Shown here: positions 1 through 32,000 of the stretch, piece after piece
Layout of the letters: each line of letters opens with the position of its first letter
How positions within the stretch are numbered: the stretch's first letter is position 1
Assembly (NCBI GenBank): GCA_965224465.1
Contig: OZ245049.1
Span: 3,630,001 to 3,662,000, forward strand
Direction of reading: 5' to 3'
Length of the DNA stretch: 32,000 nt
Source: Flavobacteriaceae bacterium
GTDB taxonomy: Bacteria > Bacteroidota > Bacteroidia > Flavobacteriales > Flavobacteriaceae
Program-made: the position numbers and the translations under genes
The notes under the pieces: model-generated
Seen by the model: the letters and a program-made list of their open reading frames with translations, nothing else
Told to the model about the DNA's origin: nothing
Databases searched by the model: none

Positions 1-70
1 CTGCATCAATAGCCATTTTTAAGTTTTCGGGGGTGCCTTTCCAAAAATGGATAATTGCTTTTTTTGAAAG

Positions 71-1196
71 GCTGAATTCAAGTCACAAACGCAAAATTTA
101 GTTAAATAATAATTGTTCCATTACAAATATAGGGTTTTGATATTTATGTCTCTTCCTAGGTCTGTTATTTAATTTTGTTTCTACCTCTTTGATTCTTTGA
201 TCTGTTAGGTTTGTAAAGTCACTTCCTTTGGCAAAATATTGTCTAATCAAACCATTTAAATTTTCGTTAGATCCTCTTTCCCAAGAGTGATATGGATGCG
301 CAAAAAAGTAATCAATACATAAATTTTCTGCAACCTGCTCATGGCCTGCAAATTCTTTTCCATTATCAGCTGTTATAGTATGTAGATAAGGCTTCCAGTC
401 TTCTAATATTTCATTGATAGCTTTAGTGACAACAACTGCTTCTTTAGAGCTTACTTTTTTCATTTTAAGCATTCCAGAAGCTCTATCATTTACGGTAAGT
501 ATGGCTTGATTATGGTTTTTACCTATGATTAAATCGACCTCTAAATCTCCAAATCGATTTCTTTGTTCAACAACTTCAGGGCGTTGTTCTATACTAATAC
601 GATTCTTTATAACCCCTCTAGAATCCTTTGATGAGCCACGTTTTCTATATCTCCTTCCCTGTCTGCGAAGGTGTGTATGTAAATCACCATCATTCCTCTT
701 GTCTTCCCTAATATGCTGATATATACGCTCAATAGACACCGTTTCTTTACCTTGTTTTTTTAGGACACCAACTACTTGCTCAGGACTATAATCGTCTCGC
801 AATAACAACTCTATTGCTTGTTGAATATCTTCTGTAAAGCGTTTTCTTTTAGGCTTTTCTTTATGACGTTTAGCATACTTTTTTTGGGCTAATTCATGCT
901 TGTAAACTCCATTTCTTTTGTCTGAATTACGCTTAATCTCTTTGCTAATAACAGACTTGTCTTTTCCTATAGCAGCTGCTATCTCAACCTGTTTATAACC
1001 TTGTTTTAACATGCAACAAATTGTGTATCTTTGCGCTTGGGTGATGTGTTTCATACAACTTCTTTTTTCGAGATTTGAGACCGTAAGATACATATCCATC
1101 AAGACAAGAAAGGTAGGTTTTCCTACTTTTCTGTTTTGAAAATATAACCATCATAGAATCAAATCGAAAAGTTGCGTTTATTAGTTGAATTTAAGA
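71..1196 (-). mobile_element. IS30-family insertion sequence, complete copy A
   Basis: Carries the 334-aa transposase ORF. Its terminal sequences match those of copy C (26098-27220). The imperfect inverted repeats are AATTCAA(C/G)T(A/C)A(T/C)AAACGCAACTTTT, seen at 71-100 (GCTGAATTCAAGTCACAAACGCAA) and, in reverse complement, at about 1165-1191. Exact termini are uncertain by a few bp. Confidence 0.85.
98..1102 (-). CDS. IS30-family DDE transposase
   Basis: The 334-aa ORF has an N-terminal HTH (ITQAQRYTICCMLKQGYKQVEIAAAIGKDKSVISKEIKRN) and an rve/DDE core (DLEVDLI...ITADNGKEF...SWERGSNENLNGLIRQY), typical of IS30. It differs by 2 aa from the 26189-27193 copy. The real start is probably the internal MKHITQAQ. 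Confidence 0.93.
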   Translation of the reverse strand: MMDMYLTVSNLEKRSCMKHITQAQRYTICCMLKQGYKQVEIAAAIGKDKSVISKEIKRNSDKRNGVYKHELAQKKYAKRHKEKPKRKRFTEDIQQAIELLLRDDYSPEQVVGVLKKQGKETVSIERIYQHIREDKRNDGDLHTHLRRQGRRYRKRGSSKDSRGVIKNRISIEQRPEVVEQRNRFGDLEVDLIIGKNHNQAILTVNDRASGMLKMKKVSSKEAVVVTKAINEILEDWKPYLHTITADNGKEFAGHEQVAENLCIDYFFAHPYHSWERGSNENLNGLIRQYFAKGSDFTNLTDQRIKEVETKLNNRPRKRHKYQNPIFVMEQLLFN

Positions 1197-1347
1197 AGTG
1201 ATATAATTAATAGTACTAAAGTTATCCTCATTTTTAAGTTTAGTTTGGGGAGACTAAAGAATAATAATCTCTTAGTTCTGAATTTTTTCATACTTTTGTA
1301 GTGATTTGGTTATTAAATTGATTTACTGATCTAATCATATTGTACTG

Positions 1348-1378
1348 TCGAGAAATGTTACCGCATTTCTCGATTTTT
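1348..1378. terminator. Perfect 10-bp stem-loop with T-run, candidate intrinsic terminator
   Basis: TCGAGAAATG (1348-1357), loop TTACCG, CATTTCTCGA (1364-1373), then TTTTT (1374-1378) on the + strand. It lies 16 nt beyond the stop of the minus-strand FecR gene. The U-run is on the + strand only, so which transcript it terminates is ambiguous. Confidence 0.45.
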
Positions 1379-1393
1379 ATATATAAGATGATT

Positions 1394-2581
1394 TTAATTT
1401 TTAAATTCGTCTAGGTCATTTTTTTTTGGATTATTTATAGTTATTTGTTCCCCTTTTATTTCAAATGAAAAGGGTTCACTGTTTTTAAATGAATTTAATA
1501 CTTGCTCAATATTTTCTGAATCAAATTTTGCAAAAAATCGTTGGTTGTTTAAACGTTCATAATTATTTGTAATCGAAACATTGTAATGTCTTTTTAAAAC
1601 TTTTATTATTTCTGAAAAAGGTCTATTTTTAAAATGCAACACCCCTTCAGTCCAAGCTGTGTATTCTGTAACATCAACTTTTTTTACCTGAATATTTTTT
1701 CCTGATTTATTCCAAGAAGCAATATGTCCTGGGTTTAAAATAACAGAAGTATTAGGATCAAAATTTTGATCCTCTCTATAAATACCAACAGATCCTTCAA
1801 CTAAAACTGTATTTATAATTTCTGAATCACTATAAGAATTCACATTAAATTGTGTTCCTAAAGCACGAATATTTATATCCTTAGTACTCACAATAAAAGA
1901 ATGGTTCTCCTGTTTTACCACATCGAAAAAGGCTTCTCCTTCAATAAAAACTTGCCTCTTCTTTCCAGGTAAGAATTTTACGGGATATTTAAACGTAGTC
2001 CCTGCATTTATATGTACATGAGTTCCATCTGACAAGATTAAATGAAAGGTCTTCCCGTAGGGGATCGTTAACTCATTGTATGTAAGAAGTTCTTCGAGGT
2101 TATTACTATGGTCCTTATTGTTTTTATTTTCATAATCTAATGTTGTCCCTTCCTGAGTTCCAATAACCAATCCATCTTTATTCCTGATTTTCTCATTACC
2201 ATCCTCTGAAATCACTTTAATGTTCCCGTTATTTAATTTCAAAGTAATTGTATTTTTATCAATGTGTAACGCATTAGAATTTTCAGAGTTCAGAATAAAG
2301 AAATAGCTCAATCCTATAATGCCAATAAAAACAGCAGCCCACTTATACCAACCTAAGGAAACAAATCTTATATTTATTCTCTTTTTTTCTATCTTTTTTA
2401 TAAGGTCTAAATATTCAAATTCTAAATCTACATTTTGCAAAGCCACATCCACATCATAATACTCTTTAACATAGATTTTAAAAAGTTTTCTATTCTTCTT
2501 GTCTTTCAACAATTTTGATAGCTCAATTAGTTCTAAAGAACTAATCGTATTTGTGAAATATTTTATAATTAAGTCTTTCAA
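1394..2581 (-). CDS. FecR-family transmembrane anti-sigma factor
   Basis: 395 aa. Short cytoplasmic N-terminus, one TM helix (WYKWAAVFIGIIGLSYFFIL), a FecR-like beta-rich periplasmic domain (GTTFKYPVKF...FFDVVKQ...ALGTQFNV) and a DUF4974-like C-terminus (LHFKNRPFSEIIKVLKRHYNVSI). Adjacent to an ECF sigma gene. Confidence 0.85.
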   Translation of the reverse strand: MKDLIIKYFTNTISSLELIELSKLLKDKKNRKLFKIYVKEYYDVDVALQNVDLEFEYLDLIKKIEKKRINIRFVSLGWYKWAAVFIGIIGLSYFFILNSENSNALHIDKNTITLKLNNGNIKVISEDGNEKIRNKDGLVIGTQEGTTLDYENKNNKDHSNNLEELLTYNELTIPYGKTFHLILSDGTHVHINAGTTFKYPVKFLPGKKRQVFIEGEAFFDVVKQENHSFIVSTKDINIRALGTQFNVNSYSDSEIINTVLVEGSVGIYREDQNFDPNTSVILNPGHIASWNKSGKNIQVKKVDVTEYTAWTEGVLHFKNRPFSEIIKVLKRHYNVSITNNYERLNNQRFFAKFDSENIEQVLNSFKNSEPFSFEIKGEQITINNPKKNDLDEFKN

Positions 2582-2698
2582 ATTTCAGTATAATTAATGC
2601 GTTATTAACGTACATAAAACGTTTATTTTTCAAAAACCCTTAAAAAAATATATTTTTTTTAATATTTGCAACAATATCTAATTTATAAGTAAATCAAG

Positions 2699-3289
2699 AT
2701 GTTATTAATTATGAATGAACAAAATTTAATTTTAGGGATTAAAAATAATGATCAAAAAGCTTTTAAACTAGTTTTTAAACGTTTTTATGAGCCATTGTTA
2801 GCCTATGTAACTACTTTTACTATGGACAGGCAAGAAGCAAAAGATATTGTTCAAAATTCTTTTATTATTCTATGGGAAAAGCGTAAAAATCTCTCAAATG
2901 ACTCCTCCTTAAAAAGTTATTTATTTACAGTTGCTCACAATTTATTCATTAATCACTATCGTAAAAATAAGTTTAAAAATAAAATTTTTATTGAGTTAAA
3001 ATCAAAGGCATTAAGTAGTCGTATTAATGAGGAAGAATGCACTACCATTGAAAAAACTAAAGAATTATTGATCCTCATAGATAGTTTACCTCCAAAATGT
3101 AAAAAGATATTATTATTAAATAAAAGAGAAGGTTTAAAATACAAGGAAATTGCTAACAGACTTAATATTTCAGTAAAAACCGTTGAATCTCAAATGCGAA
3201 TTGCGTACCAGAAAATCAGAAAAGGATTCAAAAATAGCCCTTTAGTTTTGTCGATAATAATAATTAATAAATTACTAAGTAAAATCTAG
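2699..3289 (+). CDS. ECF (sigma-70 group 4) RNA polymerase sigma factor
   Basis: Region 2 (FKLVFKRFYEPLLAYVTTFTMDRQEAKDIVQNSFIILWEKR) and region 4 HTH (LPPKCKKILLLNKREGLKYKEIANRLNISVKTVESQMRIAYQKIRKGF). The likely true start is MNEQNL at 2711. Confidence 0.9.
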   Translation: MLLIMNEQNLILGIKNNDQKAFKLVFKRFYEPLLAYVTTFTMDRQEAKDIVQNSFIILWEKRKNLSNDSSLKSYLFTVAHNLFINHYRKNKFKNKIFIELKSKALSSRINEEECTTIEKTKELLILIDSLPPKCKKILLLNKREGLKYKEIANRLNISVKTVESQMRIAYQKIRKGFKNSPLVLSIIIINKLLSKI

Positions 3290-3421
3290 GCCATTTTAGG
3301 ACTCTAACTCAAGTTTCGCACCCATCATTTACAGGTGTTTAAGTAAAAATAAATAGCATGAAAACCAAGGTAATCCCCTGGTTTTATTGTACTTTTAAGT
3401 ACGAACAAGAAAGTACAAAAC

Positions 3422-4098
3422 ATGCTAGAACACGAAGATATCACAAAAACACAGGAGATAAAAGGAAAATTTAATAAGATTTGGCTTAGTTCAGAATACC
3501 TACAAGCACATCTAAATATTTTAGGATTCAATAAAATTAAAAACAAGTTTAGTTGGTGTAAGAAATCGGGGATTTCATTCGGTAATTTAATCTCTACACT
3601 TTTAATTTTACCTATTATCGGATTTGATTCTATTCATGGACTTACAAGTAGTAAAGACAAGGGGTTAGGTCAGTCGGGTAAAGATTCATACTATCGAATC
3701 CTAGCAAATCAAAAGATAAATTGGAGGGTTTTTCTAGCTCAGTTTGTGAAGCAATATCTATTAAAAGAAGAGTTCTTTACTCCATCTCAAGACGCTACAA
3801 AGTGCTTGATCTTTGACGATACTGATCTTTCTAAAACAGGAAAGACAATTGAAGGTGTTTCAAAAATATACAACCATGTGTCAAAAACGTATTACCTAGG
3901 CTTTAAGCTACTTGTAGCTGGTTATTGGAATGGAAGTGTATTTATCCCTGTTGACTTTAGTTTGCATCGTGAAAGTAAAACATCAAAATTAAAATACGGT
4001 CTAACGGCGAAGCAACGTAGGCTTCAAAAGAAAACTCCAAGATGTAGTAAAACAATTGCAGCAAAGAGGTATCAGGAACTCAATAAAAAGAAAACAGA
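3422..4098 (+). pseudogene. IS4-like DDE transposase, N-terminal fragment truncated by the IS66-family element
   Basis: The ORF contains the first catalytic-Asp region (KCLIFDDTDLSKTGKTIEGVSKIYNHVSKTYYLGFKLLVAGYWNG...IPVDFSLH). The second D and E regions are missing. The reading frame runs straight into the IS66 terminal repeat starting at 4099. Confidence 0.7.
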
Positions 4099-4127
4099 CG
4101 TAAGCGTACGGTAAAGTACACCCTTGA

Positions 4128-4274
4128 TTATTTATCAACAGGCTTCCAATTTTGAGGCAGTAACTCCGAAAGTTTATTAGCTTTATGTTCTGGTAATCTA
4201 TTAAGGACATCACATAGCCACGTATGTGGGTTTACGTTATTCTTTTTGCAAGTAGCAAAAAAGCTATAAAATAG
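4128..4274 (-). pseudogene. IS66 transposase (TnpC) C-terminal piece, separated from its 5' part by ISAs1
   Basis: My translation of the minus strand gives LFYSFFATCKKNNVNPHTWLCDVLNRLPEHKANKLSELLPQNWKPVDK*, the canonical IS66 TnpC tail. It is in frame with ...AQNIALFY at 5502-5511 once the ISAs1 element and one copy of its 10-bp duplication are removed. Confidence 0.8.
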
Positions 4275-5501
4275 CAGGGCAAACTCACACTTTAATGCTT
4301 AATACTTTTAACAGATATGCTTGATTCCAGCCTGCTTTAAGTCTTTTTCCAGCAATACCTTGTTTCTCCGTTTTTTCGTTTCTCAATAGATTCAGGGCAA
4401 TTTTCAATAGTATTGAATAGTTTTGAGCTGCATTTTTATTTCTTTTTCTAGAGGCATCCTCTGAGAATGCAACATCCAATGTCCAATGTAATTTATTCTC
4501 TACACCCCAATGAGAACGAATATGACTTTGATGATTTACAGCGGTATCTTTTAAGCTAGAAATGTAATATCTAGTTGCCTTTTCTGTTTGTTTATCACTG
4601 TTTTTGAACTCCCTTATACTTTCTATTTTTATAACTTGAGTCAACTTATTCCATTTATTATCTGCGTTCTTAATAAATTGAAAATCAGAAATTACGCTAC
4701 ATTTTCTAGTTTCAATTCTTCCATGACCAAGGTCAAAGTCTGTATCTATTTCTATGTTTTTTGAGAATTTGAATTCGTCCTTTATTTCCTCTAGTAGTTG
4801 TTTTTGATTTCCCTTTACGGCAAGTATGTAATTGGCATCATTTTTTATAATCTTATCCGCAATATCAGTTTGAGTTCCCATTGCGTCTATTGTAATTATA
4901 TTGCCTTCTATACACAAAGTATCAAGTAATTCCGGGATCGCAGTTATCTCATTAGATTTTTCATTGACTCTAATTTGACCCAAAACTAAATTGTTTTGAT
5001 CAGCCCATGCGCTCACCATATGTACAGGTGATTTTTTTCCATTTGATTTTGCTCCTCTAAGCGCTTTTCCATCAATAGCTATTACCTGCCCTTTTGATAT
5101 AGTTGAAATAGAATTGACCCATTCTATGAAACATGTTTCAAGCTGAGAACTGTCTATCGACGAGAATACCCTGTTAATAGTGTCTTCTGATGGTATTCCA
5201 TTTGGTAATTGTAGAAATTTCCTTAAAAAACCTTCTTTTGAACAAGCAAACTCAACCATTTGTTTCCATGTTTCTGCTCCACAAATGACTGAAATTATCC
5301 CAATAAGGAGGATGTCAACCAAGTTGTGTAACTTGTTTATATCGCTTCTAGGGTCTTCTATATTGCCAAAAATACTCATTATTTTACTGTCTGAATTCAT
5401 ATCGTTACCTATCTAATTATCAACATAATATACTGATAATTAACGAGGTAAGCAACTTAAATTCAATGAAATTAACTTAAAAATAGTATGAGTTTGCCCT
5501 G
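4275..5501 (-). mobile_element. ISAs1-family insertion sequence nested in IS66 tnpC
   Basis: Inverted termini CAGGGCAAACTCA (4275-4287) and TGAGTTTGCCCTG (5489-5501). A perfect 10-bp target-site duplication TATAAAATAG sits at 4265-4274 and 5502-5511. Confidence 0.88.
4285..5400 (-). CDS. ISAs1-family (H-repeat-associated) transposase
   Basis: 371 aa with the family-typical N-terminus IEDPRSDINKLHNLVDILLIGIISVICGAETWKQMVEF...LPNGIPSEDTINRVF and a DDE core (IAIDGKALRG...ITIDAMGTQ...HWGVENKLHWTLDVAFSED). Confidence 0.92.
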   Translation of the reverse strand: MNSDSKIMSIFGNIEDPRSDINKLHNLVDILLIGIISVICGAETWKQMVEFACSKEGFLRKFLQLPNGIPSEDTINRVFSSIDSSQLETCFIEWVNSISTISKGQVIAIDGKALRGAKSNGKKSPVHMVSAWADQNNLVLGQIRVNEKSNEITAIPELLDTLCIEGNIITIDAMGTQTDIADKIIKNDANYILAVKGNQKQLLEEIKDEFKFSKNIEIDTDFDLGHGRIETRKCSVISDFQFIKNADNKWNKLTQVIKIESIREFKNSDKQTEKATRYYISSLKDTAVNHQSHIRSHWGVENKLHWTLDVAFSEDASRKRNKNAAQNYSILLKIALNLLRNEKTEKQGIAGKRLKAGWNQAYLLKVLSIKV

Positions 5502-6867
5502 TATAAAATAGAGCTATGTTTTGTGCGGACTCATGACTGCCAGCAAAGAGATAATTTTTTCTGCCAATAGCTAAAGGTCTTATGGCATTTTCTATATTAT
5601 TGTTGTCTATTTCAAACCTGCCATCATCGATGTATAGTTTTAGGTTTTGCCATATTTTAAGAGTATAAGCAATTGCTTTTCCTATGGCACTTTTAGGCAG
5701 TACGTTTTTTCGCTCTTTTGTAAGATAAATTTCTATTCCGTCTAAAACAGGTGATGCATGTTTTTCTCTATATGCTTTAGTTTGCTCAATAGTTAATTCT
5801 TGTTCTTTTATTTTACGTTCTATCTTGTATAGCTTTTGAATTTCCAACAAAACAACATCCGCTCTTTTAGGATCATTATCCAGCGCCTTCTCAAAATACC
5901 GCCTAGCATGAGCCATGCAACCTAAAAGAGTAATTTCTCCTTTTGTTGTTAAGTTTTGGTATGCAGCATACCCATCGGACTGTAGTGTCCCATTGAAATC
6001 TTTAAAAAACTCTTCTGGAACAACTTTTCCTCTCCCTTTATTGTATTCAAAAAGAACTAAATTTTTAACAGGATTTCGATACACCCACATATACCCTCTG
6101 TGTGTTGATTTTTTCTTGTCTTTATCTAAAACCTTTATAGGAGATTCGTCTGCTTGAATATAATTGGCATTTTCTAAAAACTGAGCCTTAAATGTATCGT
6201 ATAAAGGAGCGATAAGCTCCGAACTTTTAGATACCCATCCTCCAATTGTTGATTTACTTACTTTTAAATCTTGTCGTTTAAAAATTTGAATTAATCTGTA
6301 AAGTGGTAAATGGTCTACAAATTTTGAAATAAGTATAAAGGCCAATAAACTTGCTGATGCATTTCCTTTAGGTATCGGTAAGCTTGGTAATTCTGCTATA
6401 ACAACGCCTTTTTCTTCCGGAAGTGCATATTTAGGTCTTACAATTCGTCTTACAAAAACGGAAAGAGGCGTTATTTCTAAAAGTTCTGTAACTTCTTCTC
6501 CTATTTTTACAGCTCCTTCTTCTATGTGCTTAGGCTCTATAATCTCTTCTACTCGCGGAAAATGCGCAGGTATAGAAGAGCGAACAGGTTTTTTCTTTCC
6601 TTTCTTCTTTTGTTTTCTTTCGTAGATTACAATATGTTTTTTGTATGCCTCTTCTTTCTCAGCTATTATTTTTCCGAAAAGCGACAATTGATTTGTGTCA
6701 ACAGGGATAAAACGTTCGCTTTTAGACCCGAAAACCATTCTTTTAAGCTGCTCGTATTGCTGCTTAATTTCAGCTAGTTCTTGAGCTGTTTTTTCAAGTT
6801 CAATCTTTAAAATTACCAGCTCTTTTTGTATGTCTATTGTATTGTTTTCCACACTATAAATATACAA
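5502..6867 (-). pseudogene. IS66-family transposase (TnpC/Orf3), 5' portion, disrupted by ISAs1
   Basis: N-terminal coiled coil/leucine zipper, then LPLYRLIQIFKRQDLKVSKSTIGGWV, ADESPIKVL, GYMWVY, LQSDGYAAY and CMAHARRYF, all IS66 transposase hallmarks. In the ORF track (5440-6867) the last 21 aa (GQTHTIFKLISLNLSCLPR) are read-through into the ISAs1 end. Confidence 0.88.
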
Positions 6868-6910
6868 AAAACAAGACTAAATAGCAGGTAAAACCTACAG
6901 TTTTATTGAA

Positions 6911-7264
6911 TTATTTAGCCTCTAAATAACGTTCGTTTTTCTGAGTATTTATAATACTAATTCCGTCTAAAACCATAACCATTTGGGTATAACTCAAAAC
7001 TACTAATCCATCTTCAATGTCGTATTTTGGAAGCTCAAAAATACCTCGTTCCAATCGTTTATAATACAGTACAAATCCTCCAGGTCGCCAATGAAGAAGT
7101 TTTAGTTTATTTTTTTGCTTATTGATAAATGCATAAACACTATTTCTATCTCGCTCTTGTTCCATGTGCTCACTAACTAATCCACTTAATCCATTAAATC
7201 CTTTTCGCATATCAACTGCAGATAAGTGATAATAATACGTGTGTTCTGTACCTAATCCTAACAT
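6911..7264 (-). CDS. IS66 Orf2-like protein (IS66 TnpB accessory protein)
   Basis: 117 aa. DMRKGFNGLSGLV...VYAFINKQKNKLKLLHWRPGGFVLYYKRLERGIFELP matches the IS66 Orf2 family. It lies directly upstream of tnpC on the same strand. Confidence 0.9.
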   Translation of the reverse strand: MLGLGTEHTYYYHLSAVDMRKGFNGLSGLVSEHMEQERDRNSVYAFINKQKNKLKLLHWRPGGFVLYYKRLERGIFELPKYDIEDGLVVLSYTQMVMVLDGISIINTQKNERYLEAK

Positions 7265-7344
7265 TTATATTTTCGTTTTTGTTTAGATGCAAAAATTAGA
7301 TTATTTTTAACTTCTTACAAGATGTAGTTCTCCGTACGCTTACG

Positions 7345-8010
7345 TCTATTGAGCGTATATATCAGCATATTAGGGAAGACAAGAGGAGTGATGGTGATTT
7401 ACATACACACCTTCGCAGACAGGGAAGGAGATATAGAAAACGTGGCTCATCAAAGGATTCTAGAGTGGTTATAAAGAATCGCATTAGTATAGAACAACGA
7501 CCTGAAGTTGTTGAACAAAGAAATCGATTTGGAGATTTAGAGGTCGATTTAATCATAGGTAAAAACCATAATCAAGCCATACTTACCGTAAATGATAGAG
7601 CTTCTGGAATGCTTAAAATGAAAAAAGTAAGCTCTAAAGAAGCAGTTGTTGTCACCAAAGCTATCAATGAAATATTAGAAGACTGGAAGCCTTATCTACA
7701 TACTATAACAGCTGATAATGGAAAAGAATTTGCAGGCCATGAGCAGGTTGCAGAAAATTTATGTATTGATTACTTTTTTGCGCATCCATATCACTCTTGG
7801 GAAAGAGGATCTAACGAAAATTTAAATGGTTTGATTAGACAATATTTTGCCAAAGGAAGTGACTTTACAAACCTAACAGATCAAAGAATCAAAGAGGTAG
7901 AAACAAAATTAAATAACAGACCTAGGAAGAGACATAAATACGAAAACCCTATATTTGTAATGGAACAATTATTATTTAACTAAAAGTTGCGTTTGTGACT
8001 TGAATTCAGC
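7345..8010 (+). pseudogene. IS30 copy B, 5'-truncated (3' two-thirds of the transposase plus the right terminal repeat)
   Basis: The sequence from TCTATTGAGCGTATATATCAGC (7345) onward is nearly identical to 26556-27220 of copy C. The frame is open from 7345 (SIERIYQHIRED...) to the stop at 7983. It ends with the shared terminus ...GTTGCGTTTGTGACTTGAATTCAGC at 8010. The left part was replaced by the IS66 element end. Confidence 0.88.
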
Positions 8011-8583
8011 ATGTCAAAAAGATATTAGTAAAAACAATATGTATAAAAATTACAGGTTTGTTAGACTTTTTTTGAGAACAGATAACGGCGATAGTAATAA
8101 TATATAAAACAGCTTAATAAAACATAAAACACAATCTGCATCAACATCGTGTTTTAAAGGTTCTTTCCAATACAGATAACTCGCTTAAATACATCCATTA
8201 AGTACTCATAACCGTTGTGTCATAAGCAAAGCGTATCCATAGCAATTATTGTTTATTTTGTTAGATTAGAAGACTCTTTCCTAGTTAGAGCCTTCCTAAA
8301 TTCATGCTTTTAAAAAGCAGAAAAACAGGAATCCTGCCTTTAGTCCAACCATGCAAACACTAATACCTAGAATTAAAACACAAAAAACACGTGCGTATAA
8401 CTATTTTTTGTACATTTGAAGACTGCTTATACATATATACGTCTGAATAATAAAATAACCCAATGCTACATCGTAGGTTAAATGGATATGCCATCTTGTT
8501 TAGCACTGCTACTGTGAGAATATGGGATTATAAGTAATTTAACACACTCAAGCGGTAGAACATAACATAAAAAACAAAAAATT

Positions 8584-9045
8584 ATGCCAGGACCAGCAGC
8601 AACAATATCACACATGCACACATGCCCTATGTATAGTGGAACAAGCCCACATACTGGCGGACCCATAATAGGACCGGGAGTGCCAACAGTTTTAATAGGA
8701 GGAAAACCTGCCGCAGTAATGGGGGATCAATGTACTTGTTCGGGACCACCCGATGTAATTGTAGAAGGTGTTTCTACCGTATTAATTGGCGGGAGACCCG
8801 CAGCTACTATGGGATCGAAAACAGGTCATGGAGGCGTAGTAAGCATTGGAGATCCTACCGTACTTATTGGTACAAGATGTAGTGCTCCTACCGCAATAAT
8901 GCCTTTGAGTCAAATACCTTTTCCTAAAATCACTCTAATTAATAGAATATTAGGGAATACAAGGCAAGCGCAAGAAAACCAAAAAAAAATAAAAGAAGAA
9001 GCTAAGAAACATGGATATCTTAGTGATTTTAATTTAAGTATCTAA
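8584..9045 (+). CDS. PAAR-domain protein (spike-tip protein of contractile secretion systems)
   Basis: 153 aa. A Gly-rich beta-strand repeat pattern has two PAAR-type motifs (VLIGGKPAAVMGD and VLIGGRPAATMGS), plus the conserved H/C pattern (HMHTCP...CTCSGP...GHGG). A short Lys-rich C-terminal extension follows. Confidence 0.9.
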   Translation: MPGPAATISHMHTCPMYSGTSPHTGGPIIGPGVPTVLIGGKPAAVMGDQCTCSGPPDVIVEGVSTVLIGGRPAATMGSKTGHGGVVSIGDPTVLIGTRCSAPTAIMPLSQIPFPKITLINRILGNTRQAQENQKKIKEEAKKHGYLSDFNLSI

Positions 9046-9056
9046 AATAAAAATCT

Positions 9057-10589
9057 ATGAGAGTAAGTTATCCGCTAAAAGATATTAGTACTGATGCCGA
9101 AGCAAAAAATTATTTGGGGAATCGTAACCTTTTTGGAAAATACCCTATTGGAGCGCATAATGCTTGGCATGGTGGTATACATTTAGAAGGTGCAAGTAGA
9201 GAAATACAATGCATTGCGCAAGGTCGTATAATTGCCTACCGCTTTGCAAAAGAGTATGAAAAAACGATAATAAACAATACGGATCACTTATATTCCAACG
9301 GATTTATACTCATACAACACGATTATAAAAGTAAAGAAAAACAAAAAATGACCTTTTATAGTTTGTATCATCATTTAATGCCCGAATCGGATATTATTAG
9401 TGATGAAAACAGTGCAAAAATACCTAATTTTTTAAGTAAAAGTTCTTATATTATAATAAGTAAAGAAGGCATACCAATTGAAGGACTTAATGCAAGAGTT
9501 TTAAAAAACAATAAAATAGATATATCTGAAAAAGGAGTGTCTGTAGTAATACCTAAAGGAAGTACTGTAAATTTAGCTCCTTTAGAAGACAACAAAATAA
9601 ACACTGGAAGTTACAAGCGAATTAACTACACAGATAAAGATGGTAAAACATATACCGATATTTATATATATGTAAAAATCGGAAAACAAGTAAAAAAAAT
9701 AACAGAAAATACCTTAGAAATAATTACTACAGAAGATGAAACAGAAAATAAATCTGTTTTAGGAGCTAGAGTAAGAGAAAGTGGAAAGTCATCAGCCAAA
9801 ATTATAAAAATAGTGCCTTATGATGATGTCTTAGAAATAGATGAAACAGTAAAAGGTAATTGGAAAAAATTAAAAGATGGATCTGGCTTTATACATAACT
9901 CTGGTTTCACAACAAAAATTACATTTGATAATTCCAAAGGAAAACTAGACGAAATTACAGCTTGTGATATACCAATAAAAGCAGGTATAACCATTGGTTA
10001 TACAGGTAACCTAGGTTTTAAAGGATACAAAGGATATAAAGCAACCCACTTAGAAGTATTTACGACAGATGATGTTTTTGAGTTTTTAAGTAATGAAAAA
10101 AAAGATGGAAAAGAAGAACAATATTTTACAAATATTATAGCAGGTACAAAATTAAAAACAAGCCTATTTTACAAAGTAGATATTAAAGCAAATACCCCTA
10201 TAAAAGTACTTAAAATTAAAGGAGATTATGCACAAATAAAAACTACAAATATAGAAGGTGTTGTAGGGAAAAGTCTTTTAGGTGGGTATAAATCTGCAAC
10301 AGGAGGAAGTTACTATACCGTAAGCCCTAACAATGTATCAAAATTAAATCCAAGTTTTAATAATATATTACCTAGTGACTTAAAAAAATTATATTGGGTT
10401 AACAGATGTGATTCTTCTGGTAATAATCTTACTAAAAGTGAAGAAAATAAAAAAATAACCGATGCTAAAAAAATAAAAAAAACATACATTCCCTATAGAA
10501 AAGTAACATACAAACCTAAAACTAAAGGAACATTTTGGATAGAAAAAACATCTATTTCCAAAATAGCAGAAAAAATAAAAAAAAATTAG
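9057..10589 (+). CDS. Atypical M23/LytM-like domain protein with inserted SH3b-like modules
   Basis: The two halves of the M23 fold are recognisable but lie far apart. The first half is NAWHGGIHLEG...IAQGRIIAY...GFILIQHDY...FYSLYHHL (aa about 35-106). The second is IKAGITIGYTGNLGFKGYKGYKATHLEVFT (aa about 306-335). Between and after them are SH3b-like stretches (LGARVRESGKSSAKIIKIVPYDDVLEIDETVKGNWKKLKDGSGFIH). The ORF ends in an A9 tract and overlaps the next ORF by 55 nt. Confidence 0.7.
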   Translation: MRVSYPLKDISTDAEAKNYLGNRNLFGKYPIGAHNAWHGGIHLEGASREIQCIAQGRIIAYRFAKEYEKTIINNTDHLYSNGFILIQHDYKSKEKQKMTFYSLYHHLMPESDIISDENSAKIPNFLSKSSYIIISKEGIPIEGLNARVLKNNKIDISEKGVSVVIPKGSTVNLAPLEDNKINTGSYKRINYTDKDGKTYTDIYIYVKIGKQVKKITENTLEIITTEDETENKSVLGARVRESGKSSAKIIKIVPYDDVLEIDETVKGNWKKLKDGSGFIHNSGFTTKITFDNSKGKLDEITACDIPIKAGITIGYTGNLGFKGYKGYKATHLEVFTTDDVFEFLSNEKKDGKEEQYFTNIIAGTKLKTSLFYKVDIKANTPIKVLKIKGDYAQIKTTNIEGVVGKSLLGGYKSATGGSYYTVSPNNVSKLNPSFNNILPSDLKKLYWVNRCDSSGNNLTKSEENKKITDAKKIKKTYIPYRKVTYKPKTKGTFWIEKTSISKIAEKIKKN

Positions 10590-12853
10590 ATATAATTACC
10601 TCAATTATTCCTGACTATTTTTTAACAGAAGAACAAAAATACGAAACAGTTGAAAGAGAAGCCAAAACAGGAGAAAAAACTACATTATATGTAGATGTAT
10701 GTAAGGCATATATCGAAGTCCCTTTTAGAACCGATGTAGAAGAAGTAACTGTAGAAAAAGAAAAAGTAGTTGACTTACGTAAATTTAAAAAAGCAAAAGA
10801 CGATAAAAAAGACCTTTGGTATAAAGTAGTATTAGATGATACAACTAGTAGCCAATGTGTAGCAGTAAAAGGCTGGGTAAAAGAAAAGGATCTTGACAAA
10901 TTTAGCGCTTACGATTGGCAAAAATTTGGTTTTAAAGATCTAGACGCAGGTAATGAATACATATACTCTGTAAAAGACTTACGTGAGGCAACAGATAGTG
11001 CCGATTTTGTAACCGAAATTTGGGATAAAACAATAGATACAGATGGCAATAAAGTATTAGATATACTAGAGCTTATTAGAGCGTTTAGTAAACCAGAAAT
11101 AGCACAAAAACTATCTCGTTTGGTATGTAAGCACAAAAATGAATGGTCTTATACTATGGACGAAATAAAACCAGAAGTAAAAGAACTCTATGATTTTGGT
11201 ATACAATTAGAAGAAGTTACAGCCGAAAAACAAAAACTAGAAACCGAAAGGGATGATAGTTTAGCCAAAATGGAAACCAAAATAGAAAATTTAATGTGGT
11301 GGGATGAGGCAAGTAAAAAACCCTACACAGCACCCGTAAAAGAAGAAGATAAAACAAAAACGAGTAGCACCAAAAGACCTTCTATGTTGCCAGAAGGTAC
11401 AGTGGTAGAAGAAATACCACAAAAAGATGTTGTACCTTTAGACAATAAAACAACAGCAGCTAAACCAGATGCTAAACCAACGAAAGATAGTATACCAACG
11501 ACAAGTACAACCGCTGCTCCAGCACCAGAAACTAAAGTAGAAGAAAAAGAAGTACCACCAAAACGTATGTTTCCAAGTACAGATATAGTACATCATTTTC
11601 ATCCTATTGCTTGGGTGGAGCAGATGAGACTTGTTTTTGGGGAAGGTGGCGGAGATTGTGAATCTCTTATTTGGGGAAATAAAGTAAGTTGTGAATTTAG
11701 AAAACGAGTAATTCAAATATCTAAACGTCTTGAATGCGATCCTAATCATTTAATGGGAGCTATGGCTTTAGAAACTGGAGGGAAATTTGACCCTAAGGTC
11801 GATAATGGTTTAGGTAAAGACAAAGATGGTATTGGTTACATCGGATTAATTCAGCTTGGAAATGATGCTATAAAAGATATGAATAGGAATTATTTTCTAC
11901 ATAGGGCAAAAATTAAAAAGAAAGATTTAAGAGCAATGTCTGCCGTAGAGCAATTATGCTATGTAGAATATTATTTAGCCAAACATAAAGGTAAACTTAA
12001 AACCTTAGCAGATTTTTATTTAGCAATACTTTGGCCAGTAGCAGTAGGTCACGGATCAGAACCAAATTATATCATTTTTGATGATGATTCAGTAGGGGAT
12101 AAGAAAACAGCATACCATTCAAACCCTACATTTCATAGAGAAGAAGATGAATATAAGAAGAATAGTAAAGGAAAAATCTATAAAAGACATGGTAAGGCAG
12201 GAGGTAAAACGTATGTTTGGGAAATAGCTGAAGCTATACAAGAATGGTATGATAAGGGAGTGCCTGAAAAAAACACTTCTAGTACCTGTACTTGTAATAC
12301 AGATTGCTCATGTGGTAAAGGATGTATTGATTTAACAGGTAAAGTTACTTGGGTGAGTCAGTATAATAAATCGGAGCTAAGAAAGAATAAACAAGGGCGC
12401 TTAGAGATGTATACAAAGGCTTGCTGGAAAACTTCAAGAAAGTTATTGCTTAATGCAGGGCTTGGCACTGATTCCGGTAAAAATATGAGTCCTATTATTA
12501 CGGCTTTAGAAAATAAAGATCATACTTCTATAGCATTAACAACAGATGCTCAATCTGGTGTTAGTTATATTGATGTTCAGTTAGAAAAAGGAAACCCTGT
12601 CTTAGTTGGCTTAAACCATACACTTTCTTATGGAATAAATGATAAGACAACAGACCATTTTGTTGTTATTGTTGGTAGAGCTTGCGAAAATAATAAAACA
12701 TACTATCGATTTTATGAAGTAGGTACTAGTTGGGCTCATTTAGGGCAGCATTCAAATAACAAATTTTTTTTAGGAGATGATTTTTCTTTAAGGTCATATA
12801 GGAAAAATAAATCTGAAAAATATTTAGTAAGTCAAGTACGTGAAAATTTTTAA
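10535..12853 (+). CDS. Full-length polymorphic toxin: conserved N-terminal/handle region + SLT/lysozyme-like domain + C39-like papain-fold peptidase domain
   Basis: 772 aa. The N-terminal part is unique to this gene. Nucleotides 11094-11640 are the handle shared with the downstream cassettes: a coiled coil, a P/T/K-rich linker and HHFHPIAWVEQM. The variable C-terminus follows. Its first domain is lysozyme-like (HLMGAMALETGGKFDP...GYIGLIQLGNDAI). Its second is Cys/His papain-like (TWVSQY...KACWKTS...TDHFVVIVGR...FYEVGTS). The only Met start overlaps the upstream ORF, so it may really be a -1 frameshift continuation of it. Confidence 0.8.
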   Translation: MDRKNIYFQNSRKNKKKLDIITSIIPDYFLTEEQKYETVEREAKTGEKTTLYVDVCKAYIEVPFRTDVEEVTVEKEKVVDLRKFKKAKDDKKDLWYKVVLDDTTSSQCVAVKGWVKEKDLDKFSAYDWQKFGFKDLDAGNEYIYSVKDLREATDSADFVTEIWDKTIDTDGNKVLDILELIRAFSKPEIAQKLSRLVCKHKNEWSYTMDEIKPEVKELYDFGIQLEEVTAEKQKLETERDDSLAKMETKIENLMWWDEASKKPYTAPVKEEDKTKTSSTKRPSMLPEGTVVEEIPQKDVVPLDNKTTAAKPDAKPTKDSIPTTSTTAAPAPETKVEEKEVPPKRMFPSTDIVHHFHPIAWVEQMRLVFGEGGGDCESLIWGNKVSCEFRKRVIQISKRLECDPNHLMGAMALETGGKFDPKVDNGLGKDKDGIGYIGLIQLGNDAIKDMNRNYFLHRAKIKKKDLRAMSAVEQLCYVEYYLAKHKGKLKTLADFYLAILWPVAVGHGSEPNYIIFDDDSVGDKKTAYHSNPTFHREEDEYKKNSKGKIYKRHGKAGGKTYVWEIAEAIQEWYDKGVPEKNTSSTCTCNTDCSCGKGCIDLTGKVTWVSQYNKSELRKNKQGRLEMYTKACWKTSRKLLLNAGLGTDSGKNMSPIITALENKDHTSIALTTDAQSGVSYIDVQLEKGNPVLVGLNHTLSYGINDKTTDHFVVIVGRACENNKTYYRFYEVGTSWAHLGQHSNNKFFLGDDFSLRSYRKNKSEKYLVSQVRENF
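10577..10585 (+). other. A9 homopolymer / A_AAA_AAA slippery heptamer at the junction of ORFs 9057-10589 and 10535-12853
   Basis: In the upstream frame the codons read ATA AAA AAA AAT TAG. A -1 shift on A_AAA_AAA (10577-10583) continues as AAA TTA GAT ATA ATT ACC (K L D I I T), which is the downstream ORF frame. Confidence 0.35.
11094..11640 (+). repeat. Handle repeat, copy 1 (master copy inside the full-length toxin gene)
   Basis: It begins CAGAAATAGCACAAAAACTATCTCG and ends ...CATCATTTTCATCCTATTGCTTGGGTGGAGCAGATGAGACTTGTTTTTGG. It differs from copies 4 and 6 by only about ten substitutions, by eye. Confidence 0.9.
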
Positions 12854-12857
12854 TAGC

Positions 12858-13715
12858 ATGGTTAGAGTAATAAAAGTAGTTTGTTTATGTATCTTTTTTA
12901 GTTCTTGTTTTAACGTGAAAGAAGATACTAATAAAAAAGGACTAAATAATAAAGTTATTAACGCTACTTCTAATAAAAAAATAAGTCAAAATTATTTTAA
13001 AAACTTAAAGGAGTTTAAAAGTTTTATAGAAGGGAAGAGGTGGGTTGATGTAAAAGATGAATTCCCTTGTTATGAAGACAGTAGAAGTATAATGATGAAA
13101 GGAAATTATGTTTATATATATACAATGGAGCCCACTAAGTGCAAAATAGAAAGTATAAAGCAAGTAGATTCAAAAACCTTAGAGATTAAAGTAGAAAAAG
13201 GAAGTAGCCGAGGAAATAGAACTCTTCAGCTTGAGATTATTAGCTTAGAAGAACGTTTAGTTAAATGGACAAATTATTATGAAGAAACATTTGAAGCTAA
13301 GCCTTATGATATTATTTGTAAAGATTGGAGTAAAGAACCTGAAAAGAAAGAATCTTACCATACCAGTATGTATAACATTAAAAATGCTACATTAAGTATA
13401 AATGGAAAATGGGAAGGTTTATATTATTTCAAAGGTGGTGAGTTAGATCTTGATTATATCTTAGATTTTAAAGAAGGTAGAATGCAGTTAAATGTTCAGG
13501 CTCGTCAATATGGTTATTCAGATCAATTAAAAGCTGTTCAATTAGGTGATACTCTAGGTTTATATCATCATAAAAATATATCAGGCTATAATTATGATGA
13601 AGATCGAGCATATGATTTTTTAAAATTTTATAAATCGTCAGATGGCAAGTTTTATTTTGAAGGTAAACTACCTTATTTACCAAAAGGAGCTATTGAGTTT
13701 GATAAAGTAAAATAA
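12858..13715 (+). CDS. Lipoprotein, candidate immunity protein I1 for the full-length toxin
   Basis: Signal peptide with lipobox-like Cys (MVRVIKVVCLCIFFSSC). It starts 4 nt after the toxin stop, or overlaps it if GTG 12840 is used. No recognisable enzymatic motif. Position and topology fit immunity against a periplasm-acting toxin. Confidence 0.7.
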   Translation: MVRVIKVVCLCIFFSSCFNVKEDTNKKGLNNKVINATSNKKISQNYFKNLKEFKSFIEGKRWVDVKDEFPCYEDSRSIMMKGNYVYIYTMEPTKCKIESIKQVDSKTLEIKVEKGSSRGNRTLQLEIISLEERLVKWTNYYEETFEAKPYDIICKDWSKEPEKKESYHTSMYNIKNATLSINGKWEGLYYFKGGELDLDYILDFKEGRMQLNVQARQYGYSDQLKAVQLGDTLGLYHHKNISGYNYDEDRAYDFLKFYKSSDGKFYFEGKLPYLPKGAIEFDKVK

Positions 13716-13733
13716 CCCTCGCTACCGTGCTAT

Positions 13734-15098
13734 TTGTACGCTGCTCCAGCACCAGAAACTAAAGTAGAAGAAAAAGAAGTGCCACCAGAACGTATGTTTC
13801 CAAGTACCAATATAGTACATCATTTTCATCCTATTGCTTGGGTGGAGCAGATGAGGTTGTTGGAAAAACAAACTGGTGAATGTTATTGTAATAGAGATTT
13901 TGAAGCTGACGACCTTAAAGTAATGGTAAAAAGAATTAGAGATAATACTTTCTATAAAGGTAAGTCTATTACTAAATTTCATCAAGAAAAATTATTTCAT
14001 GGTCGTGGTGGTGTACCAGAATCAGATCGGAACTTTGAGAAGTTTTCAGATGTACTAAACAAATCGTTTACTAAATACGGCATAACAAATTGTATTCATA
14101 AAATACATTTCCTAGCTAACATGTATGTAGAGACGATGTATTTTACAGCCACAGAGGAACTTCCAAATGAATCAAACGCTAATTATAAGAAATATAAACC
14201 TTATGTTGGTCGTGGATTTATGCATTTAACTTGGGATTATCATTACAAAGAATATTCTGAAATAGCTGGAAATACAGATATTAAATCAGGAACTAACTAT
14301 AAAAAAGCAGCAAGTAATCTAGAATTGGCAGCTGATACAGCAGGTTGGTATTGGAAAAAAAGTAAACTCAATTCCTTGTCAGAAACAGATGACATTTTAA
14401 AAACCACAAAAAAAATTAATGGTGGTACTAATGGTTATAAACATCGTAGAATTGCTTGGATTAAACTTAAAGAAATATTTAATTACCCTCATGGTTGTAG
14501 TACCGATAGTAGCAAACACGAAGCACCTGTATATGGTGAAGGTGTTTTAGAAGAAATGCGTGAATGGGCAGATAAGCATGTGCAGTATAAAATGGAAAGT
14601 GAATGGGTTGGGAAAAGACGAACTGGATTACGTTCTAGTCAAACAAAAGATGCTCTTGGACGATTAGATTGTTCAGAATTTGTATGTCGATATTTATATA
14701 AATTAGGAGTAACAAATACTTTAAAAGTTATTGTAACAAGTGGTATGACAAACCAAACTGATTTCAGGAAAAATCTTGGAAATGATAATATTGAACATAT
14801 TTATGGAAGTGAGAAGGAAGATTTTATTCCTCAAGCAGGCGATATATTTGTTTGGTCAAGATCTAGTAGCGATGGTCATACAGGTATTGTGCATAGTGTA
14901 GATGGAAACAAAATTACTATACTTGAAGCAATTGGTCAAGGTGGATCAGCGGATAAAACTTTTAACGCTAACAATGGTGGATATGAAGGTAAAAACTCTA
15001 CTCGTACATCCGTTTATAAAAGAAATGGTGGTGCATTATCTGGTCATGGAGGTTGGAAAGGGTATTTTAGACCTCTTAACTATTCAAAAATAAAATAA
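13734..15098 (+). CDS. Orphan toxin cassette T2: short handle remnant + GH19 (chitinase/endolysin-like) + NlpC/P60-CHAP-type peptidase
   Basis: It begins inside the handle (APAPETKVEEKEVPPERMFPSTNIVHHFHPIAWVEQM) and has no ATG; the track start is a TTG. GH19 motifs are IHFLANMYVETMYF and YVGRGFMHLTW. The C-terminal papain-like peptidase shows GRLDCSEFVCRYLY...AGDIFVW...GHTGIVHSVDGNKITILEA. Confidence 0.75.
   Translation: MYAAPAPETKVEEKEVPPERMFPSTNIVHHFHPIAWVEQMRLLEKQTGECYCNRDFEADDLKVMVKRIRDNTFYKGKSITKFHQEKLFHGRGGVPESDRNFEKFSDVLNKSFTKYGITNCIHKIHFLANMYVETMYFTATEELPNESNANYKKYKPYVGRGFMHLTWDYHYKEYSEIAGNTDIKSGTNYKKAASNLELAADTAGWYWKKSKLNSLSETDDILKTTKKINGGTNGYKHRRIAWIKLKEIFNYPHGCSTDSSKHEAPVYGEGVLEEMREWADKHVQYKMESEWVGKRRTGLRSSQTKDALGRLDCSEFVCRYLYKLGVTNTLKVIVTSGMTNQTDFRKNLGNDNIEHIYGSEKEDFIPQAGDIFVWSRSSSDGHTGIVHSVDGNKITILEAIGQGGSADKTFNANNGGYEGKNSTRTSVYKRNGGALSGHGGWKGYFRPLNYSKIK
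13739..13856 (+). repeat. Handle repeat, copy 2 (3'-terminal about 120 nt only)
   Basis: CGCTGCTCCAGCACCAGAAACTAAAGTAGAAG...GGGTGGAGCAGATGAGG. It matches the last part of copy 1. Confidence 0.85.
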
Positions 15099-15103
15099 AA
15101 CAC

Positions 15104-15892
15104 ATGAAACAAACAATAAAATTTATCAGCATACTACTTATTTTTTTTTCTTGTAAAGGTCAGATTAAACAAAAAACAGAACCTTTTCAAATCTTAACCA
15201 ATCAAGAATTAAAATTAAAATCTATAAATGAACTCCGATTGTTTAGAAATGAAGTTTTTGCTCGCAAAGGATATGTGTTTAAAGATGGGGAATTAAACAA
15301 TTATTTTAAAGCACAAAGCTGGTACATACCTAATAATGATAATAACACCATTGTGTTTTCAGAAAAAGAACAAGTATATATCTATGAAATAAAAAAAACA
15401 GAAAAAACCTTAGCGTTAAATACTAATAGAAAATGTTTAAGTAATTTAAGTAAACAATATTCTGACTTATACCCTCTGACAAATAAAGATTTACTTAATG
15501 AAAAGTTTAAATACAGCAAACAGTTGTATGGTATTGAAATCCAGAGCCCTAGTCCTATGATAAAAGGCAATCTTTGTGGTGGTGGAAGTGTTTGGAATCT
15601 TAAATGTTCAGGAAATGTTAATTACCAATTATTATTTTACACTTGTGATTCTGATAATCTTTATATGAGTTTAGCTATTATTAAGAATGAAGATGATATG
15701 GATTTTCTAAAACTTTACGGCACTTATGTTCATGATTTTAAAAATGTAGATAAATATAGTTTTATTTTAGACCATGATAACTTAGATATTATCAAAACCA
15801 ATTACACCAATACAGAAGATTACAAAGAAAAAGAAGTTTCAAAAGAAGTAAAAAAATATAAGTTAACTGATAATGGTATTATAGAGTTATAG
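15104..15892 (+). CDS. Lipoprotein with YARHG domain, candidate immunity I2
   Basis: Signal/lipobox MKQTIKFISILLIFFSC. LRLFRNEVFARKGYVFKDGELNNYFKAQSWY matches the YARHG domain signature. It starts 5 nt after the T2 stop. Confidence 0.75.
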   Translation: MKQTIKFISILLIFFSCKGQIKQKTEPFQILTNQELKLKSINELRLFRNEVFARKGYVFKDGELNNYFKAQSWYIPNNDNNTIVFSEKEQVYIYEIKKTEKTLALNTNRKCLSNLSKQYSDLYPLTNKDLLNEKFKYSKQLYGIEIQSPSPMIKGNLCGGGSVWNLKCSGNVNYQLLFYTCDSDNLYMSLAIIKNEDDMDFLKLYGTYVHDFKNVDKYSFILDHDNLDIIKTNYTNTEDYKEKEVSKEVKKYKLTDNGIIEL

Positions 15893-15946
15893 ATCGAAAG
15901 GTAAAAAAATGTATTTTAGAAAGATTAACTATACGAAAAAAATATA

Positions 15947-16958
15947 ATATGCTTGTCCGCTAGTTTCCCTAATATTTTTGTTGTATTTTCATAAAACATA
16001 AATAATCGATATGAGATTAATTGAATTTAGTGAGCACTACCCAGATGAAGCCAGTTGTAAAGCAGCATTTAAGTCCTATCGCGAAAAAGAAGGGGTTAAG
16101 TGTAAAAAGTGTGGAGGAACTACTCATTATTGGAAAAAGAAACGAGAACAGTGGGAATGTAAAAACTGTACTCACAGAACAACGTTGAAAAGCGGTACTG
16201 TTATGCAAAGCAGTAAATTACCTTTTAAGTATTGGTTTATAGCTATGCATTTAATAACAAGCACAAAAAAATCATTTTCGGCTAAAGAGATTCAACGTCA
16301 GATAGGTCATAAAAGATATGAGCCTATTTGGGCAATGGTTCATAAGTTAAGATGCGTTATGGGGTTAAGAGACGATGAATATCAGCTTAGTGATGAGGTT
16401 GAATTGGATGATGGGTTTTTTGAAACCGTTTCAATAACAAGAGATAAAACAGCACCTTTAAAAAGGGGGCGAGGAAGTCAAAGACAATCAATAGTATTAG
16501 TAAGTATAGAGTCTAAACTAGAATCAGAACACTATAACAGCAAGAAACACAGGGTGAATAAGAGAGTGAAATTCCTAAAGATGAAAGTAATCAGTTCTTT
16601 AAAGAAAGAAGAGGTAGCTCAAACTGTAAATCAAATGGTTGAAGGAGGTAGCAAAATAATTTCCGATGGATCAAATAGCTTTAATGACTTGACTAAGGAT
16701 TTTGAACTAGTCTCTAATGTTGTGCCAAAGAAAAATATCAATTCTATTTTACCTTGGGTTCACAAAGCAATTAGTAACGCCAAAAGGCTATTACTGGATG
16801 TCCATCATAGAATAGATGATGATTTTCTTCAAAATTACTTGAACGAGTACTGCTACAAATTCAATAGGAGAACATTTAATAACTTATTCGACAGGCTTAT
16901 GATTGCAGCGGTATCATATAGATGGAATTATCTTGGGGAAGTTAACGGATAAGCATAT
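15947..16958 (+). mobile_element. IS1595-family insertion sequence
   Basis: Terminal inverted repeats ATATGCTTGTCCGCTAGTT (15947-) and the reverse complement of AAGTTAACGGATAAGCATAT (-16958). Encodes a single transposase. The right end abuts the interrupted 5' end of an immunity gene, whose intact copy is at 31526. Confidence 0.8.
16011..16952 (+). CDS. IS1595-family transposase (zinc-ribbon + DDE_Tnp_IS1595)
   Basis: 313 aa. N-terminal Zn ribbon (CKKCGG...WECKNCTHRTTLKSGTVMQSSKLPFKYWFIAMHL) followed by a DDE region (VELDDGFF...ISDGSNSF...NYLNEYCYKFNRR). Confidence 0.9.
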   Translation: MRLIEFSEHYPDEASCKAAFKSYREKEGVKCKKCGGTTHYWKKKREQWECKNCTHRTTLKSGTVMQSSKLPFKYWFIAMHLITSTKKSFSAKEIQRQIGHKRYEPIWAMVHKLRCVMGLRDDEYQLSDEVELDDGFFETVSITRDKTAPLKRGRGSQRQSIVLVSIESKLESEHYNSKKHRVNKRVKFLKMKVISSLKKEEVAQTVNQMVEGGSKIISDGSNSFNDLTKDFELVSNVVPKKNINSILPWVHKAISNAKRLLLDVHHRIDDDFLQNYLNEYCYKFNRRTFNNLFDRLMIAAVSYRWNYLGEVNG

Positions 16959-16973
16959 AAGTTTATCATAACA

Positions 16974-17954
16974 GTGTTATTTATAACTACAATCGCATGT
17001 AAAAATAATGCTCAAAACACAGACAATACAAATAGTACTCAAGAAATATTAACTGAATTACCCGATGAAATAGCTAATAAAACATGGGTTTATATTAATC
17101 CCATAGAGAAACAATGGTTTAAAACCATGTTAGAATATAATGATAGGGAATATATAAAGACAGAAACAAACTCCATTGATGTGCCTATAGATCTCTATGA
17201 CCCTGTTAGATCTTCTCAAAAAATAGAGTCTATTACTGTAAATGATAAAGGTTATTCTATTAAGTTTAATAAGTCAAAAAAACTAGGAGGTATTGATTTT
17301 AAATGGCTAGATAAAAGTAAAGGATTAGGGATTTGGGAGATAAAGTACATAGATGAAGGATATGCGGAATTTGGAGATACAATTGTCAGAAAAAAAAGTG
17401 TGATAAAAAAATTTATTACGCCAAATAATTTTCCTAAACCTAAACCTAAAGAAGAAATAATAATTGTAGGAGAGGATAAGCCTATTGATTCTAATATCTA
17501 TTCTGAATTGATAGATGACCTACCTATAGAAGGACGATTTTCTTGTAAATACACAGAAGAAGGAGAGACTTATACTGGTGCGTTTTTAGAAATATCAAAT
17601 AAAGATTATGAAGTTGAAAATGTATCCAATAATACCATTGAAACTTATAAAAATGAGATAAAAATTAAAATAGAAGATGTTTTGTATCTCCAATGCAATG
17701 CGAGAAAAATAAAATCATCAACAAATAAATATGCTTTGTTTTATAAGATATTTTACACGAAATATGAAGCACCTGTAGATTCCCAATATTATTCAACAAC
17801 TCGTCCAATAGCAGAAATAGAAATATTAGATAACAATACCATAGAAAAGAAATGGCTAGGAATCTATAACAAGAGAACAAAACAAGTTGAAAGTATTAAT
17901 GGTTATTTTACTTGGGGCGATGAATTTTGTGATATTATAAAGCGAATTGAATAA
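16974..17954 (+). CDS. Toxin-less copy of immunity lipoprotein I6, 5' end removed by IS1595
   Basis: From 16959 onward it is identical, by eye, to 31543-32000. The intact copy starts MKSINKFIITVLFITTIACKNN. Here the first codons are replaced by the IS end, and only an alternative GTG start (MLFITTIAC) remains. No cognate toxin lies upstream. Confidence 0.6.
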   Translation: MLFITTIACKNNAQNTDNTNSTQEILTELPDEIANKTWVYINPIEKQWFKTMLEYNDREYIKTETNSIDVPIDLYDPVRSSQKIESITVNDKGYSIKFNKSKKLGGIDFKWLDKSKGLGIWEIKYIDEGYAEFGDTIVRKKSVIKKFITPNNFPKPKPKEEIIIVGEDKPIDSNIYSELIDDLPIEGRFSCKYTEEGETYTGAFLEISNKDYEVENVSNNTIETYKNEIKIKIEDVLYLQCNARKIKSSTNKYALFYKIFYTKYEAPVDSQYYSTTRPIAEIEILDNNTIEKKWLGIYNKRTKQVESINGYFTWGDEFCDIIKRIE

Positions 17955-18410
17955 CTCTATGATTTTGGTATACAATTAGAAGAAGTTACAGCCGAAAAAC
18001 AAAAACTAGAAACCGAAAGGGATGATAGTTTAGCCAAAATGGAAACCAAAATAGAAAATTTAATGTGGTGGGATGAGGCAAGTAAAAAAACCTACACACC
18101 ACCAGTAAAAGAAGAAGATAAAACAAAAACGAGTAGCACCAAAAGACCTTCTATGTTGCCGGAAGGTACTGTGGTAGAAGAAATACCACAAAAAGATGTT
18201 GTACCTTTAGACAATAAAACAACAGCAGTTAAACCAGATGCTAAACCAACGGAAGATAGTATACCAACGACAAGTACAACCGCTGCTCCAACACCAGAAA
18301 CTAAAGTAGAAGAAAAAGAAGTACCACCAAAACGTATGTTTCCTAAAAGCAATATAGTACATCACTTTCATCCAATTGCTTGGGTGGAGCAGATGAAACT
18401 TGTTTTTGGT
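17955..18410 (+). repeat. Handle repeat, copy 3 (about 455 nt, 5'-truncated)
   Basis: It starts at CTCTATGATTTTGGTATACAATTAGAAG (= 11186 in copy 1), immediately after the TAA of the preceding immunity gene. Confidence 0.88.
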
Positions 18411-19829
18411 AGTAGTGGAGTAATTAGAAAAGGAGATAAAGGAGAAATTGTACGAGAATTAAATATTCGATTAGCTGGTTTTGGAGGGAATATACCTACG
18501 GATGTATTTACTAGTCAAACTGAAAATATTGTTAGTCAATTTCAAAAAGATTATATGGGAATCACCCCTACAGGGGAGGTTACAAACGAAGAATTAAAAG
18601 CAATAGATGAGTTTTCTAAAAAGTTTGATATTTCAGATGAATTTTGGAAAAAAATAAAATGCAGATGCTCTACTAAAGGCAGTATAGTTACTAGTGTACT
18701 TAGAGGTAAATCAGAAAGTAATAAATGTGAAGGTTTTGGGGATCATACAGGAAAAAGCACATATAGACCAGATAAATCTAAAAGTGAACCATATCACATG
18801 TATGAATATCCCGGAATGCACAGAAGCTTACTTTTTGGAATAAAAGCACTTCAATTCTATTTAAGTAAACAAACTACTTTTAAAATAGATCATGTTTCGT
18901 CAGGATATAGATGTCGTTTTAAAAATTACAAGTCAACGAATCACATGGGTAAAGCCATTGACATACAGTTTAGTAAAGGTTCTTGGGAAATAAGATCTCA
19001 ATTCAAGAAAAACGTAGAACCTTTAAGAGAAATAAGAGATGATTTTTATATAAAATATTTAGGTGCTCAAAAAAAATGGAAAAACCCTAATATGTTTTCT
19101 ATAGAGCCTATAGATTTAAAATATAAGAAAAATGGAAAAGTACGTTTTGATCATACATATAGTTGGATTCATATCGATGTAAGAAATTTTGAATCAAAAT
19201 ATTTAGAAGATTATTTATTTTGTAAAGATAGGTCTACATTAAATGGAGAAAATATATCATCAATGTCTAATGATACTTCAGAGAAAGAACAGTTAGATTA
19301 TAAATGGTCGCAAAGTGCATTTGCTAATATAATATCTAATAAAGAATCTAATAATAATTATAATATATGTAATAAAACAAAAGGAGGATTAAAAGTTGTA
19401 AGAAATATTACTGTTGTAGAGACTACTATTAAAGATATTTTAGCTAAACAAAAATCAAGAGATATTTTTGCCGTAGGTAGGTTTCAACTAATTCCTAATA
19501 CTTTAACTGCTGCCATAAATTCATTAAACCTTGATGTTAATAATAATTTAGATGAAGAAACACAAGATAAAATTTTTCAAGAATACCTAATTACTATTAA
19601 GAGGCCTCAAATTATGAAATTTCTAGAAGAAAGTGGAAGTGTTGAGGATGCTATGTACTCTGCAGCTAAAGAATGGGCTAGCATAGGTGTTGAAATTGGT
19701 AAAAAAATAAGTAAAAATAGAATATCTAAAGGAGGAGAGTCCTATTACGCGGGTGATGGGCTAAATAAAGCACACATTACACCTGATGAATTTAAAAATT
19801 CCTTAATAAAATCAAAGAATGAGAATTAA
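18039..19829 (+). CDS. Orphan toxin cassette T3: handle + PG_binding_1 + M15-type zinc peptidase + lysozyme-like C-terminal domain
   Basis: Handle homology starts at 17955 (LYDFGIQLEE...), in frame directly after the upstream stop codon. The first ATG is the internal METKIEN. PG-binding repeat: GDKGEIVRELNIRLAGFGG...IVSQFQKDYMGITPTGEVT. M15 motifs: SSGYRCRFKNYKSTNHMGKAIDIQF and WIHIDVR. The C-terminal region (KESNNNYN...FAVGRFQLIPNTL) resembles a transglycosylase/lysozyme-like fold; this last call is weaker. Confidence 0.75.
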   Translation: METKIENLMWWDEASKKTYTPPVKEEDKTKTSSTKRPSMLPEGTVVEEIPQKDVVPLDNKTTAVKPDAKPTEDSIPTTSTTAAPTPETKVEEKEVPPKRMFPKSNIVHHFHPIAWVEQMKLVFGSSGVIRKGDKGEIVRELNIRLAGFGGNIPTDVFTSQTENIVSQFQKDYMGITPTGEVTNEELKAIDEFSKKFDISDEFWKKIKCRCSTKGSIVTSVLRGKSESNKCEGFGDHTGKSTYRPDKSKSEPYHMYEYPGMHRSLLFGIKALQFYLSKQTTFKIDHVSSGYRCRFKNYKSTNHMGKAIDIQFSKGSWEIRSQFKKNVEPLREIRDDFYIKYLGAQKKWKNPNMFSIEPIDLKYKKNGKVRFDHTYSWIHIDVRNFESKYLEDYLFCKDRSTLNGENISSMSNDTSEKEQLDYKWSQSAFANIISNKESNNNYNICNKTKGGLKVVRNITVVETTIKDILAKQKSRDIFAVGRFQLIPNTLTAAINSLNLDVNNNLDEETQDKIFQEYLITIKRPQIMKFLEESGSVEDAMYSAAKEWASIGVEIGKKISKNRISKGGESYYAGDGLNKAHITPDEFKNSLIKSKNEN

Positions 19830-20739
19830 AGCACTAAAATTAATAAGTTTTATAATTTTTATAACATCTATAGTAAGTTGTAAAAAAGAACTTAGGAGTA
19901 CTATAATTGCAGAGATAAAAAATGAAACATCTAAAAATAACTCAAATAAACATTTTGAAGAATATTCCTTTACGATTAGTTGTGGTTCAGGTTGTGCTTT
20001 AGTTTATAATGCTAAAAAGGTCGATGGTAATAGAATAGGTTACAAAGTTGATCAATTTATTAATGAGGTTCTTTCATCAGATCTTTTAGAAAATGAACTT
20101 TCTTTTTTTTCATTTGAATGTAATAATACGAATGTTGTAAAAAGTGTTAGCGATAATGAAAGTCATAATATTTTAGAGTCTGCGGATTATACAATAAATC
20201 TTCAAGAAGCTCTAAAAAAAGTTGGAGATATTTTTTGTAAAAAAAATACTAATGATATAAACCCTGCTTTAAAACAAGCGTTAATTCAGTTACCTTTTAC
20301 CGTTATTACTTTTATAGAACAAAAATCAGAAAAAAGAAAAGACACATATATATCACTAAATGATACAGAATTAAAACTTCTAAAAAGCTCACTTTTCAGT
20401 AAGTTTTACGACGAAGAATATGAGACTATAAATGATATTTTTAAATTAAACACGGAGAAACAATTATTTAATAATTTTATAGTTGTATCAGAAAATGAAG
20501 TAGGGTATGATTATAGTCTAATTAGTGTAAAAAACAACAATCTAATATCTGGTTTAGTTCTTACAAGCGTGGAGACTAATTCTATATCTAGTAATGTTCT
20601 TATAAATAAAAAATTGATTATAAATTTAAGTACATTAAATGAAGATGTTTTTGCTCAATATAAAATTTCAAATGAGGGATATATCAAACAAGTATTTGAT
20701 AATCGTGAACATATGAAAAATTATGAAAGTGAATTATAA
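19819..20739 (+). CDS. Lipoprotein, candidate immunity I3
   Basis: Signal/lipobox MRIKALKLISFIIFITSIVSC. Its ATG overlaps the T3 stop by 11 nt, suggesting translational coupling. Confidence 0.7.
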   Translation: MRIKALKLISFIIFITSIVSCKKELRSTIIAEIKNETSKNNSNKHFEEYSFTISCGSGCALVYNAKKVDGNRIGYKVDQFINEVLSSDLLENELSFFSFECNNTNVVKSVSDNESHNILESADYTINLQEALKKVGDIFCKKNTNDINPALKQALIQLPFTVITFIEQKSEKRKDTYISLNDTELKLLKSSLFSKFYDEEYETINDIFKLNTEKQLFNNFIVVSENEVGYDYSLISVKNNNLISGLVLTSVETNSISSNVLINKKLIINLSTLNEDVFAQYKISNEGYIKQVFDNREHMKNYESEL

Positions 20740-20768
20740 AAAAAACAATAGCGCGTAATTGCATTCCG

Positions 20769-21302
20769 TTGCCTACAACATATAAAAAAAACCAAGCTGA
20801 ATTACAGCTAAAATATGTTGAGTATTATTTAGAGCCGCATAAGGGAGAACTAAATACACTTACTGATTTTTACTTAGCGGTTTTGTGGCCTAAAGCTGTA
20901 GGGCAAGGAGGAAATGATAATTTTATTGTATTTGATGATGATGCTACTGGTCAAAAGAAAAAAGCTTACAGACAAAATAAATCATTTCTTAAAGAAGAAG
21001 GAGAGATAACTAAAGGGAAAGATGGAAAGAAAATTTATGGAAAAACAGGAGGTAAAACTTATGTTTGGGAAGTAAGAGAAGAAATTGAAAGGTGGTATGA
21101 AAATGGAAGCAAGCATTTAAATAATTGCAGTAGTGGAAGTTGTACACTTGTTAAGCCATATGATAATTGTCCAAGCTGTAGTCAAAAGCATTATGATGTT
21201 AGAAGTTTAATACATTTTTATTCACAGATAAGCATGTGCAGTATAAAATTAGTCCACAAATTGATGATTCAAATCAAAAAAAAATGTACCAATTCTTTTT
21301 AA
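20769..21302 (+). pseudogene. Chimeric remnant of a degraded toxin cassette
   Basis: Aa about 10-150 are a diverged homologue of the middle of the T1 lysozyme-like domain (YVEYYLEPHKGELNTLTDFYLAVLWPKAVG...GGKTYVWEV versus YVEYYLAKHKGKLKTLADFYLAILWPVAVG...GGKTYVWEI). The handle, the catalytic N-terminal part and the peptidase domain are all missing. A 25-nt stretch identical to T2 follows (21225-21249 = 14569-14593). The sequence then runs into the last nucleotides of a T5-like gene at 21303. Confidence 0.65.
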
Positions 21303-22090
21303 TATAAACTAGGAATTTACACAAAAGTCAAAAATGATTCAGAGAAAACAAGTTAGCTTATTCATATCAATTCTTCTGATTTTATTGTTTAATGTTAGTT
21401 GTAAGAGAAAAATAAAACAGGAAATTTTTGTTAAAAAAGAGACAGAAGTAAAACATGTAATTAAACAAGTATCCAAAGTTTATGTTGATAATTTAACCCG
21501 TGATAAATTCGATTCTCTCTTAAATTCAGGAATAATTGATAATATTGATTATAATGGAGATTTAGTTTCGTGTTACAAAATAGTAGACAAATCGGGGGAT
21601 CATTATCTAATTTTAACTCATGATTACACCAAGAATACACTTTACTTCTACTATGCTGAACAAGAATCTTTTGGAGTGAAGCTAATATGGAGCATAAGTG
21701 ATTCGGTTGTTCAAACTGATTATTCGGAAGAATATGATATATATTTTCTCAAAAATTACATTCATGTTGCTGATTTTGATAATGATGATTTAGTTGATAT
21801 AATTCTGGTATATAAGACAAATTCAAAAGAAGATTATGATAGATTAAAAATTAGAATCTTTCATAAAGATTCTAAGGTTTTAATAAATCACAAAGGAGCT
21901 TCCTTGGATGATGAAAGGGAAACTAAAATAGATCAAAGTTTTTATTCTTTACCCAAATCGATAAGGCAACAAGTTTTTTTAGATATCAAAGAAATCAACG
22001 TTGAAGTTTTAAGTATTAACTCAGATGTGTTAAAGAAAATTGGTGTTAATTTATATTAAATCCCCGCCCCCGCTAGTTCAATGTTATTAA
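21303..22090 (+). repeat. Segmental duplication block A (T5 tail + immunity I5' + spacer), continued at 23259-23883 after the IS4-family insertion
   Basis: Collinear with 28757-29544 at a constant offset of 7454 nt and only a few substitutions. After the IS is removed, it continues collinear with 29538-30148. Confidence 0.88.
21334..22059 (+). CDS. Lipoprotein, second copy of immunity I5 (cognate toxin deleted)
   Basis: 241 aa, signal/lipobox MIQRKQVSLFISILLILLFNVSC. It differs at only about 6 residues from 28788-29513. Upstream only about 31 nt of the T5 3' end survive. Confidence 0.75.
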   Translation: MIQRKQVSLFISILLILLFNVSCKRKIKQEIFVKKETEVKHVIKQVSKVYVDNLTRDKFDSLLNSGIIDNIDYNGDLVSCYKIVDKSGDHYLILTHDYTKNTLYFYYAEQESFGVKLIWSISDSVVQTDYSEEYDIYFLKNYIHVADFDNDDLVDIILVYKTNSKEDYDRLKIRIFHKDSKVLINHKGASLDDERETKIDQSFYSLPKSIRQQVFLDIKEINVEVLSINSDVLKKIGVNLY

Positions 22091-23258
22091 CTCACCTTAC
22101 GCAATAATAATTTAGATTTAAGGAAATAATTGTCTATATTGTTAATAACTTTGAGAAGAAAAAAGATGGATAATTTTGTTGATTTATATACCGATTATTT
22201 GATAAGTTCAAGTTCTTATACTACAGCAACAGGAATGTCTCACTTGCTTTGCATAAAACATGATAAAATAACAAGAGCATTGTCAACAGGTGTTTACGAC
22301 AGTAAATTTCTATGGAAAACGGCAAAAACTTATATTGAAGAATTGACACAATCAAAAGAAACCGTTATTTTAAGTTTTGATGATTCTATACAAGAAAAAC
22401 AATATACAAAAGAAAGTGAACTTAACACTTGGCATTTTGACCACGTGTTTGGGAGGTCTGTAAAAGGAGTTAATTTTCTAACAGCTTTAATAGAAGTAGC
22501 CGGTATGCGTTTGCCTTGTGGTGTAGAGTTTATAAAGAAAGACCTTTGGGTAACCGATAAAAAAACAGGAAAACAAAAGCGTAAAAGCAGCAAAACCAAG
22601 AATGAATTATTTAGAGATATGTTGCGAGAATGTAGTAGCAAAATACGCTTTGATTATGTTTTGGCTGATAGTTGGTTTTCATCTGTAGAAAATATGATAT
22701 GCTGTAAAACAGCATTAAAAAATAATTTTATTATTGCTTTAAAAAGCAATCGAAGAGTAGCCTTATCATTAGAAGATAAGCAAAAAGGAATATACGTGAA
22801 TATTAAAACATTACAGCCAGAACAGCAGACCGTGGAAGTTTGGTTTGAAAAACTAGACTTTCCGCTGTTGCTTACAAAGCAAATTTTCAAAAACGAGAAT
22901 GGTACAGTCGGCGAGTTGTATTTGGCTTGTAGTGATTTAAGTTTAGCGTATGACCAAATAACTACAATCTACAAAAAACGGTGGGCAGTAGAAGAATATC
23001 ACAAATCGATTAAAAGCAATACAGGATTTGCTAAATCTCCAACAAAAAAAATAGAAACTCAAATGAATCATTTTGTCTTATCCATTGTAGCATATATAAA
23101 GTTGGAGTGGCTAAAACAAAGGACAGGAAAAAATCACTTTGCCATGAAAACACAAATTTATTTAGCCGCTCAAAAAGCAGCCTATAATGAACTCAAAAAC
23201 TTATCAACACCCAAGGTAGCATAATCTCTTTTTTAGAGAAAATTATGCGTAACATGAG
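22091..23258 (+). mobile_element. IS4-family insertion sequence (1168 bp) with a 7-bp target duplication
   Basis: Inverted termini CTCACCTTACGCAATAAT (22091-) and the reverse complement of AATTATGCGTAACATGAG (-23258). TTATTAA is duplicated at 22084-22090 and 23259-23265. The uninterrupted paralogous site ...CAATGTTATTAAGTTGAGAG... is present at 29533-29552. Confidence 0.88.
22130..23224 (+). CDS. IS4-family DDE transposase
   Basis: It contains the Y-x2-R-x3-E-x6-K signature (YKKRWAVEEYHKSIK), plus LSFDDSIQEK and VLADSWFSS as the D regions. The likely true start is ATG at 22166 (MDNFVDLY). Confidence 0.9.
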   Translation: MSILLITLRRKKMDNFVDLYTDYLISSSSYTTATGMSHLLCIKHDKITRALSTGVYDSKFLWKTAKTYIEELTQSKETVILSFDDSIQEKQYTKESELNTWHFDHVFGRSVKGVNFLTALIEVAGMRLPCGVEFIKKDLWVTDKKTGKQKRKSSKTKNELFRDMLRECSSKIRFDYVLADSWFSSVENMICCKTALKNNFIIALKSNRRVALSLEDKQKGIYVNIKTLQPEQQTVEVWFEKLDFPLLLTKQIFKNENGTVGELYLACSDLSLAYDQITTIYKKRWAVEEYHKSIKSNTGFAKSPTKKIETQMNHFVLSIVAYIKLEWLKQRTGKNHFAMKTQIYLAAQKAAYNELKNLSTPKVA

Positions 23259-23322
23259 TTATTAAGTTGAGAGTTTAATTATAAAAAAAATCAGTATTTT
23301 AAATTTACTTTAATCAAGTATA

Positions 23323-23883
23323 CAGAAATAGCACAAAAACTATCTCGTTTGGTATGTAAGCATAAAAATGAATGGTCTTATACTATGGACGAAATAAAAC
23401 CAGAAGTAAAAGAACTCTATGATTTTGGTATACAATTAGAAGAAGTTACAGCCGAAAAACAAAAACTAGAAACCGAAAGGGATGATAGTTTAGCCAAAAT
23501 GGAAACCAAAATAGAAAATTTAATGTGGTGGGATGAGGCAAGTAAAAAAACCTACACAGCACCCATAAAAGAAGAAGATAAAACAAAAACGAGTAGCACC
23601 AAAAGACCTTCTATGTTGCCAGAAGGTACAGTGGTAGAAGAAATACCACAAAAAGATGTTGTACCTTTATACAATAAAACAACAGCAGCTAAACCAGATG
23701 CTAAACCAGATGCTAAACCAACGGAAGATAGTATACCAACGACAAGTACAACCGCTGCTCCAGCACCAGAAACTAAAGTAGAAGAAAAAGAAGTACCACC
23801 AAAACGTATGTTTCCAAGTACCAATATAGTACATCATTTTCATCCAATTGCTTGGGTGGAGCAGATGAAACTTGTTTTTGGGG
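23323..23883 (+). repeat. Handle repeat, copy 4 (full length, with a 12-nt internal duplication)
   Basis: Same 5' boundary as copies 1 and 6. It has one extra CCAGATGCTAAA unit at 23691-23720. Confidence 0.9.
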
Positions 23884-25217
23884 ATGAAACAGGAGAATGT
23901 TATTGCAATAGAGATTTTACTGTGGAAGAATTTAAAAATATTTTTATCCGATTAAGAAGAAGTGAGGAATATAATTTAAACATCCTTAATGGAAATAATT
24001 GTAACATACCTAGTTCAGATAAAATATTAGAAAGACTTACAGAAGAATTTAATATAACTGCTAAAAAATATGAAATCAATAAGTGCATCCAAAAAATACA
24101 TTTTTTAGCACAAATATACTGGGAGTCAGATCGTTTGAAAACAGGGTTAGAATATGCTAGTGGAAACTATTATAACCCTATCGATGGACATAAAAATGCT
24201 AAGAGCAATGGAAATACACAAGCGGGTGATGGTCCTAAATATAAAGGACGGGGTTTTATGCAATTAACATGGCGCAGTACTCAAATAAAATATCTTAAAC
24301 ATGCAGCAAAAAATACAGACGGCGCATTAAAAGGTAAATCAGATGCCGAATTAGAATTAAGAAGTAATAACTATGAAAAATATATATCCGATGATTTAGC
24401 ATATGCATTGGATTCTGCTGGGTGGTTTTGGTCTAATTATAAAAAAGCAGGTTCAAAATATTCGGAAATAAAAGGAAAAAATTTGAATGAAATAGCATTG
24501 TTTCAGGATAAATACCAAAAATACATTTCTATACTAGTGAATGGAGGTGGCAATGGTAAAAAAGAAAGGGAAAAATATTACAAAAAATTAAAACGATTTT
24601 TAAAATTGGACACTAAATGTATCAATAATAAAAATAGTTCAGTAACTAATAAAAATGATTCAAATACTCCTTGGGTTAAAACTGCAAAAGGAGAATTAGG
24701 AGTTGAGGAAATTTATGGTATAAAGTACAATGATCCTAGAGTTCTTGAATACCATGAAACAGCAGGCTATACTGCAAAATTAATGGGGAGAAAAATTACC
24801 GATGATTGGATTGGAGACTATAAAGACGCATGGTGTGGATCATTTGTTTATTGGTGTTATTTTAAATCAGGAATTACAAAAGAAAACTTAAATAAAAGTG
24901 GGTATAATGCTTACTCTTGGCGAAATTGGGGAGTGGAGTCAGATAAAAAAGAACCTTGCTATGGAGCTTTAGCAGTTTGCAATTTTTCACATGTCGGTTT
25001 TGTGGTAGGTAAAAAAGGCAACAAAATTGTTTTATTAGGAGGTAATCAAACTGGAGGTGATACATCTACTAAAGGAATGGTTTGTTATACTACTGTAAAA
25101 AAGGAAGATATAATTACATATAGATATCCATCAAATTTTAATATTCAAAACATAAATTATGATCTTAAAGAAATATCAACCAATAGTGGTAGTGATAATT
25201 TTGGCACTAGTCGCTAG
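23349..25217 (+). CDS. Orphan toxin cassette T4: full handle + GH19 + CHAP (TIGR02594-like) peptidase
   Basis: Homology to the full-length gene begins at 23323, mid-codon context of ...EIAQKLSRLVCKHKNEW. There is no ATG/RBS at the track start (TTG). GH19 motifs: IHFLAQIYWESDRL and YKGRGFMQLTW. CHAP-like motifs: DAWCGSFVYWCYFKSG...YGALAVCNFSHVGFVVGKKGNKIVLLGGNQ. Confidence 0.75.
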   Translation: MVCKHKNEWSYTMDEIKPEVKELYDFGIQLEEVTAEKQKLETERDDSLAKMETKIENLMWWDEASKKTYTAPIKEEDKTKTSSTKRPSMLPEGTVVEEIPQKDVVPLYNKTTAAKPDAKPDAKPTEDSIPTTSTTAAPAPETKVEEKEVPPKRMFPSTNIVHHFHPIAWVEQMKLVFGDETGECYCNRDFTVEEFKNIFIRLRRSEEYNLNILNGNNCNIPSSDKILERLTEEFNITAKKYEINKCIQKIHFLAQIYWESDRLKTGLEYASGNYYNPIDGHKNAKSNGNTQAGDGPKYKGRGFMQLTWRSTQIKYLKHAAKNTDGALKGKSDAELELRSNNYEKYISDDLAYALDSAGWFWSNYKKAGSKYSEIKGKNLNEIALFQDKYQKYISILVNGGGNGKKEREKYYKKLKRFLKLDTKCINNKNSSVTNKNDSNTPWVKTAKGELGVEEIYGIKYNDPRVLEYHETAGYTAKLMGRKITDDWIGDYKDAWCGSFVYWCYFKSGITKENLNKSGYNAYSWRNWGVESDKKEPCYGALAVCNFSHVGFVVGKKGNKIVLLGGNQTGGDTSTKGMVCYTTVKKEDIITYRYPSNFNIQNINYDLKEISTNSGSDNFGTSR

Positions 25218-26100
25218 CTTATATTCTTGTAAACGAACTAATAATGTAGTAAGTAATAAAAAGGAGTTAAGCTTAGCCTTATCTTTATGCGATTCGATAG
25301 ACTCACAAGGAGCTAATAGGGTTTTTTGTAAGGGTTGGTTAAGCAACAAAGGTATTCAAAAGGCTATTTTATTTTCAAAAACTAGAACTAACTCTAAAGA
25401 AGAGTTTTTTGCTGAATTTTTTACAGAAAAAGATTTCAATAGTCCATTAGTCAAAGTATATGATTTCATTGAGGACTGTCCGGTTGATTTTAGTGTAAAT
25501 TTCATTGAGGACTCATTTTCTGTTACAGATATTAATAATAATGGAATAAAAGAAGTGTCATTTTTATACGAGATAGTATGTCAAGGAGGGATTGGTCCAA
25601 TAAAAATGAAGTCAATCCTAATTGAAGGACGTCAAAAATATGTAATCCGAGGATTTAGATTAGATGATGTGTCAATAAAAAATAATAAGACGCCTAATTA
25701 CCCAAGATCTATAATAGATGAAAATTTTATTAATGCTCCACATAGCTTTTTGGATTTTTCAAGTAAAAAATGGATGAAATATCATGGAACAAGATTATTA
25801 AATTTTGACAAAAAAAATAAATATTCAATCAAAAAGGCATCTCTAATTGACTCAGATATTGTTTTATATCTATCAAATAATCAAAATAAAAAATTTAAAA
25901 CCCCTTATTTTCTTGAAGATGAAAACCCTAAAATTTGGATAAAAAACAAAAAGATAATCCTATATTATGGTGATCACTATGGGAATTCTATAGAATCAAC
26001 TTGGTCTTATTTTTCAAAACAAGATAATTTAATTTTAGAAAGCCTTACTGGAACATTTCCAATCAAAAATAAGGAACAAGATAATTTAAAAGTATCTTAA
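25159..26100 (+). CDS. Lipoprotein, candidate immunity I4
   Basis: Signal/lipobox MILKKYQPIVVVIILALVASLYSC. It overlaps the T4 3' end by 59 nt. Confidence 0.7.
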   Translation: MILKKYQPIVVVIILALVASLYSCKRTNNVVSNKKELSLALSLCDSIDSQGANRVFCKGWLSNKGIQKAILFSKTRTNSKEEFFAEFFTEKDFNSPLVKVYDFIEDCPVDFSVNFIEDSFSVTDINNNGIKEVSFLYEIVCQGGIGPIKMKSILIEGRQKYVIRGFRLDDVSIKNNKTPNYPRSIIDENFINAPHSFLDFSSKKWMKYHGTRLLNFDKKNKYSIKKASLIDSDIVLYLSNNQNKKFKTPYFLEDENPKIWIKNKKIILYYGDHYGNSIESTWSYFSKQDNLILESLTGTFPIKNKEQDNLKVS

Positions 26101-27220
26101 ATTCAACTAATAAACGCAACTTTTCGATTTGATTCTATGATGGTTATATTTTCAAAACAGAAAAGTAGGAAAACCTACCTTTCTTGTCTTGATGGATATG
26201 TATCTTACGGTCTCAAATCTCGAAAAAAGAAGTTGTATGAAACACATCACCCAAGCACAAAGATACACAATTTGCTGCATGTTAAAACAAGGTTATAAAC
26301 AGGTTGAGATAGCAGCTGCTATAGGAAAAGACAAGTCTGTTATTAGCAAAGAGATTAAGCGTAATTCAGACAAAAGAAATGGAGTTTACAAGCATGAATT
26401 AGCCCAAAAAAAGTATGCTAAACGTCATAAAGAAAAGCCTAAAAGAAAACGCTTTACAGAAGATATTCAACAAGCAATAGAATTGTTATTGCGAGACGAT
26501 TATAGTCCTGAGCAAGTAGTTGGTATCCTAAAAAAACAAGGTAAAGAAACGGTGTCTATTGAGCGTATATATCAGCATATTAGGGAAGACAAGAGGAATG
26601 ATGGTGATTTACATACACACCTTCGCAGACAGGGAAGGAGATATAGAAAACGTGGCTCATCAAAGGATTCTAGAGGGGTTATAAAGAATCGCATTAGTAT
26701 AGAACAACGACCTGAAGTTGTTGAACAAAGAAATCGATTTGGAGATTTAGAGGTCGATTTAATCATAGGTAAAAACCATAATCAAGCCATACTTACCGTA
26801 AATGATAGAGCTTCTGGAATGCTTAAAATGAAAAAAGTAAGCTCTAAAGAAGCAGTTGTTGTCACCAAAGCTATCAATGAAATATTAGAAGACTGGAAGC
26901 CTTATCTACATACTATAACAGCTGATAATGGAAAAGAATTTGCAGGCCATGAGCAGGTTGCAGAAAATTTATGTATTGATTACTTTTTTGCGCATCCATA
27001 TCACTCTTGGGAAAGAGGATCTAACGAAAATTTAAATGGTTTGATTAGACAATATTTTGCCAAAGGAAGTGACTTTACAAACCTAACAGATCAAAGAATC
27101 AAAGAGGTAGAAACAAAATTAAATAACAGACCTAGGAAGAGACATAAATACGAAAACCCTATATTTGTAATGGAACAATTATTATTTAACTAAAAGTTGC
27201 GTTTGTGACTTGAATTCAGC
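26098..27220 (+). mobile_element. IS30-family insertion sequence, complete copy C
   Basis: Same termini as copy A (AATTCAACTAATAAACGCAAC at the left, GTTGCGTTTGTGACTTGAATTCAGC at the right). It sits between I4 and the handle-truncated T5 cassette. Left boundary uncertain by a few bp. Confidence 0.85.
26189..27193 (+). CDS. IS30-family DDE transposase
   Basis: 334 aa, 2 aa different from the 98-1102 copy (V/I and Q/E). Confidence 0.93.
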   Translation: MMDMYLTVSNLEKRSCMKHITQAQRYTICCMLKQGYKQVEIAAAIGKDKSVISKEIKRNSDKRNGVYKHELAQKKYAKRHKEKPKRKRFTEDIQQAIELLLRDDYSPEQVVGILKKQGKETVSIERIYQHIREDKRNDGDLHTHLRRQGRRYRKRGSSKDSRGVIKNRISIEQRPEVVEQRNRFGDLEVDLIIGKNHNQAILTVNDRASGMLKMKKVSSKEAVVVTKAINEILEDWKPYLHTITADNGKEFAGHEQVAENLCIDYFFAHPYHSWERGSNENLNGLIRQYFAKGSDFTNLTDQRIKEVETKLNNRPRKRHKYENPIFVMEQLLFN

Positions 27221-27277
27221 TATGTAAAATAAGCGGTTTAAATATTAATATCAAAGAAATAGACATAGAGAAAGTAT

Positions 27278-28810
27278 ATGGTTTATTACAAGAGTCTAAG
27301 AATTGTGTTTATCAAACCATGTAATAAAGTAGAAGAAAAAGAAGTGCCACCAAAACGTATGTTTCCTAAAAGCAATATAGTACATCACTTTCATCCAATT
27401 GCTTGGGTGGAGCAGATGAGACTTGTTTTTGGAGAGGGTGGTGGGAATTGTTTATGCTCTAGAGACCTTACTGAAGATGAAGTTACCAACATGGTAAAAC
27501 GAATTTCAGGAAAAGGCAGCCTTTGGAATGGTATTTATGAATCCTGTGATATTACCGATAAAAGTTTTTCTTCATTTAGAGATGAACTCAATAAGATGTT
27601 TAAAAAACATGGGTTTAATACATGTATTGATAAGATATCATTTTTAGCGCAAGCAGCACACGAAACAGGAGGCTTTCAGCAGAATAAAGAGGAGAAAAGT
27701 AAATACTTATCAAGTCAAAGTACTTATAAGGGAAGAGGAATGATCCAATTGACTGGAAATAAAGATAAAAGTACAGGTTATTATAATTTAGCGGGTGTAT
27801 ATAAATCTTATTCAAAGTATGTTAATGATCCAAATGTTGAAAGTGACCCAGATTTAGTTTCAAAAAATTTACACTATACAGTAGATTCAAGCGGTTGGTT
27901 TTTCAAATCCAAAAAAGTTCCTAAATGGAATAAGAAATGGTTAAAATACGATAATCTCAGAAGGGAAAGACTAAGCCATTTTAGTGAAGGTTTAGGTAAA
28001 AATTTACTAGAATTATCTCCTTTTATAAATAAAGATGAAAAGTACTTTTGGTTACAATCGAAAATTATAAATGGTTATTTTAAATCAGATACACTAAAAA
28101 GTCACCCAAATGGTTGGAATGATAGGGTAGAATCTTTTATGCAATTAAGATCTGTTTTTCATTTTGGAACAGAGTGTGTAAATAATCTTGAAAAGTTAGA
28201 AATAGAGGAAAGGGCTCCATGGATGAAGATCGCAATAGAAGAAGCAGAAAAAGCGGCTGGATGTCATGAAGGTAAAGAGCCTTTGCTAACAATGGGTAAG
28301 AGTTACTTAACATTTGCAGGTAACAATAAATCTCCTGATGACGATGTAGATGGTCAATGGTGTGCATCTTTTTTATCATGGTGTATTGATAAATCTAAAT
28401 TTACGGTTCATTCTGAAAAATGGAAAAGATCCAATTCACAGGAATTTAGAAAGAGTGCTGAAGCTGGAGTATTTTATAAAAAGATAGATAAACCCATATT
28501 TGGTGCTTTAGCTGTTTATACTAAATATAGTGATAGTGATCATGGCCATATAGGTTTTATTGCAGGGAAAACTAAAGCAGGAAAGTATCTTTTATTAGGT
28601 GGTAATCAAGGTGATACTATAAGAGCAGCCTCTTATGGAGAAAAGACAAAAACAAAATACTTGAATGGTTTTTATATACCGAAAGATTACAATGTAACAG
28701 ATAAAGATTATCTCACAAATGATGAACAGAACTATTCGAGTTCTAGTGAATTAAATTATAAACTAGGAATTTACACAAAAGTCAAAAATGATTCAGAGAA
28801 AACAAGTTAG
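27278..28810 (+). CDS. Orphan toxin cassette T5: minimal handle remnant + GH19 + CHAP (TIGR02594-like) peptidase
   Basis: Handle homology is present only from 27325 (KVEEKEVPPKRMFPKSNIVHHFHPIAWVEQM). An unrelated 16-codon leader with an ATG at 27278 precedes it. GH19 motifs: ISFLAQAAHETGGF and YKGRGMIQLTG. CHAP-like motifs: QWCASFLSWCIDKS...GALAVYTKYSDSDHGHIGFIAGKTKAGKYLLLGGNQ. Confidence 0.75.
   Translation: MVYYKSLRIVFIKPCNKVEEKEVPPKRMFPKSNIVHHFHPIAWVEQMRLVFGEGGGNCLCSRDLTEDEVTNMVKRISGKGSLWNGIYESCDITDKSFSSFRDELNKMFKKHGFNTCIDKISFLAQAAHETGGFQQNKEEKSKYLSSQSTYKGRGMIQLTGNKDKSTGYYNLAGVYKSYSKYVNDPNVESDPDLVSKNLHYTVDSSGWFFKSKKVPKWNKKWLKYDNLRRERLSHFSEGLGKNLLELSPFINKDEKYFWLQSKIINGYFKSDTLKSHPNGWNDRVESFMQLRSVFHFGTECVNNLEKLEIEERAPWMKIAIEEAEKAAGCHEGKEPLLTMGKSYLTFAGNNKSPDDDVDGQWCASFLSWCIDKSKFTVHSEKWKRSNSQEFRKSAEAGVFYKKIDKPIFGALAVYTKYSDSDHGHIGFIAGKTKAGKYLLLGGNQGDTIRAASYGEKTKTKYLNGFYIPKDYNVTDKDYLTNDEQNYSSSSELNYKLGIYTKVKNDSEKTS
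27325..27432 (+). repeat. Handle repeat, copy 5 (3'-terminal about 110 nt only)
   Basis: TAAAGTAGAAGAAAAAGAAGTGCCACCAAAACG...GAGCAGATGAGACTTGTTTTTGG. Confidence 0.85.
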
Positions 28811-29513
28811 CTTATTCATATCAATTCTTCTAATTTTATTGTTTAATGTTAGTTGTAAGAGAAAAATAAAACAGGAAATTTTTGTTAAAAAAGAGACAGA
28901 AGTAAAACCTGTAATTAAACAAGTATCCAAAGTTTATGTTGATAATTTAACCCGTGATAAATTCGATTCTCTCTTAAATTCAGGAATAATTGATAATATT
29001 GATTATAATGGAGATTTAGTTTCGTGTTACAAAATAGTAGACAAATCGGGGGGGCATTATCTAATTTTAACTCATGATTACACCAAGAATATAATTTACT
29101 TCTACTATGCTGAACAAGAAGCTTTTGGAGTGAAGCTAATATGGAGCATAAGTGATTCGGTTGTTCAAACTGATTATTCGGAAGAATATGATATATATTT
29201 TCTCAAAAATTACATTCATGTTGCTGATTTTGATAATGATGATTTAGTTGATATAATTCTGGTATATAAGACAAATTCAAAAGAAGATTATGATAGATTA
29301 AAAATTAGAATCTTTCATAAAGATTCTAAGGTTTTAATAAATCACAAAGGAGCTTCCTTGGATGATGAAAGGGAAACTAAAATAGATCAAAGTTTTTATT
29401 CTTTACCCAAATCGATAAGGCAACAAGTTTTTTTAGATATCAAAGAAATCAACGTTGAAGTTTTAAGTATTAACTCAGATGTGTTAAAGAAAATTGGTGT
29501 TAATTTATATTAA
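28788..29513 (+). CDS. Lipoprotein, candidate immunity I5
   Basis: 241 aa with a lipobox (LLFNVSC). Its ATG overlaps the T5 stop by 23 nt. Contains VADFDNDDLVDIILVY, an FG-GAP-like Asp-rich loop. A near-identical copy is at 21334-22059. Confidence 0.75.
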   Translation: MIQRKQVSLFISILLILLFNVSCKRKIKQEIFVKKETEVKPVIKQVSKVYVDNLTRDKFDSLLNSGIIDNIDYNGDLVSCYKIVDKSGGHYLILTHDYTKNIIYFYYAEQEAFGVKLIWSISDSVVQTDYSEEYDIYFLKNYIHVADFDNDDLVDIILVYKTNSKEDYDRLKIRIFHKDSKVLINHKGASLDDERETKIDQSFYSLPKSIRQQVFLDIKEINVEVLSINSDVLKKIGVNLY

Positions 29514-29601
29514 ATCCCCGCCCCCGCTAGTTCAATGTTATTAAGTTGAGAGTTTAATTATAAAAAAAATCAGTATTTTAAATTTACTTTAATCAAGTAT
29601 A

Positions 29602-30148
29602 CAGAAATAGCACAAAAACTATCTCGTTTGGTATGTAAGCACAAAAATGAATGGTCTTATACTATGGACGAAATAAAACCAGAAGTAAAAGAACTCTATG
29701 ATTTTGGTATACAATTAGAAGAAGTTACAGCCGAAAAACAAAAACTAGAAACTGAAAGGGATGATAGTTTAGCCAAAATGGAAACCAAAATAGAAAATTT
29801 AATGTGGTGGGATGAGGCAAGTAAAAAAACCTACACAGCACCCATAAAAGAAGAAGATAAAACAAAAACGAGTAGCACCAAAAGACCTTCTATGTTGCCA
29901 GAAGGTACAGTGGTAGAAGAAATACCACAAAAAGATGTTGTACCTTTAGACAATAAAACAACAGCAGCTAAACCAGATGCTAAACCACCGGAAGATAGTA
30001 TACCAACGACAAGTACAACCGCTGCTCCAGCACCAGAAACTAAAGTAGAAGAAAAAGAAGTGCCACCAAAACGTATGTTTCCAAGTACAGATATAGTACA
30101 TCATTTTCATCCTATTGCTTGGGTGGAGCAGATGAAGCTTATTTTTGG
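29602..30148 (+). repeat. Handle repeat, copy 6 (full length)
   Basis: Same 5' boundary as copies 1 and 4. It diverges from them after GAGCAGATGAAGCTTATTTTTGG. Confidence 0.9.
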
Positions 30149-31523
30149 AACGCAAGCTAAGTATTGTACCCAAGAAATGAAAGTAAGGGCATTCTTACGA
30201 CTTATAAAATACAAAGAAGGAAAACCCGGAGAGGAAGGGTATAGACAACTCTTTGGAGGAAAGTCTTTTTCAGGGTTTAATGACCACCCTAAAAATTCTG
30301 AAACATATGTAGTAAATGGCAAATCTATAACCTCAGATGCGGCAGGTGCGTATCAAATTATGGGAGGCACATGGGATACATCACCACTTAATGACAAAAA
30401 AGAGAAATATGGAGTCAAAGATTTTAGTCCGTTATCTCAAGATTATGCAGCTTTAGTTTTGTTAAAGTATCAAAAGAAAGATACTAAACCTAGTGATTAT
30501 CAAGTAAAGAATTGGGGCAATAAATGGGCTGATAAAATGATAAAAAAATGGAAGATGAAATATCCGAAAATTACTAGAGATTCTTTTCCAAAACATACCA
30601 ATAGATATATAAACGCTACAGGCGATATTATCCAAATGTTGATAGACAATGATCTGGATAAAGCTTTATTGACAGCTGCTATTACATGGGCTAGTTTCCC
30701 TGACTCTATATATGGACAAGAGCCTTCATCGTATTCAATCGTTGATGCAAAAGTTAAGTTTAGAGAACTTTTATTACAAGAAATAAAAGGGGAAACCGAT
30801 TTATATTTAGAAGAAGGTTTTTTAAAGAAACTTGGATATAAATGTTGTGACAGTCAAAATAATGCTATTACAGGAACTTCTCCTGAGGGTAAAGAGCCTA
30901 TAGATTTACGTTTAACCATTCCTTGGCATTCACAATTTACAGCAGATACTTTTGGACCTTATCATCACCAAAGTTGGATGTGCTATGATACCTCATTAAT
31001 GATTCTACAAGAATTTGTAGGATTAACAGCGGGAGGTAAAAGAGGAAATAAATCAACAACAGTAAATGGCAGAGACCTTGGTACTTCAAATAATGTAATT
31101 CAAGTTTCTTTGGAGAATACGGAAGTAGATGGAAGCTATACTGTTACAGTGCCTGTTGTAAAAAATACTGAAACTGGTATTGTTTATTTAGATCAAGAAT
31201 TAGAAAAAGGTAACCCTATATTAGTTGGTGTCCGTCATACTTATAAAAAGGTTAAAAAAACAAAGGGTTATAAATATGAGCAAAATTATGATAAATCTAC
31301 GGATCACTTTGTGATTGTAGTTGGTCGTGGTTATGAAAATGGAAAAAGGTATTTTCTTTTTTATGAAGTAGGTACAAGTTGTTCCGATAAAGGGCAACAC
31401 GATAAAAATAGATTATTTGTAAATGATGATTGGTCTATAGCTGGGATACCACAGCATAACCTGACGAGAACTTATACATTAACTCAAGTAAGAGGAAATA
31501 AAACTAACGGTAACTTTAAGTAA
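29628..31523 (+). CDS. Orphan toxin cassette T6: full handle + GH104 (phage lambda lysozyme-like lytic transglycosylase) + C39-like papain-fold peptidase
   Basis: Handle homology starts at 29602. The GH104 region aligns by eye to lambda R: AFLRLIKYKEGK...GYRQLFGGKSFSGFNDHP...AAGAYQIMGGTWD...YGVKDFSPLSQDYAALVLL...WASFPDSIYGQ. The C-terminal domain is homologous to that of the full-length toxin (IPWHSQF...WMCYDTSLMILQEF...TDHFVIVVGRG...FYEVGTS). Confidence 0.78.
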   Translation: MVCKHKNEWSYTMDEIKPEVKELYDFGIQLEEVTAEKQKLETERDDSLAKMETKIENLMWWDEASKKTYTAPIKEEDKTKTSSTKRPSMLPEGTVVEEIPQKDVVPLDNKTTAAKPDAKPPEDSIPTTSTTAAPAPETKVEEKEVPPKRMFPSTDIVHHFHPIAWVEQMKLIFGTQAKYCTQEMKVRAFLRLIKYKEGKPGEEGYRQLFGGKSFSGFNDHPKNSETYVVNGKSITSDAAGAYQIMGGTWDTSPLNDKKEKYGVKDFSPLSQDYAALVLLKYQKKDTKPSDYQVKNWGNKWADKMIKKWKMKYPKITRDSFPKHTNRYINATGDIIQMLIDNDLDKALLTAAITWASFPDSIYGQEPSSYSIVDAKVKFRELLLQEIKGETDLYLEEGFLKKLGYKCCDSQNNAITGTSPEGKEPIDLRLTIPWHSQFTADTFGPYHHQSWMCYDTSLMILQEFVGLTAGGKRGNKSTTVNGRDLGTSNNVIQVSLENTEVDGSYTVTVPVVKNTETGIVYLDQELEKGNPILVGVRHTYKKVKKTKGYKYEQNYDKSTDHFVIVVGRGYENGKRYFLFYEVGTSCSDKGQHDKNRLFVNDDWSIAGIPQHNLTRTYTLTQVRGNKTNGNFK

Positions 31524-31525
31524 TT

Positions 31526-32000
31526 ATGAAAAGTATAAATAAGTTTATCATAACAGTGTTATTTATAACTACAATCGCATGTAAAAATAATGCTCAAAAC
31601 ACAGACAATACAAATAGTACTCAAGAAATATTAACTGAATTACCCGATGAAATAGCTAATAAAACATGGGTTTATATTAATCCCATAGAGAAACAATGGT
31701 TTAAAACCATGTTAGAATATAATGATAGGGAATATATAAAGACAGAAACAAACTCCATTGATGTGCCTATAGATCTCTATGACCCTGTTAGATCTTCTCA
31801 AAAAATAGAGTCTATTACTGTAAATGATAAAGGTTATTCTATTAAGTTTAATAAGTCAAAAAAACTAGGAGGTATTGATTTTAAATGGCTAGATAAAAGT
31901 AAAGGATTAGGGATTTGGGAGATAAAGTACATAGATGAAGGATATGCGGAATTTGGAGATACAATTGTCAGAAAAAAAAGTGTGATAAAAAAATTTATTA
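31526..32000 (+). CDS. Lipoprotein, candidate immunity I6 (intact 5' end, runs off the window)
   Basis: The ATG at 31526 lies 2 nt after the T6 stop. MKSINKFIITVLFITTIACKNN is a signal peptide with a lipobox Cys. The sequence is identical by eye to the decapitated copy at 16959-17954. Confidence 0.72.
   Translation, partial: MKSINKFIITVLFITTIACKNNAQNTDNTNSTQEILTELPDEIANKTWVYINPIEKQWFKTMLEYNDREYIKTETNSIDVPIDLYDPVRSSQKIESITVNDKGYSIKFNKSKKLGGIDFKWLDKSKGLGIWEIKYIDEGYAEFGDTIVRKKSVIKKFI

Follow-up and report, generated by a model that had tools for sequence, protein, structure and literature searches.

A probable polymorphic TseP-family peptidoglycan hydrolase, loaded as an effector on a T6SSiii spike, with a PAAR tip protein and an orphan toxin/immunity array

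The window, a stretch of 32,000 nucleotides (nts) from a Flavobacteriaceae bacterium, carries a PAAR spike-tip gene, one full-length effector gene and an array of orphan toxin and immunity genes (Table 1). The PAAR gene, recognized in an earlier note on this DNA, is confirmed by its Pfam match, and its C-terminal tail is partly conserved in related loci. The candidate −7 element upstream of it lies inside a segment (from 8392) common to the near-identical locus L002; since TAnnTTTG occurs across the window at chance level, this element is weak evidence. The 8 kb upstream of the locus consist almost wholly of insertion sequence (IS) elements; no VgrG, Hcp or sheath gene, nor a VgrG remnant, is present in the window, and L002 likewise lacks a VgrG directly upstream. 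As the earlier note had stated, Rhs, YD, haemagglutinin-repeat and VENN hallmarks are absent, with no match in family searches of the window. The locus follows a logic like that of Rhs/CdiA arrays, in which orphan toxin/immunity cassettes stand behind an expressed gene, but does so without their hallmarks.

Table 1. Features of the locus, in window coordinates.
Feature	Position	Strand	Basis or remark
Candidate Bacteroidota −7 promoter element (TACATTTG) 5′ of PAAR gene	8411..8418	+	Only plus-strand TAnnTTTG in PAAR upstream region
PAAR spike-tip protein, 153 aa, ~55-aa C-terminal tail	8584..9045	+	Pfam PAAR_motif E 5e-21; NCBIfam T6SS_PAAR_dom
Full-length effector gene (carrier + T1 toxin, ~1265 aa)	9057..12853	+	Read as two ORFs, 9057-10589 and 10535-12853; frameshift
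Carrier N-domain, TseP-N-like, inserted SH3b-like sub-domains	9057..10589	+	Alignments, BLASTP, AlphaFold
Poly-A run A9 with 1-nt frameshift	10577..10585	+	A10 in intact relative; pairwise alignment
Carrier middle domain (beta + helical, EF-hand-like loop) and disordered Pro/Thr/Lys-rich linker	10592..11593	+	Model m7b861f7279e0
Repeated homology arm	11087-11643	+	Self-BLAST repeats
Junction motif HFHPIAWVEQMRL of expressed gene	11594..11632	+	Near-invariant in family
T1 toxin part: lytic-transglycosylase-like domain + C39-like cysteine peptidase	11633..12853	+	PDB matches
I1, putative T1 immunity lipoprotein	12858..13715	+	Probable ATG 12858, ORF open from 12840; N-terminus MVRVIKVVCLCIFFSSC
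T2 orphan: 29 aa carrier, junction, GH19-like + CHAP	13734..15098	+	CHAP E 1e-10; GH19 endolysin-like PDB matches
I2, immunity lipoprotein with YARHG domain	15104..15892	+	Pfam YARHG E 2e-18
IS1595-family insertion sequence	15947..16958	+	DDE_Tnp_IS1595 + zinc ribbon; 29-nt terminal inverted repeats
I6a, toxin-less copy of T6 immunity gene	16959..17954	+	First ~5 codons lost to IS1595 end
T3 orphan: 108 aa carrier, junction, PG_binding_1 domain + putative further catalytic parts	17950..19829 (ORF from 18039)	+	
I3, putative immunity lipoprotein	19819..20739	+	N-terminus ...FIIFITSIVSC; overlaps T3 stop
Toxin remnant: internal part of T1-type transglycosylase module	20769..21302	+	No junction, no C-terminal domain
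I5a, duplicate of T5 immunity gene	21334..22059	+	98% identity to 28788-29513
IS4/DDE_5-type insertion sequence	22091..23258	+	Pfam; 7-bp TSD TTATTAA at 22084-22090 and 23259-23265
T4 orphan: 162 aa carrier, junction, GH19-like + CHAP	23259..25217 (ORF from 23349)	+	
I4, putative immunity lipoprotein	25159..26100	+	N-terminus ...ILALVASLYSC; overlaps T4 end
IS30 element, copy of 71-1196	26100..27216	+	99% identity to 71-1196; 25-nt inverted repeats; Pfam
T5 orphan: 36 aa before junction, then GH19-like + CHAP	27278..28810	+	
I5b, T5 immunity lipoprotein	28788..29513	+	
T6 orphan: 158 aa carrier, junction, lambda-lysozyme-like + C39-like peptidase	29596..31523 (ORF from 29628)	+	
I6b, T6 immunity lipoprotein, clipped by window end	31526..32000	+	ATG 31526; N-terminus MKSINKFIITVLFITTIAC

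What had been described as a separate M23-like gene followed by the toxin gene T1 proves to be two halves of one effector gene, split where a poly-A run differs by 1 nt. In L002, a metagenome contig of 99.2% nt identity, a single 1264-aa ORF spans the same sequence, and the alignment of the family runs through the break without loss of colinearity. The deposited 5.24-Mb genome lists the truncated product as a 510-aa protein (P0004); the A9 run of that assembly could be a sequencing error, a reversible slippage, or a lesion bypassed by transcriptional slippage. The M23-like label of the N-domain finds no confirmation; its PDB fold matches are SH3b-like only and tie it to no known enzyme fold. 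The domain has the motifs WHGGIHxE, GRIIAY, YSNGFxLxQH, FYSLYxHL, IKAG..IGY.G and HLEVF, seen as columns without variation in the A2 and A3 alignments, and its AlphaFold model has a pLDDT of 83.7. Family members give EF-hand Pfam matches. The carrier of ~860 aa comprises a TseP-N-like N-domain, a middle domain, a disordered linker and a short structured junction, ...R.FP...VHHFHPIAWVEQM.

All six cassettes change over at this one motif, HFHPIAWVEQM[KR]L, further copies of which lie at 13821, 18363, 23835, 27386 and 30102. A conserved segment of 94-98% nt identity is common to the six plus-strand ORFs, which upholds the earlier observation that T2-T6 each begin inside a common sequence and then diverge. 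The divergent part 3′ of the junction amounts to 406-475 aa per ORF, and nt identity to T1 drops from ~29/30 to ~10/30 within 30-60 nt past the motif. The junction also occurs in Pseudomonas and Aeromonas homologues, the latter likewise with a sharp drop in identity past it, and is predicted to form a strand and a helix (pLDDT 79-88). A boundary motif, implied to be absent in the earlier note, is present, though it is not VENN.

Past the junction, the ~400-470 aa would form two cell-wall enzymes, one glycan-cutting and one peptide-cutting, that act in the prey periplasm. The T1 toxin matches PDB entries 9UDH (E 1e-18) and 9JDD/9JG8 (E 2e-32), and T6 matches 1AM7 (E 1e-9) and 9JDD (E 3e-27). 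The C-termini had been called unrelated, which does not hold: T2, T4 and T5 all combine a GH19-like domain with CHAP and are mutually 27-31% identical, while T1 and T6 share a C39-like half at 34% identity. The toxin remnant reported earlier is real; it has 47% identity to the transglycosylase part of T1 and 77% to residues 959-1103 of Tenacibaculum maritimum P0015.

Every toxin ORF has 3′ of it a small ORF whose N-terminus is of the lipoprotein type and which overlaps the toxin ORF or is separated from it by at most 5 nt, just as first described. In relatives, 63 of the 87 ORFs that carry the junction have a lipoprotein-like ORF behind them. Such a lipoprotein, encoded just 3′ of its toxin, would shield the producer cell. 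The T2/I2 pairing recurs in L002; I1, with no family or PDB match, is putatively assigned to T1 by position alone. Apart from the YARHG domain of I2, no immunity protein of the window matches a known immunity family. Both spare immunity genes of the earlier note are real, namely the duplicate I5a and the toxin-less I6a, whose stretch 16974-17954 is identical to 31556-32000 and which, taken from 16959, is 100% identical to 31539-32000.

In relatives, a homologous PAAR ORF ends just 5′ of the carrier gene at 44 loci under strict adjacency (~55 overall), and VgrG lies directly 5′ of PAAR at 42. The module order VgrG-PAAR-carrier-immunity sometimes stands beside T6SS core genes, with Hcp(TssD), ClpV, TssE and TssK in some flanks. 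The source genome itself encodes at least five VgrGs, five of them on the 5.24-Mb contig that carries the window ORF, as well as other carriers (P0001, P0005, P0013). Together these observations support the T6SSiii delivery first proposed from the PAAR gene. The carrier is a member of the published TseP effector family (PMC11893102); the novelty implied for it in the earlier note is not supported. The N-domain is homologous to TseP-N, the VgrG-binding T6SS amidase domain of Aeromonas dhakensis, and BLASTP aligns it colinearly with the A. dhakensis protein (E 6e-20, 1e-9 and 1e-3). For TseP-N, published work describes binding to VgrG2, restoration of T6SS assembly and Zn amidase activity (PMC11893102). 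By this homology, the carrier should bind the VgrG/PAAR spike; it may itself be a zinc amidase. H339, the catalytic residue of TseP, lacks conservation in the alignment of the Bacteroidota proteins. In the 844-aa L070 protein the junction stands at residue 596 and so coincides with the N/C boundary published for TseP, residues 603/604; L070 and L072 were taken as TseP orthologues by species, length, H339 and boundary position, not by direct sequence match. The PDB sequence copy yielded no entry for 8XCL, the structure of TseP-C.

Module exchange is indicated by L002, which carries a T2-type C-terminus in the expressed slot occupied by T1 in the window; T2 is 82% identical to that C-terminus and 77% identical to T. 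maritimum P0014. In other loci, most modules of the window likewise stand at the C-terminal end of full-length carriers, with only a partial match for T3 and T6: T1 is 66% identical to C-termini of Aquimarina full-length carriers, T4 51% to that of an Aquimarina longa carrier and T5 75% to that of P0002, while the first 288 aa of T3 are 43% identical to the C-terminus of P0034. Downstream orphan cassettes are present in 17 of 39 related loci. The orphans retain 29-162 carrier codons plus the junction, at 94-98% nt identity to the expressed gene, and these segments would be the homology arms along which RecA-type recombination could join the expressed gene to an orphan and swap the toxin end and its immunity gene together, orphans staying silent until so recombined. 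The locus probably encodes a polymorphic TseP-family effector, a peptidoglycan hydrolase loaded on the T6SSiii spike, accompanied by its PAAR tip protein and a recombination-ready orphan toxin/immunity array. We infer secretion, the enzymatic activities, lipoprotein protection and orphan silence before recombination. The present analysis shows the TseP family as a "polymorphic" system of swappable toxins that is widespread among marine Bacteroidota. The core of the earlier note, that silent orphan cassettes accompany a polymorphic cell-wall toxin linked to PAAR, holds on this comparative evidence, and the note is largely borne out, save for the split effector gene, the missed IS elements and the supposedly unrelated C-termini.

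The orphans might alternatively be stand-alone effectors with their own starts, loaded onto the spike by means of the carrier tail and junction that they still have, and used simultaneously as a battery. All five orphan ORFs are intact (454-631 codons), T3, T4 and T6 retain 108-162 aa of carrier including the VCKHKNEW-to-junction segment, and an outward −7-like motif lies in the IS30 end ~120 nt 5′ of T5. However, the short gaps before T2, T3, T4 and T6 contain no Bacteroidota-type promoter motif, the T4 and T6 ORFs start with TTG within carrier sequence, and T2 and T5 hold a mere 29-36 aa of carrier. The arbitrary arm lengths fit recombination scars, and the same modules sit on full-length carriers in other genomes. 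A simultaneous battery is unlikely. Delivery by another contractile device, such as an extracellular contractile injection system or a phage-tail-like particle, would accommodate a window whose PAAR gene is accompanied by no T6SS core gene, as PAAR-like tips occur there too. ClpV and TssK, however, are T6SS-specific, and in relatives VgrG-PAAR-carrier modules stand beside TssK, ClpV, TssE and Hcp(TssD), proteobacterial homologues lying beside TssM/IcmF and VgrG. Since T6SS secretion of TseP is also experimentally established (PMC11893102), delivery by such a device is extremely improbable.

This copy of the locus looks partly decayed, given that IS elements and not a VgrG lie upstream, the expressed gene is frameshifted, the array holds three IS elements and one immunity gene is truncated. 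Carried to its extreme, with the toxin remnant added to this list, the locus would be a non-functional leftover of former effector genes, riddled with IS elements and no longer used, in which gene order serves no purpose today. Yet the five long orphan ORFs and all immunity ORFs but one are intact, the homology arms are still 94-98% identical, and the frameshift comes down to one base of the A9/A10 run, which a strain of 99% identity has in intact form. Moreover, the P0001, P0005 and P0013 carriers and the five VgrGs could use the modules in trans, and immunity genes alone remain useful as defence. We regard a dead remnant as quite improbable, and favor a recombination-ready array in a partly decayed copy. 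The three IS elements inside the array, like the frameshift, were absent from the earlier note; the empty site of the IS4/DDE_5-type element is seen at 29525-29560.

The array of toxin and lipoprotein cassettes that the earlier note described behind the PAAR gene is real and lies far beyond chance. On the 3′ side of that gene, long ORFs alternate with small ones on the plus strand, and self-comparison of the window reveals that the segment 11087-11643 of the effector gene recurs five more times with 88-98% nucleotide identity. All copies terminate in the peptide HFHPIAWVEQM[KR]L, the junction motif, after which 406-475 amino acids differ from one ORF to the next; nucleotide identity to the first copy falls from ~29/30 to a background of ~10/30 within 30-60 nt of the motif start. 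Each of the six toxin ORFs (T1, the toxin end of the expressed gene, and the orphans T2-T6) is overlapped by, or followed within 5 nt by, a small ORF that opens with a lipoprotein-type signal, namely a hydrophobic stretch and then a cysteine. It is this conjunction of repeats sharing one junction, identity lost after it, and a lipoprotein-type ORF behind each toxin that sets the array apart from chance. What each orphan keeps of the carrier, 29-162 codons, hardly differs from the expressed gene. One unit, consisting of the putative immunity gene I5 and the carrier homology arm, occurs twice, and a different toxin follows each copy (21303-22090 plus 23258-23881 matches 28757-30148). The generic hallmarks of a polymorphic toxin are therefore all present: a conserved carrier, a sharp boundary, a variable toxin, downstream putative immunity genes, 5′-truncated orphans with homology arms and, between related strains, different modules in the expressed slot.

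At the head of the array, what had been read as an M23-like gene (9057-10589) and a separate T1 gene (10535-12853) proves to be two overlapping, different-frame halves of one gene. The metagenome contig L002, from a near-identical strain and recovered by exact-protein look-up with the PAAR protein, is 99.2% identical to window 8392-11635 and carries a single 1264-aa ORF behind its PAAR gene. The sole difference in the alignment at the ORF overlap is the homopolymer 10577-10585, A9 in the window versus A10 in L002. The 510-aa truncation product matches P0004 exactly, a protein annotated on the 5,241,564-bp NCBI/ENA source contig, so the frameshift is present in the deposited genome. Few indels separate the window from the two near-identical contigs, and only some of them are homopolymer-associated; the window has 23 A/T runs of at least 8 bases. 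The A9 run could be an assembly error, a site of reversible slipped-strand phase variation, or a lesion bypassed by transcriptional slippage. A programmed frameshift at the A-run was rejected, since the site is not conserved in paralogues (e.g., P0001) and the intact relative merely has one A more.

Past the junction, the toxin ends were first taken to be unrelated. Pfam and PDB matches, together with pairwise identities, assign them instead to divergent members of a few peptidoglycan-hydrolase classes. A C-terminal peptidoglycan glycosidase as in the TseP family, predicted from these matches and with a lipoprotein ORF downstream, is found for T1, T2, T4, T5 and T6. For the catalytic domains of T3, neither Pfam nor PDB gave any match besides PG_binding_1. 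Its C-terminal ~190 aa (19260-19829) run past the part common to the T3-type modules of other carriers, which suggests a third domain. A LAS/M15-like motif in the middle part of T3, SGYR...NHMGKAID, was seen by eye only; it is absent from the Pfam and PDB matches and is not claimed. A PDB sequence search found no partner for the immunity proteins I1 and I6, and no relevant paper on PDB codes 9JG8, 9JDD and 9UDH was found in the literature searched.

Table. Features of the window, with the matches or repeats that define them
Feature	Position	Strand	Assignment and evidence
IS30	71-1196	-	
FecR/ECF-sigma pair	1394-3289		
DDE_5 fragment	3422-4114		
ISAs1-type transposase	4285-5400		
IS66 tnpC/tnpB	5440-7264		
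Partial IS30 copy	7344-8021		
PAAR gene, 153 aa	from 8584	+	Pfam PAAR_motif PF05488, E 5e-21, above cut-off
T1	after junction		Lytic transglycosylase-like + C39-like cysteine peptidase; PDB 9UDH E 1e-18, 9JDD/9JG8 E 2e-32
T2, T4, T5	after junction		GH19-like (T4 and T5 by likeness to T2) + CHAP; mutual identity 27-31%
T3	after junction		PG-binding domain + further parts; PG_binding_1 alone recognised (Pfam, PDB searches)
T6	after junction		Lambda-lysozyme-like + C39-like peptidase; PDB 1AM7 E 1e-9; 34% identical to C39-like part of T1
Short repeat copies, ~120-140 nt	13739, 27316	+	Self-comparison
Long repeat copies, 460-570 nt	start 17950, 23317, 29596	+	Self-comparison
Toxin remnant	20769-21302		From the interior of a T1-type module; 47% identity to T1
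IS1595-type element	15947-16958		29-nt inverted repeats
IS4/DDE_5-type element	22091-23258		7-bp target duplication TTATTAA; empty site kept at 29525-29560
IS30	26100-27216		25-nt inverted repeats; 99% identical to copy at 71-1196

The carrier, the ~860-aa front part of the effector gene, belongs to a large family. Searching with 862 aa of carrier sequence retrieved full-length relatives of 900-1340 aa from marine Bacteroidota, including Tenacibaculum maritimum, Fulvivirga, Aquimarina and Tamlana, and three further paralogues on the source contig. Scanning one genome per species yielded 316 relatives; with the 510-aa N-part as query, an exhaustive search gave 765 clusters (E <= 1e-3). In the alignment, the N-terminal motifs WHGGIHxE, GRIIAY, YSNGFxLxQH, FYSLYxHL, IKAG..IGY.G and HLEVF are invariant; next come a middle domain that includes an EF-hand-like loop, a variable linker and finally the near-invariant R.FP...V[YH]HFHPIA[FW]VEQMK, directly past which similarity between family members vanishes. 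A structural model places a ~60-aa disordered Pro/Thr/Lys-rich linker ahead of a confidently predicted strand (IVHH) and helix (PIAWVEQMRLVF), so the junction would be a small folded element, more than a linker. A fold search of the PDB with the middle domain gave no match. Its candidate calcium-binding loop lies at ~11040-11080 (DTDGNKVLDILEL), and Pfam EF-hand models match four or five family members, Pseudomonas ones included; Ca2+ was tested in the amidase assays of the TseP paper (PMC11893102). In P0266, P0290, P0304, P0332 and P0314, proteins of ~1000-1750 aa, the N-domain is internal (match starts at residues 342-728), which may reflect fusion with a loading domain such as VgrG or PAAR.

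Aeromonas, Pseudomonas and Burkholderia have distant carriers too, encoded behind VgrG and in the vicinity of TssM, and these lead to a studied effector. TseP of Aeromonas dhakensis, a published T6SS effector of 845 aa, forms with A. hydrophila AHA_1849 and P. syringae PSPTO_5204 a family of chimeric T6SS effectors (Wang et al., eLife 2025, PMC11893102). Residues 1-603, the N-domain, act as a Zn-dependent amidase, bind VgrG2 and restore T6SS assembly; residues 604-845, the C-domain, form a lysozyme; and the authors interpret the chimerism as a single fusion event (PMC11893102). The A. dhakensis type-strain protein, encoded behind PAAR-VgrG, aligns colinearly with the window carrier in BLASTP (E 6e-20, 1e-9 and 1e-3), as expected of homologous N-domains. 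L070, an Aeromonas homologue of 844 aa, has a histidine at 339 and the junction WHIYPIAMYGKK at residue 596, the very site at which the authors divided TseP (603/604). Aeromonas species share 85-88% identity ahead of the junction and 21-28% past it, and in Pseudomonas homologues the junction reads WHFHPIEFISNMK. By these comparisons, the carrier is of the TseP-N type and its junction is an old feature that crosses phyla; the tie to TseP itself is inferential, drawn from species, length (844 vs 845 aa), H339 and boundary position rather than from a direct sequence match. In a PDB sequence search, the TseP-C structure 8XCL was matched by neither L082, a GH73-type Aeromonas homologue, nor the Pesticin-type P0046.

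Whether the N-domain is an M23 peptidase, as the first reading of the gene had it, is a separate matter. Pfam finds no Peptidase M23 (PF01551) there, an SH3b domain being the only match, and Foldseek with the confident AlphaFold model (pLDDT 83.7) gave no M23 structure, its PDB matches being confined to SH3b-like domains. Profile-profile comparison (hhalign) with bona fide M23 domains gave a weak match, at a probability of 15% and over the IKAG...HLEVF half only; the N-domain motifs are HxxxH and HxE, as opposed to the HxxxD and HxH of M23. The TseP paper describes a superposition on the M23 protein 3SLU and names H19, H23, H109, H339, H359 and E539 as Zn-binding or catalytic residues (PMC11893102). 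In the present family, H38, H42, E44, H88, H106, H331 and E333 are invariant or nearly so and would fit a metal site; the Bacteroidota members show no conserved equivalent of the catalytic H339, TseP numbering being only partly mapped. All Peptidase_M23 matches in family members fall in C-terminal toxin parts. The database name ‘M23 family metallopeptidase’ of P0008, P0009, P0020 and P0033 probably stems from genuine M23 domains of the variable part (residues ~812-998) rather than from the N-domain that they share; it is an annotation trap.

That toxin ends are stored and exchanged at the junction, the Rhs/CdiA-like logic proposed at the outset, gains support from a module swap in a near-identical strain, from the same modules on full-length carriers elsewhere, and from orphans in many relatives. 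In L002, the expressed slot holds a T2-type module (82% amino acid identity to T2) with a YARHG lipoprotein, and another orphan lies behind. The T1, T4 and T5 modules occur on full-length carriers at 66% (Aquimarina), 51% and 75% identity, respectively, the remnant 20769-21302 is 77% identical to T. maritimum P0015, and T3 and T6 find partial matches only. The T2 module (window 13860-15098) is the C-terminus of T. maritimum P0014 at 77% identity, although the carriers themselves share only ~34%, which suggests toxin-module exchange between genera. One to five extra junction motifs, all downstream and on the same strand, were found in 17 of the 39 Bacteroidota loci having at least 5 kb of downstream sequence. 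Junction-bearing ORFs in relatives are followed by an adjacent ORF in 78 of 87 cases, with a lipoprotein-like start in 63 of those by a crude test. The exchange point reaches into the experimentally studied genus as well: the A. dhakensis type strain CIP 107500 (L072 10001-13141) carries a TseP-type N-domain with a different 446-aa C-terminus (1046 aa total), the switch lying at HFHP/HFNP, so that this genus is polymorphic at the same point. From that motif on, the L002 orphan (15114-16391) aligns with the A. dhakensis variant C-terminus (29%, E 2e-28); by this alignment, one toxin module is common to both phyla.

The delivery machine can be read from the neighbours. The PAAR protein also gives a partial match to NCBIfam T6SS_PAAR_dom, as befits a PAAR tip protein, and about 55 Bacteroidota loci have a homologous PAAR ORF immediately 5′ of the carrier gene, its end falling no more than 60 nt from the carrier start in 44 of them. 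The next gene 5′ of PAAR encodes a ~610-aa VgrG (Phage_base_V, Phage_GPD) in 42 loci, and in L014, L020, L030, L032 and L044 the module abuts TssK, ClpV, TssE and the Bacteroidota-type Hcp (TssD, PF17642). Linkage to T6SS core genes is thus seen in relatives; the evidence from the source genome consists of its VgrGs. The window itself holds neither a VgrG nor a VgrG remnant, so at this locus the module is not directly downstream of vgrG. A VgrG query found five distinct VgrGs on the source contig (P0169-P0172 and P0199; E about 1e-193 to 1e-218), and a concatenated VgrG+TssE+TssF-like query returned only long VgrG-like proteins, none from the source contig. Because of the PAAR/VgrG order, the T6SS core neighbours in relatives and the source-contig VgrGs, delivery by T6SSiii, which the earlier note had surmised from the PAAR gene, is well supported by association, and we regard a contractile system other than T6SS as extremely improbable. 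Two tandem PAAR genes lie in L045 (3981-5223), and L013 and L022 each hold two complete PAAR-carrier modules within 10 kb.

Set beside TseP, the system has a homologous N-domain (motifs WHGGIH, FYSLYxHL, IKAG..G.LG and HLEVF), an effector gene behind the VgrG spike gene in relatives, a predicted C-terminal peptidoglycan glycosidase with a downstream immunity gene, and a junction coinciding with the published N/C boundary, at which Aeromonas C-termini switch too. It differs in its Bacteroidota host with T6SSiii-type neighbours; in a dedicated PAAR gene, its tail conserved, that always stands between VgrG and effector in the Bacteroidota module; in two predicted enzymes (glycosidase plus CHAP or C39-like peptidase) against the single TseP lysozyme; in the long disordered linker ahead of the junction; in lacking a conserved H339; and in the orphan arrays. 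The TseP paper contains no junction motif, orphan arrays or Bacteroidota members, the term ‘Bacteroid’ being absent from it (PMC11893102), and neither the Bacteroidota family nor orphan arrays downstream of TseP-type genes are described in the literature searched.

Orphan arrays are familiar from other systems. Rhs, CdiA and MafB are polymorphic toxins with orphan C-terminal/immunity arrays, and Rhs orphans have reportedly been described in bee-gut T6SS. Like these, the present locus has one expressed carrier, a motif marking the start of the variable toxin, an immunity gene directly downstream, 5′-truncated orphan pairs keeping a homology arm, and module exchange between strains. The reported lack of Rhs, YD and VENN hallmarks is borne out: no toxin ORF has a Pfam match to RHS or YD (nor was a PxxxxDPxGL boundary found), or to the TPS domain or haemagglutinin repeats of CdiA, and where VENN might stand the junction reads HFHPIAWVEQM. 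VENN and PxxxxDPxGL boundaries are missing, as the earlier note said, and so is DUF1020; the boundary motif here is HFHPIA[FW]VEQMK, which stands at each switch point. Further differences are the TseP-N-type carrier, no evident self-cleaving cage or autoprotease, and payloads that are all predicted cell-wall enzymes with putative lipoprotein immunities. MIX, FIX, RIX and PIX are marker-domain polymorphic T6SS effector classes, and they likewise combine a conserved N-terminal loading domain with diverse C-terminal toxins near vgrG/PAAR; here, the N-domain is not known to be related to theirs, is large (~860 aa) and possibly enzymatic by TseP-N homology, and orphan arrays are prominent.

Taken together, it seems somewhat probable that TseP-type carriers make up a class of polymorphic T6SS toxins that spans phyla and has gone unrecognised, and whose own boundary, [WY]HF[HN]P...M[KR], a short structured strand and helix after a disordered linker, marks toxin-end exchange. 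In marine Bacteroidota, this class would have expanded into VgrG-PAAR-carrier modules backed by arrays of orphan cell-wall toxins with two enzymes each, and its toxin modules would cross genera and even phyla. If true, the single fusion event envisaged for TseP would be recast as ongoing modular exchange, and T6SSiii would gain its first orphan-array system outside Rhs. The TseP family and the Rhs/CdiA/MafB orphan logic were already known; new, within the literature searched, are the Bacteroidota carriers, the junction motif and the orphan arrays. With these, the TseP family proves to be a polymorphic toxin system proper, equipped with reserve cassettes and a defined point of exchange, and extends to Bacteroidota T6SSiii, whose effectors beyond gut Bacteroidales are poorly known. 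As a simple search handle, the junction motif renders hundreds of new cell-wall enzyme pairs and lipoprotein inhibitors minable, with marine Flavobacteriia, including fish pathogens such as T. maritimum, as the mining ground. The carrier and its boundary might also serve as a natural scaffold by which engineered lytic enzymes are loaded on T6SS, a goal that the TseP authors already pursue. No principle is overturned: a known Rhs/CdiA orphan logic has a new carrier, which is useful rather than conceptually surprising.

How such a locus might work follows from these parallels. The PAAR protein and the carrier would be made from one operon, for which 8411-8418 offers weak evidence of a -7 element. 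As its homology to TseP predicts, the carrier would dock on the VgrG/PAAR spike via its TseP-N-like part, and the spike would be fired into a neighbouring cell, where the two C-terminal enzymes would attack the prey wall, cutting both its glycan strands and its peptide stems; in the producer periplasm, the downstream lipoprotein would neutralise the toxin. Homologous recombination in the retained carrier sequence would exchange the toxin end for another, together with the immunity gene that belongs to it. Secretion, the enzyme activities, protection and the silence of the orphans are all points that we infer. On the last of these, promoter-motif counts in the window are at chance level, so promoter scans neither support nor exclude orphan transcription. 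A plus-strand -7-like TATATTTG at 27160-27167, in the right end of the array IS30 and ~120 nt 5′ of the T5 start, might drive an orphan, although such motifs occur at chance frequency in the window. That the orphans are used as independent effectors we consider unlikely, although this reading draws some support from TseP-C, which alone binds VgrG2 (PMC11893102).

Rather than such separate use, a silent reserve behind one expressed gene is the reading we retain as probable. Pfam matches and inverted repeats reveal three IS elements inside the array, which the earlier note had overlooked. The first codons of the toxin-less immunity copy were lost to the IS1595 end, the intact gene having its ATG at 31526. 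With this IS activity and the frameshift, the window copy appears partly degraded; that the locus is a dead remnant altogether strikes us as very unlikely. Upstream of the locus, 1-8021 consists almost throughout of mobile elements around a FecR/ECF-sigma pair. In L001, the other near-identical metagenome contig, the sigma/FecR pair has other neighbours on its sigma side, which points to IS-mediated rearrangement.

Follow-up and report, generated by a model that had tools for sequence, protein, structure and literature searches.

Polymorphic toxin arrays of the Rhs, CdiA and MafB types are built from a full-length gene followed by 5'-truncated cassettes, each of which joins a piece of the conserved region to a variable toxin end and has an immunity gene linked to it. 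The junction with the toxin end is marked by a conserved peptide, and Rhs, CdiA (VENN) and MafB have their own junction motifs. Recombination between the main gene and an orphan fuses a silent toxin end to an export-competent trunk, as in Salmonella Typhimurium, where it activates a silent Rhs toxin (PMC3967940), and the expressed toxin end differs between close strains. Aeromonas dhakensis TseP, AHA_1849 and PSPTO_5204 form a family of chimeric amidase-lysozyme effectors of the T6SS (eLife 2025, PMC11893102). In that paper the junction between the N- and C-domains is taken as a single ancient fusion, the words 'polymorphic' and 'orphan' are absent, and none of the three uses of 'motif' concerns a junction motif. 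In MIX, FIX, RIX and WHIX effectors, various C-terminal toxins are joined to a conserved N-terminal part that specifies delivery by the T6SS (WHIX: PMC12135965).

The window, the 32,000-nt stretch of Flavobacteriaceae DNA analysed here, contains a PAAR gene, a gene for an effector of ~1264 amino acids, genes for putative immunity lipoproteins, and five orphan toxin/immunity cassettes that are truncated at the 5' end; IS elements are interspersed (Table 1). We consider it very likely that this is a polymorphic T6SS effector locus with swappable toxin ends. The effector would consist of a conserved carrier (the first ~855 residues) and an exchangeable cell-wall-degrading toxin (the last ~400), and the handle repeated in the five orphan cassettes would end at the last strand and helix of the carrier. 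The locus is like the Rhs, CdiA and MafB arrays in its layout of main gene and truncated cassettes, in the conserved junction peptide and in the difference of toxin end between close strains, with putative immunity genes and a probable recombination between main gene and orphans, and like the MIX, FIX, RIX and WHIX effectors in the fusion of a conserved N-terminal region to diverse toxins.

Table 1. Features of the 32,000-nt window
Feature	Position	Strand	Evidence or remark
PAAR spike-tip protein, 153 aa	8584..9045	+	Pfam PF05488 PAAR_motif, E = 5e-21
Main effector gene, split in the window as 9057-10589 and 10535-12853	9057..12853	+	single ORF in relatives
A9 homopolymer, frameshift site of main effector	10577..10585	+	A10 in related strain L001
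Handle copy 1, internal to main gene	11087..11643	+	self-BLAST, AlphaFold model, alignment
Junction motif HHFHPIAWVEQM, copy 1	11591..11626	+	degenerate DNA pattern
Toxin end 1: cell-wall-hydrolase-like part, then weak C39-like cysteine peptidase part	11644..12853	+	clustering, weak Pfam
Putative immunity lipoprotein of toxin end 1	12840..13715	+	signal peptide, lipobox Cys FSSC; role from position
Handle copy 2, 123 nt; motif 13818-13853	13739..13861	+	self-BLAST, pattern
Orphan 1: handle remnant + GH19-like and CHAP toxin end	13734..15098	+	Pfam CHAP E = 1e-10
Putative immunity lipoprotein, YARHG domain, for orphan 1	15104..15892	+	Pfam PF13308 E = 2e-18; lipobox FFSC
Stand-alone putative immunity lipoprotein, no adjoining toxin	16974..17954	+	lipobox TIAC; duplicate of gene after orphan 5
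Handle copy 3, 460 nt; motif 18360-18395	17950..18409	+	self-BLAST, pattern
Orphan 2: handle remnant + toxin end with peptidoglycan-binding domain	18039..19829	+	Pfam PG_binding_1 E = 1.2e-6
Putative immunity lipoprotein for orphan 2	19819..20739	+	lipobox IVSC
Handle-less toxin-end fragment, like middle of toxin-end-1 type	20769..21302	+	translation vs P0013, by eye
Putative immunity lipoprotein, duplicate of 28788-29513	21334..22059	+	self-BLAST
Handle copy 4, full length, 12-nt tandem duplication in linker; motif 23832-23867	23317..23884	+	self-BLAST, pattern
Orphan 3: handle + GH19-like and CHAP/TIGR02594 toxin end	23349..25217	+	Pfam CHAP, TIGR02594, cluster 1
Putative immunity lipoprotein for orphan 3	25159..26100	+	N-terminal signal ending in Cys, LYSC (translation)
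Handle copy 5, 118 nt; motif 27383-27418	27316..27433	+	self-BLAST, pattern
Orphan 4: handle remnant + GH19-like and CHAP toxin end	27278..28810	+	domain searches, alignment
Putative immunity lipoprotein for orphan 4	28788..29513	+	translation, self-BLAST
Handle copy 6, full length; motif 30099-30134	29596..30148	+	self-BLAST, pattern
Orphan 5: handle + toxin end finishing in papain/C39-like region	29628..31523	+	clustering; weak Peptidase_C1
Putative immunity gene start for orphan 5, runs past window edge	31539..32000	+	identical to 16957-17418

The PAAR gene lies 11 nt upstream of the effector gene, and the same PAAR-effector pairing was found in L001, L003 and L019. In L003 (VgrG, PAAR, effector, immunity) and L019 (TssO, ClpV, TssE, VgrG, PAAR, effector, immunity) a VgrG gene is located directly upstream of PAAR, and in L020 the order is TssL, TssM, VgrG, small ORF, effector, immunity. 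The 32,000-nt window contains no core T6SS gene. By its gene context, the effector looks like a T6SS cargo delivered on the VgrG/PAAR spike. The counterpart of the split main gene in strain L001 is an intact ORF of 1264 amino acids (L001 5346-9140), and direct comparison of the homopolymer in the two strains indicated that the window gene is frameshifted. Over its N-terminal 510 amino acids the main effector has homologues among Pseudomonas effectors that carry a muramidase annotation (E = 2.4e-15). The carrier would comprise a region with an M23/LytM-like HxxxH motif, similar to the amidase domain of TseP, as well as an SH3 insert, a loop of EF-hand type, helices and the disordered Pro/Thr linker.

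A degenerate pattern encoding HHFHPIAWVEQM matched the window exactly six times, always on the + strand and without mismatch (start positions of the motifs in Table 1). No match was obtained in 100 dinucleotide-preserving shuffles (none expected by chance versus six in the window). In self-BLAST the motif closes direct repeats of 118-569 nt with 88-98% identity, the pairwise values being 95-98% for the long handle copies and 88-97% for the short ones. When 12-nt windows were anchored on the motif, identity was 9-12/12 up to and through the motif and dropped to chance (1-6/12) one or two such windows past it; the handle homology of all copies stops 12-24 nt beyond the motif. The sharp identity cliff described in a sequence-only reading of this DNA is thus real, though it has small steps: 'LVFG' after the motif is still common to several toxin ends, and 'GEGGG' is common to copies 5 and 1, with divergence beyond. 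Since the RLVFGEGGG that follows the motif of orphan 4 is that of toxin end 1, the junction of orphan 4 is mosaic. The limits of the handle copies given in that reading were within ~10 nt of those found by self-BLAST, and the anatomy it proposed agrees with the AlphaFold model: the handle encodes conserved helices, a disordered Pro/Thr-rich linker of ~75 residues and the junction block.

In copy 1 numbering, the 5' ends of the other copies are at 11087 (copies 4 and 6), 11181, 11512 and 11524. The ends differ as had been described, but the independence of the underlying events, also proposed, fails for copies 4 and 6: these have an identical 5' end and 59 more upstream bases in common, and are therefore mutually not independent. 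The shared 5' end together with the shared upstream immunity gene suggests that a block was duplicated, rather than that two displacements took place independently. Duplicated segments in the window include 31539-32000 and 16957-17418 (100% identity) as well as 28757-29544 and 21303-22090 (99.1%; both self-BLAST).

An exhaustive phmmer search, in which the motif was not a criterion and most members were detected via query residues 40-290, yielded 135 cluster representatives from Bacteroidota and Proteobacteria, encoded beside VgrG/PAAR in T6SS clusters. The position of the junction block agrees in nearly all complete members, and 160-460 variable residues come after it. No other 12-residue window in the family alignment of the carrier C-terminal region is as conserved as this block (3.33 bits per column); within 4-5 residues past it, conservation has fallen to about zero. 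H354 is present in 65/68 sequences, H356 in 59/68 and P357 in 66/68. The W of PIAW is a rare variant (2/68) of the family consensus YHFHPIAFVEQM. The motif, which had been called invariant, is so in the window (six of six copies) but not in the family. Judged from the alignment, the window motif is a subfamily variant of a family-wide block and not an oddity of this genome. A metagenome scan added 17 motif copies, which lie on 15 contigs (two contigs have a pair of copies), and the motif precedes variable C-termini wherever it was found, the point that the proposed motif scan was meant to address. No description of the junction motif was found in Pfam, NCBIfam, PDB sequences or searchable full-text papers, in agreement with the earlier failure to recognize it as a described pre-toxin boundary.

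Synonymous sites of the motif vary (CAT/CAC, CCT/CCA/CCG, GTG/GTT/GTA) while the peptide is kept, and in Pseudomonas the same peptide is conserved but encoded by different codons. This variation and the protein-level conservation between phyla, together with the predicted role of the block as final strand and helix of the carrier, contradict the suggestion that the motif is purely a recombination anchor. They also bear on the possibility that a site-specific recombinase uses the 36-nt motif as its DNA site (shufflon or cassette switching). Such a site would agree with a sharp junction common to all six copies and with the codons ATT, GCT and TTT, which are fixed in 26 copies. However, the copies all have the same orientation, the genes nearby include IS transposases only and no dedicated recombinase, and the homology reaches ~0.5 kb upstream of the motif, as homologous recombination predicts. 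A recombinase site is, in our judgement, extremely improbable.

Strain L001 matches window positions 8392-11635 with 99.2% DNA identity, and the match stops nine bases past the motif. Beyond 11635 the main gene of L001 continues with a homologue of the orphan 1 toxin end of the window (L001 7802-9116 aligns to 13739-15074 at 84.6%), and a YARHG gene follows the main gene of L001 on the 3' side, as it follows orphan 1 in the window. L001 has an orphan of its own; over its first 174 nt this orphan is 95% identical to the junction of the main gene in the window and the start of the toxin end there. Moreover, the polymorphisms flanking the motif (STD/STN/KSN, CAT/CAC, CCT/CCA) are shuffled relative to the toxin-end type. 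At the level of sequence comparison, these data show a natural swap between strains, exactly at the junction, and the swap and the shuffled polymorphisms bear out the proposal that a main gene and 5'-truncated orphans ending at one junction are used for recombination. The 84.6% identity indicates that the L001 main toxin end and orphan 1 are diverged alleles rather than partners in a single recent event. Within this genome itself no recombinant junction was seen, and we infer switching from the comparison between strains.

This exchange is relevant to another reading of the orphans, namely that they are wreckage, duplicated full-length paralogues truncated by deletions and IS insertions, without ongoing switching, the likeness of the handles going back to recent duplication. 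IS30, IS66, IS1595 and IS4-like or DDE_5 elements are found within and around the array at very high density, and the main gene is frameshifted; the locus may be decaying and no longer in active use. The handle-less toxin-end fragment, the duplicated immunity genes and handle blocks, and a second full-length paralogue elsewhere in the same genome point in the same direction. Yet all five orphan frames are intact from handle to stop (454-631 codons) and each is followed by an intact lipoprotein gene, which would not be expected if they were neutral wreckage. Of the four distinct 5' truncation points, three do not adjoin an IS end; copies 2 and 3 start no more than 25 nt from the stop codon of the immunity gene before them, and copy 6, whose 5' end equals that of copy 4, starts 83 nt past an immunity gene stop codon. 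Copy 5 starts 82 nt past an IS30 copy. Since the same architecture also recurs in other motif-carrying contigs and an actual exchange is seen at the junction, wreckage is an unlikely explanation.

Alternatively, the orphans might be deployed as they stand, from an internal start (e.g. the Met of R-M-F-P) and by their own secretion, so that their use would not depend on recombination. Every orphan has a candidate start (ATG, TTG or GTG) in or just before the handle, gene callers start P0002 at MFPSTNIVHHFHP, and the C-domain of TseP by itself is able to bind VgrG2 and to be secreted through the T6SS (PMC11893102). What makes direct deployment improbable is the state of the handles: one metagenome orphan (L013, reverse-strand position 1718) retains ~5 handle codons, with upstream stops as close as 5 codons to the motif and without a recognizable start; the Met at -8 is Val or Ile in the linker-less subfamily; and the remnants range from ~5 to 190 codons, unlike a defined secretion signal.

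When 120 toxin ends were clustered by their first domain, 24 clusters were obtained. By this classification the junction block was shown to precede at least 24 unrelated toxin-end types, mostly predicted peptidoglycan hydrolases. Pfam assignments included CHAP, GH19, Phage_lysozyme, M23, Muramidase, Glucosaminidase, PG_binding_1 and Ntox44; the peptidoglycan glycosidase domains after the junction are GH19-like, lysozyme, muramidase and glucosaminidase, and some ends are peptidases instead (CHAP, M23). Toxin end 1 clusters with P0013, P0021 and P0101 (Peptidase_C39_2 match weak, E = 0.11), that of orphan 2 with L010 and P0093, and that of orphan 5 with P0005, P0015, P0099 and P0131 (Peptidase_C1 match weak). 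The L001 protein region equivalent to the orphan 1 toxin end matches GH19 endolysins in the PDB. Directly after the main toxin end, and after that of each orphan, there is a lipoprotein-like ORF (241-326 aa); position and lipoprotein signals suggest that these ORFs encode immunity proteins.

In the AlphaFold model with the carrier present, the motif block (residues 351-360) has a pLDDT of 93 and forms a strand (351-355) and a helix (357-368), despite the preceding disordered linker. In an orphan without carrier the same residues have pLDDT 66-69 and no strand, and the hinge that comes next, at residues 45-48, is below 50. These pLDDT values and secondary-structure summaries predict the junction motif to be the last strand and helix of the carrier domain. 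The block may in addition be a processing site, as the sequence-only reading also suggested, a role compatible with recombination: once delivered, the toxin would be released by a cut at the motif or just past it, made either by a protease or autocatalytically, with the nearly invariant His and the H-x-x-E-W block as metal site. The conservation of the block is extreme across phyla, above every other block of the carrier's C-terminal region, and H200, E203, W204, H354, H356 and P357 are nearly invariant together. LVCKHK (196-201) and IVHHF (351-355) are both modelled as strands, a flexible Gly-rich hinge follows the motif, and the nearby EF-hand could sense periplasmic calcium. Mutation of E539 lowers the amidase activity of TseP (PMC11893102), so a Glu in the C-terminal part of the N-domain, a possible counterpart of E203, matters. 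On the other hand, Foldseek returned nothing at E <= 0.001 (PDB, viral library), the handle has no Pfam match and no protease fold was seen. P0014, P0015 and P0040 lack the second His and the Pro and keep the architecture, and those passages of the TseP paper that contain 'cleav' or 'processed' make no statement of processing at the N/C boundary (PMC11893102). Structural conservation alone accounts for the data, and we give processing a small chance.

Compared with their published description, the family looks like the TseP amidase-lysozyme effectors. Both groups consist of cargo effectors that are linked to VgrG and have about 850 residues or more. The N-domain of TseP has H-x-x-x-H near the N-terminus and later His/Glu residues (zinc-amidase set H19, H23, H109, H339, H359, E539), an order matched here by WHGGIH, FYSLYHHL, THLEVF and HKNEW. 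The family pattern is WH-GG-x-H, FYSLYxHL, HxEVF, HxxEW, with a spacing in P0135 similar but not identical to that of TseP, and one relative has a weak Pfam M23 match (E = 0.13). TseP has an EF-hand, and the family may have one too: Pfam EF-hand matches were found at the aligned position in P0113, P0056, P0081 and P0135, where the window has the loop DTDGNKVLDILEL, in a handle region that itself gave no Pfam match. In both, a cell-wall glycosidase domain comes after a boundary that lies near residue 640 in proteins as large as TseP (P0135: junction at residue 640 of 826). Like TseP, the family has many Pseudomonas relatives, hundreds of Pseudomonas effectors of matching architecture being homologous to it. 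No entry named TseP came up when PDB sequences were searched with the effector of L001, with P0135 and with a single Pseudomonas toxin end. In contrast to TseP, the C-domain here is one of at least 24 interchangeable types with spare cassettes downstream, and the Flavobacteriaceae members are longer, paired with PAAR and equipped with the Pro/Thr linker. The sequence-only reading was silent on this likeness and on the frameshift in the main gene.

The trunks had no Pfam or NCBIfam matches to RHS/YD repeats and no Pfam matches to haemagglutinin repeats. By these searches the effector does not belong to the Rhs/YD-repeat toxins, which have a YD-repeat shell with the Rhs core junction motif. Likewise, the hallmarks of CdiA (haemagglutinin/FHA repeats, CdiB partner) were not found among the window domains and neighbouring genes, and the junction peptide is different, so that the effector does not fit the CdiA toxins. 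The Rhs, CdiA (VENN) and MafB junction motifs were not seen in the window translations. The junction here is xHFHPIA[FW]VxQM, a predicted strand and helix of the carrier; unlike in Rhs, CdiA and MafB arrays, the toxin ends appear to be almost all periplasm-acting cell-wall hydrolases with lipoprotein immunity and not nucleases, and the handle includes the Pro/Thr linker. No sequence relationship of the family to MIX, FIX, RIX or WHIX was detected, and the markers of those classes are N-terminal motifs and not a block at the toxin junction. To our knowledge, orphan arrays with a DNA-level handle are not a defining feature of these classes.

We propose that the handle ends at R-x-F-P-x-x-[DN]-x-V-[HYW]-H-F-H-P-I-A-[WF]-V-x-Q-M, followed by a short Gly-rich hinge and the toxin, and that each orphan cassette would combine a handle shortened at its 5' end (118-569 nt) with a toxin end of another type and an immunity gene of its own. 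Since the carrier could not lose the motif element and the toxin would fold separately, working crossovers would be confined to the handle, which would produce the cliff at the motif. The crossover mechanism that we infer for toxin-end exchange could take several routes. The main handle may recombine with an orphan handle by deletion or gene conversion, or there may be unequal exchange. Incoming DNA bearing a handle may also replace the toxin end by C-terminal displacement, by which the old toxin end and a handle remnant would be pushed downstream. The strategy of orphan cassettes and C-terminal displacement is known; new here are the protein family that carries it and the boundary motif. The immunity genes retained in the array would protect against kin still firing the older toxins.

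A degenerate DNA pattern for HHFHPIAWVEQM, the junction motif at which the handle (the direct repeat common to the main effector gene and the orphan cassettes) ends, matched the window six times (at 11591, 13818, 18360, 23832, 27383 and 30099), always on the + strand and with 0 mismatches; any match was obtained with 0 of 100 shuffled controls. Self-BLAST delimited the corresponding repeats, the long copies being 95-98% identical to each other and the short ones 88-97%. The six copies reported by the sequence-only reading are thus real and had been well described. When the copies were anchored on the motif and identities were counted per 12-nt window, 9-12 of 12 positions agreed as far as the motif and across it; one or two windows later chance level was reached. 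The sharp identity cliff claimed earlier stands as this drop, but it is slightly stepped: LVFG is still common to several toxin ends (the exchangeable C-terminal parts following the motif), and GEGGG is common to copies 5 and 1, after which copy 5 enters a different domain. The toxin end of orphan 4 (27419-27451) opens with RLVFGEGGG like the main toxin end and then becomes GH19-like, a mosaic junction showing that crossovers were not limited to one base.

The earlier proposal that the 5' ends of the copies arose independently held in part. The ends fall at four distinct points, but copies 4 and 6 have the same 5' end and share 59 more upstream bases and the upstream gene, and therefore probably originate from one block duplication. 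A block contiguous at 28757-30148 is interrupted elsewhere by a DDE_5 element (transposase ORF 22130-23224). The Pro/Thr linker of copy 4 is longer by AKPD because 12 nt (GCTAAACCAGAT) are present twice in tandem (about 23697-23720, coordinates approximate and estimated from the alignment of the handle copies), and length change in the linker is therefore tolerated.

Features of the locus (window positions)
Feature	Position	Strand	Remark
IS element	61-1196	-	
IS element	3422-4114		
IS element	4285-5400		
IS element	5440-7264		
IS element	7344-8021		
PAAR protein gene	8584-9045		Pfam, E = 5e-21
Main effector, first ORF of broken gene	9057-10589		overlaps second ORF
Main effector, second ORF of broken gene	10535-12853		overlaps first ORF
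Handle copy 1	11087-11643	+	self-BLAST
Handle copy 2	13739-13861	+	self-BLAST
IS element	16011-16952		
Stand-alone immunity-like gene	16974-17954		no toxin beside it; duplicated from 31539 onward
Handle copy 3	17950-18409	+	self-BLAST
Toxin-end fragment	20769-21302		no handle or motif; closely resembles middle of toxin-end-1 type (P0013)
IS element	22130-23224		transposase ORF of DDE_5 element
Handle copy 4	23317-23884	+	self-BLAST
IS element	26095-27233		
Handle copy 5	27316-27433	+	self-BLAST
Handle copy 6	29596-30148	+	self-BLAST

Judged from the sequence, the two overlapping effector ORFs are a single gene frameshifted at a homopolymer (10577-10585), which is A9 in the window vs A10 in L001, a closely related metagenome contig with an intact effector ORF of 1264 codons. 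Possible reasons for the frameshift are a misassembly, phase variation or a tract that transcriptional slippage rescues. The main toxin end is followed by a lipoprotein gene and then by five cassettes, in each of which a handle remnant leads into a C-terminal domain of another type, with a lipoprotein gene behind it. All these domains act on or bind the cell wall: CHAP, GH19-like, TIGR02594 and PG_binding_1 domains were found among the window toxin ends, together with weak C39- or papain-like regions. The toxin-end fragment lying outside these cassettes appears to be the remnant of a further one. Putative immunity genes are duplicated with 99-100% identity at 16957-17418/31539-32000 and at 21303-22090/28757-29544, the two copies of the latter pair coming after two different toxin ends.

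No clear foreign signature emerged from the G+C content, which is low (24-36%) in the trunk, the handle, the toxin ends and the immunity genes alike. The IS load of the window is very high, comprising three IS30-family copies (61-1196, 7344-8021 and 26095-27233, one of them partial and directly upstream of the PAAR gene), IS66, IS4-like, DDE_5 and IS1595 elements. Divergent genes for a FecR-like anti-sigma factor and an ECF sigma factor (1394-3289) lie among them and appear unrelated to the toxin array.

Comparison with L001 pointed to exchange of the toxin end. Window positions 8392-11635, comprising the upstream region, the PAAR gene and the trunk (the conserved part of the effector, or carrier), are 99.2% identical to L001, and the match to the main gene stops nine bases after the motif. 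L001 continues with a homologue (84.6%) of window orphan 1 and a YARHG immunity gene, a pair located one position downstream in the window relative to L001. An orphan of L001 (P0002) is 95% identical over its first 174 nt to the window main junction and the start of the toxin end and then diverges, which suggests that exchange also takes place slightly inside related toxin ends. When all copies were aligned, the polymorphisms flanking the motif (STD/STN/KSN; CAT/CAC; CCT/CCA) did not track the toxin-end type, and such shuffled combinations are as expected after repeated crossovers. Elsewhere in this genome a second full-length paralogue (P0004, 1047 aa) combines the handle and motif with yet another toxin end, so the orphans could recombine with two main genes.

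Most likely the locus encodes a T6SS effector of the polymorphic kind, in which homologous recombination in the handle exchanges the toxin end. The orphan cassettes would provide a reserve of toxin ends, the orphan immunity genes would protect against kin, and the motif would mark the structural end of the carrier. For the window strain we infer toxin-end switching from the sequence comparisons; no recombinant was observed within this genome. The alternatives considered are not mutually exclusive with this explanation. IS30, IS1595 and DDE_5 elements are situated between the cassettes, and the array might be mostly decay products of an IS-ridden region, a view that we find rather unlikely. A site-specific recombinase acting on the motif DNA is scarcely credible. 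It was rejected in view of the variation at synonymous sites, the uniformly direct orientation of the copies and the lack of a dedicated recombinase.

Motif-based scans used the exact-motif pattern as search criterion, so that the invariance of HHFHPIAWV in their matches was imposed by the pattern. A scan of a genome collection (species representatives, the source genome not among them) yielded one Flavobacteriaceae MAG (L003), where the gene order is VgrG, PAAR, effector (1221 aa), immunity. One metagenome contained 17 further motif copies on 15 contigs, some of which carry two. The handles on these contigs form two subfamilies that are 35% identical over the aligned trunk, one of them without the Pro/Thr linker of ~75 residues, and one orphan retains only about 5 handle codons. 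Among the scan copies the synonymous positions of the motif codons were variable, and flanking residues that the pattern did not impose were conserved (R(-9), F(-7), P(-6), V(-1), Q(+10) and M(+11)). A word-indexed protein search with the handle, whose index misses distant relatives, gave 2 matches, both orphan-like.

A motif-independent, exhaustive phmmer search of 1.84 billion cluster representatives with the translation of window 10535-11650 gave 135 matches, most of them found via query residues 40-290. In nearly all complete members the conserved region closes with the block containing the motif, and 160-460 variable residues come after it. In a 69-sequence alignment of the carrier's C-terminal 381 residues it was the most conserved 12-residue window (3.33 bits/column), followed by LSRLVCKHKNEW (3.08 bits), and conservation fell to about zero 4-5 residues past the block. 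Numbered on the translation of window 10535-11677, the residues of the block recur as H354 (65/68 sequences), F355 (58/68), H356 (59/68), P357 (66/68) and F360 (62/68; the W of the window is a rare variant present in 2 sequences), and those of the upstream H-x-x-E-W block as H200 (66/68), E203 (67/68) and W204 (68/68). The family consensus of the boundary block is V-[YWH]-H-F-H-P-[IV]-A-F-V-E-[QH]-M. Pseudomonas has hundreds of members, with W-H-x-H-P-V-G-L at the junction and pesticin-like, GH19, muramidase or SLT domains as toxin ends.

When 120 toxin ends were grouped by their first domain, 24 clusters were obtained, with Pfam names including Phage_lysozyme, Peptidase_M23, GH19, Muramidase, Glucosaminidase, CHAP and Ntox44; the suggestion that the motif precedes variable C-termini is thus borne out across the family. 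Its unfamiliarity as a pre-toxin boundary was likewise supported: no model in Pfam (E up to 5) or NCBIfam covers the handle, full-text searches with the motif strings returned nothing relevant, and a PDB sequence search matched only GH19 endolysins, only in the toxin end. Nor did we find, in Pfam, NCBIfam or the searchable papers, a description of the junction motif or of TseP-like effectors as polymorphic with orphan arrays.

With the family alignment as input, AlphaFold modelled the last 381 residues of the carrier at a mean pLDDT of 75.3 and a pTM of 0.62. Residues 80-270 were confident, the Pro/Thr linker (275-330) was disordered, and confidence returned at 331-370, reaching pLDDT 93 at 351-360. 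IVHHF was modelled as a beta-strand (351-355) and PIAWVEQMRLVF as a helix (357-368). Since a strand needs a pairing partner and the model holds the carrier only, the block probably packs against the carrier itself, with the conserved LVCKHK strand (196-201) as a candidate partner. In a model of orphan 1, in which the motif stands without the carrier, the same residues had pLDDT 66-69 and formed no strand, and a segment below pLDDT 50 (residues 45-48) separated the motif from the confident toxin domain. In our reading of these summary outputs, the motif would be the structural element that closes the carrier at its C-terminus, with a hinge after it, and identity and conservation would stop there for this reason. 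That the motif belongs to a catalytic domain common to all toxin ends was rejected, since at least 24 unrelated toxin-end groups follow it and without the carrier it loses confidence and strand. Foldseek comparison of the carrier model with PDB and viral libraries gave nothing at E <= 0.001.

No core T6SS genes were found within the window; relatives of the effector sit in T6SS clusters. In L019 the order is TssO, ClpV, TssE, VgrG, PAAR, effector, immunity, and TssO is to our knowledge specific to the Bacteroidota-type T6SS. L020, of proteobacterial type, has the order TssL, TssM, PppA, PpkA, VgrG, 151-aa ORF, effector, immunity. The 151-aa ORF (L020 7535-7990), without Pfam match, lies between VgrG and the effector in the place that PAAR takes in Bacteroidota, and may encode an adaptor or a divergent PAAR-like protein.

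Among characterized effectors, the family resembles TseP of Aeromonas dhakensis, which interacts with VgrG2 and combines a lysozyme C-domain, engineered in the same study, with an N-domain that is a zinc-dependent amidase superimposed on structure 3SLU (PMC11893102). Conserved residues of the N-domain are H19, H23, H109, H339, H359 and E539, and an EF-hand, its role not known, is predicted (PMC11893102). The window family has the same ordered pattern (WHGGIH, FYSLYxHL, HxEVF, HxxEW), and Pfam detected an EF-hand in the relatives P0113, P0056, P0081 and P0135; it was undetected in the window protein. An EF-hand-like calcium loop (DTDGNKVLDILEL) is visible in the carrier at about 11030-11070, upstream of handle copy 1. 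The TseP homologue AHA_1849 was split at residues 640/641 (PMC11893102), and the junction in P0135 (826 residues) is at residue 640. The N-terminal 510 residues of the window effector matched Pseudomonas members directly (E = 2.4e-15). PDB searches by sequence for the TseP C-domain crystal structure did not find it. Likened by described features, not by alignment to TseP, the window effector is likely a member of this family. The TseP paper uses neither 'polymorphic' nor 'orphan', 0 of its 3 uses of 'motif' refer to a junction motif, and it traces the N-C joint to a single fusion (PMC11893102), whereas our comparisons point to exchange that happened repeatedly at the same conserved joint.

The TseP C-domain can be secreted on its own, as the orphans would be if they were expressed and secreted independently; for the window we think this improbable. 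It is similarly doubtful that cleavage or activation also takes place at the joint. About 150 residues upstream of the junction block (about 55 in linker-less members) lies the nearly invariant H-x-x-E-W block, and the two might tentatively form a metal-dependent carrier-toxin site, possibly EF-hand-gated, that releases or activates the toxin in the target periplasm. The joint, kept from Flavobacteriia to Pseudomonas, would then be a universal plug-in socket that lets a cell-wall hydrolase module of any kind pass from one phylum to another without losing its delivery.

The consensus block provides a precise, searchable boundary marker for the TseP-like family, with which toxin ends can be annotated and orphan toxin/immunity cassettes located in genomic and metagenomic data, and suggests a cut point for engineering chimeric effectors. 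Together with their candidate immunity partners, the toxin ends make up a catalogue of cell-wall-targeting modules, at least 24 in number. The genetic layout of the locus is that of Rhs, CdiA and MafB orphan arrays, whereas its trunk is unrelated and lacks RHS, YD or haemagglutinin domains. The locus is thus the known orphan-cassette strategy in another effector family and not a new kind. Orphan cassettes and C-terminal displacement are hereby extended from Rhs, CdiA and MafB to a TseP-like cargo-effector trunk that is probably itself an enzyme, in a family that abounds in Pseudomonas and also occurs in Flavobacteriaceae.

Follow-up and report, generated by a model that had tools for sequence, protein, structure and literature searches.

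A probable auxiliary type VI secretion effector locus with dual-module peptidoglycan hydrolase tips and single lipoprotein partners in a marine Flavobacteriaceae bacterium

The 32,000-nucleotide stretch analysed here (hereafter, the window) comes from a low-GC marine Flavobacteriaceae bacterium and, taken as a whole, is probably best explained as an auxiliary type VI secretion system (T6SS) effector locus. A PAAR gene precedes a cargo effector of ~1264 aa, which at its N-terminus matches WHIX region 1, WHIX being a T6SS loading domain. Past the HHFHPIAWVEQM junction, its polymorphic tip combines a predicted glycan-strand cutter (lytic transglycosylase [LT], GH19 or GH104-like) with a predicted peptide or amidase cutter (C39-like, CHAP or M15). 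As the effector has no signal peptide, it is presumably fired into the periplasm of a neighbour, where both modules would attack the sacculus. Protection of the producing cell and its kin would come from the lipoprotein encoded directly downstream; in the I1 family, LT would be matched by the C-terminal lipoprotein module and the C39-like domain by the N-terminal one. The novel elements are the occurrence of a WHIX-type effector in a member of Bacteroidota, the presence of dual-module tips in all cassettes, and evidence for a bipartite I1 immunity family, whose C-module is conserved and tracks LT and whose N-module varies and tracks the C39-like domain.

Main effector and orphan cassettes

Re-examination of the window reproduced the ORFs and coordinates of the preliminary description (Table 1), which treated the six toxins as equivalent cassettes. 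T1 is instead the tip of a full-length PAAR-adjacent effector of ~1264 aa, whereas T2 to T6 belong to orphan cassettes, in which a tip and its immunity gene stand without a delivery domain. The effector is a single 1264-aa ORF in the related locus L001 and is divided into two ORFs here by a 1-nt poly-A frameshift; it may be inactive, or the frameshift may be a sequencing error. A delivery region of ~900 aa precedes the tip; its N-terminal part is 38% identical to aa 31-126 of Vibrio alginolyticus WP_005373349.1, which make up WHIX region 1 (BLASTP, E 9e-17). WHIX region 2 was not detected in the main effector by BLASTP, and the SH3_3 match (E 1.2e-5, 25.8 bits) lies below the Pfam gathering score of 27. 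The linker spans ~350 aa.

Table 1. Positions of the features in the window and the basis of each assignment.
Feature	Position	Strand	Basis
PAAR spike-tip protein, 153 aa	8584-9045	+	Pfam PAAR_motif E 5e-21; identical protein in L001 likewise precedes effector
Main effector, N-terminal part: WHIX region 1 (WHGGIH, aa 27-113) with SH3-like insert	9057-10589	+	WP_005373349.1 match; SH3_3
Poly-A tract with 1-nt deletion (A9 here, A10 in L001)	10571-10587	+	direct comparison with L001
Effector linker/pre-toxin region, ending in the HHFHPIAWVEQM junction	10588-11626	+	self-blastn, motif positions
Homology block repeated ahead of orphan cassettes	11094-11640		self-blastn
T1 LT (SLT-like) module	11669-12190	+	PDB 9udh; homologs P0191, P0194 with PF01464
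T1 C39-like (papain-fold) Cys peptidase module	12293-12847	+	PDB 9jdd/9jg8
I1 lipoprotein	12858-13715	+	lipobox FSSC; AF2 model; I1-family alignment
T2 orphan tip: GH19-like + CHAP	13734-15098	+	PDB, Pfam, joint profile
I2 lipoprotein with YARHG domain	15104-15892	+	Pfam YARHG E 2e-18; lipobox FFSC
IS1595-family transposase	16011-16952	+	Pfam DDE_Tnp_IS1595 E 1e-19
I6', orphan I6 copy, first 4 codons removed by IS	16957-17954	+	100% identity to 31539-32000 over 462 nt
T3 orphan tip: PG_binding_1 (18441-18605) + M15 Zn-peptidase (~18657-19265) + phage-lysin-like domain (~19293-19826)	18039-19829	+	Pfam, alignment, AF2
I3 lipoprotein	19819-20739	+	lipobox IVSC
Truncated remnant of LT + C39-like (type B) tip	20769-21302	+	47% identity to T1 LT module; 66-70% to L006/L005 toxins
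Duplicate of T5 3' end plus I5 (I5' gene 21334-22059)	21303-22090	+	99% identity to 28757-29544
IS4-like (DDE) transposase	22130-23224	+	Pfam DDE_5, DDE_Tnp_1
T4 orphan tip: GH19-like + TIGR02594-type CHAP (24669-25124)	23349-25217	+	Pfam, TIGR02594, joint profile
I4 lipoprotein	25159-26100	+	lipobox LYSC
IS30 element (transposase 26189-27193)	26095-27234	+	Pfam, self-blastn
T5 orphan tip: GH19-like + TIGR02594-type CHAP (28232-28645), 5' end cut by IS30	27278-28810	+	Pfam, TIGR02594, joint profile
I5 lipoprotein	28788-29513	+	lipobox NVSC
T6 orphan tip: lambda-lysozyme-like GH104 (~30186-30470) + C39-like peptidase (30888-31499)	29628-31523	+	PDB matches
I6 lipoprotein, runs past window end	31526-32000	+	lipobox TIAC

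The T6SS framing of the preliminary description holds. In addition to the adjacent PAAR gene, VgrG-PAAR-effector order is found in the related loci L006 and L002, followed in the latter by an immunity gene, and T3-type and LT-type toxins adjoin T6SSiii genes (TssN, TssO, TssC, TssG) in L010, L012 and L013. DUF4280 also adjoins related toxins. Within the window, no T6SS core gene and no vgrG were found.

The array downstream of the main gene holds five intact cassettes of tip and immunity gene, the remnant of a further tip, and second copies of two immunity genes. All toxin ORFs have the junction motif in common and diverge past it. The orphan cassettes retain 117-560 nt of pre-toxin homology, in blocks recurring ahead of each cassette (self-blastn), and the tips would therefore be swappable by homologous recombination. 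Window positions 8392-11635 are 99% identical to L001, but the tip beyond differs, being T1 here and T2-type in L001; T2 and the main-effector tip of L001 share 85% DNA identity. This tip swap between strains indicates that orphan tips are used.

The array has since been fragmented by IS30, IS1595 and IS4-like insertions, with five transposase genes or fragments within 16-27 kb and further ones upstream. Together with the frameshifted main effector, the truncated I6', the tip remnant and the extra immunity copies without their own toxin, this would suit a mostly decayed array, in which the orphan tips and the main gene are pseudogenes and the immunity genes alone have a role, forming an acquired defence island that guards against the toxins of neighbours. 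Such decay is improbable, as each of the five orphan tips is an intact ORF (454-631 aa) that retains its catalytic residues, the poly-A indel is at a typical sequencing or phase-variation site in a gene that is intact in L001, and the tip swap points to use of the orphans.

Hydrolase modules of the toxin tips

Each cassette had been described as encoding an endolysin-style multi-module hydrolase that couples a glycan cutter to a peptide or amidase cutter. This is confirmed: all six toxin C-termini contain at least two peptidoglycan-hydrolase modules with intact catalytic residues, paired in this way in six of six tips, and both modules would be enzymatically active. The individual domain readings of T1 to T6 also stand, on the basis of PDB, Pfam, TIGR02594, joint-profile and AF2 matches. 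Pfam by itself backs only CHAP and PG_binding_1, with GH19, M15_3 and C39_2 sub-threshold (E 0.01-0.12).

The T1 N-module resembles PDB 9udh ('lytic transglycosidase', E 3e-19), with ALETGG aligned to AFETGE and the LT Glu of ETG kept. Its C-module resembles 9jdd/9jg8 ('Peptidase C39-like domain-containing protein', E 7e-33), and the Cys of KACWK and the His of TTDHF align with conserved residues of 9jdd; the Pfam C39_2 match reaches only E 0.04. T6 combines an N-module similar to lambda lysozyme 1am7 (E 4e-10; catalytic Glu19 aligned) with a C-module similar to 9jdd (E 1.5e-27), in which the C39-like Cys and His are kept as in T1. T2 matches the GH19 endolysin 9ms7 (E 4e-8), and its CHAP domain exceeds the Pfam gathering score (E 1e-10). 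A joint profile of the T2, T4 and T5 N-modules, which keep the GH19 catalytic Glu in VET, WES and HET, matches GH19 endolysins (E 4.5e-12 and 1.3e-8) and a class IV chitinase (E 5e-4). The T4 and T5 C-modules match TIGR02594 slightly below the NCBI curated cutoff (E 5e-18 and 4e-17).

In T3, PG_binding_1 (Pfam, E 1.2e-6) is followed by an M15 domain whose columns SGYRC...NHxGxAxD...WxHxD are invariant in 44 sequences. The best PDB match of the T3 AF2 model (pLDDT 89.5) is 1lbu, the Zn DD-peptidase (M15) of Streptomyces albus (E 4e-5), in line with the expected peptidase. Among viral proteins, a SAR endolysin transglycosylase, a 'bacteriophage lysin' and gp5-type hub proteins are some of the best matches (E 5e-12 to 4e-8). 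The T3 C-terminal domain is putatively lysozyme-like, a call that draws on these structural similarities and on the exchange of domains among homologs, with no curated family match. In homologs, PG_binding_1 plus M15 is joined to GH24, GH108, GH19, muramidase or glucosaminidase domains; likewise, LT is joined to CHAP, M23, YkuD or Amidase_5, and C39-like to GH104.

Since the best structural matches are GH19 endolysins, lambda R and phage lysins, the genes might be taken for phage or prophage endolysins, or for housekeeping autolysins with lipoprotein regulators, instead of interbacterial toxins. This is hardly credible given the PAAR context, the VgrG or T6SSiii genes in relatives, the long delivery region with its WHIX-matching N-terminus ahead of the tip, and the polymorphic junction followed by orphan cassettes. 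Moreover, the toxins have no signal peptide, and no phage structural, holin or spanin genes are present in the window.

One lipoprotein for two catalytic modules

As originally described, all six distinct partners (I1 to I6) carry a predicted signal peptide and lipobox Cys, consisting of a K/R n-region, a hydrophobic core and [S/A]-Cys at position 17-24. No pairwise sequence similarity was found among them. They had been called small, but at 241-336 aa they could accommodate two inhibitor domains, as I1 is predicted to do. P0203 favours the Met encoded at 12858 as the I1 start; a longer ORF (291 aa) begins at GTG 12840. In the numbering of this 291-aa ORF, the AF2 model, which is of moderate confidence (pTM 0.42, pLDDT 71.8), predicts beta-rich modules at aa ~56-160 and ~180-291, and its low-confidence linker at aa 166-174 marks the same boundary as the sequence modules. 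The model has no significant PDB match, and I1 and I6 have no PDB homolog. Partial-length homologs also exist for I4 and I6: I4 residues 100-205 resemble L002_262, and L011_222 matches I4 at residues 1-217 only.

How one partner neutralises two domains had been left as an open question. A precedent exists in TsiP, a single protein that binds to and inhibits the two domains of TseP (PMC11893102); the best-supported answer here is two inhibitor modules on one lipid anchor. The I1 family comprises groups A and B, which have only the C-module in common. When T1 is compared with the L006/L005 toxins, identity amounts to 56-57% in LT and 29-30% in C39-like; the corresponding immunity proteins agree at 67-68% in the C-module and at 20-21% in the N-module. 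The I1 C-module HMM matches the immunity protein of a toxin joining LT to another domain (E 7.7e-8), and the N-module HMMs match immunity proteins of C39-like toxins without LT (E 3e-48 and 1.9e-9). This suggests which immunity module would bind which toxin module, a mapping drawn from a small number of loci, some of which are related to each other. An I1-type C-module was undetected in immunity proteins of LT + M23, LT + YkuD, LT + CHAP and LT + TIGR02594 toxins, and the I6 and I1 families have nothing in common by hhalign, though both partner C39-like toxins.

The T3 family departs from the bipartite pattern. Its toxins with 65%-identical PG_binding_1 plus M15 differ only in the glycosidase, yet their immunity proteins show no detectable similarity, which fits neutralisation of the glycosidase alone at least as well. 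More generally, each tip might have one lethal module, most probably the glycan cutter, and only that one would be inhibited by the lipoprotein, whose other half would be a spacer, anchor or peptidoglycan binder. This possibility is rather doubtful. In its favour, the transglycosylase of Tae17 weighs more in killing than the amidase (PMC11796386), and peptidoglycan binding has been proposed for the YARHG domain found in I2 (PMC3355149). Against it, both Tae17 domains are toxic alone (PMC11796386). Both halves of I1-family proteins are conserved within a group and each recurs with the matching toxin module, which, like the TsiP precedent and the catalytic residues kept in both modules of every tip, argues for two inhibitor modules.

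Comparison with known systems

T6SS cell-wall effectors had been characterised in the preliminary description as usually single-domain, a view now dated. The kind is not new, as earlier work has described bifunctional effectors served by a single immunity protein: Tse4 combines LT and M23 (bioRxiv 10.1101/2021.03.04.433973), Tae17 LT and amidase (PMC11796386), and TseP amidase and lysozyme (PMC11893102), with one adjacent immunity gene each for Tse4 (bioRxiv 10.1101/2021.03.04.433973) and TseP (PMC11893102).

Among the closest known systems are the WHIX-domain cargo effectors of T6SSs (Fridman et al., 2025; PMC12135965). These share the N-terminal WHxxxH region (38% identity to region 1 of the V. 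alginolyticus prototype), polymorphic C-terminal tips directed at peptidoglycan (among them GH19/chitinase-like, lambda-lysozyme-like and NlpC/P60), a signal-peptide immunity gene directly downstream, and PAAR or VgrG nearby. The available portions of that paper's text and supplements mention no Bacteroidota. WHIX 'double-blade' effectors carry a toxin on either side of WHIX and need two separate immunity genes (PMC12135965), whereas here both modules are C-terminal and share one immunity gene. The SH3-like insert, the long linker, the orphan-tip array and the unconfirmed region 2 also set the present locus apart.

Tse4/Tsi4 of Acinetobacter baumannii similarly comprises a PG-binding domain, LT and metallo-endopeptidase beside one immunity gene, and its authors describe a 'modular class' of such effectors (bioRxiv 10.1101/2021.03.04.433973). 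It differs in its LysM, gp144-like LT and M23 domains, VgrG-dependent proteobacterial T6SSi, lack of an orphan array and undefined immunity mechanism. TseP/TsiP of Aeromonas dhakensis is alike as a dual effector with one immunity protein inhibiting both domains, but the domains are unrelated, the TseP N-domain is also structural in T6SS assembly, and TsiP is not reported as a two-module lipoprotein with shuffling modules. Tae17 of A. baumannii AB307-0294 joins LT to a papain-fold (Tae3-like CHAP) amidase, both toxic in the periplasm (PMC11796386); unlike the present tips, it has a LysM plus Ig-like loading domain, another module order and a single locus without cassettes.

At the level of single modules, PDB 9jdd/9jg8/9jg9 (617 aa) are clear homologs of the T1 and T6 C-modules (E 1e-27 to 1e-33), and 9udh of the T1 N-module.

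Rhs and CdiA polymorphic toxins form orphan toxin-immunity arrays with mostly nuclease tips. The present array shares with them a conserved junction motif, abrupt tip divergence, downstream orphan pairs still carrying homology to the upstream region, and replacement of one tip by another among strains. In those systems the carrier is an Rhs cage or a CdiA filament, whereas here it would be a WHIX-type cargo effector, and all the tips are predicted wall hydrolases acting in the periplasm.

The effector gene and its array of orphan tips

The locus is interpreted as a putative WHIX-type T6SS effector gene with an orphan-tip array in a member of the Flavobacteriaceae, a reading held with higher confidence than the mechanism of modular immunity. 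The window is ~30% GC and its relevant genes all lie on the + strand. Downstream of a PAAR gene, two overlapping ORFs (Table) correspond to a single 1264-aa gene in the near-identical metagenome contig L001, and the poly-A run at 10571-10587 is A9 in the window versus A10 in L001, a 1-nt difference. The large effector, of which T1 is therefore the C-terminal tip, is frameshifted in the window; the split could be a sequencing error, slipped-strand phase variation or decay/pseudogenisation. T2-T6 are orphan tips without a delivery domain.

The main effector has no signal peptide. In BLASTP, its aa 27-113 align with aa 31-126 of Vibrio alginolyticus WP_005373349.1 (38% identity, E = 9e-17), a reference sequence taken from the AF3 file of the WHIX paper. 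This segment of the reference is WHIX region 1 of the T6SS loading domain, which includes the name-giving WHxxxH motif (PMC12135965), and the effector carries the motif as WHGGIH (aa 36-41) inside the region 1 homology. For WHIX region 2 (prototype aa 271-476), BLASTP, run without a WHIX profile, gave no significant segment, and the resemblance is by eye only (IGYTG...HLEVF versus IGYMG...HIEMF). The two WHIX regions presumed in the effector N-terminus are separated by an SH3_3-like insert. Past its PAAR domain, the PAAR protein continues for ~55 aa (aa ~97-153), a C-terminal extension onto which the effector could dock. The same source describes WHIX effectors of Proteobacteria whose C-termini target the wall, and Bacteroidota are not mentioned in its text or in the examined portions of its supplement (PMC12135965). 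As far as these portions go, no earlier report of WHIX in Bacteroidota is apparent, and the locus would extend this loading domain past Proteobacteria to T6SSiii organisms.

No T6SS core genes are present in the window, and a search upstream of the PAAR gene found no vgrG remnant. This upstream part contains only elements of the IS30, IS66 and IS4-like types and a FecR/ECF-sigma pair that probably has no connection with the toxin locus. The T6SS setting is settled by relatives, as these carry VgrG or Tss genes. The gene order VgrG-PAAR-effector-immunity is found in a Flavobacteriaceae MAG (L002) and in Fulvivirga (L006), the latter with one additional orphan cassette, and in three Flavobacterium loci (L010, L012 and L013) LT-type (lytic transglycosylase) and T3-type toxins adjoin TssN, TssO, TssC, TssG, ClpV-like and DUF4280 genes. 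The nearest relatives of the source organism are Tenacibaculum, Aquimarina and Cellulophaga, and a scan of genome contigs with the effector N-terminus recovered one locus only.

The sequence HHFHPIAWVEQM is found in every toxin ORF, and the ORFs diverge straight after it. The pre-toxin block at 11094-11640 is repeated before T3, T4 and T6 with 94-98% identity, and a ~117-nt stretch of it is repeated before T2 and T5. Window positions 8392-11635 are 99% identical to L001; beyond the junction, a T2-type tip with a YARHG immunity gene follows in L001, whereas the window carries T1 and its immunity partner I1, with T2/I2 as the next cassette. This corresponds to the tip-displacement pattern of Rhs/CdiA orphan arrays, and the conserved junction, the divergent tips, the orphans that keep upstream homology and the own immunity gene after each are all present.

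The IS load of the window is very high, and several IS elements lie exactly at cassette borders. I6, the partner of T6, is present twice with 100% identity over 462 nt; the upstream copy (I6') has no toxin, and its signal peptide is truncated because its first four codons were removed by IS1595. Another tip, of LT + C39-like make-up (type B) and different from T1, survives as a remnant joined to a segment that duplicates the T5 3' end and I5 with 99% identity. Together with a further pair of similar segments (Table), this looks like a segmental duplication which was later split by the IS4-like element.

Table. Coordinates of the features of the locus in the window
Feature	Position	Strand	Remark
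IS30 copies (three, one partial)	57-1196, 7344-8020, 26095-27234		
Divergent gene pair, FecR-like anti-sigma and ECF sigma factor	1394-3289		Amid IS elements
IS66 (TnpB + transposase), IS4/DDE fragments	3422-7264		
PAAR gene	8584-9045	+	Pfam E = 5e-21
Overlapping ORFs	9057-10589, 10535-12853	+	Split effector
IS1595	16011-16952	+	Interrupts array
I6'	16957-17954		Upstream copy of I6
Type B tip remnant	20769-21302		
T5 3' end + I5 duplicate with fused remnant	20769-22090		Versus 28757-29544
IS4-like element	22130-23224	+	Interrupts array
Segment resembling 29537-30148	23258-23881		
IS30	26095-27234	+	Interrupts array
I6	31526-32000		

Two predicted wall-hydrolase modules in each tip

Each tip is predicted by sequence and fold to be a dual or triple wall hydrolase that is paired with one lipoprotein guard of two-domain size. 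The preliminary description had claimed that every tip couples two wall-hydrolase modules, and this was borne out by PDB sequence, profile and fold matches with aligned catalytic residues, so each effector has two distinct predicted wall-hydrolase domains. On their own, Pfam and NCBIfam back CHAP, TIGR02594, PG_binding_1 and PAAR only, and among the tip modules Pfam by itself backs only CHAP and PG_binding_1; searches against PDB sequences, with profiles and by fold were required to assign the glycosidase, M15 and C39 modules. Housekeeping autolysins were considered as the identity of the tips and rejected. A phage lysis cassette or prophage endolysin was likewise rejected, as no holin, spanin or phage genes are found among the window ORFs.

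On the glycan side, T1 matches PDB 9udh, annotated as a lytic transglycosidase (E = 3e-19), with the Glu of ALETGG aligned, and its homologs contain PF01464. The GH104 module of T6 matches lambda lysozyme (1am7, E = 4e-10), with Glu19 aligned and AWSEG corresponding to KYKEG. T2 matches the GH19 endolysin 9ms7 (E = 4e-8), and for T4 and T5 the assignment comes from a joint profile of the T2/T4/T5 N-modules, which matches the GH19 endolysins 9ms7 (E = 4.5e-12) and 4ok7 (E = 1.3e-8) and the class IV chitinase 5h7t (E = 5e-4). The catalytic Glu column, in the helix FLAQxxHE[ST], is invariant in these N-modules. The Pfam family Glyco_hydro_19 gave its best match for T2 at E = 0.0098 (16.1 bits, below the gathering score of 25.5) and did not match T4 or T5.

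On the peptide side, T1 matches the C39-like peptidase chains 9jdd/9jg8 (E = 7e-33, Cys and His aligned) and T6 matches 9jdd (E = 1.5e-27); these PDB chains match strongly, whereas Pfam Peptidase_C39_2 reaches only E = 0.04-0.05, under its gathering score, for both. T2 has a CHAP module (Pfam E = 1e-10), and T4 and T5 have TIGR02594 modules (E = 5e-18 and 4e-17; 65.6 and 62.8 bits, slightly under the curated cutoff of 70.55). With Pfam CHAP, T2 (42.4 bits) and T5 (28.1 bits) exceed the gathering score of 26 and T4 (24.6 bits) is just below it. The T2/T4/T5 C-modules are clearly homologous to CHAP/TIGR02594, but not clearly strict members of the subfamily.

T3 begins with PG_binding_1 (PGB; Pfam E = 1.2e-6). 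Its AF2 model (pLDDT 89.5) has as its top PDB match in Foldseek 1lbu (E = 4e-5, probability 1.0), the Streptomyces albus Zn DD-peptidase, which like T3 combines PG-binding and M15 domains. Pfam M15_3 gives only E = 0.12 on T3; the M15 columns SGYRC...NHxGxAxD...WxHxD, among them the Zn ligands H183, D189 and H259 of the LAS fold, do not vary in 44 homologs. For the C-module, no match was found in Pfam or, using either the whole T3 alignment or the C-module, in the PDB sequence profile search, and lambda lysozyme matches the T3 model in Foldseek with E = 0.6-0.8 only. The best viral (BFVD) matches of the model (E = 5e-12 to 4e-8, aligned domain unspecified) include a SAR endolysin transglycosylase, a phage lysin and gp5-type hub proteins. 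This C-module has an invariant Glu in KES, and homologs that keep PGB + M15 swap it for GH24, GH108, GH19, muramidase or glucosaminidase.

Homologs of T3 (n = 349) occur in Tenacibaculum, Flavobacterium, Chryseobacterium, Capnocytophaga and Kaistella and as LysM-bearing proteins in Acinetobacter. The Acinetobacter proteins (P0091-P0119, ~740-760 aa) carry the M15 and lysin-like modules of T3 with 33-36% identity over >90% of the tip, and the pair is therefore used in Proteobacteria too. Elsewhere, the T1-type LT module is fused to CHAP, M23, YkuD or Amidase_5, and the C39-like module to GH104. Taken with the T3 homologs, these fusions indicate that the pairing of a glycan cutter with a peptide cutter is recurrent and freely recombining in Flavobacteriia. 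This two-enzyme design, shared by Flavobacterium, Chryseobacterium, Tenacibaculum and Aquimarina relatives, is, as the locus shows, the rule and not the exception in marine Flavobacteriaceae.

A Tenacibaculum maritimum toxin fragment (L003 1-969), cut by the contig start, has an M23-like segment (AWHKG...HLEIY) and a C39-like module; it seems to be peptidase + peptidase, not glycosidase + peptidase, and the gene looks frameshifted. For the C39-like and the LT module alike, structures of close homologs have been solved (9jdd, 9jg8, 9jg9 and 9udh); the first ~425 residues of 9jg8 chain C (617 aa) are unlike the N-modules of T1 or T6. In the literature searched, no paper was located on 9JG8, 9JDD, 9UDH or C39-like effector homologs.

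Immunity lipoproteins and the modular reading

The partners I1-I6 start -59 to +5 nt from the ends of their own toxins. As described earlier from sequence, each has a signal-peptide-like region (basic n-region and hydrophobic core) and a lipobox Cys, as [S/A]-Cys at residue 17-24. Pairwise comparison of I1-I6 found no similarity. I2 contains a YARHG domain (PF13308), which occupies the immunity position beside GH19 + CHAP toxins at three loci (window 15104-15892, L001 14270-15058 and L003 4383-5321); this domain, called "in search of a function", has been proposed to bind peptidoglycan (PMC3355149). Searches of PDB sequences returned nothing for either I1 or I6, and the I1 AF2 model had no significant structural neighbour in Foldseek.

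Homologs of I1 (numbered as a 291-aa ORF) comprise 13 full-length proteins (group A) and five (group B) that are equally long but match I1 only across the C-terminal 39-53%. In the family alignment, the C-module (~176-291) is highly conserved and the N-module (~24-170) exists in two unalignable versions. The partner toxins of group B (L006, L005) are LT + C39-like; compared with T1, they have 56-57% identity in LT and 29-30% in the C39-like module, and their immunity proteins, compared with I1, have 67-68% in the C-module and 20-21% in the N-module. Module HMMs were searched against ~30 immunity candidates from related loci. The C-module HMM matched a DUF5991 lipoprotein in L001 (E = 7.7e-8), the toxin of which is LT with an unrelated second domain, and L008_212 (E = 1.7e-4; LT + C39-like). 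The N-module A HMM matched L003_273 (E = 3e-48), the toxin of which is C39-like with an apparent M23-type module in place of LT, and the N-module B HMM matched L003_305 (E = 1.9e-9), the partner of a GH104 + C39-like remnant.

The I1 AF2 model (pTM 0.42) contains a disordered tether (aa 1-49) and two beta-rich domains joined by a low-confidence linker (aa 166-174), which is the same boundary as that between the sequence modules. Residues 100-205 of I4 resemble an L002 immunity protein, the toxin of which shares only the TIGR02594 CHAP module with T4; an I4-like orphan lacks the last ~95 residues of I4, and homologs of I6 cover only its N-terminal or only its C-terminal part. Together, the I1 family, the HMM matches, the I1 model and the partial homologs of I4 and I6 support bipartite immunity proteins, the modules of which travel with toxin modules. 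The sample is small and partly non-independent; given this and the contrary results below, the case for a modular immunity mechanism is about evenly balanced. A more specific version, in which toxin and antidote are two-piece kits, the lipoprotein combining independent inhibitors of the glycan cutter and of the peptide cutter as modules that are reshuffled by recombination in step with the toxin modules, is more tentative and falls somewhat short of even. The relationship between the I1 C-module (window 13365-13715) and the DUF5991 lipoprotein (L001 16364-17188) is distant and comes from a small local search; from sequence, DUF5991 may be a transglycosylase-inhibitor module.

No I1-type C-module was detected in the immunity proteins of LT + M23, LT + YkuD, LT + CHAP or LT + TIGR02594 toxins. 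A detectable module common to all C39-linked immunity proteins was dropped as an idea, because hhalign of the I1 and I6 families matched the signal peptide only. In the T3 family, no conserved M15-linked immunity module was found, and the immunity proteins are unrelated even with PGB + M15 that are 65% identical. Neutralisation of only the glycosidase of a tip would fit this result; the two-module reading has partial support in I1 and not in the T3 family.

If the two-module reading is true, a lineage could build new toxin/antidote pairs combinatorially, and one orphan immunity gene could give protection from toxins of two families. It would also explain, in a directly testable way, how two enzymes are covered by one antidote, and would provide isolated inhibitor domains for LT, GH19, GH104, CHAP and C39-like enzymes. 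T6SS effectors that degrade the cell wall serve as models in research on bacterial warfare and as starting points for lysin engineering. In compact form, the locus brings together six natural glycosidase/peptidase combinations with their cognate predicted inhibitors, and it offers a concrete, testable hypothesis on modular immunity. The carrier species include the fish pathogens Tenacibaculum maritimum and Flavobacterium covae/davisii, among which strain competition is practically relevant.

Relation to known bifunctional effectors

The preliminary description had set these multi-module tips apart from the usually single-domain T6SS wall effectors. The domain architecture and the lipoprotein partners stand, but the kind of system is not new, because Tse4, Tae17 and TseP are already bifunctional. 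Tse4 consists of LysM, LT and M23 with one immunity gene, Tsi4, and has been called the first bifunctional T6SS effector, of a "modular class" (bioRxiv 10.1101/2021.03.04.433973). Tae17 combines LT with a Tae3-like amidase, both of which are toxic in the periplasm (PMC11796386). WHIX "double-blade" effectors require two immunity genes (PMC12135965). How one protein of ~240-330 aa deals with two catalytic domains had been regarded as open; this puzzle has an experimental precedent in TseP, an amidase + lysozyme effector, both domains of which are bound and inhibited by a single immunity protein, TsiP (PMC11893102).
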